From: Amoebophrya sp. A120
Taxonomy: Eukaryota > Protista > Dinoflagellata
Length of the DNA: 64,000 nucleotides
Direction: 5' to 3'
Assembly (NCBI GenBank): GCA_905178155.1
Contig: CAJINV010000010.1
Span: 521,851-585,850 of the forward strand
The position numbers and the translations under genes were made by a program. Shown here in pieces: positions 1 through 64,000 of this stretch. The notes beneath the pieces are model-generated. The model ran no database searches. It had not been told where the DNA came from and worked only from the letters and a program-made list of their open reading frames with translations. How positions within the stretch are numbered: position 1 is the stretch's first letter; each line of letters begins with the position of its first letter.

Positions 1-340
1 GCATCGGCAAACGCAAACTATCCCCGCTGGGACTGCCCTCTAGGCAATGCTCCGCACTCTAGCGAAGCATCATCAAACGCAAAGAATGAAACAAATTGCC
101 CCCACTGGGACTGCCCTCGAGGCAGTGCTCCGCAGTCTAGCGAAGCATCGGCAAACGCAAACTGTCCCCGCTGGGACTGCCCTCTAGGCAATGCTCCGCA
201 CTCTAGCGGGGCATCGGCAAACGCAAACTGCCCCCGCTTGGGCTGCCCTCTAGGCAATGCTCCGCACTCTAGCGAAGCATTGGCAAACGCAAACTGTCCC
301 CGCTGGGACTGCCCTCTAGGCAATGCTCCGCACTCTAGCG
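1..340. repeat. 66-bp tandem repeat, about 5 units, cut by the window start
   Basis: Unit GCATCGGCAAACGCAAAC...CTCTAGCGAA starts at 1, 67, 145, 211 and 277 (one unit is 78 bp). Unit lengths are multiples of 3. Confidence 0.9.
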
Positions 341-722
341 GAACATGTAAACCTGCGTGTAGAAACAGGAATAGCTGCGTCTCACAGCTCAAACCGCAAT
401 CCAAACACCGCGAACGGGAGGCACCCTCCCGCCCCTCTCGCAGGGCACGGGAGTCCGGAACCTCCAGGCATTAGCTTCTAGGGATCTGCCAGCCCATGAA
501 CAAACGAGACCGGAGGATCTTCTTCCAGTCACTCAACGAAAAGAATCTACCAGGGTAGATGTGTCTTTATTTTTTTAAGCTAAAACTGCGAGAAAATTCA
601 ATAACGACATCAGATCGGAAAGCGAGGTGATACAAGCCAGCGCCTTTGCAGCGATCTGTGCTACGTTCTGCGTACAGCCGGCGAAGCCTCAAGATTGAGG
701 AGGCATGGAACGACAATAAATA

Positions 723-3500
723 TCACGCCGTACACAGCTTGCCATCAAAAGCTTCTGAGATCTCCAGGCTGAGTGACCAGTCGTTTTCCATCATTGGGTC
801 TGCCGCACGCCTGGCCGATAAGTCCTGTATAATTCTGCCGCAGACGAAAAGCTCCGGCGCATCGGGTAAAATGACTCTTCTGGTTTTCGTGCGGGAGATA
901 GCATTCGCGGTATGGATTGCAAAAGTGTCTGGGTCTGGAAGATTGCAACTTGTCATGCTAAATCCGAATCATGCAGAAATCTGTGTTGCATGAGTGCCAA
1001 AAGCTGTCCCCTTTTGACCAAGTTGAGAGGGAGTTTCTCACGCAGGAGAGGCATGATAGAGACCTCAAAGAATCTGTCATGCTGCGTCTCGCATTCCAGA
1101 CCTCATAAGTCAAGGAAAAGCTGCATCACAAATCTTGCATTCTTCCAGACCCAGACATTTTTACACTTCATACGCGGTGCGATCTGCCCAAGTACTCGGG
1201 TCCTCACCAGGAGCCGGCATATCCCACGAAAAAAGTGTTACAGTTACACATTTGGCGTCAATTCAGCAACACAAATATCTCCGCATGAGAGAGAAAACTT
1301 GCATTGCTGAAATCCTACGGGAAAACACGTAAGAAACAAGGTTTGAAAGCATTTCGTGCATGACAGAGGTTGTCTGCCATGCGTGTTTTGAAAAACAATC
1401 AATGTGTAACTGTAACACTTTTTTCTTGCGATACGGCACGATCGTTCGATGCTGGCCCGAATCCGCGTCCCGTACGACAGCGTGCCATTGCCATTTTGTA
1501 TCCCAGGCCAGCTTATCTTTTGCTTCGTTCGACAGATCGACACCAGGTCCTCCCGCTTCGACGACTAGCCGGAAATGCGGGGTGGGCTCGGCCACGATAC
1601 GACGGTCGTAGCGATAAAAGTAGGCTGGCGCTCCAGATGGTAGTAGATTGGCGCCCCGCCGAGGACGCCAATAGATGGTGTAGGATGATGCGGGATCAAG
1701 GAGTGTACGGTTTGTGGCCATTTCAGCGCTTTGCAGGTCCGGTCGCTTCAAAACCGCTTCCAGACGACGCAAAAAATACTGGAAGCTCTCATCCAAAGGG
1801 CCGACGTAGTCAGAAATGATCCTCGATGTGGCAGCAATTCTTGTCCCCGTGGATTGATGTTCCCCTCCGTTCTGATCGAACTGCTGCAGCACCGAGGCAG
1901 TCGTTCCGCCTGTAGTAGTAGCAGCGCCGGATTTTTGCTCAGAAGTCGTGGTCCGGTAGGACAGCAACTGCTGCGCGAAACCAAAAGCCATCGGGGGGAC
2001 CGGCGTTGTGCTACGGAACCGGCGACTCACGCTTCGAAGCGCGAGGAGGGGGTGCGGTGCATCTGCATCTGCATCCCCCTGCGCGGGCGAGCCGAGCATG
2101 GGCAGCTGAATGAAACGCTTCCGGGACTTTTGCATTAGATGGACGGCAAATTTTCTTGCCGCCTCTTTGACGCGATCGGTCAAAGGACCGTAGTAGTAGT
2201 CTGGACCTGGAGTAGAAGCCAACCGGCTTTCCCAGCTGCTTTCCGCGAGAAAAGCCGCCAACTCGGTACGCATCTTCTCCGCCAGCGGGCCTCGTGCCCG
2301 CCCGGGGAGCACCAGGGGCCGATAAAGTTCCGGCGTCGCCGCCCATTCCGGCGTCGTATGGATTGTAAAAATGTCTGGGTCTGGAAGGATTCGAATTTGT
2401 GATGCGAAGTCTACATCATCATACAATCTGTCATGCATGGCTAGCAAAACGCCCCATGTCTTGTTTCCGAGAGAGAGGATTTGTCATGCGGATTAGGCAT
2501 TGGGATAAGTGCTCAAAATCTGTGATGCTAGAGCTTGCATGCCGGACGATCTGGGTCAGGCAAAAACTGCATGACAGATCTCGCATTCTTCCAGACCCAG
2601 ACATATTTGCAATCCATACGTCGCCCTGTCGTGCAACAAGGAGTCGAAAACTTCGTGCAGGGGATATCCTGAGTAAAAACGTACCCACACCAGAGTTGTA
2701 ATGCAGATTTGCAAAGACAGGAACACTTGTAATGCGCATCCCCATGAGAGCCATTTCCAATCGTGTTTTGGAATTTGTGATGCTGTGAACAGGCTGAGTA
2801 GCTGGATTTGTGACGCGGCTGCACTTTCTAACCTGCACTACACTGCAGAGCGCAACTTGTCACGCGTGACGCACAAAACTCCTAGGTTTGTGTTGCAAAA
2901 TCCCCATCCTGACTCTGGTGTGGGTACGTTTTTACTCAGGATAGGGGAGTGGCGTTGTTTTCCAAGTACGGACAGACTCTATTTGTCCACGTGTCCTTGT
3001 ATGGAGAAGTAAATTAACTTAAAATGAAGACCATCACTCGGCACTGAGTTCCAATTTTGGCATCTGAAGGAACTTTTAAATGTTGAAGGGTTATGATGTC
3101 ATGCGCTGTATCTTAGCCATCTAGCATGCTGCAGGCACGTGCTCGTCCTTCATCTGCTCGTATTCTGATTTATTAGAGCGTCGCGGCTCCTGCCTGCAAA
3201 TTGTACAAATGCAAAGTGGTTTGTTTACAACATGTAGTGTTGGCGCCTCATTTGTTGTTCCACCTCCTGGGATACGTCTGCAATATCCATCGACGTAGCT
3301 GCACCAATCGACAATGCTCCCGATGGTACGCTCGAGGCGGCAACCTCCAGGTGATCCGCTGTAGTAGTGCGGGGGGAACTCTTAAATTTCTGCGAGGCCT
3401 GGTGCGTCGAAGCCTGCACCACAGCCAGGCATGTTGAGCTGGCAACGATACAGGCACGTAACGGCAACAACCGCAGGAATACACTACTTCTCGGCGACAT
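723..3500 (-). CDS. Hypothetical, possibly secreted protein with 4 introner introns
   Basis: Removing elements 911, 1220, 2357 and 2665 plus one TSD each joins the ORFs in frame (..TIVP|APGEDPSTWADRTA|NAISRT..stop 723). The hydrophobic N-terminus MSPRSSVFLRLLPLRACIVA is at 3500; its link across 3010-3225 is not resolved. Confidence 0.6.
911..1172. mobile_element. Introner family A (262 bp)
   Basis: TIR TATGGATTGCAAAAGTGTCTGGGTCTGGAAG / inverse; TSD CGCGG. Confidence 0.95.
1220..1433. mobile_element. Introner family B (214 bp)
   Basis: TIR TATC...GAAAAAAGTGTTACAGTTACACATT; TSD CGGCA. Confidence 0.95.
2357..2618. mobile_element. Introner family A (262 bp)
   Basis: Family A TIRs; TSD CGTCG. 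Confidence 0.95.
2665..2943. mobile_element. Introner family C (279 bp)
   Basis: TIR TATCCTGAGTAAAAACGTACCCACACCAGAGT; TSD GGGGA. Confidence 0.95.
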
Positions 3501-3914
3501 TATCTCCACTCCTACCTTGTGAAAACAAATTATATCTTTAGTCAAAATAAAACTGTCGTTGTCTACCTCTCTAGGCGACAAAAAATGCTGTTAAGCACAA
3601 CGAACCAGCAAAAATTGTGCTACTTAAGTGTAGAAGTGTCAGGCTTCACCTACAAGCTGCAATCTCAACCTGATGTAGAAGTCAGAACAATAGGTCGTGG
3701 GGGCAAAACGAACCAGACAGCCCACGACGGCAGATCGGTCAGACAAAAAGATCGCGTGGCCTCGTTTTTTAGCAGGCTTGTTGCGGGGACCCCTGGGCGA
3801 TCTTGAAATTCTAGAAAACCAGTTTTGTTCGTTCTCATGCGGTTTGTTGATCAAGAACTTCTTCGCAGTTTGGGAGCTCAAAGTTTCGGTTTGTTATGCA
3901 AAAAGGAGCTCAAC

Positions 3915-6552
3915 TATGAGATCGTCTGAGCGATTCAAAATCAAGCGATTCAAAATTTTTTCTTCACATATCAGGGATTTCCTGACTCTTGAAAAGAGCA
4001 GCAGCATTGCTGTGCTGCATTTGACATGTTTTTTTGCGCTCGTCGAAACGTCACCCAGAAGAGTGTCAAACGAAACAGCAAGGCCGATCTCGACTTGAGC
4101 TCGTTACTTTGGCATGTGTGAACGCAATAAAACTAAGGGCAAGGCGAGCGCCTGCATTCATGAACCCGGAGCATTTGAAGAAGCAAGGGCCAACAGAGTA
4201 GGCGATCCAACAGATGCCTCTCAGGCCCACACCCTCCACTACTTGGCCCCAAAACGTGGCCGCAACCGCTGTCGGAAATAGCGGCTTCACGTGAGCGGCG
4301 GCAGAGAGGCGACGGGCTACGCACCTAAAAAAGCAGGGCCGTCCCCAGCCGGAGCTAGTCAGAGTGGCGCCAGCGCGCGGCCCATTATTCTGCCACCGCC
4401 TAGGTGGCGTTGTCTCCTGCGCGGTTTTTCTCGCATACATACAAAGAATAAGGGGCTGAAAGCCTAGCGACGAAAAACGCGCCCGCCGTTGTGTAGTGAG
4501 GGCCCCAACCCCGAAACAATGCGGCGCCACTCTCGTCATCCGTTTTGCTTTTTCTCTTGGTTGCGGGCCACGAAAAGTCCGCCAGACCTCTTGTGGAGGA
4601 AGGTGGCGTGGCCGATTTCAGTTTGGGCTACGGGCGTTGCCACCGGGAGAGGGAAAAACACGACGCGCTGCGGCCGCATTGCCAAACATGGCACAGCGCC
4701 ACCGCATAAAAACACATAACGCCTGCGCCGCCAGGCTACCCAGGGGCCCGGTGCTAGCGGTGCGGACTTTTGGCAGCTTTCTAAATGTGCTGCTGAGCAT
4801 GCCGCCTTGGCCGGGCTTACGATGTGCTATGTCTCCACTTGAGCCCACCCCACGGCAGCTTCTGCGCCTTTCCTGTAGTTGCCTGTGATCGGTGGGGCAG
4901 CGTTTGCCGGTCCCCCCACCAGTGGAAGACCCTCGTCTCTGGCCGGCGGCCTTTCTGTTCGTGGCCCTTTTCTTCTGGCCGCCAAAGTTTATTGGGCAAC
5001 AGCGCGGGGCTCCGCCTGTATTTCTTCAGCTTTGGCGCCGTGCATCAGCCGCGTGCCGCCGTGTATCCGCCAAAAACCTGCACAAAAAGAGCTGATCGCG
5101 GCACTTTTTGAATAGAATGTAAGGCGGAAAGTGCAAATTCCACGGTTTTGCAATTTGCCGATTCAAATGAGGTCCTTTTGAATCGCCGAAACCCTTCAAA
5201 AAGGACCTCTATCGAGATCCAGCATACCGTCGTGATTCCGGCTCTCGGGGGAGGCCAAAAAGGGGGTCCCGGATTGACCCCCTTCAGGAGCCGAAATCGG
5301 CCAAGCGCGACGGTATGCTCAAGAACAATGGAAAATCACGAATCGCGACGCTATGGCGCGGCCCTCTTTCATAAATAATGACCTCCACACCTTCGGCACC
5401 ATGCCCGCCCCGCCCCTTCCGAGCGCCGCTACAAGGCTTGCAAAGCCCCGCCATCAGCTCCGGACCCGCCTGCGACCCCCGGGAAGCCTCTCTCTGCGCG
5501 ACTGGCTCCGCCGGCGCCCTTTCTCGTGCCAGACGGGGCCCACAACAACGCCCAGCCGCCCTCGCGACTCCCCCCAGAGCCGCCCCTGTCGCGAAGCTGA
5601 TACCCGCGCCCCGGCGACGTCAGTCCACCAAGTAGCCCACGACATTGGCCCGCTGGCGGACTTGCCAAGGGGCCGGGCCCCCCAGTGCCATAGCAGCCGT
5701 GGGGCGCCTGCGCCCCAAACCCTCGGCGCCTTGGCCCGCCCTTCTTTGCATCTACACGGAGGAAACAACGCACCTGTGCGCCGCGTTTGTTGCTTTTTTT
5801 GTTGGCAAAGTAGCCCGCGCGGTCTCCGTGGACCTGGTCGAGGCTGTCGCAGGTTTACAGCCTTTACGCGAGCAGGCCCAATGGCATGCCCACCACGGCG
5901 CACCAGAAGCCGCCACGCCCGGCGGTCGGCCCGCTTGGGTTTTGGAATGGGCGCTGAGTTGCCCTTCACATGGCTGACGCGCGTTTTTCCCGGTACACAA
6001 CGAACTTGGCGGCACTGTTGCGTCTTGTTTTTCCGATCATTTCATGGCTTCCCGCGCACTCGCTGACTTCATCCCCTGCTTTGAAGCCTGTATAAAATGA
6101 AGTAGCTGCCTCAAGTTGAGGATGGCCACGCTGGCTTCTTTCGTAGTCTTTTGCGCGTCGTTTGGGTGATTACAAAAAGCGGCAAAAGCCGCACCATGTT
6201 GGTGGCCTCCTTTTTGTTTAAGAGTCGGAAGCGCGCCAAATACGGAAGCGATTTCTGCTGCCGCCTTACCTTTCCAGACACACGACGAAGATTCATTTCG
6301 CAGAAGGCAGCTGCGTATCTGTATTTGGAGGGAAAAAATGACCTCCAAGAACAGCCAATGTAGATAGCTCAAGTTGACGTCGGCCCACATATTTTACTTC
6401 CATAAGCTGGCGCCGACATCTCCGCCACTTACCTGAAACTGCTCCGCGCGACGCCGAATCCGGGGACGTTTTGGGAGCAGTTGATGGGATGCGTTTTATT
6501 TGAAAAAAAAATTTTGAATCGCTTGGGTTTGAATCGCTCAGACGATCCCATA
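3915..6552. mobile_element. Large (2638 bp) TIR element with introner-type ends
   Basis: About 50-bp TIR TATGAGATCGTCTGAGCGATTCAAAATCAAGCGATTCAAAATTTTTT with its inverse at ~6500-6552; perfect TSD TCAAC (3910-3914, 6553-6557). Confidence 0.9.
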
Positions 6553-7640
6553 TCAACCCCGGAAAAGCAAATCTGTGTTGCAAAGGTGAACAGCTTCGGA
6601 ACTAAGATCTTGAAGGTCTTCATCTTCCCAGATCCGAATAATGAAAAAAGTCGAAATTGAACGAAGCGATCGAGGGAACGACGTGGCGCAGCCAATTTTA
6701 GAAATGAGTCTTGATCAACATCTTTTGATCCGCAGCTATATTTATAGCATAATCTGTTCTTCACGCGCATCAACCTCCTCAGGAAGATGGCGGCACTATG
6801 ATCCTGGGCTCAGACGTTGGTACGACACAGGCATCCTGCCTTGACATTCCATTTTCCAGATGCTCTACTTGGTCATCCTCTGAATCGTCTCTTCTCCTTG
6901 TAAACTAACACTGAAGATTTTGGCCGATGGAACACTAACAATCAACGACGAAAGGAACAAGAGAAGGGAAGTTTTATCGCACTTTCAAGTGCTTTGTCAA
7001 AACCTCAGTCAATCAATGAGGTCTTTCTATTTCCGTAAAAATTGCAGGCTTCATATAATTCTCGGGGGCATAGTGATAATTTTAAGTACAATTTTGTCTT
7101 CAACTCACAGACTCGAACTCGGCCTGTCTGACATTGAAACGAAAAGTGATAGCAAGCTGTCACGAAATCATACAAGATGCGGGGAAATACCAGCTCGGTG
7201 GTCCTCGTAAACTTTTCCAGAATTCTTGCTCTGCGTGACTATGATCAACAAACTTAGCATAAATTAGTACCTCGGAGTGAAACATTGTTCTAAAAAATAG
7301 TAGGAGAGCGCGCGGCGAGTACATTGAATGCGAGATCATTGCTGCACTGCAGCAACTTAGACTGATAGAAAGAAGTTTCTTGTTCAAACACTTCTACGCA
7401 AAGCTGCTTTTGCGTTGATTTTTCTCTACTTGGTACAGGACGAACAGGATGCATTTTATCACGAATTTTTGTTTTTCGGAGTGGTCAAACAATACAAAAT
7501 ATCAACATCAAATTCAAAGAGCCTTTACGCGTTTAATACAAGCATATGTCTCTTCCGGTGGTGGAAATGATTCATCAACTTTCTTCGTATACTAGAAAAC
7601 GTAGAGGTAGATTCTTATAAAACAGCTTTCGACCCGTTAG

Positions 7641-10600
7641 TTACTCTTCTCGCCGCATGGTTCGGGCCTGCCGAATCCTCCGCGGGGGTACCTGCTGGTG
7701 CACCAACAGCCGGTGATGCTCTTCAGCATGCCCGTCTTCCGCCGCCGGTGCGTCCTCCTCCTCGTCCTCCTCTCGCAAGACCTCTTCCTGGACGAAGTGC
7801 TTTCTACTGTTTGCATTTGTAGTCCTACTTGCAGGTCTGTTCTTTCTCCCATAAGAGTTCTTCTCTCTGTCCGGGCTGGAACTTGTTGTTTTTCCGCGGT
7901 TCATCTCTGGGTGTGCTTCTACTTGTTCGCGGTGAAGCAGTGTCGACGGCGGAGAAATTTTCTTGATATTGTTAGTACTGTGTAACGACAACTTTTTTGT
8001 TGACGCACCATGTTGCTCATCCTGCTCCAATATTTTTCTCGTCGGCGGCACTTCTGGACTACTGTCTCTAGTACTGCTTCTGCTTGTAGTAGTTTTCCCA
8101 ACTTTATTCTGCGACTTGTGCTGGTACTCTGCCAGTGCCATTTGGTTCGCAGAGAGGTGTTGTGCGTGCATCAAATGGCGCTCGTCCTGCTTGTTCTGCT
8201 CGTAGTTATCCGCCAATAAATGCTGAACATCTTCTACCGCTTTCACCACCCTCTGCCCCGGCACGTGCTGCACTTCTGGATGAAAAGCTGCAAGCACTTC
8301 CGCAATTCGCTCCGCATCTTCGTCCTCGAACTCCTCTTCCTGATTGTTGGGCCCCTCATCTGCAGGTCCTCGTTCTAGTGCTTCCGTGTCGACGCCCTCG
8401 TTGTCGTTTTCATCTGCGCCTGGACTTGGTTCATCATCCATCTCATCGGCTCCTCCAGCCTCGGGTTGTTCTTGTTCTTCCTCCGAGGGAGGTGGCGTTT
8501 CCTCAAGAACTCGAGCAGACTCCACATCATCATCGTCTCCTGCACTCGCAGCTGCACCTCCTACTGCGTCTCCTTTTGCGGTCTCAACAGCTTCATCTTC
8601 TGGAGTCGCAGGTGCTGGAGCACCACGACCATGATCTTCATCACTACCTGTGGACGACGAGAGCGCAGGCGGCGGAGAAGACGGCACAAGCTCTTCCTCC
8701 GACGTCGCACCAGCAGAAGTTCCTGCAACTACTTCCGAGTCGTCCGACTGTTCGCCAATTATTGCAGTCTCCTCGTCCTCGACCCCTTCATTGCTCGACG
8801 GGGACACGACAGACTCAGCGCCTGCTTCCTCTTCCGCAGGAGCAGATCCGTTTATTTTCTCAGCTGTTTCTTCGAGATTTTCGTCATGTTGATCTGGTGC
8901 TTGGTCCGCATCTACTTGTGTGGAAGGGGTACTTCTAGACGGGCCTTCATTTTCGGGAATATTCTGCTCCGGAGCTACTTCCACCTCCTGCTGTTCTTGA
9001 TCGTCCGTCCCAGGTGTTGTATTTTCACTTGTTTGATGCCCAGCAGAATTGCCGCTGTCGGCCTGTGCGCGGCCATCCTCCAGCTCTTCTTGTTCATCCT
9101 GCTGCTCGGTCGGCAGTTCTTCAGAGTGCGGTGACTCGCTTTCTTGTTTTTCCTCTTCCGTCGGCGGACCATATGGCGTTCTCAAACGTTACATTCTCAG
9201 CTGTTACATGAATTTGTCATGCAAAAGTGCCTTGAGCCGGCAGATGATCGAGCTGCTTCGCATGACAAATTTCGGAAAGGCTAGACAGCATCTAAATCTG
9301 CGCCAAACTTGTAATGCAAAAGGTACAATCTTCCTCCTTTCACTTTTGCCAGTCTTGCATTACAAATTCATGTAACAGTTGAGAATGTAACATTTGAGAA
9401 CTCCATAGACCATTTTTCTCTTGTTGTGCAGCTGTGTTCAACATGTTCTCCTGCTCCTCGTCAGGCACAACAACATTTTTATCTTCCTCCGCAGGAGCCG
9501 TCTCGACCACTTGCTCATCCGTTGTCGCCTCTTCATCTTCTTGTGCACTGCAAATATGTCTGGGTCTGGAAGGTTGGAACTTGCAATGCTAGTCTTACAT
9601 TCCTGGTAGATCTGTATTGCATGACCAACAGAAGTCGCAGCCTCTCTTGTCATACAAAGACGCAGTTTCTCATGCAGGGTGCGTATAATGTGGAAGGGTT
9701 CTGCAAACTTGTCGTGCTCCCCTGCCTGAGGGAGCGTTTTCCTCATGCACATTTTAGCATGACAAATTTGAAATTTCGAGACCCATACTACACATTTGCA
9801 TTTCATATTTCTTGTGCCTCATTGATGTTGTTCACCTGGTCCACCGGGTCGACGTTCATATCCGTTTCAGTTTGTCTATTTGACACGACTGAAGGCACTT
9901 GATGGTCCTCTGCAGCTCCGCTTTCCGAAATATTAACGCTCTGCTCGTCCGCCTCTTGTTCTACTACTTCCATCGGTGTAGCAGCAATACCATCAGTAAA
10001 AACATCTTCACCCCCGCCGGTTGTAATGTCCTCTCCTTTATCAAATGCAAAACTGTCTGGGTCTGGAAGATTCTGAGACTTGTCATGCACGTTTTGCATG
10101 AGGCATGATGTCTGTGATGCATACCGTAGCATCACAGATTTTTCGAGGGGTTCTTGATGCCTATTTCGCATGACAAATGCCCTATCCGCGTGGCAATAGC
10201 AAAAAGTACATTCCCTTTGCTCCTCATGCAATGCAAATTTTTTTGGAATCCCAATGCAGCGTCACAGGTTGCATTCTTCCAGACCCAGACATTTTTGCAT
10301 TTGATATCCTTGCCGCTCTTGCTCTTCTTCATCTTCGTCCGAAGACATGATTTGATTTTCAACATCTGAGTCGTTTGTTTTTACTACTTCGCCGACTTGT
10401 TCAGGATCGATTTCTGCTGCTGGTTGTGCAGGATCGTCTTCTTCACTGGTGTGATGCTCTGCTTCTGAGTCCTCTTCTTCCTCATTGCTGTCCTCGGCAG
10501 ATGAAGCAAGAGTGGTCGCAGGTGTGTCGTCTGTAGTAGTTGCGCCACCCTCCGCCTCCGCGTCCGCGTCACCCTCCGCATCCGCGTGTTCATCTGGTAC

Positions 10601-13600
10601 TTGTACCTCTGGCCCCGGTTGCTCCACCTCCCCGTCTGCATCCACGTCAACTTCCTCTCCTTCATCATTCTCCGCTGCTGCATCCTGCTGCTGCTTCTGC
10701 TGCTGCTGTAGTAGAGCCGCGGGTTGCTGACCCACCGCCGTGGTCGAAGTGGTAGTAGTTGTCGTGTTGGTGTCATTTTTGTCTGTCAAATTAAACCTCG
10801 CTGTGAGGGTCGTCGTGACCTCTCCCGGCTCTCCGGTGAACGCGTTCCCGGCTGGCATGGGCTCTGTCGGCGAGAGTCCGGATCTAGCGAGCGCAAGGCC
10901 GACCGACGGCTGGTCCGCACGGCTGAAAACTGCGTAGTACCTGTTTTTTTAACATCCTGTAGTTTGTTGGTCCTCTCGTGTGTAAGAATGTCCAGAAAAC
11001 AGGTCTGTAGCGCGCATGGCACTGTCCTGCGAAAGAGTGAGCGCACGGTGCGCACGAGAGATAGATGTGTTTGAAGAAATGTTGAAGTGACTGTATCAGG
11101 AGCAGAGCAAAGTACTAAAGCTTCTAAATCTAGTAGAAAGTTAATAGTTAGTACTTCCGCATGAAGGCCATTCCCGCGACGATCGCGCCACCCGGAATGC
11201 TTTCATTCGGAATGTATCCTGGGCAAAAACATCCCCACCCCAGAGTCAAGATGGGGACCTCGCAACACAAGGCGAGAAGTTTTGGGAGTCACGCATGACA
11301 ATTTCCTCTCTGTATTGTAGTGCATGTGCAGTTTAGCAAGCGCAGCAGTGGAGCATAAAGCACTCTACTCATCCTGTTTTACAGCATTACAAAGTTCAAA
11401 ACGCGATTGGAAATGCCTCTCATGGGGGTGCCTCAGCTCTTTATATGATTGACTGCAAGTCCAAATCTGCCTGACAACTATGGGGTGGGGACGTTTTTCA
11501 CTCAGGATAGAATGTCCAAGGGCGTCATTGCCAAACTGCACATCATTTCCCCCTGGTCCACCTCTGCGAGACTGCTCGCGCCGCCTTCTGCACCGCGAAG
11601 CCTGCTCTTTGACAACTTCAATTTTCGTCGGGCCGCGGCGGACGCGGACATTGTTGTTGGCAAAGTCGCAATCATGTAGTCGTCCCTCGTCAACCGCATC
11701 GGCCGCACCTATCAAATGCAAAAGTATCGTACGGTACTCGTAGAAATGCATCACAAATTTTCTCAGCATGAAAAATTAAATTCGTAGTGCGGATTTACCT
11801 TAAGGAAGAGATTTGTAATGCATGATTGCAATTACTACGAGTACGATACTTTTGCACAGGATAGCACCTCCCCGGCAGCATTTCTCAAGTGAAACGTCAG
11901 ATCCGCGTAGATGTTTTGTTGGTACGCCACGTCGCGGCACCGCCGGTCTGGCAACAGCCGTTTTAACTCCCGGTAAACATGTTTTGGAATTGTGAACAGC
12001 CTGTATCCACTGCAAATGTGTCAGTCTGTGCATGGAACAGTGATTTGAAACTTGTGACGCTACTATAGGATTCTTATTCTAAAAAACGCTGCATTTTTGC
12101 CTGAGAGAGCAGTAAGAGGAATCAAGTTTTTGCTACGCGGACGAGAGGGCAACATTTTTCATGCGGGATAAGTTGATCAAGAAACACACAGAAAATCTAA
12201 TGATGCTAGGGCATACTTACATCATGAGAGAATCATCCTCATGCATCATGCACAACGTGCATGACAAACATTGCACTCTTCCAGACCCAGATGACATCAT
12301 ACATGCAGTTGATAGACTGGTGCCGGAATCTATGATGAGGTTTTTCACTGTTACGGGGATATCGTGATTCCGCAGCTTTTTCTCATCCTCCGGGGACAGA
12401 CCACTACCACCGGGAGAATTATATTTGTATGCATTGCAAAGGCATCGCATCGTACTAGTATGAATTGCATTACAAATTTGCTCAGCATGAGATGAACTGG
12501 AATTTGTCATGCTGTTCTACCTTAAGGACAAGACTCGTCATTCATAATTGCAAGTAGTACGTGTACGAGTACGATACTTTTGCACAGGATAACTTGCCCA
12601 CTGGGTCGATATTATTTGCCGTTTTAGAATCTTCCTGCTCGCCAGTGTTGTTGTTGGTTTCGTTGGACGATGTTGTACTGTTCTTTGTCGAATTGTTGGA
12701 CGATGGGTCGTCACCGAGTGTAGAAATTGTCCGGCTGCTCCCAGTACTGGTGCTCACGGAGTGCTGTTGGTGACCACGCTGGCCGTGATGGTGCACCGCC
12801 GCTTTTGATGTAGACAACCCCGATTTGGAGGTTCTCAGTTGTTCTGTCGTTGTAGTTGTTCCTGCGAGATGTGGCTCTTGTTCAGAGGCTATTGTTGTTG
12901 TACTACTTCTCGCTCCGTGAATATAATTCTCCTGTTCTTCTTGCAAAGAAGACGTGCTGTGTCGGTGCACAGCGATACCCGGCAAGGAATTGGAATTCAT
13001 TTTCGCATGATGATCCGTAGTCTTCGCATTCGCACGCCGGCTGTGTCGAACAAGTTGCACCTGCTGCTGAGGTAGTTCAGGCTTGGCTGCGGCTGGTGTC
13101 GGCCAGTTGTGTTCTTTATTCGAAACCTGTGAAGAATCATCCGCATCGAAAGATTACTTTTACAATTGCCAGCTGACATACGCTACTTCTCGTTCTCCCT
13201 GAGGTGAAACCTTTACTCCACATGAATTGCATTCTTGCAAAAAAACCTTGCACCTGGGCGCAGAGCAGGAGGACAGATCCTAAGTACTTCAAAACAAGAT
13301 CACATCTCATAGAACAAAGATAGATACTTACCGACGGTCTCGTCCCCACGACCGCCCGCTGCCTCTCCTGCCGCTTTTTCTCCCCGATCCTGACTCGGTA
13401 CCGGTGCATCTCTATCCAAGGAAAAAAGTGTTACAGATACACATTTGTAATGAACTCAGCATCACAAATTTGCCTCGCATGACGGAGAAAACTTGTAATG
13501 CAGAGATCATAAGGCAAAACACACACGAAACGAGACCCGCAAGCATTTTGCGCATGACAGAGGTCGTCTGCCTTGGGTGTTTTGCAACACAATGTGTAAG

Positions 13601-16600
13601 TGTAACACTTTTTTCTTTGCATAACCTGGTCTCTCGCCTCCCGCAAACTGACCATAGACATGAGCTCTTTACTCGACTTCCGGATTCGGTTCAGGTGCTT
13701 CGCATGAAGATCATCCATCTCGGCGGTGCTACTGCTCGTCGTCCCTGAAAAATGCCGTGAAGATGCACCGGACGTCGATGAACTTGTCTCTCCGATTTGC
13801 AGAAAAGACGTACTAGAAGTAGTAGTGCCTACTTGGTCTTGTTCAAAACTTTCGCCTTCGTCTTCCTGGTCCTGCGAAGAAGATGATTTTTTGTCCTTTC
13901 CTTCGCCTAGAATCTCTTCCATCAGCACTTTCCTAGCAACCGACAGCATCCGCGGCTTGACCACCCCAATCCGAGTGCTCCGTGTCGACGCTTTATTTCT
14001 TGTACTTGGCTTGACCGGACTCCTCTCAGCATAGTACTCTTCCGCCAACTGATCCTCCAGATCGGGCGTGAAGAGATACCGCACAACGTCTTCCGCAATC
14101 TTCGAGAGCTCCTTATCCAGCACGTTGCTTGTTGTACTAGCAGGCGCTGTCTTCTGTTTTTCCCTCCTCGTTGAGGTTCTTCTACCACCTGCTCCCGTCG
14201 TGGTTTTTCCGCTGTGCAGGGACGAAGGAGAAGCGGAGGAAACAGTAGTACCAGATTTATTCGCAGAGGAGCGACCCTATCAAGTGTAAAAATGTCTGGG
14301 TCTGGAAGAGTGCGCGACTTGTCATGCAGCTTTTCCATGACCCATGAGGTCTGGAATGCAGGACCTAGCATGACAGATTCTGTGCGATCTTTCTCATGCC
14401 TGTCCTGCATGAGAAACTGCCTCCCGACTTGGTCAAAACTGGACGACTTTTGGTAATCATGCAACACAGATTTTTGCACGCTGCAGATTTAGCATGACAA
14501 GTTGCATTCTTCCAGACCCAGACATTTTTACATTTAATAGACCCGACGTCCCGAAAATTGCATCCACAATGTCCTTCAGAGGGTCAGCGAGAGTTGTATC
14601 TCCTGCACCTGGTTTCATTTTCACCTGATTGCCGTCGTCCTGCACCTCCTGTCGCCCTGCTGTACTACTACTACCCGTGGTTGCCGTTGGAACAACTGCG
14701 GCGGTTGAGTTGCTTTCCGCGCTGGACAGCACTCTCTGACTTTGTTCCCTGTCCTGACCCGCAGCCAGCCCCGTGCTGTCTCCGAAAATGTCCGCGAAGG
14801 GGTTCTCGTCGTTTTTTTCAGCGGTGGTCGTTTATCAAATGCAAAAGTGTCTGGGTCTGGAAGAATGCAAGTTTGTGATGCTTGTCTGGCATGACTCGAG
14901 AATCTGTGTTGCATAGGCACGAAAAGGCCCTCTTACCTGTCATGCGAAAATGCAGTTTTCCATGCGGAATACGTATAGACATGGCAGCCAAGAAATTTGT
15001 CATGCATAGCTGCGCACTGCGGTGCGTCTATCATTCACTTTTAGCATTACATACAAGCTTCCAGACCCCGACATTTTTGCAGTGCATATGGTCGTTGTGG
15101 GAGCCACGTCCTCACTCGAGGCGGCGTCAGACCCGAAAATCCCGTCACCACCGCCAGCACCGCCTAGCGCACCAGCTCCGTCCCCGCCAAACAGTTTCGC
15201 GATGATATCGAGAATCAGAGGTATGGAAAGAAAAAAGTTTGTCACAGTCACTAACTTGCAGCTTTTGCATTACAGATTTTCTTAGCGTCACAAATTTTCC
15301 TTGTATTGCAGAAACACTAGGGAAACCTCCTATGGAGTTTAGCTGCGATGCATTTTTACGCATGACAGAAAGTTTTGTATTGCAAAAATGCGCATGAGCG
15401 ATCGTGACAAACTTTTTTTGTTTGATAAGAGGGGACAAAGTGGTAGTAGAAATTGTCGTGGTGTACATCGGAATCTGTTTCTGCCTTGTATGGATTGCAA
15501 ATATGTCTGGGTCTGGAAGATTGTAAACTTGTAATGCTGTCTCTGTATTCTAAAAAAATTTGTATTGCATGACCAGCAAGAGGACTCCAGTTTGTGTTAC
15601 GCGGACGAGAGGGCATTTCTCATGCGGTAGAGGCATCACAAAGTCCTCCAAAAATCTGTGATGCTAGGGCATGCATCACAGACATCGCGGGTCATTCAAA
15701 ATATGCATGACAAACTTGGCAATCTTCCAGAAGCAGACATATTTGCACTTGATACCTTGGCGCGCTGTACAACACCGATCTTTCCCCGTCCATTTCGACC
15801 AGGGAATTCGCTAGCGTCAAGTCCACCAACTCCACTGCCCAGTAGCGTTGGTGGACCACCGGAAACATCTCGATTTTGTGCCCCGGCTCGACGGCATCCG
15901 CAAAAATTCCGCCGATAGTGAAGACAGAGTTCTGCTCGGGCAACTTCGACAGGTAGAAGGAAAATTCCGGTTTGGTGAGCACGTTTGACTTCAACACGTT
16001 GTCAAACCAGGGCCGGGTGACCCAGGCGAGTTTCGTGTTTGGGTTGAAATTTGTTGTAGACGAGGAAGATTCATCCGATGGTGCGCCGCTGCCTGTGGAG
16101 TTACTGCTAGAATTCGAGGTGCTGTTCGTAGTAGAGGTGGAGTTCGTAGTCGTGCTGTTGGGATCGTCTTTGTAGCTGCTGTGCTGGGTCTTCAAGGCTA
16201 GTTGTTTTCTCTGATTCGCTCCTTGCATGCCAGCGTTGCGGTCTGTTGGGAAGTCGGTAGTTGATTTTCGGTTATAATTTTGTGAATACCATCAGTTGGT
16301 AAGTAGTTTGTTCTGTTTCTGATTGACGTAAATTGCACGAGAGGATGGATCAGGTTGGTGAACTGGAGCTAGAACTAGAAAACCGCACATGACAAAGATG
16401 AAACACACGACTTACTGCAGATGCAGATGCAGTCAGGAATTGAATTTTTACAAAGCATCAAAATACTCAAAAACGTTTGCCACGTCCCAGAAGACGACTC
16501 GCCCTTGAACCAGTCCCGGCCCTTGTGAATCAAAACGTTTGAATCCCCATTCAAATCCGCTTCGACCTGCTCCGTCGCTACTAAATCCGGGAATTATCAA

Positions 16601-19223
16601 ATGCAAAAGTGTCTGGGTCTGGAAATTTGTGATGCTGGGTGGCGTATCATGAGGAGAGGATGCCACAAGTGCTGGCTCAGCATGACAAGTTTCTGAGCTT
16701 CGTTCTAGGTGTTGCCTACTCTGCATGACAGACTGCGTTTCTGCATGACAGAAAAGCGAGGCTCTTTGGTATCGTGCATGACAGATTTAAGAGTCATGCC
16801 AGACAAGCATGACAAACCTACCAATCTTCCAGACCCAGACATTTTTGCATTTGATAGGAATCCCAACCCGACAATCCCGTCGAAGTCGTCGCCTTCGAAA
16901 ATTTCCCCGACCGATTCGTAGATCAAATTGAACCCCTGGCCGAAAACGGTGACCGGGCCGATTCGGACGTCGTCGTAGCCCCGAACGCCGGACAAAACCC
17001 CAGAACCGAACACCGACCCCACTTTGCAGAGTTGCTCCTCTGCTTTTATTTTGCGGAGACGTTGATGGCCGCTTCGGTGATGAAACTTTTTCATCTTCCC
17101 TCCTGACGAAGTAGCACTAGACTTCTTCTTTTTCATCTTCACTGCAGCGACGTGCTCCTTTCCTCGGTTTTTCGCCTGTTTTTTCTTGGAAATTGCTTTC
17201 TTGGAAGCAGAATTCCGCGATTTCATCCTCTGCTGCACGTTTGTTCTGCTTGTAGAAGCGACCTGCAGGAAATTGCTAGAGGGCTGCGTTTTTGATAGAG
17301 CGCCCGTTTCTTCTACTGTTTCGTTCTTCACCACCACTTCCAACGGCTCATCAGTGTCGCTGCTCTGCTTATCGCTCTTCCCCTCCACCAAGGAACTCGC
17401 CTTGCACAGCCGCGAGGTCAAGGAGTGATTCGGGTCGTAACTTCCAGCCGCGCCGCCCTTCACAATGTCGGACTTCACCGCGGACAACCAGGTGTCTGAA
17501 GTATCAAGTGCAAAAATGTCTGGGTCTGTAAGAATGCATGTTTGTCATGCTTGTCTGGGATGACTCTTCAATCTGACATGCACGTTACCCAAGAGCTCCA
17601 TTTTTCTGTGATGCAGAAACGCAGTTTGTCATGCAGAGGAGGCAACACCTAGAAGCTCAGAAACTTGTCATGCTGGGCCAGCACTTGTGGCCTCATCATG
17701 AGAGGCCACCCAGCATCACAAGTTTCCAGACCCAGACATATTTGCAATTGATATGAAGACCCCGTGTCCAAAATGACCCGCATCCGCGCCTGGGGCTGGG
17801 AAAAACAGTTTTGGGCGAAGGAGGAGGTGGCTTCTGCACCATCAGTGCTGGTTGTATTCATTGCCTGTTGGTCAACAACATCCTGTGCAGTTCCTGCTTT
17901 CGTCGAGTCCGTAGCATTGTTTCCTGCCTCCTCGTCCCCGGATGAAGATGAAAGAAGACTTGTCACTATGAAATGCAAAAATGTCTGGGTCTGGAAAAAA
18001 GCAACTTGTGATGCAGATTCTGGAACAGACAAAAATCTGTACTGCGTAGTCAGCAAAAGGTGCCCGATTTTTGTTTCCCGAAAAACGTATTTGTCATCAG
18101 GAATCGGCATGGAGAAGCTCCTACCACAGAGTTTGTCATGCTCTGAGTGCATTCCAGATTTTTTTGTAGATGTAAAAAATGCATGACAAATGTCTGATTT
18201 CTTCCAGACCCAGACACTTTTGCATTTGATAGTCACTACCTTTCCGCAATTCTCGTCACCGTTTTTCGCCATCGCCTGGCCGATGTGAATGGTCGCGATG
18301 TATTCCATGTCGTAGTTGTTGGTCAGTTCCACCTGCCCCGCCGCCCCGAACGCGCCCCGTTCGTGCGGGAGGTGGTGCGATTGGGAGGAGAGGAGGGTAG
18401 CGGTCGCGTTTGTTCCATCGGTTTTATCGGTGGTGGAACTGTCTGACACAACTTCCGTGTCGTTTTTCACAATCCTGACCCCGTCATCCTCTTCTCCGAA
18501 CAGCTTCGAAGAATCGAACCCGGTTTCCGACTCCGCAACGTCATCCAGGTCATCCAACGACTGCTGGCGGTTGCTGTTTTTCAGAGACTTCGACTTCGGG
18601 CGCTTTGGGGAGGAGAGTGGAGGGGTTCTTGTTTGCTTCCGTCTAGAAGTGCTGCCGGAAGCGCCTTTTGCTTTTGTACTAATACTAGTTGTAGAGCGGT
18701 GCTTCTTGTCGTGACCTGATTTTTTATCCCCGGCCTTTTTCTCCTGTTCTTGACGCTTTTTATCTGCCTTCTTTCTCTGCTGTTCGCCGTAGCTCCTTTT
18801 TTGCGGCTTTTTCCTTATTATCTTGGCTGCCGGGCTTGTGTGTATCTGCTGATTGTCAGAAATCTTGTCGTGTACCTGCAGAAAAGACGCCAGGACTTTA
18901 GGCCTGGCGATATGGTCCCGCATGTTGGCAGTAGATTCCGCATTTATAAGTGCACCAACATGAGGTTCTCTTTCCTCGCCAATGCTATTTTCGTCGCTGT
19001 GCCACACGTGATGGTGCGTCAAGGGGCTCCGGCGCTCCAGCGGGACTGTCAGCTGTGCCGCTTGTCCGTCGTGGTACAGAGCGGTCGGACCTTTTGCTTC
19101 GCCGTTCTTGCCAATCACCTCTAGTACTGCAGGCGAGAGTAAGTACAGCTGCAGGAGTTTTTTCACTAGAAGTCGAGCGGCGAAGGGTCGGGAGATGCTT
19201 GTTACCGGCACCATTTTATGCAT
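7641..19223 (-). CDS. Pepsin-family (A1) aspartic protease, plasmepsin/TgASP-like, with long low-complexity inserts and an acidic C-terminal tail; 15 introners plus GT-AG introns
   Basis: Spliced motifs in order: ELTNNYDMEYIATIHIG, RVILDTGSS|DTWL, FDGIVGLGF|P, FSFYLSK, YWAVEL, LIIDSGTSL|FTIP, CSLAMTPLDI|P, AGMAFMRK|YYAVFSRADQPSVGLALA. The frame continues into the E/Q/D-rich ORFs down to 7641. Confidence 0.85.
9172..9407. mobile_element. Introner family D (236 bp)
   Basis: TIR TATGGCGTTCTCAAACGTTACATTCTCAGCTGTTACATGAATTTGT; TSD GACCA. Confidence 0.95.
9542..9807. mobile_element. Introner family A, diverged
   Basis: Left end TGTG; TSD CTTCT/TTTCT. Confidence 0.85.
10039..10306. mobile_element. 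Introner family A
   Basis: Family A TIRs; TSD TCCTT. Confidence 0.95.
11215..11509. mobile_element. Introner family C
   Basis: Family C TIRs; TSD GAATG. Confidence 0.93.
11710..11863. mobile_element. Introner family E (154 bp)
   Basis: TIR TATC...TGCAAAAGTATCGTAC; TSD GCACC. Confidence 0.93.
12004..12314. mobile_element. Introner family A, diverged, inside the DSGTSL motif
   Basis: TSD GCCTG/GACTG. Confidence 0.85.
12428..12591. mobile_element. Introner family E
   Basis: TSD ATTTG/ACTTG. Confidence 0.88.
13413..13623. mobile_element. Introner family B
   Basis: Family B TIRs; TSD ATCTC/ACCTG. Confidence 0.88.
14278..14539. mobile_element. Introner family A (262 bp)
   Basis: TSD GACCC. 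Confidence 0.95.
14833..15088. mobile_element. Introner family A with an 8-bp TSD
   Basis: Flanked by TGGTCGTT on both sides. Confidence 0.9.
15222..15427. mobile_element. Introner, B-like variant (206 bp)
   Basis: TIR TATGGAAAGAAAAAAGTTTGTCAC; TSD AGAGG. Confidence 0.9.
15489..15754. mobile_element. Introner family A
   Basis: TSD CCTTG. Confidence 0.95.
16595..16856. mobile_element. Introner family A (262 bp)
   Basis: TSD GGAAT; splits GLGF|P. Confidence 0.95.
17502..17753. mobile_element. Introner family A (252 bp)
   Basis: TSD TGAAG; splits DTGSS|DTW; close copy of 44924-45175. Confidence 0.95.
17967..18231. mobile_element. Introner family A (265 bp)
   Basis: TSD GTCAC. Confidence 0.95.
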
Positions 19224-20094
19224 TTTTTCAAATTTTTTAATTTTGTTTTTTACATTTCCATCCAAGGCTACAATGAATCCTTCAAATAAGCAGCTTAAGG
19301 AAAGAATCTTGTACAACTCAGTTGTAACTTTCTCTCTACCAAGACGAGAAGCCAAACTGCAGCGCGACTCAAGCACGAGTGCACAAACACAAGCGACTCT
19401 AACCTGCAAAGCGATTCATCGTCTCGATAGCAGCTCAATCCGCTGCCATCGCTGTCTCTCTCGAAATGAAAGGTCCTACATCAAATCGTGCTACGTAAAC
19501 CCACTCGGACCCAATACTAACGACCGCTCTATCTAAAGCAAGATTGACAAACGGGTCCTGGAACAAACAAAATGTTAACTCGAAAGAACTTAGTACGGTC
19601 GTGGGCCGCGTAATGTGATCCATGTTTCTGTATCGGTGCTTCAACTTCACATGCACCAGCAACAGCAAGTGCTTTGCAATATAATGTCGTCCAGCATGTT
19701 GCGTTTAAAACAACTGATGTCCATCTTTCCCGCACAAGAATGAGACATGTAGATAAAAAACCTATTCCCAGAACCAAAAACGCTACTCGCTCTATACTTA
19801 CACTAGACTCAGTTGGTTCGCCCCGTGCTGGTGGTTCAAAGCATTCTATAGTACGACGAACCTCTTCAAACCAGCACTACCTCCCCCGCTAAGCGCTAAA
19901 AAAGGCCAGGGTGTACAACTAGGGGGTCAATGTGCCGGCACCAGCTCAGGAAACAACCAAGAACTGTACGAGATTGTTGTTCATCTGCGGACATACATCC
20001 TCGAAGCGCGGCTCAATGGGAATAAAATTAGTCAGTCTAATGGTTGTTTTATCTACTTTTACTTCTCTATCGGGACGATACTGAAAAGATGAAC

Positions 20095-22778
20095 TTAACG
20101 CACGTAATCCATTGCCCGGATGGTTCTCCCACGGTTCACGGTGGTATTCGTGATTCCCTGCTTCATGAACCGCTTCTGATCTTCCCTCTTTATGGCCATG
20201 ATCTGTTTCCCCTGCGTCTTCAACTGCGAAATACCAATCACGCAGTTGTTCTGCCCGTTCTGCAGCGCTAACCTCGCCCCAAAACCACCTCCAATGGCCT
20301 TCACCTTTTCCTTCTCTTGCCCGCGCCGGCTGTGGTACAGCGCCAACCCCCGCTGCCGGTAAATGTACCGCAGCCGCCTGTGCGCCGCCTCGGAGCCGTC
20401 CGGGAGTTGTAAATTTCCCGTTTCCGGCACGATTTTCGCGATTCTCAGGTTCAAAGCCTTGCAAACCTTCTGGAACTCATGCTCGTCGTCGCAAACGTGG
20501 ACTTCGTTTTCCTCATCCGATTCCAGCTCGTATTCTGTGCAAAATTTCTCGTAGATTTTATCCTGAGTAAAGACGTCCCCACACCAGAGCCAAGATGGGA
20601 AATCTGCTAGACAAATCAACCAGCTTTCGCTGTTTCGCATGACAGGTTTGCCCTCCTGGTATAATCTTGTTTCGCTAGTTCAGCAGCGTCACAGATCTAG
20701 CATATCATGCTGATTCTAGCATCACAAACTCCAAAAAACAGCTAGAAAATATTTCTCATGGGGCTCCGCATGAGAAACTTTTTTGGCATGCAGATTTGCA
20801 TGACAACTCTGGGGTGGGGACGTTTTTACTCAGCATAGATTTCTTGGATGAAAGCACTTGGATTCGGCCGGCTCCCGAAAAACTTCCGGGCGAAGCACTG
20901 CAGGCTGACGCCAGGAATTATAGCGTCGGAATTGTTGTCCTCCTTGTGGTCACCATCTGCTCTACTATTTCGCTTCAGTGATGATGATGCTCCTTGTTCT
21001 ACTGTTCTTTCCGCGTCCGTTTCCTCGACCAGTTGCTGGTAATCCAGCTCCGAAAACTCTATTGTGTCGTCGATAAACTCTGCGAAGTCAACGGCTTCGT
21101 CGAAAGCGAGCAAGTGATCTTCGTCCTCGTCAAAAAATTCAAACATCTCTTGCAGCTTCTCCGCGTCGCCTGTTTGTAGCGTAAAGGAATGCTAGACTAG
21201 CATGACAAATCTGGTTTGTTTCTTAGGTAATTTAGCATTACAAATTCAATTTTTCATACTGAGCTAATTTGTGATGCAATTTATACTAGTACGATGCTTT
21301 TGCAGTGCATATGCACCGTGCCGCAACGAATAAAAACTCTTGATGTTGAACGTCAAACTCAAAGCGTTACCTACTACACGACGTCCATTTATCAAATTGT
21401 CTGTGCCTCTCTTGCAAAAAAAAAACCCAACAGCTGCATATGTAAAATTTATACTCAGATTCTTTTCGGCTTCCTTCCTCGCCGCCTTTTTCTCTGCGTT
21501 TTTTTCCACCTTCTCAATGGCGTTCTCCAGCATCTGGTCGGTCAGCGCTTCCCTCACCGTTTCCAGCGTTTTTTTCTTATTCTCCTTCAGGTTGAGCTCG
21601 TTCCAACTTGTGCGGAAATCGTAGAAGAGCTCCAGCTATCAAATGCAAATATGTCTGTGTCTGGAAACTTGTGATGCAAGAAAGGGAAGAGTGAGCGCAC
21701 TGTAATGCGCTGCCCAGCATGACAAGTTTTTCCGTGTAGTTCAGCTTCAGATTTGTTGCGTAATCCGCATGACAAACTGCGTTTTTGCATGCCAGATAGG
21801 AAGAGCTCGTAGCGGGCACGCAATACAGAGTTCAGAGTCATGCTAGGCTAGCATGACAAATCTGGCAATCTTCCAGACCCAGACATACTTGCATTTGATA
21901 CCAGTTGCGCCTTTAACTCCGCAGTGATGGCTTCCGAGTAGTTGCCCGCGCGGGTGTACCCCTCGACGCCAATCCGCGTGTGGTTCTTGTCGAGCATGTG
22001 TCTCCGACAGGACAGTTCGTCCTCGAAGGATTTGTCGCAGTAGAGACATTGGTGCCCTTCGGAGATCTTCTTGTGCAGAAAGGAGAGTAACCCGGGCTTG
22101 TCGGTGCAGTAGGTTTCGTCGGGGATGAAGAAGGAAAACTTTTTACCCATGTAATCCAGGTTGTCTTCGAGAGATTTGAAAGTTCGGTGGTCGAAAAGGG
22201 ACCGGTTGGGCAGGGGAACAACCTGGTGTTGCGTTTTTGGAAGTTGATTTTTGATTTTTGACATAGACATCCTAAGTCGTGAACTAAGTACACGACGCAC
22301 ACTTCGTTGTACTATCTCGTCGACATCAAGTTGTAGCCCGACTTTGTCCTACGTAGTAGTTCACCAGCAAGCAACTTTTTTAGCAAGAGCTGCGTCAAAT
22401 CATCGCATTTACAATACAAGCATTTTTAGAAGTTGTACTGCGTTACATATTACTTACCTCTGCGTTGGCGTTCACCGCCACTGCCTTGGATTGATTGGTC
22501 GCTACGGAATTTCTCCCTGAAGTAGTCTGTTCTGCCAGATTCCGCTTTTTGCTTTCCTTCAAGTGGTCCGTTTTCTTCCCGGTTTGCTCCATCTGAATTT
22601 CCTTAAACCGCTGCAACTTCCGCTCCCACAGCTCGGCGGGAATCGGGGCCGCGTTTTCCAGCTTCCGCTTCACGTTGTACATGTGCCTTTCCGACCGGTA
22701 GTGCGCCCGCTGCTCAGACACCGGCACGTGCTCGTTGCACGAGGTGCACACCGTCATCGGAATGGTGGCGGTCGCCAT
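20095..22778 (-). CDS. REI1: Pre-60S ribosome maturation factor REI1/ZNF622-like (C2H2 zinc fingers)
   Basis: CTSCNEH...QRAHYRSERHMYNVKRKL; NLDYMGKKFSFFIPD...CLYCDKSF...RRHMLDKNH; LELFYDF; LQLPDGSEAAHRRLRYIYRQ. Confidence 0.88.
20559..20837. mobile_element. Introner family C (279 bp)
   Basis: TSD GATTT. Confidence 0.95.
21637..21900. mobile_element. Introner family A
   Basis: TSD CCAGC/CCAGT. Confidence 0.93.
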
Positions 22779-24743
22779 TTTTTTCTTTCTACAACGAACT
22801 GTTTTTGTCTCAATAACAAGGGAAATAACGAGGAAAAAAAGACTTGATAGATACTGCAGTCGCGAGGGTCCTGAAAAGTAGTAGTCAACCAAGTAACGAC
22901 CGACGTGCACAAGAGGCCTAGTGTAGAAGACAGATATGGCACAACTACAACAACTAGCTCATAAATTGGTAGTGGTCAAAATAAACTCGAATACGAGTAG
23001 TATGGTCCGTGTTCTACTGCAACAAACTATCTACGACTCGTTCGCTAGAAGTACTACTACCCTGCTCTTGTTCTCTTTCACCATCGGGCCCTGTATCTTC
23101 ATTTACAATTTCCAAGAATGATGTTAAAAACGAACGATATTGAAAATTCTCGAATATGGAAGTCGTCCAAATTTGAAAATAGCAGATCAACTGCCAACCC
23201 AAGACATCCATGCTGTTTCATTTCGCGGGTCGATCGGTGCCTTTGCGATGTTGTACTAACACGCAAAATCAATACGATCATTTTGAACTCATTTCCATCC
23301 TTCAAAATATCGTGCATCAACACCAGTGAATATTAAGACCGACACTTCATTTCCGCTGTCGCTCTGCCCCCTCGGAACAATCTTTATTTACAAAAATGAA
23401 TCGGAAGCCGCTTTGTTTTTACCTTTACTGCAGATCTTCAAATGCTCCGTTGTATCATACAGTGCGTCGAGAAGTGCGGCGCAATTAATTATAACAAACT
23501 TAAGTTCACAACTTGGTCTCTGATCAAGATCTTGATTTTCGGCCCACTAGCATAGGAGCGAGACACATGGAAAATGGATCGAGAAAAATTTATTCCATCT
23601 GGATCACAGTAGGTCTTTCGGTAGAAGATTCAGATGACAACAGAGAGGCACAACCAAAGAACAGTCGCAGTTGTCCTGTCGCCTAGGGTGGTCGTCGGCG
23701 TTCTTTCTCAGCTTTCAGACATGGAATTCCATGATCGTCAGTCGATCGCAAAAGCGGGAGCTGTAAAAATATGTCTTTTCACAATTATTCGTGGACCAAA
23801 TTATACATAGCTCAGGTGGAAGAGCAGATCATCTTACACGTGCGATTCCTGGTTTTTGCTGGGGGATTTCTAGCTGCCTTTAACGAGAGTTGTTCCTACT
23901 AGTTGCTATGCGTCGCTCATCTGTTTGTTGTCAGATGTTGCTGTCGGCGATCGGTAGTATAATTCGAAGGGTAGTGAATGTTAGATCATCGGAGGTGTGT
24001 GTCATATCATACATTGTACATAGATGCAGTGTCGTGCTGGATTCAACAGTGTAGAGGGTCGAAAACTAAAATCTGCGGAAAACTAAAATCTCAAAGGGGA
24101 GTTTGAAAAATTGCACAGTAGCGTAGCGAACTGAGAATATTTCTGATTCTGCTGATATAGAATCATAGCTAGTGTGGCTTCCGTTCTGCTGTACGTGCGT
24201 GCTTCGTGCGCCTTCGTACAAAAATAACTGTTGGCAAAAACAAAATTTTCAGAGTGCCTGTTCAGTGCATTTCTAGTCGACTTCTCACCTGCGTGCACTT
24301 CTTTCACAAAAAAAAATACTACTAGTACAACTTCTGTCAATTACGTCAAAATACTACTAGTACAAATTATACATCAAGATGAATTATAAACTAGTACATT
24401 ATACACTGTCGGAAAAATACTACTAGAGTCGAGAGGGTTTTCTTTTCTGCTTCGCAAATTTGTAGAAGTGCTGGGTCTGCAAAAATAGCGAGAAGCTGAT
24501 ACCGTAACGTCTTGATGTTTGTCTCGGTCACAGCTTCTGGCACTTCAACTTTCATACATTACTAATTTTGGACAAAATTATCAAAAGGCAAGTACTATAT
24601 ATCGTCGTAAGAACGAAAGGATAGATACTAGCTCGAAACCTGTCTGCGAGTCGACTCGTGGGTCGTCCAGCGTGCCGCCCCTCGTCGCCCGCGATAATTC
24701 CGATTCGTCGTGTGCTGGTGATCAAACATGATGATGATGCTAC

Positions 24744-25418
24744 TTACCCAGTAAGGAATCCTAGGACTCTTGCAGATGGAATCCCAGTACGGTCCTCAAA
24801 GAGTTTTTTCGTCACTAAGTGAAGGTTCAAGAGAGGTACACGCGCACATGCGTAACTCGTGATGGCAGTTGCGGCCTGTTCTGGACGGATGACGACTCTG
24901 TGCGAATCCCGCTCATCCCGCCAATATCGTTCGCGCGGCACCAAGTCGTACAAACGAGGCTGACGAAATGCGTATCCACTCAAAGTCAAGAAATCCATCA
25001 CGAATGCATCCACGTTAGTGTTCGTTCGCCATTTCTTTCCCCTTTCAGCAACCGAGAAGAGGCCCGCCAGGCCGCGGACTCGGCGGCCAACTTGTCTCAC
25101 CTTATGGACCAGCGTGCCGTCAGACTTGTAAGTTGCAACAACGGACGAGCCAGTGGACGAATATGTTGTGGGTCCACCTTGAACCCGCTCCGTTCTACCC
25201 ATTACGGCACTCTGCAAAATGACTTCAAACAGGAAGAGTCGCTGCCACCGCGACAGGGGCTCTGCTGCACGCGGACTTCTGGGGTCTCCTGCCCGGTCGA
25301 CAAAAAAACCCAAGTGTTTCTCGAGTAGTTCCGAATCGGGCATGTTGGGGTCGTGCGTAAGCCTGACTTGGAACGGTTTCCCTCTATATGCACTAGCAAA
25401 AATTACAATCGCCGTCAA
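24744..25418 (-). CDS. Hypothetical protein or exon; possibly continues the 26064-26624 ORF
   Basis: 224-aa ORF in otherwise ORF-poor sequence; no recognised domain. Confidence 0.5.
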   Translation of the reverse strand: MTAIVIFASAYRGKPFQVRLTHDPNMPDSELLEKHLGFFVDRAGDPRSPRAAEPLSRWQRLFLFEVILQSAVMGRTERVQGGPTTYSSTGSSVVATYKSDGTLVHKVRQVGRRVRGLAGLFSVAERGKKWRTNTNVDAFVMDFLTLSGYAFRQPRLYDLVPRERYWRDERDSHRVVIRPEQAATAITSYACARVPLLNLHLVTKKLFEDRTGIPSARVLGFLTG

Positions 25419-26063
25419 TTTCCGATCAACATGCTTGTGGTCCTTGATTTTATCCTGGTACAGCTGTATGAAGTAGTGCAGCAGCGCTCTTTTACTTTTT
25501 GCTTTGTGTCGCGGTCGTTCTCACCGTTATCACACAATCAGAAATTGAGGCAGATAGCAATCTTGTCTAGGATACTTTCATCCTTTCCGGTGCGTCGAGA
25601 ACCCAGACTTGGCGACTAGAACGCGACGGCTGGCGACGATACCAACGGCTATGGCTATCGAGCGTCCAATAGAAAGATGTCATGCAAGCCAAAAATTGCA
25701 TCAGTAGCTGCATACCAGGCAGAGGCACATGAGCCAATATAATACTCTAGTTATACCTGCATATACAAAGTCCCGCAGTCAGTATAAGTACAAGTCTTTG
25801 AGCCCTTCTCGCGTTTTTGAAGTGGCGCGCGGCTTCGTTCCAATTTTTATCGATGCTCTTACCAACACATCAACTCCCCACTGGAAGAAGAAATTTTATA
25901 AAAAAATGGCCAACGGCTGCAGCGTTTTTGTCTTTGAAGAACTGCAGAAGCGCGCTGTGGAAGCCGTGACCCGCCAGGGGCAGGAGCGTCTCATGATCTG
26001 CAAATTCGTCTATTGCATAATATAAAAATCTAGAGAGCAGAAGATCTCCTCACACTAAAAAAA

Positions 26064-26624
26064 CTACTGATGCCAACATTGGTTTTTCGCTGTCATAGGA
26101 TCGCACACGTCTTCGTCTGTCACAGGTTCATTTTCCAGCCTGCTCTGCTGGCTTCGGAAGATGACCACAGAAGAATCGTCCCGGCCCACCACAAATCGCC
26201 ACGGCTTCATCAACATCAAAAAGTCTACTCTACTAGCAATTTCTGCCGCAGCTTGTTCCGGCCCTGCCGACACCGGGATGAAACTGAGCAGGTCGGCAAC
26301 ATCCGATGTAACAAGCGAGGTGGGGGGATCGGGATCTTTTCTATCGAGCTCTTGTCTGCAACGTGTTCTGACATAGTCACTGACCACGTCCCTCTCCTCG
26401 CGAGGTTGTCGGAGTCGCGATAGGCTTCTAGCCCGAGCGTCGCGATTCTGATTCCGAAAAAACTCCACGAAGTTCCAGTAAGACTGCCTATACTCCGCAT
26501 CTGCATCGAAAGCAACGGCGCCGTCGGACGTGCTCGTGCTCCCCCGAGAAGCAGGCACCGGCTGCGCCCAGCCTTCTTGCAACAAGGCAAGAGAACAAAG
26601 GAGCCGCAACTTCAGGCTGATCAT
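26064..26624 (-). CDS. Hypothetical secreted protein
   Basis: 186-aa ORF starting with signal-peptide-like MISLKLRLLCSLALLQEGWA. Confidence 0.55.
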   Translation of the reverse strand: MISLKLRLLCSLALLQEGWAQPVPASRGSTSTSDGAVAFDADAEYRQSYWNFVEFFRNQNRDARARSLSRLRQPREERDVVSDYVRTRCRQELDRKDPDPPTSLVTSDVADLLSFIPVSAGPEQAAAEIASRVDFLMLMKPWRFVVGRDDSSVVIFRSQQSRLENEPVTDEDVCDPMTAKNQCWHQ

Positions 26625-28457
26625 TTTCTTTCCAGAATGCTGTCGAGAAACAGGGATACTGAATATGTTTATTTTAGTACAAAGCTGCAGATGACCTCCA
26701 GAGGGTTTACAACTGATACAACTACTGATGAATTTTTACGGAATTACAGCACGACCCTACCTAGTCGGAGACGGGATACGGCAACAGAGGCAGGCGTCGA
26801 AATTGAGCTACTTGTACTTACTTAAGCTCCTCCTCGGGGATTTCTTGTATGATGCTTATATTTCGCCGAATCGAGCGATGCTCTTGGTTTTGCACTTTGA
26901 AGTCTTAGTTTACTTTATATCTGTAAAGATACCAGCTGTGCTTTTTGATGAGAAAGTCGAAGGGTACAAGCAGGATGAACTACAGATGTAGTATACAAGA
27001 TCTCGATTCTCCTCGAAGGTGTCGTGATCGGGTTATTTCTACTTGATAGGTCAATCTGCATTTCGATCCGAAAACTTTATCAATCACTACTGATCAGTGG
27101 AGATCTTCCCGGCGGCCCTTCTTTTACAAGCAGGACTTCATTTCCATTTTCGATCTTCACTCTTCTCAGTTTTGCGATTGCGAATGTTTTCCGAGGAAAG
27201 TGATCCTGTTGACATTTGTTCACATTTTTACCGATACAACATCTGGAACTGGGATTTCACAATATAACCGAAGATGCTGACTGTGACGTGCTAAAAGACG
27301 AACAACAAGTTTGTCATGCGTTTTTTTAACAGTTAAAAGCTCCCACGAAACCTTTTGCCACTGCTTCACCTTATTCTTTATGGATGTGCCAATCAACTAT
27401 CGGCCTGGGTTCAAAACTAGAGCGGTTTTTATGATAGTCGACGCGGAATCTTGCACAGCCTAAACAAGCCAAACACCTGTGCTCCGCAAGGGGAGTGTTT
27501 TCCTCATTTCCGGATCATTTTTTCGCAGTATCCAAAATAGTTAAGTAGATCTTTTTTCGCAGACAGAAAGAGAAAAAACGAACCGAGGAGAAATGCTGGG
27601 GATTCGAAGACAATTTTTTTTATTGTTCAATACAAATTCAACCCAATCGTGAAATCTTGATGCAGCGAGCCATTTTGGTTTCTTCGGTTTCCGGTGTGGG
27701 GGGGGGCGAAATCATTCATGCACGATTATACGAAGCCGGGTGATTATGTATGTACTTTTTCGTGTGGGACCAAGTCAGAGGAGCCTATTGGCGCAAAAAG
27801 CCATGCTGGTACACCAGCGTAGTAGAACAGCATAGAAAAAGATGATGAACAGATCGGGGTCAGACTCAGAGGACATTCAACAGCATATGTATATAGAAGG
27901 AGCCCTAAAACACATAGTCAAAAGGTGGAAAAGGAAATAAGGGTCATGAAATGCGTAGATACCAAATCACGCTCCGTGCTGGGTAGTTCTGGTGGTCCTT
28001 CCGAATTTTTAACTTTGGAGAGGAGAAGTTACTGTGACAAGATGAAAATCTATGATTGCTGTTCAGCTTTAGTAGCCTGTGCAGGAGGGGGCTATGGTTG
28101 GCAGTCGAAATAAGCAGTCGAGTCAAGCGGACGAAAAAGACAACTCACTGAAAAAAATCGTAACAAGCTAGTACACTTTATGCTTTGCGGTTGATGCAGC
28201 TCGTCTGGCTGCTACTTCCGCCAAGTGCACAAAAAATATCTTATCTCGACGTGCTCGTGCCAAAATAAATCGATGCATGTCCTCACGATTGCTTGTGTGG
28301 GTAAACTAAAGTGAATGGTATTATCAGTAAAAAAATGCGGGCACAACAGCTTCTACCTAGGATGCTGTTCTTGTTCTTCTGTGTCTGGAGAAATCAAATG
28401 GTAAAAAAATAAATGTAGGCCTGATGAATACAAGAACTTTATAGTACATTAGTTCTT

Positions 28458-31400
28458 TTATGCATACATCTCGTCGATCAGTTTTCGCTCTTTTTCCGCA
28501 ATCTGGACGCGTTTCATGGTCATCTTCGCGGTGAGCAGCCCGTTTTCCGGGGTCCACGCTTCTTGGACCACCCGTAGGTCCTTCGGGAGCTCGAACGCGA
28601 GCAGTTTCTGCTTCTTGCAGTGCTCCAGCACGCTGGCGTAGATCTCCTTGGCACTTTTTTCCTTCCCGGCCGCGGACGCCACTACCAGCAAAACCACAAA
28701 GTTTCCCCCCGGTGTCTTGCCGTAGCACATGCAGTTTTCCACATACGGGGACAGCTTGCACGCGCTTTCCACCTTGTATCAAATGCAAAAATGTCTGGGT
28801 CTGGAAGAATGCAAGACTTGTCATGCATATTTCTCATGACACCTGATGCCTGTAATGCATGACCGAGCATCACAGACTTTTAGAGGGCCTCCTGATGCGC
28901 CTTCCGCATGAGAAATGCCCTCTCCGCGACGTAGCACAAACTGGACCTTTCTTGCTGGTCATGCAACACTAAATTTTTTAGAATCCAAAAACAGCATGAC
29001 AAGTTGCATTCTTCCAGACCCAGACATTTTTACATTTGATACCTTCGAAAGCGCCACATACTCCCCCTGCGGCCCCTTCCACAAATCTTTCTTCCGGTCA
29101 ATGATTTTCACTTGGCCCAGTTCCGTGATGCACCCAATGTCACCCGTGTGGAACCAGCGAAACCCGTCTTTGCAAGTGGAAAAATCTTCCTGGTTCTTCG
29201 CCGTCAATTCTTCGATGACCTTGGCATTGGGATCAAGTTCAAGAAGAGCTGCATCAGCTTTCATATTGTCTTCGCTCGTCGTGGCTGTGGCACTCGTACT
29301 TGTTTCGTCAAGCCCCGAAATAGAACCAGAACAAGAGTGGTTCTCTGCTGCATCTGTACAGCTGGTGCTTTTTTCCGGCACAAAGTAGCCCTGACAAACC
29401 AACGGCCCGCCGATGAGGATTTCCCCGCGCGGCACGCCGATATTCTCGTTATACACGTCCGCGTTCAAGTAATTGCCCTCTTCCCAGTCCTTCAATCGAA
29501 TCATGGTTTGGCTCGTCGGCGGCCCCACCGTCTCCGTCGCGTTATCCACCCACTCCTGCATACAGGACGCGCCGCAGGTCTCGGTGGCACCGTAGCCCTG
29601 GCGCAATCAAATGCAAATATGTCTGGGTCTGGAAGATCGCCATGTTTGTCGTGCATATTTTGCGTGTTCCATGATGTCTGTAATGCATGCCCTAGCATCA
29701 CACATTTTTGGAGGGCTTCCTGATGCCTATTCCGCATGAGAAATACCGTCCCCGCGTAGCACGAACTGGACGCCTCTTGCTGGTCATGCAATACAGATTT
29801 TTTTGGAATCCAAAAACAGCATCACAAGTTGCGACCTTCCAGACCCAGACACATTTGCATTCGATAGGCGCACGGGGCAATTGAAGATCGTTTGGAAGAA
29901 CACCATCTGCTCCTTGGACAGTGGCGCGGACGCCGTTATCACGTTCTTCAAGTGCGCAATCCCGAGCTTCTCGCGGATCTTCTTCATCAAAAGGAGTTCG
30001 TACAGGCAACTGGACCCCGTTTGGAGAATTGGGGGCGAAGATGAAGATGAACTAGCGGTCTCTTTGTCGTTTGTGCCCGCCCGATAATAGAACTTCGAGT
30101 TCGGGTCTTTGATATTCGATCCAGCAGGAGCTTTACGTTGTTCACCAGAACCATTACACCCCTGCTGCTGCACAACATCAGGACCACTACTGGCCTCGAA
30201 CCTTTTTTCCCCCGCTTCCACCGCCCTCAGGAACAGGCTGTGCACGAATTTGGACCGCTTTTCGAAAATCGCGTGGATCCCGCTGTAGATCTTCTCCAGC
30301 ACCGCGGGCGCAAAAATCATGATGTTCGGCTTGGCCACCTTCAAATCCCCCAGGGATTCTGGCTGTTTCACCTTCACTCCCGTGTCGGAAAGCGTGTGCG
30401 GGGAGCCGTAGATCAGCTTCAGATTGGTCGTCAAAGCGGTCACCTCCGCAACCAATTCCATCACGTGGGCGAGAGGCAAATAGGCCAGGTACACGTCGCC
30501 GGGCTCGAGCTTGTCGGCCGAACGAATCTGTTGATTTTTTTATTCAACAAACGGGGGTGGATGTTGATTTCAATATTTGAACGCTTTTTCATACAGGTTC
30601 CTTCTGTAGTCCCTAGAAGATCTGAGCATCGAAATCGATTGATGTCAGGAATATTTTTCATTTTTTTGAATATTATTTCGGACTTCTACACCTTTTGCTT
30701 TTTCCTATCTTGTTCACCTGGTGTGCTTATGCACTATCTCAATTACTTATCATCAGGACGGACAGTGTTGACCACCCGTGCAGCTCTGTAGAAGGACGAA
30801 ACCTGCAACTCGTAGTTGCGCGTCACGCGGCCAGTCACTGTCACACACACAGTATTAAAACAGTTGTTGCTGTAAAATAAATCTCAAAATTGAATTCCTA
30901 TGTAGTACAATTGGCTCCGTGCTGGCCAGCAGCGCCGCCAGATTGCCGTGCGACAGAACCACGCCTTTCGGGTACCCGGTCGTCCCCGAGGTGTACATGA
31001 TGACCGCCGTGTCCTCCGGTTTCGCTTTCACAATCCAGTCGTGCGAGCTTGTAGACCTCGAGGACGAGGATTGTTGTCCAACACTTTGCTGCGAAGCAGG
31101 AGCCGTGCTTCCAGATGTAGGACCACCAGAGGAACCAGTAGTTCCCGTAGGTGGACTTGTACTCGGACTGGAGGACGACTCTGAACCGACGACCGGAGTT
31201 CTTGCTGCTGCCGCAAACCCGAAGTCCTCTGCAAAGTGGAGCTGCACAACTGGTTGTTCCTCGTTTGCTGCACGAGGTGGAATTGGAGTAGCCGCAGGGT
31301 TAGCCTTCTCATGATCATTCGTATCGTTCATTTTTTCATTTTCAGACAGGCATCCTGCATTTTTGACTTTGTCGTGCTTCGTCAATACCGCCTCGAGTCC

Positions 31401-32817
31401 ACTAAGCAAGTCCTTTTTCTGTTCTTCTTCCTGCTGCTGCCCGATGACGACGATGTTTTTCAGAAAAGAAAACTCCGACAGGTTGTGATTATTACTCGCT
31501 TTAGAATCTTTTCCGTTGTCCCCTCCGGGCAACAGAATCTGGTTCACCAAAACCTTCGCCAACTTCATGTCCACGAACGCCAGATATCCTATGTAAAAAC
31601 GTCCCCGACTACAGCCCGTAGTTGTCATGCAAACCTGCATGCTGAAAATGTTTCTCATGCGGAGCACCATGAGACTGAAGCCTTTTCTAGTAGCGTTTTG
31701 GAATTTGTGATGCTCCAGTCAGGATGATGCACCAGCTCTGTGATGCTGTTGAACTAACTAAAATAAAAGCAGGACTATGCTACAACGCGGCCAAACTTGT
31801 AATGCGCAACAACCAAAGCAGGATGATTTGTCCAGCAGGTTTCCCATCTTGACTCTGGGGTGGAAACGTTTTTGCTCAGGATAACAAATCGGGTTTGGTC
31901 TGCTTCAACGCGTGCGCCGCGGCCTCCGGGCCGAGGTTCGCGTAGATCGTGACAATCGGGATGTTCTGCGAGATATACATCGCAAATCTTATCTCTGGGT
32001 CTAGAAAGATCATGATGCAGCTTGTTGTCACATGCAAGGTTGTTCATGAAGATCTCCGGATCTTGATAAAAAAAATCTGTCTTGCCTAAACGCCAATCAA
32101 AAGTAGCTAGTAGTTTTGCCCACTTATTGCTACCGGCAAATAAAGGCGAACTTCTGATGCGAAATAAAAATTTCGTGACGGTCCTCTCGCATCAAAATCT
32201 GTGATGCTGCTGTGTGCAGCATTCCAGACCATGTGGATCATGGTCCGCGATTTGCATATACAAGTCTTGCATTCCAATTCCTCCAGTAGACCCAGATGAC
32301 ATATTTGCAGTTGATACGAGAAACAGGCCAGCGCGGCCACTAGCCAGTCCGGGTTGGTCTCCGAGTAAATGACCACTCTTTTCGCGGGAGAAGACAGAAT
32401 TTTGGTCTTTGCCGATAAAGTCGCCGCGACTCTTCTGACCTCGTCAAAATGCTGCTCGTAGGTTTTGAAAGTGACAGCATTCTCCAACTCCAACTTCTCA
32501 AATTTCTTCCCCTTCGAATTATCAGTTTCGTTCTCCGCAAGAACGTAGTGCGTTTTCAGCAGCTTCCGGAACCCGATGGCATCCTTCCCGCGGTTTTGTT
32601 TCTTCCCACAAACCGACGCCCACTTGTCGATTACGGGGGTTTGGAAATGTGTTACTTGCGCAGAAATCTTCTGCCCCGGAATGGCTTTAGCTTGTGCTTG
32701 TTTCCCCGGATAACTACGACCGTCGTTCGTTCCAACCCCGGTGCCCGCGTTGTAAAGAATGGGTCCATAGGGACCAGAGGCCGTTTTCGAGTCGAAAACA
32801 CCGTAGAGAGCGGACAT
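28458..32817 (-). CDS. ACSL: Long-chain acyl-CoA synthetase (ACSL/LACS)
   Basis: IPIVTIYANLG, IMYTSGTTGYPKGV, YLAYLPLAHVMEL, R|QGYGATET, RGEILIGGP, WFHTGDIG, IIDRKKDL..GEYVALSK|VE, WTPENGLLTAKM. Confidence 0.93.
28777..29041. mobile_element. Introner family A
   Basis: TSD CCTTG/CCTTC. Confidence 0.93.
29605..29866. mobile_element. Introner family A (262 bp)
   Basis: Left end AATC; TSD GGCGC. Confidence 0.93.
31585..31883. mobile_element. Introner family C
   Basis: TSD CCAGA/ACAAA. Confidence 0.88.
31974..32316. mobile_element. Introner family A, diverged (343 bp)
   Basis: TSD CGAGA; splits LACFS|QNIP. Confidence 0.88.
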
Positions 32818-33926
32818 GTTGACAGGAGCCTCTATGGAGGCTTCGTGTGTAGCAATTACTATTACGTATGACGCTAGTTGTAGTAACAAGTAAAGAATAA
32901 ATAAAAGAGTGTTGCTGATTTTTCCAAAAAAAAAAAACACAACGAGAAAAACACAATCTCGATGTGTGGTGACGCGTCAAAAAACAGGAGGAGAAGTTTA
33001 GCAGCCAAAAAAATAGCAGTGCCTGGTGTTTAATATTGCCGATCAAAAAGGAAATGGACGCTCCTCTGTAATGTTGTTTTGGATGAAATAGGCCTCAGCA
33101 GTGCAATCCATCGCTGTTGTAGCACAGCGATCGCAAGGATCCTGCAGTTGATCCGGCGATTTTTGTGACCCAGTGATGTTCGAACTGTGCCTACACAAAT
33201 TCAGCTGATCCTAGCATGAAAATAAATGTCAGATTTCAAAATGACCTCCTTGTAATTTTTTTATCGATCTTGTTGAACGAGAACTTGTTGCATCATCGAT
33301 TTACTCCGGCGCAGACCGATTTTTCATTTGAGAGCTTTTTATCAACGTCAAACCGCTTCATTTGAGTACAGCCGATATTAAACGTAGATCTTCGTCTTCT
33401 CCTCGTCCGCTGGTCGGTCGGGACAGGAAGTCAGAGAGGACCACATTTTATTAATTTACGAGCTCTGTCTTCTACCGCCACCCTTCACCTTCCTGTTCCT
33501 CAGATGAGTCCGCCCGATGCTGGTATTTTTACGGATGGATCGCTGCATTGTTCCTTGGACGACACTTCTCCTCGGGTGGACAAAACGAAAGCCGAGTTGT
33601 ACTAGATGTTCACTTCAAGTACTGCCACTGACGTTCGCCTTAGCGGCACAATTAGACCTCCATGCCGTCAGAAAGATCTGCAAAACAAATCTTGCGGACA
33701 GAAAATGAAGTTAAGTAGTATCACTTGAAGTTGTCTTTCTCTTTTTCTATGCACGCCGTTGCAGGCGTTTATTTTCTGCCCACCGAACAGAATTGAGTCG
33801 AAGAATTCTAAACGCAAAATTTCGCTGTATTGAATGCTGAGTAGAGTGAGTAAAGTAAATGCAAAACCCAGAAATAGGAAAAACTTTATTTACAACTAAG
33901 TACACGTCGGCGCCAGTAAAATCGCA

Positions 33927-36900
33927 CTAAAAGTCTTCATCCTCTTCGCAGCAGCAAAACGGCAGGGCCAGTACCGTCATCCAGCCGGACACGCAGCGGA
34001 TATTACAATGAAAAATGCCCCCACACCCGCACTTGGGAGCATTTGTATTGAAAACCTTTCCAAATGAAACACTCGCCCTCTTGCATCTATCAGCATCACA
34101 GGTTTCCAATCGTGAATAGGAAAAGTTTGTACTGCGAAAGACCCCAGCAAAAGCGGGGGTCTCATCAGAAAGATTCATACAACTCGAACTCCTTTCATGT
34201 ATGACAAAAAGTTTTCATTTGGAAACTTCGCAGCACAAATTTTTGCAATTTCAGGGGGAGGCGGCAATTTTCACTGTAATAGCTGATGGTCAAGAGCAAG
34301 TGGAGGAAGAAGTGCTTGTGCACGGTGTGTGCGTGTTTGGTGACCTCCAGCTGATGAAACAATCCGCTGCTCGAGCCGGAAAATATGAATTGCGAATATG
34401 TCTGGGTCGTGTGGAAGGTTGCAACTTCTCATGCTAAGTCTACATCCTGCAAAAAACTGCGTTGCATGATTACCAAAAGTTCTTCACTTTTGGCCACGTC
34501 CAGAGGCAGTTTATCATGCGTGGGGGCAGGATAGAGATCATCTCACAAAATTTGTCATGCTGGGCCCAGTATGCCAGACCTCAAGGGTCATGAATTTTCT
34601 GCATGACAAGTCTTGCACTCCTGCAGACCCAGACATATTTGCACTGCATAGAAAACAGACAGTACCCGGTGGAGAGCGGGAGGATCGAAAAATGAACTGC
34701 AAAAGTATCGCACTCGCAGTAATTGCAGTCATGCATAACACGTCTTTCTTAGGGTATTAAATCCGCATTACAAATTTTATTTCCCATGCTGAGGAACTTT
34801 GTAATGCATTTACATGAGTACGATACTTTTGCAATGCATACGAAAGCGAAAAAAGCAAAAACCGGATAAACAGCGTGAAAATTTTTTCGTCCTCTTGGAG
34901 AGTGAAAGAGTCGTAGATGGCCATCACATATCAAATGTAAAAATGTCTGGGTCTGGAAGTTTGTGATGCTAAAATGTGACTGGTGGGCGCACTGCAATAC
35001 GCAGCCAAGCATGAAAAATTTTTGAGCTGCTCTTGTGTTTCGCTTCCCGCATAGTAAACTGCGTTTCTGCATGACACACAAGATGCCCTTTTCCTGCTCC
35101 TGCATCACAGATTTATGAATCACGCCAGACAAGCATGACAAACTTGCATTCTTCCAGACCCAGACATTTTTGCATTTGATATCACGGATCGGTTTCGCGA
35201 CGGGTCGAGAAAGAGCTGCACGGAAATGGCGGAAAAAATCAGGGAAAAGAAGAGCACCTGGTTCTGCCAGACGACCACGGGATTTGCGTTTTCGTAGCTG
35301 CCATCGTAGCTATGCAGTGCAAATAAGTATGCCTGGATCTGGAAACCTGTGATGCAGATTTGCTGCTAATTGCAACGCTTGCCATGGCATCCGCGCATGA
35401 CAAGTTTTTGCAACGCTTTCTGATGTCGAGCGCGCATTACCAGTTACGTTTTCGCATGACAAAGGAAGCGGCTCTTCTGCTGCTCACGCGACGCAGATTT
35501 TCTAGGAATGCAAGACACGCATTACAAGTTCCACTCGTCCAGACCCAGACGTATTTGCAGTTGATAGTAGCTGTCTTCGAACGAATTGCAGTGGTCCTCG
35601 TCAAACAGGCACATCTATCAAAAGGAAAAATCCCTCCCCCCCATATTTGTAATGCTGATTCGTGACCACAAATCGCCTCTGTCTTGCAAGAACGCAACTC
35701 CACAGGCTCCGCCGCCTTCTGCAGGCGGTTTGTGATGCTGTTGGCCCCACGGACTAGACGTTTGACATGCTCAGCGCCTAGCACAAAACCTCGTGGTCCC
35801 TCCTCAGGCTTAGTGTAGGCCCGCAGTCCTCTCCAGCAAGAGAAATCTGATTTGTGTACGCAAATCCAGCATCAGAAACTTCGTTTTCATATGGGGAGGG
35901 GGGATTTTTCCTTTTTGTAACATCTGACACCGCATCCCGTTCTGGCCATACCAAGCATGGAGATACACGGCGGCGCACAGCTGCAGGGGCAGGTCCTGCA
36001 ACAGAAACTTCAGCAGAACCAGCTTCGTAAACATCTTCGACCCGTCGGCAAATCTGCAGTACCGCCATAGGATCAGGAATAAGGACAGCATCTGTGTGGC
36101 GAAGAAGAAGAGCAAGATGTATTCTGAGTAAAAACATCCCCACCCCAGGGCTGTCATGCAAATCTGCATGCCAAAAAAGTTTCTCATGCGAAGGCCCATG
36201 AGAAGCTTTTTCTACTCGTGTTTTGGGATTTGTGATGCTAGAAATAGCGCGATGTGCTAGATGTGTGATGCTGCTGGACTATTTGCATTTCAACAGGATT
36301 ACACTACGAGGACAAACTTGGCATGCGAAACAACCAGAGTTGGCTGATTTGTCTAGCAGTCTGGTATGGGAACATTTTTACTCAGGATAAGATGGTGAAG
36401 AAGCTGTTGATGTACCACGCCTCGCTGTCGGCGGACTTTTTCGAGAACGCTTCCCACGTGGTGATGAAGTTGCACTTGTCTTGGTTGTGGATCGTTTGCA
36501 AATGGTTCACATTATTGTCCAACACGTACACACGAAACCGAATCGGGTAATCATTCGCGGACTCCTGGTGCGACGAAGTCAATTCTATTCGGCCCTGCCA
36601 CGTTGACCAAGCATTATCGCCACCCGTAAAGTCACTGCCGAAAGAGGTGTCGTCTGAATAGAGTTACAGTGTGTTTCTTCTTGTACAATTTCTAGGCTAC
36701 TATTTTGTCCTTCACAAATTCTTTCGCAGACCTGAGCATCGCTTTTGCCATGGTGCTAGTTGTAAGCTCGGGGACAAATTTAAAACTCCACTTCCGCGAC
36801 ATGCAGAAGCTGCGGCGCTGCGGAAACAAATCATTTGACAAATTTACGTTTGACAAATTTGTCTACCTTGCGCCACAAAGACTCCAGTTTCCACCCCTGC

Positions 36901-39900
36901 AGACACCCTTTCTGAAACCATTTTCGGCGTTCTTGCCCAGTGGACGTAATCTCCGCCCGGCTTCGTGACGGCGAGCTTGTACTTCGCATTATCACAGGAA
37001 AAAAGTGTTACAGTTTCACACTTTTTGACATTTTCTGCATCACAAAGTTGCTCGACATGGGAAAGAAAACCTACCATAAGGGAAAACACGTATGAAATGA
37101 GGTTGGCAAGCATTTCCTGCATGACAGAGGTTGTCTGTCTTGCTTGTCTCCCATCAGAGAGTGTAACTTTAACGCTTTTTTCTCACGATACGCATGGCTG
37201 TTGGGCGACTGCGGCTCGACGCCCACGAGAAAGGTGGCCGGGTGTATCAAATGCAAATATCCCTGGATGTCTGGAAGGATGCAAGGTTTGTCATGCACAT
37301 TTTGCATGACTCCTGATCGATCTGTGATGCATACCCTAGCATCACAGATTTTCTGATGGCTTCCTGATGTCTATACCGCATGAGAAATGGCCTATCGCCG
37401 TCGCAAAAACTCCTGCTGGACCTCTTTATTCGCTGTTCATACAATACAGATTTTTGTAGAATCCAAATGCAGCATCACAAGTTACAGTTCTCCAGACCCA
37501 GAACTATTTGCATTTGATAGGATGGGAGTTGGTGATAAACGGAAACGCCTTGTCGGGTGGAACTTCGAACGAATCTGTATTGAAAGGAAAGGCCCCGCCT
37601 CCCCATATCAAGTCGGCACTTCTGATGCTGGATCTGTGTACACACGTCCGAGCTGTCTTGCTGGAGAGCACTGCAGACCCGTGCCAAGTGTGAGTAGAGG
37701 GGTTTTGGCCTAGGCACTTAGCACGAAAAACGTCAGCACTGTAGGCCCAACAGCATGACAAACCGCCAGCACAATGCGGCGGAGCCTGCGGAGTTGCCTT
37801 CTTGCAAGACAGACACGATTTGTGACCACACATCAGCATCACAAATTTCCAAAAAGATAACTTTTCAGTATGGGGAGGGGGGATGTTTCCTTTTGATATT
37901 CTGCGGAAAAGTCCTCCGAGTTGCCCACCGAAGTCGTCACGGCGCTACGTGGAATATCCTGAAGAAAAACGACCCCGCCCCATAGTAAGTAAGTTGTCAT
38001 GCAAATCTGCATGCTCAAAAATGTTCCCCATACGGAACCCCACGAGAAGCGTTTCCTAGTAGTCGTGTCTGGGGATTTCTGACGCTCCGATCAGCATGAT
38101 AGGCGAGATTTGGGATGCTGCTGAGCCAGGTAAAAAACAGGCCTATGCTACGAGGCCAAACTTTAACTTGTCTTCATGCGCAACAGCCGAAGCTGGCAGA
38201 TTTGTGTAGCAGATTCCCCATCTTGACTATGAGGTGGGGATGTTTTTTTCTCACCAGCATATGGCGTAGTCGGATAGAATTCCACCACATCGTCGTAGAC
38301 CTTTTTCTATCCAATGCAAAAGTACTCGTACAACAAGTGCGAGTCTAGCATTACTACACATCTGCTCTCTATACCTGAATCTGCATGATAAATTTCGTTT
38401 CTCCTCTACGGAAAATTTGTCATGATATCTGTACTAGTACGATACTTTTGCAATGCATATTTTCCACACGCTTTGCCCGTTACTGGTGGTACCCCCGACG
38501 CAGACGCCGTTGCGCAAGTTCCGCGTGCTGCTGCCGCAGTTCTCGTTCAGGGTGCGCAGAAAAACGGCGGAATTCCACCCAACTTCGGCCAGGAGGTGAA
38601 ATTGCGCGAGCAGCGCAAAGACCTGGAAAAAGCAGTACACAAACGCGATCGGCGCCAGGACCTTGTGGTACTTCACGTTGTTGTCGGCGTTTATCGACCC
38701 CGGCAGCACGCGATTTAGGTAGAAAAGCGGGTCCAGCACCTGTGACTCCTCCAAGAACTGACTCGTCCGGAAGGCCAGCTTCTCCAAGTACCGTCCCCCG
38801 GGGAGCTTCTTGGGACAACAGCAAGAGAAACAAAACCCGCAGCAGGGATTCACGAAGCAACAACAGACCCAGGAGAGAAACAGGGTGAGGGGGGAAGAAG
38901 GTTCGGCTCTGTGAAAAAAGTGGTCTGTGGGATCGCCGAACACGTTCAGATCTTTTCTGCCATGCGAGAAAGCGTATTCGTCGTCGTAAAACAGATCGCT
39001 ATATCAAATGCAAATATGTCTGGGTCTGGAAACTTGTGATGCTGAACTGTGCACCACTGAAATACTTCCCAAAGCAGCCAAGCATGACAAGTTTGCCGAA
39101 CACTTTGTCATGTGCAGTCCGCATGACAAGCTGTGCTTTTATATGACAAAAGAGCGTGTCTCTACTTATTTGTTGGTCATGCAATACAGATCTTATAGGA
39201 ATGTAGGACTAGCATTACAAGTTCCATGCTTCCAGACCCAGACATTTTTGCAATGCATACGCTGTTGCCCGAGTAAGCGTGATGGTTTCCGGTGAGAAAG
39301 GAGTGCAGTTTCAGGGATTTCGCGAAAGGCTTCGACGCGCCGGAGGTAGAAGATGACGCTGTGCTGGTACTAGACCACGAAGAAGTAGAAAAATTCTTCT
39401 TCACACTTGTTGCGCCGGACTTCTTTGCCGCTTGTTTGCCATCGGCATCAAACCAACTCGACGATATTATTCCCGCCGACGCGCCAGACGAGGGATGCGC
39501 CATGCGCTGCGGTGTTGGCACGAGAACTCCACCAGGATGCGCACTTTCTTTTTCGCTTGCAGGATTTGCTCCATTGTTCGTCCCGAAGGTCGTCGTGTGG
39601 CTCAGACTTGTACTATTTGCGTTCGTCAATAATGCTCCGTCAGCCACGTCAAAGGTGTAGTTGGTTACTGCTGTTGTACTCCTCGTCGTGCCAGCCCCAG
39701 CCGGTAGTTGTACTACTGAATCAGAATCGGCTCGTGCAGGAGCTGCACTAGTAATACCGGGCAGACGACTATGATCAACGTGATCGCTTAATACAGAAGT
39801 GCCGCCATCTTCTGCTGCATAAGCTGCGTGCAATGTGGAACGACCGTGAAGATCTTCTTGTGCTGATGTTGATCCCGCTGGACCAGTACCAGGTAGATGA

Positions 39901-40238
39901 GTTGTTGTGCTATTAGCAAGAATAAAACCAGTTGCACTGAGGCCATGCTGGCTCGCGCTCGAGTGGTCGCCTTGCTGTTCCGCGTTGCCGTAGTGGTTGA
40001 CAGGGTCACTGCCAATGCCGCCGGCGAACGTCGAGCTGAGTCCGGCGCTAGAGGATGTTGACGATGACGCTGGCCCACTCGCTTGTATTGTTCCTGCTGA
40101 CCAGGCGCTCGCCTCGTCTACGGGTTGTTCACCAGCTGCTGCCCCGAGAAGGTCTAAATCCAAATTTTCAAACGGGTCTGGACAAGCACCCAGGGAGAAG
40201 TCAGGTTCGTCGCCGGCCGCTCCGTCTTCAGGGGCCAT
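33927..40238 (-). CDS. Multi-pass membrane protein of unknown function with 13 introners
   Basis: Low-complexity N-terminus from 40238; several hydrophobic segments (IAFVYCFFQVFALLA, FFTILLFFATQMLSLFLIL, KFLLQDLPLQLCAAVYL); ends LALPFCCCEEDEDF. Not every junction was checked. Confidence 0.65.
34001..34281. mobile_element. Introner family G (281 bp)
   Basis: TIR TATTACAATGAAAAATGCC; TSD GCGGA/GCTGA. Confidence 0.88.
34384..34650. mobile_element. Introner family A
   Basis: TSD GAAAA. Confidence 0.92.
34691..34840. mobile_element. Introner family E (150 bp)
   Basis: Left end AATG; TSD CGAAA. Confidence 0.92.
34929..35181. mobile_element. Introner family A
   Basis: TSD TCACA/TCACG. Confidence 0.93.
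35311..35566. mobile_element. Introner family A
   Basis: TSD GTAGC. Confidence 0.92.
35616..35919. mobile_element. Introner family H (304 bp)
   Basis: TIR TATCAAAAGGAAAAATCCCTCCCCCCCATAT; TSD ACATC. Confidence 0.92.
36120..36389. mobile_element. Introner family C
   Basis: TSD AGATG. Confidence 0.92.
36990..37190. mobile_element. Introner family B (201 bp)
   Basis: TSD CGCAT. Confidence 0.93.
37245..37518. mobile_element. Introner family A
   Basis: TSD GGGTG/GGATG. Confidence 0.9.
37578..37898. mobile_element. Introner family H (321 bp)
   Basis: TSD ATCTG/TTCTG; inverted close copy of 53188-53508. Confidence 0.9.
37955..38261. mobile_element. Introner family C
   Basis: TSD TGGAA/TGGCG. 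Confidence 0.85.
38308..38459. mobile_element. Introner family E
   Basis: TSD TTTTC. Confidence 0.9.
39002..39259. mobile_element. Introner family A
   Basis: TSD CGCTA/CGCTG. Confidence 0.93.
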
Positions 40239-41766
40239 CTTTGGATTGGATGCTTTTGTGTGTCCTTCCTTGTTCCTTGAAGGCCAGCGGGCCGTCGAGA
40301 AGGAGTGTTTTCATTAATCAGGGTAGTACAGGTGCGAAATTGTACGAAGAAGTATGAAAAAGACAACTTGAACGCAGCGTACGGTTGCACAGAAGCAGAA
40401 AAGCTACTATTCCAAAAAGTTCAAGCTGCATCACTGCAAAACTCTCTGTTCCTGCTCGTAGTACTGTCGCAGCCCGTCCGGAGAGTACTTTATCTCTATC
40501 ATGTGAAAACAAGTCCGCGCTAGGACACTAAACGCAAAACACGCTCTCCTTCTCTCCCTATTCACTTGCAGTCCGCCCGAGTTTTTACAGTCAGTGCGGG
40601 GGCTCGTCGTCGCACATTATATATTTCTCATCCCGTCGCCATCCTCATGCGGATTGACCTCGAACTCGCTCCATCACTGAGTTTCCATGAAAAGATAGCT
40701 TGCACGCTGCAAGAATGAACATTGCACCCCTTGCCAGAAAAAAGTCAACACAACTTGGTTGCCGGAGTTCCGGCGGTTTCTTCGTCCCTCAAAGAGGAGC
40801 GACATTTATATATTTTTTGGGTGGTTCTAGACCATTCTTTCATCTTGCTCTTTGATGGGCATCCCAACATGTCGAAATCTCGGAAAGGTTTTAATAGTGC
40901 CTCTGACTGTGCTGCAGAAGGCATCTTCATATTACTCGGACATGCTGAGAAGTAGAGGAAGACCCCATGCAAAGAAAGTAAGCAACCACATGAAAAAAAT
41001 TCTCTCGATGCAGCACGCTGCCTTGCACCAGTGAAGAATGCGTAGCAGACAACACTGCATTGTGTCGCCCGTGTTACTGCCTCTTGTCTATAGTCGCGTA
41101 GCTAGTCCACAAACGGAGTTCAGTCTAGTGGTGCTTCGCCACTAAAAAAGAGGAGCGACACAGTGCACCTATCAAGAGAAGCACATGGCACATGAGGAGA
41201 ATGGTAAAACCTAAAAACCGTCAGGCCCAGGGATACTCGGCCTCGGCGTGCACCAAAGTTTTTCGAACCCTCGATCGTCGTCCTCGTCCCTAAATAGTTA
41301 TGAGTAAAAATATAGTAAAGAGACCGAGAACCGTTCCGCGCTATGGATAACATGTCTCGGTCAGTAAATCCGTCTCCATCTGGATTTGCCATGCCGCGGC
41401 AAAAAAAGTGCAGGGTCAGGGCTTTAGCTTTACGTCTTCGTAAAAGAAAAAGTAGTACGTAGAGTACGGCTCACAGGGAATCTTAATCTTTGTCTTTCTT
41501 CGTACTAGGGTGTACATACTTATTTATAAAGTTGTAGTTCGAAATCATGTTGTATCGTATTCTTTCCGCCGTGCACGTCACGGCCTCAAGATTGGATAGA
41601 AGGTGCCATTGTATCTCATCAATGACTCCGAAAAGATTACTTTTCGGACTGCGTAACAAAGAGGATCTACTCCCAAACAAGTGAGTTAGTACGCACTTGC
41701 TCTACAGTAGGTGACAACTAAGTATTTACTTGCAGGCCCTTATCAAGCCTACTCAACTGCAGACCA

Positions 41767-42758
41767 TTAGTGGCGGCCATGGACTCCCAGAAGAGGGTCA
41801 GTGGCTGCCCGCGTTCCAGCAACTAGGTTTCCGAACCCGGCTGCCGCCCTTTGGGGCAACGTGCTCAAAGACCAGTTGGATGAAGCTCTTGGTGAAGATC
41901 CTCGTAGCAGCTGACCTTGTTGCGCGGCTCTCACCCGCGCCTCCAGCCCGGCCACAACCGCCGCATTTTCCGCGGCCTGCATCCGTCTCGTGTGCTCGGC
42001 GTCAACCGCTTCTATCTCTGCCTGCAGTTGCTGCTTCTCCCGACAGAGACAAGTCGCCCGTGCGCCACAACCGGCAACCGATGCAACGCAACCCGCCCCG
42101 ACCACTGCCCCCGGGACGTGGGGGATCAGCACGCCGGCCGCCCCGATACTACCACCGACAATGCAGCAACCGAGTGGCAACTTCGAACACAAACGTCCCT
42201 CTGCATCCAACTTGTCATCGACCAGCTTTTCCCGTTTCTTCCTGAGGTCTTCATGCATGGGGCCACCAGACATCTGCATCTGGCGTGGAGCACCTGACAA
42301 GGACGTCGAACGACCACGTCGAACCGGTCGACATGGACAGCAGCACCGGCAGGCACCACGTGAGGAAGCCCGGGAACGATCTTCACGCACGACGGGTTGT
42401 GCAGACGACGCGGGTTGTGCCTGGGGAACCGAGCGAGCACTCCTGAACAGGCCGCGCCGCAGCGGTTCGCAACAGGAGCAGCGGTGGGTTGCTCCGTCCT
42501 GAACAGGAGCAGCAGGAGTACCAATTTGCGGTCCACTCGCAGAACTAACTTGTTCGCTTAGTTGTTCACCCCCCCGAGTTCATCTCCCTCCGCGTCGTGG
42601 TAGTCCAGTTCTTCGTCTCGCAAGAATGGGGCCATTCCAGCACCCGTATCTGCTGGAGCATGAAGAGCGACGGCACCGTCCAGGTTGCACTGGAACAGAA
42701 GAAAACGGAGCGCAAAGGCAGCTCCAACAACGGGAAAAGCATTCGAAAAGACCTTCAT
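41767..42758 (-). CDS. Hypothetical secreted or membrane protein
   Basis: Signal-like MKVFSNAFPVVGAAFALRFLLF at 42758; 207-aa ORF with a Gly/Cys-rich hydrophobic stretch followed by a coiled coil; junction near 42550 unresolved. Confidence 0.45.
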
Positions 42759-43638
42759 TTTTTTTTTTCCAAAGAAAAAACCGGCAGAAAATAAAATCAA
42801 TATGATGAAGATCAAGTCGATTGTTCGTATATATAAATATATAGTCGGTAGACAGGATAGAGGTGGTGAAGGAGTCAGTGGTCTTGAGGAAGAAAAGAAA
42901 AAGTAGTTGCGATTGCTGTTACTGTTTCCACTATAGAAGGTACTTAATTATGTGTTTTCGCCTGCTTTCTTCAAGAAAGGGATTTGAAGGTGAAGAGTGT
43001 AGTAAAGGAGCAAAGGCGCAATAAATCCTGCGAAGCTGATGTGTGTTGAAGAGTATCAAGTACTAGTTGTAGGGGCGTCTAGATAAATACTAGTAGTTGT
43101 AGGGGCGGTTGGTGTATTTCGTGAGAAGCGAGGCACCTGCAGTTGCAAGTAAGACAATATGAGAATCAAACTCTGAGCTCGATGCAAGTAGTTGCAACGT
43201 CGACATAATTTCATCTTGGTCCAGCAGATTTTTCACCAATCACCGAAAAAAGCAAGCTCAAAACTGGAACTGCACAATTTAGATGTAGAAATGTTCCCGA
43301 TTATTTCTGATCATGATCAATTTACGTGGCGAAATTTCAATTTCTCGGATCATGATCTTGTTCCACCGATGAATCTATTGTTTCGTTTTCTCTGGGCACG
43401 AAACGTAGACGCTCGTGGGCGCCGACGGATTATGTTTTGATGCTTCTTGTTGCATACTTCTGTCCGTAGAACAGGATGGCCTGCGGGCTGCATCTACTTC
43501 ATCTACACAACTTAGCGAGTGCTAGATTGTAGTTTGAAAAAAAGCTGACATGGATGCTGAGGTACATCAAAAATGTCTGACCTACCGCCGGGCGTCGGCG
43601 TCCATTGAATTGATACCAAACATGCTGCTTACTTAGAC

Positions 43639-46600
43639 TCAGAACCTTTGAAAAGCCAGCCGCTGTCTATTTTTACCTCGATGCTTGCCGTTCTCCAAAT
43701 CAGAGTCTTCCTGCTCGTATCATGATGAAAAGCGCCCCCACTCCGGAAGTTGTAAAAATGTTTGCCGCATAAGGTTTTCAAATGAAGAACTTTATATGTA
43801 TGCATGAAAGGACTACGTGTCTCCCTGATGCAATAGAATCTAGTCGTAGGCGCGCAAGGCACAAATGCCATTTGTAAGTAGTTGCATAACAGGTCCTGGC
43901 TGTTGTTGGACTCCTTAGCAGCGCAAATTTTAGCTACTCAGAGTCGGCAAATTGTCGTGCTGACACATGATGCAAGACCGGGAGTAATAATTCCATTGGG
44001 AAGGTTTGCAGTACAAATTCTACCAAGTTCTGGGGCGGGGGCGTTTTGCATTGTAATAGCTCGTCTGAATTATTTGCCTCGTCGTCGGAACTGACCGTGC
44101 CCTCGCCAAACGCGCATCCCAGACAAAAATAAATACTGTAGTCATTTACAATTACAATAAAGTGCTCGTATTCAATACGGCTGTAGTTTGTTGACAGTAT
44201 CTTCAGGTGTCTCATACCAACCACTCGAGAAGATTCTTTCGTGACGAGACCGAGAGTAAATACGTCTTATTTGTTGCCGTACTTACTCAGCCTCGTCTGC
44301 GCGACATCACAAAACTCCCGGTAGTTCTTCAGCTTGTCATGAACATTAGTATTGCAAATGAATTCAGAGTTTCAATTTTTTTCGAGGATAAAGCGTCGCG
44401 GGTCTTCAAAAGTTTCTCCAGCTTGCGCTCCGTAAGCGAGTCGTCGCAAATAATACCCCGCGAGATTCTGCAAATCACCTCGCCGTGGCGCAAAAGCATA
44501 TGCACACGCAAACATGTAGTCTGTGTCTGGGTACTCTGGAACAAGCTTGCATGCTTGATGCTTGAGATCACGACACAAAAGTATCTGTCTTACGTGAAGC
44601 AGCTGAAGTAAGAGCGAGATCTGTTGAAGTAGACGTAGAGACCACATACTTGCAACGCATAGAGGAACAGGATCGGCAGCCCCCCGTCCGGCACATCCAA
44701 CAGCTGCAGCATAAAGTGTATGAACTGCAAACGCATCGCACTAGTATAAATTGCATTACAAATTAGCCGAGCGCTACAAATTGAATTTGTAATGCTGATG
44801 TACCTTGACAACGAGATTTGTAATGCATAAACGCAATTACTACGAGTGCGATACTTTTGCAGTTCATAAAGTGAGCCTTTTGCTCTTCCAACTGAAACAC
44901 CTGCGTCTCCAGGTGCTTCTTCGTCTCAAATGTAAAAATGTCTGGGTCTGGAAGAGTGCATGTTTGTCATGCTTGTCTGGCATGACTTTCAAATCTGTCA
45001 TGCACGTTACCCAAGAGCGCCACTTTGCTGTCATGCAGAAACGCAGTCTGTCATGCAGAATAGGCAACACCTAGAAGCTCCGAAACTTGTCATGCTGAGC
45101 CAGCACTTGTGGCCTCCTCATGATACGCCACCCAGCATCAGAAGTTTCCAGACCCAGACATTTTTGCATTTGATACTTCGCGAGCGAGGCCAAAATGTCC
45201 CGGATTTTCGCGTTTATCGCAAGAAAAAAGTGTTACAGTTACACATTGTGTTGCAAGACCGGAAACAGAGACAACCTTTCTCATGCAGGCAATGCTTAGG
45301 AGCCTCGTTTCCCTCCTGTTTTCCCTTATGATCTTCGCATTACAAGTTTTCTCGGCCACACTGAGAAAATTTGTGATGCAGAAACTCCAGCAAATGTGTA
45401 ACTGTAACACTTTTTTCTCGTGATAGCGGTGTTCCGAACCCCGCTATTGCTGTAAAGCAGAACCACGGACCGCTCGTGCGGTTTCACCTGTGTTGAACGT
45501 GCAGGTTTAAGTTTAACCGCGTCCCCTCTCTTGCTTGGTGGTCTGCAGGACATAAACTGCTACTCTGCTTTCTTGTCGATACAGTTGTATTGAGGTTATC
45601 AGCCATGCGCAACAACGAGGAAAAATGTAACCAAGTAAAATGAAACCTGTTGGAAAAACTCCCTTTCGCTGGCGATGTCGCGCAGCACTCCGTGCCCCTG
45701 GGATTTCCAGTATCCTGTGTGAAAACGTCCCTACCTCCCCATAGTTGTCATGCAGGTTTGCATCTACAGAAAGAGAAACACCTGTAATGCACATGCGCAT
45801 GAGAGAAGTGTGTAGTTGTGTTGTTCTGGGAAGATTTGTAATGCTGTAAATGGGATAACTAGGCGTCTTTGTGGTGCGGCTTTCCTTCCAAACCAGCACT
45901 AGACTGCAGATGGAAACTAAACTTCACATGCGTGCCGAACCTCCAAAACTTGGAGATTTGTGTTGCAGGTTTACCAACCTGACTATGGGGTGTTTATGTA
46001 CTGGAAAGACCAAATTAAAGCACAGAGAAACTTCAAATTTTCAGATGAAAAAGAGGGGAGAACGAACTACGACGAGAAGAGAAGCATAATCTATGTGGCC
46101 ACTGTGTATGTGAGGTATCTATTGCGATGCGCGTGCTGGCATGGGCTGGGGACTTCTGCCCTCAGGGTCCCGCAGGCTCTGGCTGGGCTGCAGTTCTGAC
46201 CTAGAACCTAGGCAGCCCAGAGCCTGTGGGTGCTCGCGTAAGTAGAATCAAGGTCATGCGAATAGCACACTGAGGGTGCCGGCTCACTACTATTCGCTGA
46301 AACTACTACCGTCCACAACCATCTGCCTTCGCGCAAACTAGAATTATTATATGTGTATTTTGACTTAATGGACTATTACTTAGTACTACTATATTGTATG
46401 GAAATGATAAAGAATAAAACTACTACCAAAAGCTCTCCAAGAGAGCGCAGCATAGTGCTGTATTTGTGTGTATTGACTATGGGGTGGGGACGTCGTTTTT
46501 GCTCAGGATATCCAGTGCTGCGTCATTTGCTGCTCCCGCCGAAGTTGCTCCTTCCGTTTCTCGCGCAACAGCGCTAGCTCGTCCATCTCGCAGCTCGTAG

Positions 46601-48735
46601 CGCTCGGGTTGTTTCGATGCTGCTCCCCCTTTTCTACCAGCAGCGTGCTGGCATATGCAGAGTTCATATTCTTGTCGTTTTTCACGGTGCTGTCCTTGAG
46701 AAGAACGTATGCATATTGCAAATATGACGTCTGGGTCTACGGGAAAGAAGTTGAGCGGGTATCAATAAATCTTGAAAACAACTGAAAAAAAGTGTACCCT
46801 GCACAGCCACGCATGACGAGTTTTGCTGGAATGGCTGTGCGGTACCAGTTTGTTTAAGTGCAAATGGAAATAAAACGCGGGCCACCAAAAGCTACAATAT
46901 TCCAAGATTGCAAATATCTGCCACTTGCCACAAAAGAAAGACCCACACGCCATTAGAGTTCTTTCCAATACTATCCAACGAAAAAACTGTTTCACTGTGG
47001 TAATTTTGCAAGATCTGCAACACAAGTTTGTTACACATGACAAAGAAAACTTGGCATGCGTGCTTCCTAAGGGAAAACACAGCTAGAAATCCAATGTGTT
47101 GCATGTGTAGCAAGACAAACACATTTGCGTTCCGTTCTATGCATCACAAGTTTACAGAGAAACAGTTTTTTCTCGCGATAAATGCGTAGTATATCGTCCT
47201 TCGCCACATTCGCGGTCTCCCGCAGGTCCTCGCTATGAGAGTGCACAACCTCCCCGCCTCCCCCTCATTTGTATTGCATGGACAGCAATGCAAACACCCG
47301 CACATGTGGGGTCCGTACATGACAAGTTCGCGCGCGTAATGTAGTACTGTTGGGGCTCCTTCCGGAAAAATCTGTCATGCAAATAGTACCACAGGGCAGC
47401 GCTTGGATTTGGTATTTTGCATGACAAATGAGGGAGAGGGGGAGTTCTGCATTGTCATACTCGCACTGCGCCGCGTACTGGCGGGCCTTCAGCCTTTGGA
47501 ATATGGCGTTCTCAACTGTTATATTCTCAACTGTTACATGAATTTGTGATGCAAGAATGGCAAAAGTGATAGGAGAGATCTTGCGCGTCTTGCATGACAG
47601 ATTTGGCGCCGATTATCGGCCTGCTTGGCCCTCTGAGAATTTGTCATGCGAAGCAGCTTGATGGTGTAGATTCTGAAGGCAATTCTGCATGACAAATTCA
47701 TGTAACAGTTGAGAATGTAACGTCTGAGAACCCCATATGGAAGTCCTGCTCTTTCGAAAACGACCCGTCCCGCTATGCAATACAAATTTCCATTCCCGCA
47801 CATGTACAAAATGCATGAAAAATTTCGCTAATTTACTTAGAGTGTCAATAAAAATGTCATGCTGGTTAAGATTGAACTCTTGCAGGGAAGTTGTGTCATG
47901 CAGAAACAGCATTTTCGCTCGTCGTGTGGGAGAAATTTCTTGTGGATACCCGCCCCGTCAAGCACATGAAGCCCCGCTGTCCGGTCTGGCTCGGGTCGCC
48001 CAGATTCTTCAGCCGTTGCTCCGCGTCGACCTTATTGGCTTTACTCACCAGGTCTTCAAATTTGCCGGATCGCTATGGAATGGAAATTATCTGTCTGGGT
48101 CCTCTGGAAGAATGCAAGCTTATTTTTTTCATGCTTGTCATTTCACCTGGCTGCTAAATCTGTAATGCAGGAGCAGGAGTAGAAAAGCCTCGCGCCTGTC
48201 ATGAAAAAATGCAGTTTGTCATGCGGAAAGCGAAACACATATAGAAGGAGCTCAAAATAAACTTGTCATGCGCGGCTGTGTATTGCAGTTTCTTCCCACA
48301 ATTCAGAAGCTAGCATCACAAGTTTCCAGACATCCAGACACACTTGCATTTGGTAGCCGCAGGTGGTCTGCGATTTCCAACTCCTTCTCCGTGATCTCGA
48401 GCTGCAAATCTGTCTGGATGTCTGGAAGAGTGGAACCTGTATTGCTCGGCCTGCATATCTGTAAAGTCTGTGTTGCGTGACTGAGAACAGAAGCGCGGCT
48501 TCTTTCGTCAAGCAATATTATGCAGTTTCTAATGCGCGCTACGCATGAGAAGGAGTAGCTTGTCATGCTTGGCTGCGCTCGAGAAAATGCTCGGCAATGA
48601 CAATTCAGCGCCACAAGTTTCCAGACCCAGACATATTTGCAATGCATACGTGATCTCGGGCTGCAATTCATGCGGCTGCAGGCGATCGTCACGCAAGCAG
48701 CCCGTGAAGTCGGCCGATGAAGTCTGTTGGGGCAT
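43639..48735 (-). CDS. Phosducin-like / thioredoxin-domain protein (TXNDC9/PhLP3-like) with an N-terminal extension
   Basis: DELALLREKRKEQLRREQQMTQHW|KSQGHGVLRDIASEREFF..ERSVVLLY..IRDILASLAK|KHLETQVFQLEEQKAH|FML..LPILFL. The 5' part from 48735 is joined by inference. Confidence 0.7.
43718..44058. mobile_element. Introner family G (341 bp)
   Basis: TSD GCTCG. Confidence 0.88.
44719..44868. mobile_element. Introner family E (150 bp)
   Basis: TSD AAGTG. Confidence 0.93.
44924..45175. mobile_element. Introner family A (252 bp)
   Basis: Left end TCTC; TSD CTTCG. Confidence 0.93.
45215..45425. mobile_element. Introner family B (211 bp)
   Basis: TSD GCGTT/GCGGT. Confidence 0.92.
45711..46510. 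mobile_element. Introner family C enlarged to 800 bp by a nested insert
   Basis: TSD TCCAG; 13-bp duplication TGACTATGGGGTG flanks 45993-46473. Confidence 0.88.
46972..47180. mobile_element. Introner, B2 variant (209 bp)
   Basis: TIR TATC...GAAAAAACTGTTTC; TSD AATAC/AATGC. Confidence 0.88.
47234..47459. mobile_element. Introner family I (226 bp)
   Basis: TIR TATGAGAGTGCACAACCTCCCC; TSD CTCGC. Confidence 0.9.
47502..47737. mobile_element. Introner family D (236 bp)
   Basis: TSD TGGAA; inverted relative to 9172-9407. Confidence 0.95.
47774..47948. mobile_element. Introner family J (175 bp)
   Basis: TIR TATGCAATACAAATTTCCCA; TSD CCCGC. Confidence 0.85.
48074..48355. mobile_element. Introner family A, diverged
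   Basis: TSD ATCGC/GCCGC. Confidence 0.85.
48395..48648. mobile_element. Introner family A
   Basis: Left end TCTC; TSD CGTGA. Confidence 0.88.
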
Positions 48736-49690
48736 GTTGTGATTTATTTCTTAACTCAAAACAATGTTTCAGGTGTATCAAAGCAGAGAAATAAACACAG
48801 CGCAGCTCGATTTTTCACCTCGTCTTGATGCCCCCTCGACGTCTACTTCTAGTACGGGGTAGGTGGCTCATTTCGGTAATTTTTACGTATGTTACATGGA
48901 GAAAAAAGTTGCACAGTTGCACAGTGTCGGAGTCGAGAAAGACGTTGCAAACACACCGGAGCTTCGTGTTCCTTCTTATTCCTTCTACCAAAAAAAAACG
49001 GTGCGACAAGAGGCCAAATGTCGCCTGAAGCCTAAGGGCATTTAGATCTTGCTACTCCGGCTGTGTAAAAAAGCGAGCGGCAAATAATGGATGAAGAACA
49101 GTGTCGGCAGATGAAATTAATTCTGTCCATCACCGTATCAGCGATGCAACTGATACGCGGAGATAATTGGCGCATGAAAAATCACGACACCAGACACAAG
49201 ATGCTCCATGCTGTTCTTCCCTCGCTTTATTTACTCAAATGATTTTTTTATCCCCGGCGCAAGAAGAAGGTTTTTCTACTTGCCAAGAATTTTGCTATAC
49301 TTGTTCCAACATGATACTTGAAATGTGATGATCAACATCCGGCTCTTGTATCACGACCAACTGTGCCGTGTGCCGTGTGCTACTAGCAAATCCTTTTTTC
49401 GGATTCAAATTGAAATTGATTGCTATCGGTGTCATGGAAATAAAAAACTATATCTTGTTGTCCTGTCGCTAGTGCAACTACAAGTGCAACAAGCGGTGAT
49501 TTTTACTACAAGTTATCTTGCTCTTCCTTGTTTCTGAATCGTGATTTAACTCTCTTCGCCGTGACCTGAGTGAGGATATCGACGAGCCACTCTATTTTGA
49601 AAACAAAAACATTGAGATGAAGCGCTTGACTTTGTAAACAGTATTAAATCCATTCGAAAAAATCATCTGCAGCACAGAGGTGCTCATCAT

Positions 49691-49899
49691 TATCGCAAGA
49701 AAAAACTGCTTCACTGTAAACTTGTGATGCATAAAATGGAACACAGAAGTGTTTGTCTTGCTGCATATGCAAGAAAGAGGATTTTTAGCTGTGTTTTCCC
49801 TTGGGAAGCTTGCATGGCAAATTTTCTCTGTCATGTAAAACGAACTTGTTATGCAAAACTTGCAAAATCCTTACAGTGAAACAGTTTTTTCGTGGGACA
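49691..49899. mobile_element. Introner, B2 variant outside any CDS (209 bp)
   Basis: TSD ATCAT/ATCAC; right end GACA. Confidence 0.85.
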
Positions 49900-50113
49900 A
49901 TCACTCCTCTGTCTCTACTGCTGGGGGTGTTAAGAAATCAAAATTTTGTTGTCTGAAGTAGTAGACGGCTCTACTCGTCTACTCAAGTACATAGGAGAAG
50001 ACACCGCGATGCATCTTATGGTTTCTGTTTTCTGTGACAAAAAAGTGTGCAAAAGCTTTCAGAATAGCAAAGCCCGCGTGAGAAATAAGTATTCTTGGGA
50101 GAACTACAAAGCC

Positions 50114-53100
50114 TCACATTGCCATGTTCTCTTTCAACCAGGCGACGACCTTGTGCTTCATTTCTTTATCCGACACGCAGTCTTCGAGCCGCAGCGGCTT
50201 TTGCGTGAGCGGGCACACCGATATGCATTGCAAACATGTCTGGGTCTGGAAGAGTGCCACGCTTGTCATGCAGATTTTACATGACCCATGACGTCTGTAA
50301 TGCATAACCTGGCATCACAGATTTTTAGCGGGCTTTCTGATGCCTATCCCGCATGAGAGCTGCCCTCTCTATGTAGCACAAACTGGACCCCTCTTGCTGG
50401 TGGTCATGCAATACAGATTTTTTTCGAATGCAGAGACAGCATCACACGTTGCAATCTTCCAGACCCAGACATATTTGCATTTGATAACCGAGCCGCACGA
50501 CTCAATCCACTTTTCCAGCGTTTTCTTCTCGAAGTAGTTGCCGTAGGGTGACCGTATCGGGTTGGTCATGTATGAACTGCAAAAGCATCGTACTAGTATA
50601 AATTGCATTACAAATTTCCTCAGCATGAGAAATAAAATTTGTAATGCGGATTTACCTTGAGAAAAAAATTGTAATGCACGATTGATAGTCATATCTACAA
50701 GATCTTTGCAAGACTTGCGAATAATTCAAAATGCTCAAGAGTTCAAGAGTTCAGTGCATCTTTTGAGTTCGGTTCACCCTTTGAGTTCAGTTCACCATTT
50801 GAGTTCAGTTCACAACTTGAGTTCAATTCACTATTTAAATTCAGATATCTTCAAGTCATAACCTCATACTCAAAAGATTCGAATCTCAATTCTCAATCTC
50901 AAATCATAATCGAATCATCTCAAAAGTCGCAACTTCTTATCTCATCTTGGAATCATCAACATCTTATCCTATCTTAAAAATAAAGTCATAATCTTCTCAA
51001 AGTCATAGTCTCAATCTTCATAATTGAATCGACGAGCCTTCATCAAGATGTCAGTCTTCATCTCAAAAGTCATAAATTTAGATCTTGAAGCTTTAATCTT
51101 ATATCTAAAAACTATTCATATTACAGATCGGGGCGCAATATCATCATATCGCAAGGGGGGGGGGGGCGCGGGGGGGGGCGAGGGCCCCCCGCATGTAAGT
51201 CTTCATCTCAAGAATAAAAATCATTCATACAGATTGAGGCGCAATATCATCACATCGAAAGGGCGGGGGGGGCGCGGGGGGGGGGCGAGGGCCCCCCGCA
51301 TTGAGTCTTCATCTCAAAAGTCAGAAATTTAGATCTTGAAGTTATAATCTTATATCTAAAAATTATTCATATTACAGATCGGGGCGCAATATCATCACAT
51401 CGCAAGGGCGGGGGGGGCGCGGGGGGGGGCGAGGGCCCCCCGCATGTAAGTCTTCATCTCAAAAATAAAAAATAACTCATACAGATTGAGGCGCAATATC
51501 ATCACATCGAAAGGGCGGGGGGGGCGCGGGGGGGGGCGAGGGCCCCCCGCATGTGAGTCTTCACATCAAAAGTCATAGGCTTAGATCTTAAAGTTGCCAA
51601 GATATCTGCAAACCAACGAGACTGCCCAGGGAAGGAAGCAAACGCGGGAGCAGGCTGAGGCCCATCAGGCTATAACAAACCATGGCGAACATCTTCGATC
51701 GATCGGAAATACGGCGGCAGCTACTCCGGTAAAAAGCCGCTCACAATCTTCTTTCATTCATATATAGAAAGCAAAATCCCCAAAGGAAGTCTGAATAGAG
51801 CGCGTATACATTATGACTATATCACAAAGAGACCTGTCGGCAGGACTTCTAAAAAAAAAACCAACCGGACACGTCGACCCTAAATCTGCCAAGATCTATG
51901 ACCAGTGCAGCGCTGACGTCGGAAGCAGTGCGACATCTGGCCGCACCGTAGAAAATGCTGCGTCGATGGCGTCCGTATAGTCTTCCGAGATTCCCACGAC
52001 TTCGTCCAGAAAAAATTTCGCCCGATGCCACGAAATCAGCCACCAGTCCCCAGTCGCCAGGCGAACACGATGGCGCTCGCTTTCCTTCTGGCGCTTCGGC
52101 TTCTGCGAGGTGAAAAACCACGACACAATGTGGCCACTGGCGGCCTTCGAATCCCCGGCCCAAATGTACTCCGCCGCAACCCCCCTAGCGTTCGGCTCCC
52201 TGTGCTCCTTCTGCGCACCCGTGCGCCGGTGGTAAATGACATCCCGGCGAATTGGCGCAAATCGGCCGCGCTCGCGCGAACCATGCTCCTCCTTCGACAT
52301 TGTGTGCGTGGCGGCTAAGTATCTGAATGTCTTCAAGAAACTAGAAAATAAAAGCGTAGCAGGAAAGAAAGACAGCTTGCTGGAGGAAAAAAATAAAAGC
52401 GTTGGCGGCGATCATAGATCTAAACTAATGCATGAAGATGACAACAGAGGCGCACTGCAAACCAACGCTCTGAGTGCAGTCTGCATGGGTGAGACGGAAA
52501 TAGGTGGTCGCTGTTTGGAAATAGGATGCGCATGGCCGAGGGCATGCGATATATAAGACAAGACTTTCAACATGAGCGGCCTACGCGCCTACCGCGGCTG
52601 TTTTCCGCTCTCCGGCACTCTACGGTCTAAAACGATCCACGGCGCGACGATTCAAGTGCGGGCCACTAGCGCAGCCAATTTAAGAACGTAATCAAGTCAA
52701 TACTCCAAGCCTACGGCGGAGATCCAAGCGCCTGCTAAGTACCTAGAGCGATCGGGCATGGGGCTAAGGCGTTCGACTTCTATCTTCTTTCAAAAGAGGG
52801 CTCGGCCTGCTGCAAGTATGCGCCGTCCCCCTAGCGGGGGCAGGTGGCGGCGCGCATGCATGTTCACGCGGAATCTGCCCGAGGTGTGTCCCCTGCCAGG
52901 CATGATTTACCGCCCCGCGCGTCGTGCGCTCGGGTCGCGGTGTCAATCGCTTCCAGATCAGATGCTGTTTGCAGTTTATGCCAAGTTACGTCGCGCTGCC
53001 CCGTGCGCTGCTTCCCCGCCCCAGACTGTGAACTCTGTGAAAATTGCTCTTTCTAGCGCAAGTTTGCGATGTCAAACCGAGCGGGCGAAGCTATTCGAGT

Positions 53101-56100
53101 CTCGTTGCAATTACTACGAGTACGATACTTTTGCACAGGATATCATGACCTTGCCGTCGATCTCGCAACGGAACTCCGGTGGTGCGTTATCCAAAGGAAA
53201 AAACCCCCCTCCCCATACTGAAAAGGTATATGTTTGGAGATTTGTGATGCTGATTTGTAGTCACAAATCGTATCTGTCTTGCAAGAAGCCAACTCCGCAG
53301 GCTCCGCCGCATTGTGCAGGCGGTTTGTCATGCTCTTGGGCCTACAGCGCGATTTTTTTTCATGCTAAGTGCCTAGGCCAAAGCCTCTCTATTCACACTT
53401 AATATGGGCCTGCAGTGCTCTCCAGCATGACAGCTCGGATTTGTGTACACACATCCAGCATCAGAAACTTCGTTTTGATATGGGCAGGGGGGATTTTTCC
53501 ATTCAATATGCGTCGATGAGTGATCGCGAGGCGATCTTGATCTTGCCCTTTTCCTTCTTCTCGCTTATGAAATGCAAATATGTTCGGGAGGTCTGGAAAC
53601 TACTTGTAATGCTGAATAGTCAGGATTGACTGTGCCTTTAAGCGCAGTACAGCATGACCAAATTTTCAAACGCTTTCTCAAGCGCAGAACGCATTACAAA
53701 CTGCGCTTTTGCAAGACGAAAGCGAAACTGTAGCGCTTTACATATAATTTGCTGTGTACTGTACGCAATACAGATTTTTTAAATATGCGACACACGCAAT
53801 ACAGGTTCAACCTTTCCAGAACCAGACGGCATATTTGCAGTTGATATCCTTTTTGTTTTCCTGATTGGTGTCCAGGGCAGGAAGGTCGCCCAAGTTTGTC
53901 TGGTCGTATTGGCTTGTTGCCGGGACGGCCTGCTGCTGCGCTTGCTGCTCGGCGAGCTGTATGAATTGCAAAAATGTCTGGGTCCGGAAGGTTGGAACTT
54001 GTCATGCTGAATCTGAATCACGCAAAACTCTGTGTTGCATGATTACCAAATGCTGCCTACTTTTGATCAAGTTGAGAGGCAGTTTTTTCACGCAGGATAG
54101 GCATGATAGTGATCTCACGGAATCTGTCATGCTAGGTCCTCCATTACAGATCATATGGGTCATGGAAAACCTGCATGACAAGTCGAGCAAAGTTCCAGAC
54201 CCGGACATTTTTGCGTTTGATAAGCTGTGCCGCCTGCTCCGCGGCTTGCTGCTGCTCCATGAGATCCCTGGTGGAGGGGTGGTAGATAAAAGAATTTGGG
54301 TTTTATTCTTTTTCAACATGCGGGGGCGGTGCTGTGTGTTCGTACGGTACTTCGTGCGTTCACTTCATTCACCTCTGGGGGGTGAAAGTGAAAAAACGAT
54401 AGCTAAATACTCTCCTGCAAAGAATCAAAAGTGACGTTGTATACAGGTTTTCCCTTTCCTGTGCCACTGCTGCGGGGTCGTACTGCGTATTCAAAACTTG
54501 CCCAGACAGGGAGGCCAGCTGCTCTTCAAAAATTTTCGCTTGGAGCTCGGTGTAGGGCACCTTTGTTTTTAGATACCAGACTTCACTTCCTCCGCTGTCT
54601 TCTTCACGAGTAAGTACTTACTATGAGAGTCTCATGCAAAAAATGAAATAGGTTGCAGCGAGTGTATTTTTTGCATTTCATCATCCAAAAATCACTATAG
54701 TACAAATAAATACGCAGTCGTCCATTATGAGTGGCTGCCCGCAGATTGGGTCTGTCGCACTAAACTGTAGCCAATCCGCGAGCGCTTGCCGGTCGAAGAC
54801 GTGGCCGTAGGGGGTCTTTACTGGGTCCGTCATAAACGCGCCCGACAACTGGCACAAGGCGTCGTTGTCCGCGTTTTGCTGTAACTCCGTACCGGGTTCC
54901 TGCTGGTACTGCTGGTCCTCGGGATTTTGCCCTTGCCCACTGCCATCCTCCAATATTGTTTGAAAAACCACTTCATCCATCACCTTCACCCTCAGTCATT
55001 TTTGTCATATTATGAGAATTGGTGAAGTCAGGCAGGTCCAAGTTTCAATGTCTACACGGCCACATACTGCAACATGAAGCGAGTGCGCATGACAGATTGT
55101 GGGTTGTCGATGTGATGGTGATTTTGCAAATTCGATATCCATTTCCTCTGTGTCTGACTCTTCTTCGCTGTCGAACATGCTATCTGTTTTGAGAATTTGC
55201 GAAACAGTTATTTCTCCTCTCCCCTGTGCTATCGTAGTATCGGTGTACTTAGCTGCTTCACAAGCTTCACAATACATAGCGACAGCGAGGACGATAATAT
55301 GCATGACAAACAACTCGCTTTTTTACCTTTCTCCTTCTTTCGGACCCACTGCAGGCCGTATTTTCCATTTCGTTTTCGTGTTCGATTCTTGGTTATGGAA
55401 AGGAAACCAATAGTTTTTTCGTACTTAAAGCCCACCAGCAAGAATCATCATGCCTCATGCCTACCTTTCCGCAAGAAGGGCGCGCTAAGTTTTGTTTATT
55501 CTCTGTCACCCGGAGGTTCCAAAAACATCCTAGTCGCTCACGCACATCTTGAGCTGCTGTGGCTTTAATAATGTGAAACCATTTACATTGTTTTCCCATC
55601 CCATACTCTTTCTTCTCCATTTGCTGCGCCCTCTGCCCTCCTCGTCGTCACCCGTAACTGAGTTTTTGATGTGCAGTTGTGTCAACGACAACGTCAAGTA
55701 TCAATCTGCATGAAAGGCACGACTTGTGCTGCAGACATCGCATTACAGATCCGCGCCTGCTATTCAGAAAAAAGACGCGGGCCGCCTCTCCAGCAGCACA
55801 GCTGTGGTCGTCGCAGCCTGCAACAGAACTGCTCGCACAGCCACCCGCAGGACCCCGCGGTTGTGCACTGCGAACAGCGTGTGAGCATCCCGTAGGATAT
55901 GCCGGGCTGCCGCCGGAGCGATGGGTTGTAACGCCGTTCCAAACAGTGTTCCTACCCACGTGCTTTCATTTTCTTACAAATGGAGGATCGGGTAGCCAGA
56001 ATTGCTTTGCTAAATACTACGAAGAAGTAGATTCGGAGGAAACTACTGCAAAGCGGAAGCACGAGGTTCGGCTACAGAAGTTGTTAAGTACCAGCACACA

Positions 56101-59055
56101 AACAGCTTTTTACCCACTTGAATGACATTTTTACTTGACAAAAAAATCCTTTGATTACTTACCTCCCATCCCATTCGCCCCGACGTCGTCCGAAATTTCG
56201 CCGAACAAGAAGGGCATCATCTGCATGGCCTTCACATTCGCCCGCGACAGGGGCAGACTATGTCCCGAAGACTCCACCACCCTGCGCTGCAACCGCTGCT
56301 GCCTTTCGGGCGGCAGCTGCGCATACGCCTGCTCGACGACTTGAAGAATCTCGTCCTTAAACCTTGCTTTGCTAATATCGGCGTTGACCAGAATCTTGAA
56401 AATCAGTTCCATATGGGTCAGGCTGGAGGGGACTAGTGGCGCCTCCAAGATGCGCAGCAAAAAGTCCGTGTCCTGGATATAACTTGCTCAGCTGCTACAA
56501 CCTCATCCTCAAATCGGTTACCCTAGAATATGAAAATCTGTGAAGCAAGAACCCTACTCCCACAGGATTGCGCATGACAAGTTCTGGAGTCCCAATCCGC
56601 ACTAGAATCTGGCGACATTTGTATTGCAGAAAGTGAAACGCTGCGCGTATCTGTCATGCTCATCCTGCAACACAAAACCCAGACTGTATTGTAACGCTTG
56701 ATGAGATTGTAACGGTTGAGCAGGTCATACTGGAAGTGCGCACGGAAAACGTTGATGTTGAACGTGATGACAACGAAGGTCTGCAGTGTCGCCTTCAGGT
56801 TTTGGTACTCAATCCCGTCGAGAGTAAATTTCGTGTTTTCGTACCTGAAATGTTGATACTTAAGTCATAATGGGTTTTTTGTGCATGTTAAGCAGAAAAA
56901 ATGAAAAGAAACAAAGATCTTTAGTACACGATTCCCATGCGAACTCTAGCAACCACCATTGAAGTGAAAATCAGAATACAGTGCCGGCAAGATGTTGTCA
57001 ACGTAGGGGAACATGATGTCTTGGATTATCGTTGATTGCGTCGCCATATGAATTGCAAAAGTATCGCACTTGTATAAATGCATTGCAAATTTTCTCAGCA
57101 TGAGAAATAAAATCTGTAATGCTGATTTACCCTAAGAAAAAGCTTTGTAATGCATGACTGCAATACGAGTGCGATACTTTTGCACAGGATACGCCAGGTG
57201 CATCCTTAATTTCTTCTGGTTTTCGCTGCAGTACAGCAGGCAGTTGTATGACAGTGCACAACTCCCTTTGCTCCGCCAGATTTGTATAGCATGAGCGGCG
57301 AATACAAGCATCAGCAAGAGTACCGGTTTTACATGACAAATTTGCACTGGAGCGTAGTGCTATTTGGGTTACCAGAACTTGTCATGCATACTCGTGACAG
57401 GAGGGAAAGCGTAGAGTTGGTATTCTGCATGAGAAATGAGATCAAGGGGGAGTTGTGCACTATCATAAGTTGTGCAGCGCGGTGAGAAAGAACCGGATGA
57501 TGATATCCGTTCGCAGATGCGACTGCTGGTGCTGGCAAATGCAGCGCCCAAAGGCGTCTACCAGTTCGAACTCAATGATAGACATGATAAGTCCGTTCAC
57601 GTGCTTGTTCAGCAGGGCGGTGAGTTTCGCGGGGATATGGGAAGGGAAAAAGATTGGACAGCAAATTTACACTCGGTGGACAGGATTTGTGATTTTGTGA
57701 TGCAGATGCGACAATAGAGTTGTAGTAGCTATTGCCAGCACCACGAATACGATGCTGCTGATTTATCAACTGTTGCTGTGCTGTTCTTGTTCTGACGCGC
57801 ATTCTGTGGCTCATGAATACACGCATCACAAATCCTCCCTACGTCCTCGCTGTTGGATCCAATCGTCTTTTTCTTCCAGCGTAAATGTCTTGGTTGTTGT
57901 AATCCTCATCCATCTTCTCATCGCGAAAAAACCTGATACGTTGTTTTCTATTTTGCTGTACTGCTAGTGTTAGTGATCATGAATGGTGCGCATGACAAAT
58001 CATATCATGCGTCTCAATCATGCATCACAAAACTCCTGATTATACACTGCATCCGCTGTCGTCAAGTCCACCAGACATCGTGCTGCTGCCTCCTGCGTAT
58101 CCAAGACCAAGAATTTTCTCGAGTTGCGCCTTGGAACATCAAATGGTCCCGTCTGTATTGAGAAATGTTGCAGCGGATGCAACCCTGTATTTTTGCAATC
58201 CACGTACTACTGCGTGGTATCGTGTCTACAGATGATGATGACATCTTCAACAACTTTATCCCTGTCATAACCTCGAAACTTCAAATTCTGTCATGGATAC
58301 TGCAGCTGAAACGTGCACTCGCCGCACCGGATGACGAAGCACACAAGTGACACCGCACCGGCTATGTCGTTATTCGTGAGTTCCATTAAATGCTTGCCGG
58401 TCACCGTTTCGTACCCTACTACTGAAAAAAGCGTCTGGAGCATGTACCTGAATTTCAGTTTTGAAGTATTTATAATTCGGTTCCATTTATTTTCATCGGG
58501 GGGCTCGGAAGGACTTTTATTGCGATGAGTTGTTGCGGTTCTCTGTCTTCTGTTCGCGCATGACAAACGCAAGTTCCGTCCTAAAGATAGAACAAGCACG
58601 TAGTTCTGAAAAAGATTTTTTCTATTGCAAAATTATCCGATATACATCCTCAACAAGCCGGTCACCCCAGGCTGCACCCATTCGTAGGTTTCGACGCAGT
58701 TGAGCAACACATCGTAGATTTCGTTGATGTTCATCAACAGTGCCACCAAATGCTCCAGCACCCGCTCCTGCCCCAGGAACATGGAGATTTTGGTCAACGC
58801 GGCAAAGCACGTTTCGTACAGCTCGAAGTTTTCCACTTCCGTGCCGCATATCGCGAATTCCAGGCAGTTATACAGAATCGACACGGAGTTCGGGTCCCCG
58901 TGCTTGCTCATGCCCCAGGCGCCAAGCAAGTCCCCGAAATCCGGGTGGAAGTCATCAGTTTCCTGCTTTGCCTTCAACTCCTCTTGCAGCGTCTGGAGTA
59001 AAAGCTCAATGTCGTCATTGAGGACTTCGAAGTCCACCTCATCGGGCCCCGACAT
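50114..59055 (-). CDS. U-box E3 ligase-like protein with two U-box domains and a helical N-terminal region
   Basis: LCQLSGAFMTDPVKTPYGHVFDRQALADWL..DPICGQPL (54700-54860) and PPEFRCEIDGKVM|TNPIRSPYGNYFEKKTLEKWIESCGSV|CPLTQKPL. A single-gene model from MSGPDEV at 59055 is inferred. Confidence 0.7.
50222..50486. mobile_element. Introner family A
   Basis: TSD ACCGA. Confidence 0.95.
50571..53142. mobile_element. Introner family E carrying a ~2.4-kb insert
   Basis: Left E end at 50571, right E end at 53142, perfect TSD TCATG; removal restores the U-box. Confidence 0.9.
51053..51595. repeat. Higher-order repeat (~251-bp period) containing four G-run/C-run hairpin motifs
   Basis: GGGGGGGGCGCGGGGGGGGGCGAGGGCCCCCCGCAT near 51155, 51262, 51407 and 51514. 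Confidence 0.88.
53188..53508. mobile_element. Introner family H (321 bp)
   Basis: TSD TGCGT. Confidence 0.93.
53566..53846. mobile_element. Introner family A, diverged
   Basis: TSD TCGCT/TCCTT. Confidence 0.85.
53960..54222. mobile_element. Introner family A
   Basis: TSD AGCTG; same subfamily as 911. Confidence 0.95.
56478..56729. mobile_element. Introner family K (252 bp)
   Basis: TIR TATAACTTGCTCAGCTGCTACAACCTCATC; TSD CTGGA. Confidence 0.9.
57047..57191. mobile_element. Introner family E (145 bp)
   Basis: TSD CGCCA. Confidence 0.93.
57247..57467. mobile_element. Introner family I (221 bp)
   Basis: TSD AGTTG. Confidence 0.92.
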
Positions 59056-60001
59056 CTTGGCGGCTGAGGTGGAAATGTGGTTTCAACAACAAGGTTGCAG
59101 GATGTAATATCCCCGTCTCGTCCTCGGCGTGGTAATTCGTGAAGAAAGCAACAAATACAATCCCGTCAACAGAGTCGCATTTTTATTCAGTCTCACTCTC
59201 AGCAGTTAAATAAAGTTGCACGGAAAATAAAGTTGTAGTTTGTCATCCATATTGAAGCTGCTTGAAAAAAATTCCCCGCTACAGAGCCAAGTGGCTCTTA
59301 TTCATGTTTAGAAGGTTTATTTGCTTTGATTTAAGATGGTGCTGTGCAATCTAGCGGGTCGTCATTTCTCATTCGTGAAATAACACGACCGTGTAGTAAT
59401 TCATCTAGAAGAGGATACAGGACACTGGCAGCCAGGTTTTTTGAAAACAAGAACCTCCACAGCACTCGTTACTACCAGTCACTTACATGCAACTACACGA
59501 CCACTCCGGGGCATGGGCTGTTCACTCCATATCAGTGTGAAGAACTTTATTCCAATCGCTCTCATGGTCTTCCACAACTGAACTTTATCCTTTCGGAGTA
59601 GAAGTTCGAGGAGTTTGAATATCATGTAATCCTTCCCTCAGTTCCTTGCATACGGACGCGTGGTCACGGTGGTGGTCGCGTCGTGAAACACGACAACGCT
59701 CAAGTGGAGGATGAACACGTATTTTTACCCCAGAACGACAGGTGTACTACTTCTACCAGGAATGCGTTTTTGCTGGTACTACTGTCGACGTATGCTATTC
59801 TACCTATCACTTGCCGCGGTCCTCGCCTGTAGGACGACCTGTACAACAACATTTACTCTTTTGTCATTTGGCAAAAAATCCACCTGGCATATACGGTGTT
59901 CTCCTAAAATTCGGCACAATTTCCACGTACCACGGACGAGAATATTCGTGGCGGTGGCCACGATGAACATCATAGTGCCATAAATCACTTCCTCTCTATT
60001 A

Positions 60002-62302
60002 TCACGTTGCCATTCCCCGCAACTGCGCCACCAGGGCGAGCATCCTTGCGGCGAACGCCTCCAACGCAAAAATCTCCTTTCCCGATTTCGCGATGGACAC
60101 CGTGTAAACGCTCGCGACGTTCCAGATCTGATCCGTGATGGCCGGCGCCATCTCCGCCATTTGCACGCAAATGGTTTCGAGCACCAACTGGGCACTGATC
60201 GTGGCCGCGAGCAGGGTGTAAAACTTCGCCCGGATCTCCAGCACCGTTTTTGGCACAAAGGGCCCGCCGAGGAGGGACGTGGCGATGGACTTGCACAACT
60301 TCTCCCACGGCGCGTCAGGAATCTCCTGCATCCACTGCGGCTGCTGCTGGTTCGCCATCATGGTGACCATCGTTTCCAGAATTAACAGCGCTTTCCGCAT
60401 GTCCTGCCTGCAAGCGTGGACGATTTTTTCGAAGTTGGTGATCCCGATCAGGTTGTGCAGATTCTCCTTCTCGAGCGTTTTCTTCAAATTCGCAACTATC
60501 TCCCCCTCGCTCGGCAACGGTAGTCGGTACACGTAGCAACGCGACTAGTATGAGAGTTCATAACTCCCCCTCATTTGTATGACATAAAGAGCATTACAAA
60601 CACCACCCAGTACAGGTGGACCGTGTGCATGACAAGTTTATGCGCCGAGTGTAGAAGTACTGTTTGGATTTCCGGAATTTGTCATGCACGCGGTGCCACA
60701 AGGTAGCAGCTGGATTTGGGTTTTTGCATGACAACTGAGGGGGAGGGGGAGTTGTGCACAGTCATAACTGGATGGGAAGAATCATGGCCCCGATGCTGTT
60801 GGAGACGAAAATGAACCGGTTTGTCTCCGTATCCAAGACAAAAACGTTGTTAGTGTAAATTTGTGATGCGCAACATGAGAGATGACTGCGTCTGTCATGC
60901 TTGGCATGCATTGTAGGGTTCATTACAGGGCGTTTTCACGTACTATCTGCGCATGACAGGTTTTTGCTGTCATGCCAGACAGATTTGTAATGCTGTTCCT
61001 CCAAAAAAGATACACCTACAATGTTTTTTTCTTGGATACTCCGATCGCACCTCGATCAGCCGGCGCAGCGCGGTCTGACACTCGTTTGACAGCTTGTCTG
61101 CACCTTTAAGAATCACCACCTTGAAGGCCGCGCGGTTCAGCTGTGAAAAAGAATAAGAAGTGAATGCGAAATATAATATCCAGGGCTTCGTCTTTGTGTC
61201 CTGCACAACCTCAGTGCGATTCAGTCGCGCGAGGATCATCTTAATAAGTAAGTACTATATGCACATCAATTCTACTCATGTCGTAGTCCGTGCTTCAGCT
61301 TCATCGCGCGTCAACGTCGAACAGTTTGTTGTGAAAGAAACACCTAACACTACAAATACCGGCCGCTCCCCGGTGAACTCTTTGAGCAAAGTTTTCGCCA
61401 CTTTGACATCTTTGATTCCCACGTCAGACAGGTTGATTTCCATGTGAAACAGCGAGGTTTTGGCACAAATCTCAAACTTTCCACTGCCCTCGCCGCAGAT
61501 TCGCATTTTGGTCGTGTTGTCGTCGATCGAGTGCCCGAAAATCTGCCGGAGCAGGGCGTAGACCTGTGGAGTAGAGGGATTAGGTTTTCCATTTGTTCCA
61601 CTTCGCTCGTATGGCAAGACAAATTCAAATTCCAACCATGCTCGGTGGCAATCATGCAATACAATTTTGAGTTTCCTGTCGTAGTATACATTCATACATG
61701 GTCTATACCCTGGTCATTTTCCCAGCGCCATTTGGTCCGTACAACAGCAGATGCGGCAGCTCTTTCGACTTCGCCGCGTTGAGCATGAGACGCGAAAACT
61801 CGCCGTGGAAATCCATATCGTCCAAATATTGCGGCTGGTACTTGTCCACCCACAGCAGCGACGGGCCCTCCGCGGAAGGTTTCGTCACGATTCTTCGTTT
61901 CTTCAAAACGAAAAAGTCCTCCTTGCTAGCCGCCGCGCCGTCGTTTTGGTTTATTCCGACAGCAGGAGGAGCCATGGGGTGGAGACCACCTGTTGTCCCA
62001 GAAGTAGAGGAAGCCCCGGCCACCGCACCACCGTCTTGCTGATAATTCCCCGTCGCCATTAGCAGTGGGTGCGGTTTATTTTCAGTGGTGGCATCTGCTG
62101 CAGCGGCACTACCTGCAGCTCCACTATTGGCTGCGAACAACCCCTTAGCAGTAGTACCTGCGGTGCTGGAAGAGGACGAAGAACTGGCGCCGCCCTGGTT
62201 TGTGGTCTGCTTCGAAGAAGTTTGCTTAGAACCAGCCGGCCGCTTCATCGGCTGGGCCGCAGTGGTGCCCGGCTTCGGGAGACCCAGGAGACTACCCAAC
62301 AT
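60002..62302 (-). CDS. RFC3: Replication factor C small subunit (human RFC3 / yeast Rfc5 type)
   Basis: LWVDKYQP, LPHLLLYGPNGAGKMT, FKVVILKGADKLSNECQTALRRLIE, ILPIQ|SRCY, DMRKALLILE, LEAFAARML. Confidence 0.9.
60549..60766. mobile_element. Introner family I (218 bp)
   Basis: TSD ACTAG/ACTGG; sits immediately before the SRC motif. Confidence 0.92.
60830..61038. mobile_element. Introner, B-like variant L (209 bp)
   Basis: TIR TATCCAAGACAAAAACGTTGT; TSD CTCCG. Confidence 0.9.
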
Positions 62303-63203
62303 GGTTCTTTCACTTTTGCTACTAGCTCGTGCTACAAGGGGGCAACACGGCTTGTAGCTTTAGTTCGAGCTACACCTTGGTTTAGCTTAGTTACTTCTCA
62401 ACTATGCGCAAATCGCTTTTATCATTCCGAGCTCGGCTGCTTCGATGTCTATCTAATGCTAGAATGAAAAGGAACATCCCTGAAATAAAGCCGGTTGATG
62501 TTGGTGCTGCTGCTAAATGAGCTGCTGTTGATGTCTCTGCGTAACTAGAGTTCGCGATGATCTCGGTAACCGGACTGTGAAGTGGCCTTTGTTCTGAGGG
62601 TAATCGTAATGCCTACAAGATATTAGTATACCAAACAACGGGTTGCAAAAGGGCTACAGATTGACTCGCCATCTTCGTCCTTTGGCAAAAGAATAGGCGA
62701 AGAGGAAGAGTCATCTAGAGTCATGAACATCATGATCCTCAAACCTAAATGAATGATCCTCGATGTTGTTGGTGGTGCACCATGGAAAACACCAAAAATG
62801 GATCTTCTCTGTCTCCGTTCAAACACGACACTGCTGGAAGATGTAGCTGAAGCGGAAAACGACTGACCTGTGCTTCACAATCAACATGATGCCCCCGGCT
62901 GCAGTATGTCCTCACCTGCGGACCAGGATTAAGCCGATTACTTAGAACAGCTACATCAAATTTAATCTGTTACAAGGCGGAAACAATTCGGATAAAATCA
63001 GAGCAATATTCTCGGGAAGAAACTACTGCTTTTCCGTGTGATAGATGTAGACTACGACGCCAGCGAATAAAACATGGAAAAGAATCTCGAAAATGAAACA
63101 TCAGAACTCAATTTTTCATTTTTGTTTCACGAGCCAGAACATCATCTCCTCAACAACCGAGCAGTTTATTTGGTCGCTCCTCTCTTCTAGTCGTGTCATT
63201 CCC

Positions 63204-64000
63204 TCAGTACGTCACGAAAGACGACGGTTCCGGTGTGTCAGCTTGCTCCGCTGATTCGACGTCGTTCAAGCGGTCCATCTCATTGAGCTGCGTCGTCCAC
63301 TCCGACTCTTCCTGTTTCTTCACGCGCCGCACGTACTTGTTCAGGGGCGTAGAGTTTTTGATTTTAACGCCCCCCGCCTCCGCGTCCTCCTGTTGTCCTT
63401 GGTGCTCGTCCTGCTTTTGTTTATTCGCATTGACACTTCTGTCCACGTTTACGTCCGCCGATTCGACAATCTCGGCACGATCGTGGTCCTGGCTGTATCC
63501 TGAGTAAAAACCTCCCCACCTCAGAGTTAAGATGGGAATTTCGCTACACAAATCAACACGTTCTGGCTGCTGCGCATGACAAATTTGGCTCGTAGTGTGA
63601 GCCCATTTAGGTAGTGAAAGCTGCATAACAAATCGCCCATCTTATCCTGCTTCTAGCATGACAAGTTCCCAGGCAGCCATAGAAAGCGCTGCTTTGTGGC
63701 TCCTGCGCATGAGAAACATTTTCGGCATGCAGATGTGCATTACAAACCTGGTGCGGGGACCTTTTTACAGAGGATAGGCTGCCTTTGCTGCTCATTTTTT
63801 CCTCCTCCTTCGCATTTGTTGACAACGCCCCGGCGGTGGCCGCGGGGGGTTCTCCACTACGATCATCATCAAAACTGCGATCATCGCACACTGGCGCCGT
63901 GAAGATCATCTTCTTCTGCGAGGTCGTGGGTGAGCTACTTGAGGCTGACGTAGCTGGCCCGGAGCTGCTGCAGGCGCACATCCGACCGCCGAGTGTGGAG
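63204..64000 (-). CDS. 3' end of a hypothetical low-complexity protein
   Basis: ORFs 63607-63981 and 63204-63626 join in frame (SSKGS|QDHDRA) after removing element 63496. Confidence 0.6.
63496..63776. mobile_element. Introner family C (281 bp)
   Basis: TSD GGCTG. Confidence 0.93.

Follow-up and report, generated by a model that had tools for sequence, protein, structure and literature searches.

The closest described counterparts of the elements analysed here are the introners of Amoebophrya sp. A120, for which Farhat 2021 (PMC7789003) gives 29,850 copies with RNA-seq support, ends consisting of TAT, 7 nt and AAA, and short direct repeats. In this source no transposase was found in A120, which was taken as ruling out a general mobilisation by transposases. 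In Gozashti 2025 (PMC12130899), A120 family 38 is listed with a 5-bp target-site duplication (TSD), TA/TA termini and an assignment to Ginger, and a retroelement origin is given for some A120 introner families. Among DNA transposons, IS3EU/GingerRoot elements possess TA..TA termini and 6-bp duplications, and Ginger2 elements 4-5-bp duplications (PMC10045372). The nonconventional introns of euglenids have a stem based on terminal inverted repeats (TIRs) that joins the intron ends, non-canonical borders, TSD-like repeats and the motif CAG/CTG near their ends (review PMC11282704).

In the 64,000-nt stretch of DNA analysed here (the window), 66 elements were found, 64 being called at first and two decayed ones added afterwards, where the initial annotation had estimated about 62. 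Together they comprise 19,123 bp, about 30% of the sequence; the median length of the first 64 is 262 nt, and the TIRs of the window elements measure 20-60 nt. The end rule TAT(C/G)...(G/C)ATA proposed earlier is borne out at 112 of the 132 element ends, while TAT as such is present at 121 and TAT-N7-AAA at 97 of them. The proposed 5-bp TSD was likewise recovered. It is perfect in 41 of the 66 elements (chance null 0.07%) and has one mismatch in 16, so that 57 lie within one mismatch, two mismatches in 7 and three or four in 2. Among the first 64 elements, perfect flanking repeats of 3, 4, 6, 7, 9 or 10 bp do not occur and one of 8 bp does, and cross-paired flanks used as a 5-bp control match in 3 of 4032 cases. 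Strict pairs of TIR and TSD number 32 in the window, while none arose in any of 30 simulated Markov-4 sequences.

The number of families depends on the identity threshold (5, 17, 22 and 51 clusters at 60, 65, 70 and 80%, respectively), so the earlier figure of at least 10 TIR families is to be read relative to such a threshold. At 65% identity, 56 of the 66 elements fall into seven multi-copy families and ten are singletons; in the following, the TSD is perfect unless mismatches (mm) are given. Family A, the largest, comprises 911..1172, 2357..2618, 9542..9807 (1 mm, one end TGT), 10039..10306, 12004..12314 (1 mm), 14278..14539, 14833..15088 (2 mm at 5 bp, or an 8-bp repeat), 15489..15754, 16595..16856, 17502..17753, 17967..18231, 21637..21900 (1 mm), 28777..29041 (1 mm), 29605..29866, 34384..34650, 34929..35181 (1 mm), 35311..35566, 37245..37519 (1 mm), 39002..39259 (1 mm), 44924..45175 (one end TCT), 48074..48355 (2 mm), 48395..48648 (one end degenerate), 50222..50486, 53566..53846 (2 mm) and 53960..54222. 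To family B belong 2665..2943, 11215..11509, 20559..20837, 31585..31883 (2 mm), 36120..36389, 37955..38261 (2 mm), 63496..63776 and 45711..46510, in which about 480 nt are inserted between a pair of 13-bp direct repeats. Family C consists of 11710..11863, 12428..12591 (1 mm), 34691..34840, 38308..38459, 44719..44868, 57047..57191, the decayed 21173..21311, whose TSD is not recognisable (4 mm), and 50571..53142 with a 2.4-kb internal insert (50685-53104). Members of family D are 1220..1433, 13413..13623 (2 mm), 36990..37190, 45215..45425 (1 mm), 46972..47180 (1 mm), 49691..49899 (1 mm) and 60830..61038. The smaller families are E (35616..35919, 37578..37898 with 1 mm, and 53188..53508), F (47234..47459, 57247..57467, and 60549..60766 with 1 mm) and G (9172..9407 and 47502..47737). 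Singletons are 15222..15427, 31974..32316, 34001..34281 (1 mm), 43718..44058, the decayed 44115..44390 (1 mm, one end CAT), 44499..44661 (2 mm), 47774..47948, 56478..56729, 58098..58299 (1 mm) and the old, decayed 46708..47188 (3 mm).

A reading frame is interrupted by 64 of the 66 elements; of the other two, that at 46972 is nested in the end of the older element 46708-47188 and that at 49691 lies outside any modelled frame. All modelled host frames are on the minus strand, and both element orientations are present in six of the seven multi-copy families, with a ratio of 13:12 in family A. The pairs 9172/47502 and 37578/53188, previously described as inverted relative to each other, are indeed opposite (81% versus 71% and 86% versus 66%). 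One internal motif, TGT(C/G/A)ATGC, is common to several families and occurs 12.6 times per kb within elements versus 0.45 times outside. The one element that was folded, 29605..29866, forms a single long hairpin (-138 kcal/mol, z -10.9, 0 of 200 shuffles as stable); for the other elements the hairpin is represented by the presence of the TIRs. The decayed or interrupted elements 21173, 46708 and 50571 break frames yet lack a clean TIR/TSD, and the hairpin rule is thus not a strict one.

The initial annotation had stated that removal of an element plus one TSD copy restores the reading frame. When each element plus k nucleotides was removed, long minus-strand frames were obtained for k=2, 5 and 8 only (50, 53 and 52 of 64) versus 28-34 for other k; k=5 was chosen because an RNA-like contig and exact identity with deposited proteins fix this value. 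Three deposited A120 proteins were rebuilt with 0 differences once the element and 5 nt had been taken out at each of 30 junctions, in agreement with the earlier statement; these proteins are an annotation, likely from the same assembly, and not independent data. They are an acyl-CoA synthetase (AMP-binding; 28460..32817, minus strand; P0001, 929 aa, 4 junctions), a protein without assigned function (33930..40238, minus strand; P0122, 912 aa, 13 elements and junctions) and P0123 (43642..48735, minus strand; 341 aa, 13 junctions). The other 34 frame-breaking elements were checked by open frame only. In P0001, all four element junctions are gap-free in the alignment to the A25 orthologue and three other homologues. 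The split motifs named before were also found to be correct, namely DTGS|SDTW and DSGTS|LF, the first and second aspartic-protease motifs (elements 17502 and 12004), R|QGYG, IQ|SRC in what is likely a clamp-loader subunit (60549) and the U-box gene, which holds the elements at 50222 and 50571. Ordinary GT-AG introns exist alongside, all on the minus strand: the one noted earlier has its borders exactly at 10941..11154 (214 nt), and others lie at 13127..13331 (205 nt), 16243..16415 (173 nt), 30528..30908 (381 nt), 36654..36866 (213 nt) and 45488..45646 (159 nt).

Loss of elements was observed in contig 1 of sequencing run X1, where five displayed pieces are joined with contiguous record coordinates and 270, 267, 381 and 652 nt of the acyl-CoA synthetase gene are skipped. 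These sizes correspond to the elements at 28777 (265+5) and 29605 (262+5), to the GT-AG intron at 30528..30908, and to the elements at 31585 and 31974 together ((299+5)+(343+5)). Thus, four elements, each with 5 nt, and one GT-AG intron are absent, and three of the four elements, all except that at 28777, have no GT-AG reading. X1 is taken as RNA-like by the tool's guess and consists of contigs rather than reads; the observation concerns one gene, and two of the four element skips (31585, with one border shown, and 31974) are sized partly by length arithmetic. In the raw RNA run X7, 113 reads contain an element end next to flanking sequence of a different locus, which means that retention in RNA, or else reading of DNA, has to be assumed for at least one copy elsewhere; runs X7 and X8 have no coverage of the intron-bearing genes examined.

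Shifting the cut within the duplication permits a GT-AG reading in 4 of 64 elements and GC-AG or GA-AG in 2 more; the GT-AG borders of U2-type introns are accordingly not a property of these elements. Mismatched TSDs are informative on the cut at 8 of the 30 protein-checked junctions, all of which allow 3 or 4 upstream TSD bases to be kept, the lower bound of at least 3 being set by the single junction of element 34001..34281. The mismatched duplications are suggestive of a single cut site lying 1-2 nt ahead of TAT, a variable cut fitting equally well. At the favoured cut, the first intron base is C in 19, G in 18, A in 14 and T in 13 cases and the 3' dinucleotide is unconstrained; all nine A120 splice pairs in Table S4 start with NT.

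Taken together, we assign a probability of roughly 90% to the reading that the window elements are the published A120 introners, that is, short inverted-repeat elements within a 5-bp duplication in coding sequence, which are likely DNA transposons of a non-autonomous kind, dependent on an integrase-like transposase for their movement, and likely removed from RNA together with five duplicated bases. The initial annotation had mentioned the introns reported from Amoebophrya as a known case; such a system does exist, and since three exons are 100% identical to deposited Amoebophrya sp. A120 proteins, the system here is the published one and not a parallel. The duplicated-site introners of A120 are therefore already known (Farhat 2021, PMC7789003), and the window elements share six features with them: the A120 genome, TAT-N7-AAA ends, a direct repeat of 3-5 nt, families, splicing without GT-AG, and the hairpin. 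The available parts of the same paper further agree in the 5-bp border repeat used as an example (Fig. S19 legend), in the GT-AG introns alongside, in a MITE-like reading and in length (median of 262 nt here, published mean of 240 nt). However, the direct repeats given there vary from 3 to 5 nt and the inverted ones measure 8-20 nt, whereas in the window the duplication, when anchored on TAT/ATA, has a length of 5 bp in almost all cases, with longer TIRs; orientation balance, a single cut position and a shared internal motif were not found in that text. Gozashti (PMC12130899) has 58 A120 families; most of the 38 considered here are likewise classed as TIR DNA transposons, with lengths of 150-320 bp and borders that are largely non-canonical. 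Family 38 differs in its length of about 810 bp and its integrase-like ORFs, which were not found in the short window elements, and the A120 element is given there as lacking the termini and TSD of Ginger. The depth of the DNA-like run X5 over elements is far above that of the flanks, reflecting their repetition in families.

Ginger elements have TGT..ACA termini, whereas the second base of the element ends is A in 123 and G in 2 of 128 (first 64 elements). Transib, with CAC..GTG termini and a 5-bp duplication, was rejected as a match, the window ends being TAT..ATA. The TA..TA termini of IS3EU/GingerRoot (PMC10045372) are found in the window elements, but its 6-bp duplication is not (among the first 64 elements, none has a perfect 6-bp repeat and 41 have a perfect 5-bp one); the 5-bp duplication falls within the 4-5 bp of Ginger1/Ginger2. 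IS3EU/GingerRoot and Ginger2 possess integrase-related enzymes, and no transposase for placement in a tree was found in the window, where none of the ORFs tried gave a match. Mobility would probably be due to a single DDE enzyme of the type found in IS3EU/GingerRoot/Ginger and encoded elsewhere, for which the TAT ends common to the elements and the recurrent TGT(C/G/A)ATGC would be binding sites and which would cut with a 5-bp stagger. With regard to removal, we lean slightly towards a route in which pairing of the TIRs would yield a hairpin and place the exon ends next to each other, and the cuts would be made by a remodelled spliceosome at a fixed distance from the stem, most likely one base ahead of TAT and four past ATA. 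The intron would then start with N-U-A-U-(G/C), which resembles the usual spliceosomal donor GUAUG with a free first base, and an AG would not be needed. As the same signal is present at both element ends, orientation would be irrelevant.

Alternatively, the introns might be removed without the spliceosome, by a structure-specific endonuclease and a ligase or by a domesticated transposase, with the cut at the foot of the hairpin formed by the TIRs; for the nonconventional introns of euglenids such a mechanism is suspected. We regard this as rather unlikely, even though no GT or AG rule is recognisable at any register, the bases at the favoured cut are free, the ends are symmetric and used in both orientations, the hairpin is strong and U1 snRNA is published as undetected in A120. 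Against it stand the ordinary GT-AG introns within the same genes, the 83 of 89 spliceosomal proteins and the U2, U4, U5 and U6 reported as kept in A120, and the 5' end NUAU(G/C) at the favoured cut, which would be close to a spliceosomal donor. The euglenid introns (PMC11282704) are alike in stem-joining TIRs, non-canonical borders and TSD-like repeats, but lineage and end motif differ, and their origin is independent. A stronger form of this alternative appears doubtful: A120 might possess a second, ruler-like splicing route in which both cuts would be positioned by nothing but the TAT/ATA-capped hairpin, one base ahead of the stem and four behind it, independently of GT, AG, U1 and orientation; the enzyme would be a non-spliceosomal one and might descend from the single transposase moving all families.

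Spread via an RNA intermediate, by reverse splicing or retrotransposition rather than by a DNA transposase, is improbable, as the uniform 5-bp duplication, the TIRs and the balanced orientation fit a staggered DNA cut. Reverse splicing is expected to favour the sense orientation and to leave no duplication. In favour of such an intermediate are the lack of a transposase among the findings of Farhat (PMC7789003) for A120 and the A120 families that Gozashti (PMC12130899) assigns to retroelements.

The initial annotation had named removal at the DNA level, pseudogenes and retention in transcripts as outcomes that would refute its reading, and the following observations bear on them. Excision from DNA in a growing stage, so that transcripts never hold the elements, is very improbable: the TA-bounded ends, the precise loss with one duplication copy and the placement in coding sequence (64 of 66) resemble the internal eliminated sequences of ciliates, and element-free RNA would look alike, but X5 contigs keep elements at flank depth (41-46), with 31641-34071 spanning the element at 31974 and 39233-44762 spanning three. 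The joints listed for X5 are all repeat-to-repeat, with no exact element excision among them, and we know of no split between germline and soma in Amoebophrya. That the genes are transposon-riddled pseudogenes, or that the elements are kept in transcripts, is scarcely credible and for the acyl-CoA synthetase gene already largely refuted: the length of element plus 5 nt is not a multiple of three in 37 of 64, so that retention would break frames, and an element end is present in some RNA reads of a different locus, but the frames after splicing are open and agree with deposited proteins without any difference, conserved motifs are intact relative to homologues and the X1 contig is spliced.

Overall, the orientation counts, the RNA-like contig and the rebuilt proteins support the earlier view of an orientation-independent transposon-intron system, here that of the A120 introners. 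Over the published work, our results make small additions to the description of this system, namely that the duplication is almost uniformly 5 bp, that both orientations are used, that there is a candidate single cut position and that an internal motif is shared across families.

Sixty-six elements with a total length of 19,123 bp were located between positions 911 and 63776 over the whole window by combining inverted-repeat scans, BLAST searches with 57 seed elements and gene modelling. TAT is present at 121 of the 132 element ends, TAT(C/G) at 112 and TAT-N7-AAA at 97. The flanking 5-bp duplication is perfect for 41 of the 66 elements and carries one mismatch in 16 cases, two in 7 and more in 2. 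Among the first 64 elements, at most one perfect duplication was seen at each of the other lengths between 3 and 10 bp, and these lengths were rejected; as a control, cross-paired flanks were identical over 5 bp in 3 of 4032 cases. A strict detector of terminal inverted repeats (TIRs) plus duplication found 32 pairs in the window versus none in 30 Markov simulations. A relaxed TIR scan yielded 104 candidates, about 40 of which were weak and were left out as chance, since they had neither a family match nor a duplication. The description given in the initial annotation is upheld.

At 65% identity the elements fall into seven multi-copy families (25, 8, 8, 7, 3, 3 and 2 members) and ten singletons; depending on the identity threshold chosen, the number of clusters lies between 5 and 51. 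Clear pairs are oriented in the same direction in 40 cases and in opposite directions in 40; both orientations are present in six of the seven families, with a ratio of 13:12 in family A, the largest. An internal motif, TGT(C/G/A)ATGC, has 195 of its 217 matches within elements (12.6 per kb versus 0.45 per kb outside), and its copies face inward at both element ends. The one element that was folded forms a single long hairpin (z -10.9), and an Rfam search of the window gave no match.

All modelled host frames lie on the minus strand, and 64 of the 66 elements interrupt such a frame; of the other two, one is nested in an older element and one lies outside the gene models. The elements are distributed over an unknown gene (4), a gene for a two-lobed aspartic protease model of 2413 aa at 7644-19215 (15), a C2H2 zinc-finger gene (3), the acyl-CoA synthetase gene (4), the genes for the deposited proteins P0122 (912 aa) and P0123 (341 aa; 13 each), two U-box genes (5 and 4), a likely clamp-loader subunit gene (2) and the last gene of the window (1). 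The strong exon bias may reflect either targeting or faster decay elsewhere. Long stretches at 3000-9100, 22000-28700 and 39300-43700 are free of elements. In the aspartic protease model the two catalytic motifs are about 1050 residues apart and long low-complexity inserts are present, a layout matched by the unnamed 1997-aa relative P0125. Ordinary GT-AG introns coexist with the elements, as had been noted from the sequence; six were located, spread over four element-bearing genes.

Long frames are kept only when the element plus 2, 5 or 8 nt is removed. With 5 nt, corresponding to one copy of the duplication, the spliced models are identical, with 0 differences, to P0122, P0123 and P0001, the 929-aa acyl-CoA synthetase, which upholds the earlier claim that such removal restores the frames. 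Three exons also match, with 100% identity, proteins deposited under the name Amoebophrya sp. A120. These deposited proteins are annotation, probably originating in the same assembly; the agreement therefore means that the public annotation already handles the elements as introns and adds no independent biology. For one of these proteins the A25 orthologue is 51% identical. The A25 orthologue is unbroken across four junctions at the protein level, which is no proof that A25 DNA lacks introns there.

For transcript evidence, four of nine listed runs were compared with positions 28400-48390; no listed holder of the sequence is recorded as RNA, and the assignment of X1 to X4 to RNA is a guess. 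An X1 contig of 3943 nt (depth 28, five displayed pieces, one gene only) has contiguous coordinates over skips of 270, 267 and 381 nt, the first two equal to two elements plus 5 nt each and the third to a GT-AG intron. In the remaining gap, 84 record bases span 736 genomic bases, equal to two further elements, again plus 5 nt each. For three of the four skipped elements no GT-AG reading is possible. In the DNA-like run X5 (flat depth of 41-46) the elements are present inside long contigs. The raw RNA runs X7 and X8 have next to no depth over the intron-bearing genes of this region and are thus uninformative for these junctions; 113 X7 reads join an element end to foreign flank, so that some copy elsewhere is retained or the reads are DNA-derived. 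A 2318-nt transcript without elements at 40813-43130 is covered by one X1 contig and, in X7, with a depth per direction that reaches about 500-fold.

At a mismatched position of a duplication, the copy whose base is kept shows on which side the cut falls. Of the 30 protein-checked junctions, eight were informative: at least one upstream base is kept at one junction, at least two at three, at least three at one and at most four at three, and the X1 contig is consistent with these limits at two junctions. All informative junctions can be explained by one cut position, after base 3 or base 4, and equally by a variable one. In the aspartic protease gene the duplications of five elements are mismatched, and three of them could tell a 3-base from a 4-base cut; a search for the deposited protein of this gene yielded relatives alone. 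If the cut follows base 4, N-U-A-U-(G/C) is the start of the intron; in Table S4 of Farhat et al. 2021 (PMC7789003), each of the nine splice pairs from A120 begins with NT. For these reasons we favour, at a probability of roughly 0.55, a remodelled spliceosome that would be positioned by the element hairpin and would remove the elements. The same TAT signal stands at both element ends. Removal by an endonuclease and a ligase ranks below the spliceosome and appears rather unlikely. An old, decayed element (46708-47188) holds a young one (46972-47180) within its end, and the deposited protein counts the two together as a single intron; removal may therefore proceed in successive rounds or work despite an interrupted stem. 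The element at 48395-48648 (region 48390-48670) has one end without TAT that resembles about 18 bp of the adjoining exon, as though gene conversion or a longer duplication had replaced it.

The uniform 5-bp duplication, the TIRs, the balanced orientation and the motif common to several families suggest that one transposase acting in trans would move all families; no transposase was found among the window ORFs examined. The elements behave like non-autonomous integrase-type DNA transposons. IS3EU/GingerRoot elements have TA..TA ends and 6-bp duplications according to the text of PMC10045372 (4-5 bp for Ginger2), in contrast to the 5 bp found here. Ginger has TGT termini where the present elements have TAT. 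For these two reasons no superfamily was assigned.

Some elements carry inserts. At 50685-53104 a 2.4-kb insert with tandem repeats (periods of 18, 107/145 and 251 nt), G-runs and no TIR of its own lies inside a family C element; neither Pfam nor the PDB sequences gave a match for its 134-aa minus-strand ORF (51899-52300). The insert may be a mobile element nested in the family C copy, or the whole may represent a longer version of the family; the U-box frame is restored only when all 2572+5 nt of the insert-bearing element are removed. A family B element holds an insert of about 480 nt (45980-46486) between perfect 13-bp direct repeats copied from the element's end, and the X5 depth suggests that the genome has a few copies of it. 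An intron-like, motif-rich stretch at 57600-58030, which lacks clear TAT ends and may be a decayed element, was left out of the count, and a tandem repeat with a period of about 68 nt occupies positions 1-340.

The elements share every feature tested with the A120 introners as described in the text of Farhat et al. 2021 (PMC7789003). There, non-canonical introns make up 65% in A120 and are RNA-seq validated; the introners comprise 29,850 copies in 1,954 families, with inverted repeats of TAT, seven variable bases and at least AAA, and direct repeats of 3-5 nt (a 5-bp example is given), and U1 and a transposase are stated to be undetected. In the text of Gozashti et al. 2025 (PMC12130899), most of the A120 families in 38 of 58 dataset rows are classed as TIR transposons, and family 38, an A120 family, is listed as Ginger-like with '5-bp TSD, TA/TA termini'. 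A review (PMC11282704) treats the A120 introners alongside euglenid introns. The system is real and was correctly read from the sequence by the initial annotation, though already known: the elements are the published introners and no discovery. Word searches did not find the orientation balance, a fixed cut or the internal motif in the text of PMC7789003, PMC12130899 or PMC11282704; figures S19-S25 and the supplements may contain them.

The A120 introners are among the oddest intron systems in eukaryotes. With tens of thousands of copies genome-wide, the mismatched duplications, which report the cut site, offer a cheap handle on what splices them, and the internal motif common to several families is a handle on what moves them.

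What the first reader, a model, noticed from the sequence alone, without database searches (positions are those of the whole stretch)
9215..9364. One internal motif, (AAAYY)TGT(C/G/A)ATGC, repeated in both orientations in all small-element families
Seen: families with unrelated TIRs and interiors each carry about 4-7 copies of TGTSATGC/GCATSACA or close variants. Family D 9172 has TGTCATGC 9215, GCATGACA 9260, TGTAATGC 9310 and GCATTACA 9357, alternating and symmetric at ~45-50 bp spacing. Family A 911 has copies at 951, 982, 1036, 1051, 1075 and 1123. By eye the motif is rare in exons and intergenic DNA. Inference: a single trans-acting factor recognises all families. It could be a transposase binding subterminal sites, or an RNA-binding splicing factor, since one strand often reads UGCAUG, the Rbfox-type motif. 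The motifs could also act as pairing modules that fold the intron. This would be the common code of the system.
Basis: partly seen in the sequence, partly recalled or inferred. Interest (0 to 1): 0.88.

Follow-up and report, generated by a model that had tools for sequence, protein, structure and literature searches.

The report
Helically phased DNA code in introners
Small jumping-DNA elements that act as unusual introns in this genome all carry copies of the same short motif, spaced roughly in step with the DNA helix, which is likely the landing pad of one DNA-binding protein (probably the still-unidentified transposase machinery) and gives a direct bait for finding it.

Summary
TGTVATGC occurs 185 times in the window against 8 expected. 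It sits in TAT..ATA elements with 5-bp target duplications that are removed precisely from RNA. Their anatomy matches the published Amoebophrya A120 introners. Across 412 elements from the window and 163 fetched loci, 407 carry two or more sites. The core mutates at 0.43x (tips) and 0.19x (internal branches) the spacer rate, like the TIR. The Rbfox and pairing ideas fail: no transcript-strand bias (550 vs 510), only 24% of sites contain TGCATG, no covariation between partner sites (584 vs 583), and some families have all sites one way. New here: spacing is helically phased (period 10.4-10.8; direct pairs in phase, inverted pairs half a turn off; a 30-33 bp direct pair in 13 of 14 TIR classes). 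Best reading: a site array for one double-stranded-DNA-binding protein, most likely the transposition machinery (0.55). A DNA-bound host factor that marks the element for removal is not excluded. No transposase was found.

The parts
9172..9407 (.). Family D element (236 bp, TAT..ATA), non-canonical intron of a minus-strand gene
   Evidence: removal with one TSD inferred from RNA contig length arithmetic
9167..9171 (+). 5-bp target duplication GACCA, left copy (right copy 9408-9412)
9172..9229 (+). left inverted-repeat arm (58 nt, 90% complementary to 9350-9407), includes the first motif
9350..9407 (-). right inverted-repeat arm
9215..9222 (+). motif site 1 TGTCATGC (position 44 of the element)
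9260..9267 (-). motif site 2
9310..9317 (+). motif site 3 TGTAATGC
9357..9364 (-). motif site 4, mirror of site 1
7644..10948 (-). 840-codon open frame restored by removing three elements (9172-9407, 9542-9807, 10039-10306), each with one TSD
   Evidence: RNA contig record 10
911..1172 (.). Family A element, TSD CGCGG, matrix sites at element positions 41+, 72+, 126+, 165+, 181-, 213-
2665..2943 (.). polar element: six sites all on +, so the minus-strand transcript carries only the GCAUBACA form
20559..20837 (.). nearly polar element (6 of 7 matrix sites on -), removed with one TSD in an RNA contig (284 nt skipped)
21637..21900 (.). family A-type element; RNA contig joint skips 269 nt (264+5)
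21170..21454 (-). canonical GT-AG intron, removed in the same contig, holding three motif sites of an element remnant
47502..47737 (.). second family D copy, opposite orientation to 9172
3915..6552 (.). 2.6-kb TAT..ATA element with TSD TCAAC, no motif site, its own GCGATTCAAA repeat in the ends, lying between genes

Best explanation
The motif (RYYTGTVWTGC) is a conserved, strand-indifferent, helically spaced repeat inside non-coding TAT..ATA transposons that are removed from RNA as introns, and it is likely the binding site of one double-stranded-DNA-binding protein shared by all families, most likely the transposase or its DNA-bending cofactor. Shown: the elements have TIRs, random 5-bp TSDs and no coding capacity; element plus one TSD is removed from RNA; the motif core is conserved like the TIR; sites tile each element at about 2 per 100 bp, with a recurring 30-33 bp direct pair; direct pairs lie near whole helical turns and convergent pairs near half turns. 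Inferred: protomers bound on one face of the helix bend or wrap a 110-320 bp element so that its two ends can synapse; masters that lost sites left fewer copies; one universal internal site lets families with unrelated TIR interiors use the same enzyme. Inferred more weakly: the enzyme is integrase-related (IS3EU/GingerRoot-like ends) or hAT5-like.
For: Near-universal: 407 of 412 elements have 2 or more sites. Core substitution rate is 0.43x spacer on terminal and 0.19x on internal branches, against 0.51x and 0.20x for TIR positions 16+; the core is relatively more constrained on internal branches (p=3e-8), as expected if selection acts on propagation (18 families, 301 elements). No strand effect: 550 vs 510 sites on the transcript; loss rates 3.0% vs 3.3%; no G.U asymmetry; coding-frame elements with only one orientation on the transcript number 12 vs 13. 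Phasing: direct pairs best period 10.4, R=0.53, n=51; convergent pairs best period 10.4, R=0.55, n=31, about half a turn offset. Adjacent gaps only: n=54, best period 10.6-10.9, R=0.55, 0 of 5,000 jitter nulls; without the 30-33 module n=44, R=0.49, p=0.0006; stable to leaving out any one of 11 classes. Constraint is the same in coding-frame and apparently non-coding copies (0.43 vs 0.44). A different TAT..ATA element has its own end repeat. Arrays of subterminal transposase sites are established for other TIR transposons (PMC11707139 passages).
Against: No transposase, integrase or RRM domain in 257 ORFs scanned; Farhat et al. report no transposase in A120. Sites tile the whole element rather than only the ends. 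Phasing relative to the element end is weak (p=0.10 and 0.013), and divergent pairs peak at 15.2, not 10.5. The period estimate (10.4-10.8) does not separate B-DNA from A-form RNA (helical values recalled). The core stays constrained in the closest pairs (0.45-0.49) and in copies with damaged TSD or ends (increment ratio 0.49, 95% 0.18-1.41), which leans towards selection after insertion, i.e. a host function. The motif-free 2.6-kb element appears to have other copies, so TAT..ATA ends can move without this motif. TIR classes may share deep ancestry, so spacing units are not fully independent.
Confidence: 0.55

Rival explanations
1. A host protein (possibly a domesticated transposase) binds the phased array on DNA and marks the element for co-transcriptional removal, standing in for splice-site recognition in an organism reported to lack U1.
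For: Only 17 of 294 elements have a GT/GC-AG register and the TSD has no consensus, yet 289 of 312 coding-frame elements would break the frame if kept. Every feature tested is strand-symmetric, the TIR stem included (G.U 259 vs A.C 235, p=0.30). Constraint persists in close pairs and damaged copies. The one motif-free long element lies between genes. U1 was not detected in A25/A120 (PMC7789003).
Against: Constraint is stronger on internal than terminal branches and equal in coding and non-coding copies. Three coding-frame elements have only one site. No precedent is known to me.
Confidence: 0.17
2. A host chromatin or transcription protein binds the array and favours spread of the elements indirectly (open chromatin, tolerance of insertion), with no part in catalysis or splicing.
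For: One motif across unrelated TIR classes fits a host factor; phasing fits any DNA binder.
Against: The motif is rare outside elements, which is unexpected for a general host factor; its constraint tracks the TIR.
Confidence: 0.1
3. The sites are pairing modules that fold the intron RNA into a rod and bring its ends together.
For: The focal element folds as one rod with sites paired symmetrically; 290 of 736 sites pair with another site at P>0.5; interior z averages -2.5 and stays negative with sites fixed. TIR pairs co-change on the same branch (75 vs 44 expected, 52 compensatory).
Against: Pairing needs complementarity, not one fixed sequence in all families. No covariation at the variable base (584 vs 583; symmetric pairs 88 vs 98.6). 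Motif co-changes 11 vs 8.5; paired spacer only 11% slower than unpaired. 27 of 166 sampled elements have a single orientation.
Confidence: 0.08
4. A single-stranded RNA-binding splicing factor of Rbfox type reads UGCAUG in the intron.
For: One strand of the commonest variant contains GCATG (54% of strict sites); the elements are introns.
Against: No sense bias (TGCATG 290 vs 298); only 24% contain TGCATG; polar families sit both ways in genes. The variable position, which forms the last G of GCAUG, is unconstrained (0.87x and 1.06x), while the TGT half outside the Rbfox word is conserved. Helical phasing is unexplained.
Confidence: 0.05
5. The motif is a relic of common descent and internal duplication with no present function.
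For: Families may descend from one ancestor; a 31-33 bp module could have been duplicated.
Against: The core rate is below the spacer rate on terminal branches in all 18 families tested, while spacers are unalignable between groups; phasing persists without the module.
Confidence: 0.05

Closest known systems
Amoebophrya sp. A120 introner elements (Farhat et al. 2021, PMC7789003; Gozashti et al. 2025, PMC12130899)
   Same: IRs begin TAT with an A-run about 7 nt later, 3-5 nt direct repeats, non-canonical splice sites, about 240 nt; family lengths near 149, 209, 252-260, 278, 305 and 320 match the A120 rows seen.
   Different: The texts seen describe only the ends; no shared internal motif, spacing grammar or conservation test is given. 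The first paper argues against transposase mobilisation; the second files most families as TIR DNA, superfamily unknown.
MITEs and TIR transposons with subterminal transposase-site arrays (piggyBat, PMC11707139; Ac, Tol2 and Tag1 as cited in its references)
   Same: Short repeated sites inside the TIR, in both orientations, conserved like the TIR.
   Different: Here one motif spans at least 11 unrelated TIR classes, tiles the whole element, and the elements are precisely removed introns.
IS3EU/GingerRoot (PMC10045372, PMC6839031, PMC12730594)
   Same: TA..TA ends (TAYGG..CCRTA in fungal IS3EU), TIRs over 30 bp, no target consensus; an A120 family has an integrase-like ORF between TIRs (PMC12130899).
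   Different: TSD there is usually 6 bp, here 5 bp (331 of 412); no transposase seen here.
hAT5 (PMC12730594 passage)
   Same: 5-bp TSD; hAT elements use subterminal repeats (recalled).
   Different: No hAT transposase found; not testable.
Euglenid nonconventional introns (PMC11282704 passage)
   Same: TIR-bounded, TSD-flanked introns of likely MITE origin with unknown removal mechanism.
   Different: Their CAG/CTG signature at +4-6 is absent here; no internal motif is described for them in the passage seen.

Membership tests
Amoebophrya A120-type introner | IR starting TAT with a run of As about 7 nt later | tested here: met
   the A-run is weak in classes D, E and H
Amoebophrya A120-type introner | 3-5 nt direct repeats at the boundaries | tested here: met
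   331 of 412 have a perfect 5-bp TSD, 1 has 8 bp; the caller required a TSD-like match, with 2 false calls in 515 kb of shuffled DNA
Amoebophrya A120-type introner | removed from RNA at non-canonical sites | tested here: met
   joints of 284 and 269 nt, plus 355 nt between aligned pieces matching three excisions; 17 of 294 have a GT/GC-AG register
Amoebophrya A120-type introner | host is Amoebophrya A120 or kin | tested here: inconclusive
   no genome held; the protein search gave no taxon names; inferred from element anatomy, family lengths and co-oriented genes
MITE | short, TIR, TSD, non-coding, multi-copy | tested here: met
   families of up to 90 among 412 elements
MITE | cognate autonomous element with the same ends | tested here: inconclusive
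   none among 257 ORFs from about 0.74 Mb; two long TAT..ATA elements have no ORF with a Pfam hit
IS3EU/GingerRoot | TA..TA termini | tested here: met
IS3EU/GingerRoot | 6-bp TSD | tested here: not met
   0 of 412 have a 6-bp TSD; 331 have 5 bp
IS3EU/GingerRoot | integrase-like DDE transposase | not testable with these tools
hAT5 | 5-bp TSD | tested here: met
hAT5 | hAT transposase | not testable with these tools
   none found in the DNA held
Rbfox-type RNA site | UGCAUG on the transcript strand with invariant Gs (recalled) | tested here: not met
Pairing module | compensatory change between partner sites | tested here: not met

The most novel reading that the evidence does not exclude
The phased motif array is a splice mark written in DNA: a protein bound to it loops the element and directs removal of element plus one target duplication during transcription. 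That would explain precise removal in either orientation, at random target sequences, with no splice consensus and no U1.
Probability: 0.15. Interest if true: 0.93.

Novelty: new variant of a known kind. Interest (0 to 1): 0.62.

Why it matters
Most introns in Amoebophrya A25/A120 have no splice consensus, U1 was not found, and the source paper found no transposase in A120, so both how these introners spread and how they are removed are open questions. A single conserved, helically phased internal site across unrelated families is a cis-signal that the texts I saw do not describe. It gives a concrete bait (a 30-33 bp direct pair) for purifying the protein, a way to find autonomous partners, a classifier for annotating these introns, and clean mutational tests that separate transposition from splicing.

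Tried and rejected
No whole genome is held, and the record behind L019 is not searchable, so there was no genome-wide transposase search. Viral contigs gave 0 hits for the TIR pattern. Rfam gave 0 hits in window 1-22000. Pfam on 257 of 259 non-redundant ORFs of 170 aa or more gave no transposase, integrase or RRM. No RNA holder on record was listed; raw RNA runs X9 and X10 barely mapped (22 and 5 reads) and were not used. No orthologous insertion pairs were found among the loci (0 pairs), so post-insertion selection could not be measured directly. A core/spacer ratio of 0.84 in the least-diverged quartile came from ranking on the same sites; with held-out sites it is 0.45-0.49. The G.U wobble test gave no RNA-level signal for TIR or motif. 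Phasing to the element end was weak. A reverse-transcription artefact as the sole cause of the joints is rejected because 289 of 312 elements would break their frames. Excision from DNA is not supported: DNA contigs of X1 run unbroken through the junctions, though contigs drop rare forms and X1 may be the source sample. RNA evidence for elements outside 2001-22000, including motif-poor and opposite-polarity ones, is lacking. The GCATGACA hit in PMC6482013 is a RACE primer. Three look-ups of earlier findings returned nothing.

Full report
Observation. The four family D sites are exactly where stated, and three of the six family A sites are exact while three are variants. TGTVATGC occurs 185 times against 7.96 expected. 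A caller that used only TAT/ATA ends, arm identity and target duplication found 63 candidate elements holding 160 of the 185 hits. With a learned matrix (RYYTGTVWTGCD) there are 280 hits in 15.1 kb of 59 curated elements and 52 in the remaining 48.9 kb; many of the latter lie in missed or decayed elements.

What the elements are. They begin TAT, end ATA, have arms of about 25-58 bp and are flanked by 5-bp duplications with no sequence preference. Removing element plus one duplication restores long minus-strand frames: 840 codons across three elements including 9172, 641 across five, 748 across three. In run X3 (RNA is a guess by the tool, but the same contig also drops a GT-AG intron and depth is zero between genes) one contig skips 284 nt at 20559-20837 and 269 nt at 21637-21900. 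Another aligns to 7035-9166 and 10307-10934 with 355 nt between, exactly the length of the two exons left after three such excisions. Only 17 of 294 elements offer a GT/GC-AG register. This is the anatomy reported for Amoebophrya A120 introners (PMC7789003: abstract, passages, sections 12 and 16, supplement part 1 and searched passages; figures not seen). Family lengths match the A120 rows of PMC12130899 (passages; 32 of 58 A120 rows of supplement file 8). The host was not identified directly.

Larger sample. A TIR pattern scan fetched 163 loci (677 kb with overlaps; the scan covered 11 of 64 parts). With the window they gave 412 distinct elements (47 from the window), with 2 false calls in 515 kb of shuffled DNA, in 100 families and 37 groups without alignable interiors. 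Family A is over-represented because it was the bait. Strict hits number 1,224 against 30 in shuffles; 33 of 37 groups carry the motif; 407 of 412 elements have at least two matrix sites, about 2 per 100 bp.

Conservation. Parsimony on trees of the 18 families with five or more members (301 elements) gave core rates of 0.43x spacer on terminal and 0.19x on internal branches; TIR positions 16+ gave 0.51x and 0.20x. The variable fourth base evolves like spacer (0.87x and 1.06x) and the G at +6 is the most fixed. The motif is therefore under selection.

RNA factor. Gene strand was assigned by a codon model for 359 of 412 elements (53 dropped; agreement within records 270 of 282). Sites fall 550 vs 510 on the transcript strand, TGCATG 290 vs 298, and only 24% of strict sites contain TGCATG. 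Strongly polar families lie both ways in genes (family 3: 11 vs 13; family 4: 9 vs 6; family 8: 3 vs 5; family 11: 2 vs 4). Loss rates do not differ by strand. Coding-frame elements with only one orientation on the transcript number 12 and 13. An Rbfox-type reading is not supported.

Pairing. The focal element folds as a rod and 290 of 736 sites pair with another site; interiors are more self-complementary than shuffles. But the variable base matches between inverted partners 584 times against 583.3 expected, motif pairs co-change 11 times against 8.5, and paired spacer is only 11% slower than unpaired. TIR pairs do co-change (75 vs 44), yet show no G.U bias on the transcript strand (259 vs 235), so this could be arm homogenisation rather than RNA selection.

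Spacing grammar. Using distinct (TIR class, spacing) units from the 32 families with two or more members (classes assigned by eye; three singleton groups left unclassed), direct pairs peak at period 10.4 (n=51, R=0.53) and convergent pairs at 10.4 with a half-turn offset (n=31, R=0.55); 13 of 14 classes have a direct pair at 30-33 bp. Restricted to adjacent gaps and 11 merged classes, the best period is 10.6-10.9 (n=54, R=0.55, 0 of 5,000 nulls), survives removal of the 30-33 module (p=0.0006) and survives leaving out any class. Against: divergent pairs peak at 15.2, phasing to the element end is weak, the period does not separate B-DNA from A-RNA (values recalled), and classes may share deep ancestry. 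Phase plus strand indifference plus fixed sequence is what a protein reading double-stranded DNA from one face would leave.

Transposition or host function. For transposition: stronger constraint on internal branches, equal constraint in coding and apparently non-coding copies (the non-coding class is noisy, n=37), and a TSD mismatch rate of about 0.027 per site in the closest pairs, which could account for much of the core's tip changes if the TSD is free. For a host function: the ratio stays 0.45-0.49 in the closest pairs, and the extra divergence of copies with damaged TSD or ends is 0.013 in core against 0.026 in spacer (ratio 0.49, 95% 0.18-1.41). The motif-free 2.6-kb TAT..ATA element lies between genes, seems to have other copies, and has its own GCGATTCAAA end repeat; it fits either a second transposase or the idea that only motif-bearing elements are tolerated in exons. 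I put transposition machinery at 0.55 and a DNA-bound removal factor at 0.17.

Known systems. The ends fit IS3EU/GingerRoot but the 6-bp TSD criterion fails (PMC10045372, PMC6839031, PMC12730594 passages); the 5-bp TSD fits hAT5. Neither can be assigned without a transposase, and none was found in 257 ORFs. Subterminal site arrays are established elsewhere (PMC11707139 passages). Also seen as passages: PMC11453091, PMC11282704, PMC6482013, PMC12005148.

Novelty. The elements are known. The internal motif and its phasing were not found in five full-text searches or in the supplement text searched. Figures, supplement file 14 of PMC12130899, bioRxiv supplements and Roy et al. 2023 (seen only in reference lists) were not seen and could mention it. 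Verdict: a real and apparently undescribed cis-code in a known introner system; new variant of a known kind; interest 0.62.

Noticed in passing
window 3915-6552: 2.6-kb GC-rich TAT..ATA element with TSD TCAAC, no clear ORF, no motif, its own GCGATTCAAA repeats (also near 5160-5186), seemingly inserted into an older motif-bearing element (sites at 3892 and 6574).
   Followed up: partly
L023 505-1608: 1.1-kb TAT..ATA element with the motif module only in its left 270 bp and many ACCTCT/AGAGGT repeats in the rest.
   Followed up: no
window 14833-15088: Family A-type element with an 8-bp duplication (TGGTCGTT) instead of 5 bp; the only such case in 412.
   Followed up: no
window 45711-46510: 800-bp element with family B ends, TSD TCCAG and about 500 bp of unrelated sequence inside; the frame is open after excision.
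   Followed up: no
window 21170-21454: Canonical GT-AG intron that contains a 150-bp-family element remnant with three perfect motif sites.
   Followed up: partly
window 44115-44390 and 58098-58299: Old TAT..ATA-type elements with no matrix site above threshold; whether they are spliced is untested.
   Followed up: partly
window 1-345: Tandem array of about 60-bp units at the 3' part of a minus-strand gene, open in two frames.
   Followed up: no
window 1-64000: Nearly all long frames are on the minus strand (co-oriented block); 33900-37500 is ambiguous in strand. Pfam hits include AMP-binding (28461-32976) and aspartyl protease (15695-17544).
   Followed up: partly
L020 2628-6083: C-5 cytosine DNA methylase domain split over two adjacent ORFs, next to an 1,100-aa ORF without Pfam hit.
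   Followed up: no
TIR positions 4-9, all families: These positions vary as fast as spacer and often mismatch between arms, while TAT and positions 10 onward are conserved.
   Followed up: partly

Follow-up and report, generated by a model that had tools for sequence, protein, structure and literature searches.

Introns of Amoebophrya that lack GT-AG ends raise two linked questions: where exactly they are cut, and by what machinery. The removal of tens of thousands of such introns was left open in the 2021 paper (PMC7789003). The window analyzed here, a 64,000-nt stretch of the genome of Amoebophrya sp. A120 (contig CAJINV010000010.1, positions 521,851 to 585,850), carries 61 TAT…ATA inverted-repeat (TIR) elements in minus-strand genes, each bounded by a 5-nt target duplication (TSD) that is perfect in 41 cases and mismatched in 20. 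From such mismatches, a first-pass annotation had argued that the splice junction falls after base 4 of the duplicated pentamer, giving an intron of the form N-TAT…ATA-NNNN. All positions below are those of the window, and the introns whose spans are given lie on the minus strand.

The elements are TIR insertions with 5-nt target duplications

The 61 curated elements span positions 911 to 63776, make up 28% of the window, and are assigned to minus-strand reading frames in 60 cases. Perfect 5-nt copies flank 41/61 of them, compared with 0 to 3 of 61 at lengths of 2 to 4 and 6 to 10 nt, in a list that was itself partly picked on TSD agreement. TSD-blind calling on related loci gave perfect 5-nt copies in 214/282 elements versus 1/282 at 4, 6, 7, and 8 nt, and the 5-nt duplication is thus far above chance. 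Element length has a median of 261 nt. Among 267 elements, families of 74, 33, 29, and 22 members occur at unrelated gene positions, with orientations relative to the transcript of 40:34 in the largest family and 18:15 in the second. A TIR, a constant TSD, short length, and both orientations, which together characterize MITEs, are therefore all present. One element (46972 to 47180) even lies inside another, after nucleotide 8 of the 5' TIR of the outer element (46708-47188), with its own TSD of GCATT/GTATT. A search for a transposase in three frames of one 2.6-kb candidate gave no Pfam match, and the element end was absent from the viral contigs searched. On this evidence, each element is a transposon with TIRs that duplicated a 5-nt target on insertion.

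These elements are almost certainly the A120 introner elements published in 2021, and so were already known, which the annotation had not noted (Farhat et al. 2021, PMC7789003). The published introners share inverted repeats that start with TAT followed by a run of A, repeated families, and removal from RNA; their direct repeats are given as 3 to 5 nt, whereas those in the window are uniformly 5 nt. Their borders are described there as "unknown" and their splice sites as "variable."

Transcript contigs place the junction after base 4

RNA evidence came from the transcript contigs of a single run (X4), for which 15 of 46 joints were displayed; all 11 element joints among those displayed skip the element plus 5 nt. 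Excision of each element with exactly five duplicated bases is confirmed at these joints. Three further joints (31664 to 31825, 34950 to 37269, and 34958 to 37284) connect element interiors, probably through cross-mapping from copies elsewhere, and were set aside. In raw-read runs X8 and X10, coverage was essentially confined to the element-free gene at 40.8-43.1 kb, and run X9 comprised 9 reads.

Four elements are informative about the position of the junction within the pentamer. The sets of TSD bases after which it may fall are 2-4, 3-6, 4-6, and 4, and the only position common to all is base 4; were junctions uniformly distributed, the probability that all four sets fit one given offset would be 0.014. 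The four agreeing elements span at least three sequence families. One of them, at 48074-48355, pins the junction alone, the other three giving ranges. Its TSD copies are GCGGC/GCGAT, the mRNA reads GCGGT, and the joint from 48069 to 48357 skips 287 nt unambiguously, exactly after base 4, so that the intron (48070 to 48356) reads C-TACCAA…ATTCCATA-GCGA. Here the annotation had preferred LRSG over LRPG, taking base 5 from the downstream copy, as the RNA does. In an AMP-binding (acyl-CoA synthetase-like) gene, the intron at 31581 to 31884 (element 31585-31883, TSD TTTGT/TCTGG, joint 31580 to 31885) permits a junction after base 2, 3, or 4; base 5 therefore again comes from the downstream copy, giving the anticipated DLAF rather than DLSF. 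The outer element of the nested pair (intron 46704 to 47189, TSD TATAC/CGTTC, joint 46701 to 47188) permits base 4, 5, or 6, which places base 4 in the upstream copy. At the intron 33997 to 34282 (element 34001-34281, TSD TCAGC/TCCGC), the inference draws on a contig piece that stops at 33994 rather than on a displayed joint; it implies upstream base 3 and hence TISC rather than TIRC, as had been argued. Across mismatched TSDs, where the annotation had called for cDNA reads, the contigs show an upstream base 4 at 46708, a downstream base 5 at 31585, and both at 48074. An intron N-TAT…ATA-NNNN with its junction after TSD base 4 is supported by the four informative elements in the contigs of this one run, being compatible with all four and fixed by one.

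Three of the cited sites were assessed from the DNA and its translations. At the predicted RFC3 intron (60545 to 60767, element 60549-60766, fold z of -3.43 with a terminal stem), the copies are CCAGT upstream and CTAGT downstream, and base 2 of the latter would indeed turn IQSRC into I-stop-SRC; the strain A25 RFC3 orthologue, 51% identical to the window gene, reads MILPIQSRC, in favor of the upstream base. In a pepsin-family protease gene, the predicted intron at 12000 to 12315 (element 12004-12314, TSD CAGTC/CAGGC) yields DSGTSL with upstream base 4 and DSGTRL with the downstream base, as proposed. DSGTS fits the pepsin-family motif D[TS]G[TS][ST]; an exon at 16858-17496, upstream in this gene, matches PF00026, and no homologue turned up when a low-complexity exon of this gene served as the query. 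The predicted intron at 9538 to 9808 (element 9542-9807) has the described base-5 mismatch, AGAAA/AGAAG, for EDEE versus ENEE. Base 5 is also mismatched at 37578, and base 4 at 12428, 13413, and 14833. Protein plausibility at base 5 proved a weak argument by itself, a DNA-only codon-likelihood test of the junction position giving no signal (base 4 upstream favored in 8/14 cases, base 5 in 7/17), and the point is carried by the RNA instead. Mismatches that would create a stop number three in the downstream copies and none in the upstream copies, though two of the three belong to calls with two mismatches, whose paired ends may not be genuine.

The two ends are constrained differently

Once the junction is set after base 4, the two symmetric ends can be compared in transcript orientation. 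The U at intron position +2 (TIR position 1, 5' end) is changed in 0 of 267 elements, and its mirror site at the 3' end in 8. The A at -7 (TIR position 3, 3' end) is changed in 2 of 267, both times to G, and its mirror site at the 5' end in 12. This asymmetry is significant (Fisher P = 1.4e-4, n = 267). With the first three positions unscored and perfect TSDs (n = 172), the counts are 0, 2, 8 versus 6, 2, 2 (P = 0.007); related loci alone give P = 0.021, and relaxing the threshold to TSD matches of at least 4 lowers the asymmetry to P = 0.020 while admitting one evident false call. A DNA-level constraint from a transposase would be expected to act symmetrically. What is new here is that the inverted ends differ in constraint relative to transcription.

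Beyond these bases, the termini are close to background. As the annotation had held, the +1 base is free (G in 93/267 versus 30% background, P = 0.09) and there is no AG acceptor, terminal AG occurring at chance level (19/267 versus 6.7%, P = 0.71); GT..AG ends were found in 6/267 elements. No selection toward G+1 or AG was seen among the mismatches, where base 5 is G in 4 of 17 upstream copies and 8 downstream copies. Nor is a full YTRAY selected at 3' ends, positions 4-5 being symmetric and sense and antisense counts being 40 and 42 of 267; neither 5-mers with a strand bias nor YTRAY close to the 3' end held up convincingly after multiple testing. Purines make up 0.60 of first downstream exon bases, against 0.55 in the background. 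Pairing between the ends begins sharply, with +2/-5 paired in 59/61 elements and +1/-4 in 16/61, which is chance. Folding of whole introns is mixed across elements; at 48074 it is no better than in shuffles (z of -0.91), and the minimum-energy structure leaves the extreme ends unpaired.

A single geometry can account for the published variety of motifs

The sites termed variable in PMC7789003 fit a single register in the window, with asymmetrically constrained ends. The legend of Fig. S23 ("located at 1-5"), judged by its text alone, may hint at the same base-4 register.

Aligners can slide junction placement toward partial GT-AG matches. When such sliding was simulated on one geometry, the published motif diversity was reproduced (36.4% versus 36.6% in the 13 listed classes); leftmost placement (4.9%) and exact-canonical placement (11.9%) did not fit the published 36.6%. 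Table S4 of the 2021 paper, in which the predominant A120 classes are only NT-NN, was considered as independent support and rejected, since sliding toward partial GT-AG gives the same outcome. In the open-access full texts searched, we found no paper that fixes this junction or maps lariats.

Proposed mechanism and rival explanations

Both the floating of the junction and the reality of the joints bear on this geometry. It is improbable, in our estimate, that the junction floats within the duplicated bases or varies by family, as a figure of the 2021 paper suggests, and that the elements coincide at base 4 partly by chance. Such a reading would suit the single element that pins the site by itself, the loss of minority forms in contigs, the mismatched-TSD elements at 34929, 37245, 37578, 39002, and 45215 that have no displayed joint, the undiscriminating codon test, and the wording of PMC7789003; it is opposed by the concurrence of four elements from at least three families, by the invariant U precisely at +2, which implies a fixed register, by the result of simulated sliding, and by the stop-creating mismatches confined to downstream copies. 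Far less probable still is that the joints are artefactual, produced by reverse-transcriptase template switching between direct repeats at the hairpin base or by DNA alleles without the element. Hairpins flanked by short repeats do generate false introns, and the RNA nature of run X4 was only guessed. However, one contig lacks both three elements and a canonical GTAC…AG intron (30528 to 30908), with no other differences in the pieces listed, which marks the contig as spliced RNA; moreover, the 48074 joint has no microhomology, and reading frames such as that of RFC3 require exact removal.

The remaining question is what reads the ends. With the base-4 rule, a free +1 base, and no AG, the element ends themselves likely position the splicing machinery. 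On balance, we lean toward a relaxed U2-type spliceosome that removes the elements at fixed cuts, 1 nt before TAT and 4 nt after ATA. A120 is reported to retain 83/89 spliceosomal proteins plus U2, U4, U5, and U6, with U1 not found (PMC7789003). The rather less likely alternative keeps the geometry and assigns it to a dedicated nonspliceosomal or second machinery. A structure-guided nuclease with a ligase, of the kind proposed for euglenid nonconventional introns, would in that case recognize the stem of the TIR and make its cuts at the +1/-4 offsets. This alternative would account for fixed spacers outside the terminal stem and a longer 3' arm, as described for Euglena N3-CDG…CH'G-N5-6 introns (PMC12501133), for the sharp onset of pairing, for function in both orientations with G+1 and AG dispensable, and for the missing U1; a protein could likewise read U+2 and A-7 asymmetrically. 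Yet the conserved bases coincide with the host canonical donor register GTAY, and disruption of the +2/-5 or +4/-7 pair is tolerated when it comes from one of the two sides but not from the other, so base identity outweighs pairing. Removal is also exact despite a broken terminal pair at 29605, 48074, and 48395; the element at 29605 to 29866, for example, has a changed 3' terminal A (-5) and is still precisely removed (joint 29599 to 29867).

Under the spliceosomal reading, the 5' TIR would be read as a host GTAY-type donor minus its G (U+2, A+3, Y+4). Predicted canonical introns of the host, from a decoder that recovered the one RNA-confirmed canonical intron, have GTAT donors in 24 cases and GTAC in 13 (GTAY 37/79, versus 11% background; P = 1e-15). 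The annotation had the TIR end supplying donor positions +2 to +5; the likeness holds for +2 to +4, given the invariant U+2 and the host GTAY donors, and fails at +5, where the elements have C in 183/267 and G in 73/267 and the predicted canonical donors lack a consensus (C in 9/79). U at +4 has been described as favored under reduced U6 m6A. The TIR stem would draw the intron ends together, the branch point would likely be the A at -7 that opens the 3' ATA (often within TTGATA), and the 3' cut would be measured from A-7 or from the stem rather than located by AG. Branch points fixed at -8 are described in Entamoeba invadens. The symmetric end might thus serve twice, as donor and as branch site, in which case insertion nearly anywhere in an exon, in either orientation, would restore the message. 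This fuller version, a spliceosome without G+1 and AG needs for which the palindromic end is a donor read forward and a branch site plus 3'-cut ruler read backward, we put forward tentatively, as possible rather than probable. A preference for A at -7 is absent from the predicted canonical introns (21/79), so the proposed model needs a second 3' mode. The A-7 to G change in 2/267 elements, the lack of YTRAY selection, and the poor folding of 48074 also speak against this model.

With the register fixed and two bases constrained, the removal of these introns becomes open to direct test. If true, the base-4 rule would correct gene models genome-wide and explain how introners could spread through a genome almost free of cost. 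Under the fuller version, the record splice-motif diversity reported for Amoebophrya would reduce to one rule plus alignment ambiguity, and any insertion would become a perfect intron, whatever its exon site or orientation. For strain A25, this register (U+2, A+3, and a 3' arm longer by 3 nt) would lead one to expect introns of the form TTA…TAA-NNN.

Comparison with known systems

No spliceosomal class in the literature compared loses both G+1 and AG with any base at +1, which weighs against the spliceosomal model. The introner class 12 of Polarella glacialis, as described by Roy et al. (bioRxiv 10.1101/2020.10.14.339549), has a 5-nt TSD as here, and its NNAGG form builds the donor from the last TSD base and the first base of the element, which is the same after-base-4 register. 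That class needs an AG and a G from the target and works on a single strand; the Amoebophrya elements need neither and occur in both orientations.

The nonconventional introns of euglenids (Nomura et al. 2025, PMC12501133) and those of hemistasiid diplonemids (PMC12621601) are described with free terminal dinucleotides, paired ends, fixed spacers, a longer 3' arm, and a likely MITE origin, all as in Amoebophrya. For the euglenid introns, the authors suggest that removal is not spliceosomal (PMC12501133). The euglenid N3-CDG…CH'G-N5-6 signature is not matched by the N1-TAT…ATA-N4 elements: TAT/ATA stands at +2/-5 here, versus CDG/CH'G at +4/-6 or -7, and the spacers are 1 and 4 nt rather than 3 and 5-6 (PMC12501133). 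A need for a purine at the exon start, a feature of the euglenid introns, is not clear here, and the lineages are unrelated. Noncanonical introns of Fritillaria borealis (PMC11282704, PMC13326754) are described as MITE derived, with TIR and TSD, and removed by a modified U2 spliceosome; they keep preferred AG-AC and AG-AT ends, whereas here the +1 base and the last four bases are near exon background. The Amoebophrya elements would thus be an independent parallel to the transposon-driven shifts in splicing rules of euglenids and tunicates.

Transcript evidence for the splice junction

The first-pass annotation placed the junction after base 4 of the 5-nt target duplication (TSD; bases in transcript orientation), giving an intron N-TAT…ATA-NNNN, on the basis of mismatched TSDs in elements 60549 (RFC3), 34001, 12004, 48074, 31585 and 9542, each named by its left coordinate; all six mismatches and their translations are correct. 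Four runs were mapped over window region 29400-49300. The contigs of run X4 are spliced: one lacks the canonical intron 30528-30908 as well as three elements, with zero further differences in the pieces listed. Among the 15 X4 joints listed of 46, 11 take out an element plus exactly 5 nt and 1 is canonical; the 3 that connect element interiors were left out of the count. The X4 contigs reveal the major form only, and the raw-read runs are confined to genes without elements. One such minus-strand gene, 40813-43130, has high read coverage in X8 and X10; numerous molecules end at 40824, and a loose end with poly(A) lies at 40813. The one frame examined gave no Pfam match.

With ambiguity recomputed, the RNA allows a junction after TSD base 2-4 in element 31585, base 4-6 in element 46708 and base 4 exactly in element 48074; for element 34001, base 3-6 was deduced from a contig piece end. 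Base 4 is the sole position common to these four elements, as the annotation had proposed, and its assignment of base 4 to the upstream copy and base 5 to the downstream copy holds in 2/2 RNA-informative elements each. The orthologue in Amoebophrya A25 (51% identical, the sole match to RFC3 at the cutoff used) backs the predicted junction at 60549, and removal is exact in elements 29605, 48395, 48074 and 46708 (X4) despite an altered base at -5, -6 or +4 (counted from the intron end or start). Taken by itself, the base-4 geometry is highly probable. That the joints are an artefact is very improbable.

Element 46972-47180 sits in the 5' terminal inverted repeat (TIR) of element 46708-47188, after its eighth base, and both are missing from the RNA contig, which suggests either stwintron-like ordered removal or that seven paired bases are enough.

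A 2021 paper found variable splice sites and an unknown border (PMC7789003), and its Table S4 holds many motifs at 1-3% each. A floating junction, which would agree with such diversity and which the shared base 4 makes improbable, is not needed to produce it: most elements offer six or more equivalent junctions, and sliding to the best partial GT-AG match assigns 36.4% to the 13 classes that the paper lists, versus 36.6% published, where the noncanonical introns are not all elements. A single geometry can yield the diversity of Table S4, and the authors' pipeline need not have slid in this way. As support for base 4, the table was rejected, since one geometry plus sliding gives the same class share.

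Elements and target duplications

In this eukaryotic DNA, 61 curated elements, which make up 28% of the window, break up the minus-strand genes, nearly all of the elements starting with TAT and finishing with ATA; a codon model assigned 60 of the 61 to minus-strand frames. The 5-nt TSD is perfect in 41/61 window elements, a partly TSD-selected list, and in 214/282 elements called blind to the TSD at related loci (metagenome-collection assembly, same element families, ≤95% identical). Mismatches occur in 20 window elements, at bases 1 to 5 in 9, 5, 3, 6 and 4 cases. Across the window and loci L001-L079, base-4 mismatches involve G in 14/14 cases versus 36/68 at other positions (p = 0.0006, post hoc; 14/15 when the three-mismatch element 46708 is included). 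The G lies in the exonic upstream copy in 11 cases and in the intron-end copy in 3; it may be preferred at the exon end or avoided at the intron end.

A pepsin-family protease gene (11151-19415) carries long low-complexity inserts and ∼12 elements. The 2,572-nt element 50571-53142, with a perfect TSD and tandem C-rich repeats, shares its TIRs with a ∼150-nt family, of which it is possibly a longer relative. Segment 3915-6552 (2,638 nt) has a perfect 5-nt TSD and a distinct 20-nt TIR beginning TATG; its three long frames gave no Pfam match. Element-like ends at 37955 and 21311, with no clear partner or TSD, are covered by predicted GT-AG introns (38184-37945 and 21454-21170, respectively) and are possibly elements turned canonical introns, or decayed.

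Asymmetric constraint on the element ends

Border composition was assessed in 267 oriented elements (212 from loci, 55 from the window), those of the 356 assigned elements whose frame was confident. The +1 base is G in 93/267 (background, 30%; p = 0.09), AG ends 19/267 (background, 6.7%; p = 0.71) and GT..AG combine in 6/267, bearing out the annotated free +1 base and absence of a required AG. TIR base 1 is changed at 0 5' ends versus 8 3' ends, and base 3 at 12 versus 2 (5'/3' difference, p = 1.4e-4). A stricter set (bases 1-3 unscored, perfect TSDs, n = 172) gave 0, 2 and 8 versus 6, 2 and 2 changes (p = 0.007; loci only, p = 0.021), and tolerating one TSD mismatch gave p = 0.020 while letting in one evident false call. 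Because element calling was blind to strand, this asymmetry means that constraint tracks transcription and targets U+2 and A-7 rather than pairing. Within families, elements lie either way round with respect to transcription (40:34, 18:15, 19:10 and 13:9).

The annotation further likened the TIR end to positions +2 to +5 of a donor. Among 79 canonical introns predicted by a gene decoder supplied with only GT and AG, which found the single RNA-confirmed canonical intron and of whose predictions some are surely wrong, donors are GTAT in 24 and GTAC in 13 (background, 11%). The element N-TAT thus matches host donors at +2 to +4; the likeness does not extend to +5.

Possible mechanisms of removal

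A relaxed U2-type spliceosome, with A-7 as putative branch point, is the most likely agent. It would take U+2/A+3/Y+4 as donor and branch at A-7, and distance would define the 3' cut. In the second splicing step, G+1 pairs with the terminal G, so the joint loss of both is coherent. Counting against a spliceosome are A-7 changed to G in two elements, no selection seen for full YTRAY at element 3' ends, and predicted canonical introns without a fixed A-7. The main rival, a euglenid-like machinery that would be guided by the stem, is a more doubtful reading. Pairing of the ends, which begins at +2/-5 (59/61) and is at chance level at +1/-4 (16/61), favours it, and the constraint on U+2 and A-7 rather than on pairing counts against it. 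The whole-intron fold is strong for 60549 (z = -3.43) and not for 48074 (z = -0.91).

Comparison with known systems

The elements themselves are already known, and their ends in the window agree with the A120 introner description, TAT and then an A-run (PMC7789003); with the RFC3 match, this points to an A120-type organism. Our literature search found no paper that settles the junction in Amoebophrya or describes an asymmetry of the ends, with Fig. S23 of PMC7789003 judged by its legend; that legend, reading "1-5", may anticipate the base-4 register. In the A25 column of Table S4 (PMC7789003), the nine predominant classes all begin with TT and have free 3' ends, which would place U+2 and A+3 in a register shared with A120. 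For the preferred spliceosomal reading, Entamoeba invadens offers a parallel in its branch points, which are fixed at -8. Polarella class 12 has the same after-base-4 register, but AG and G are required there.
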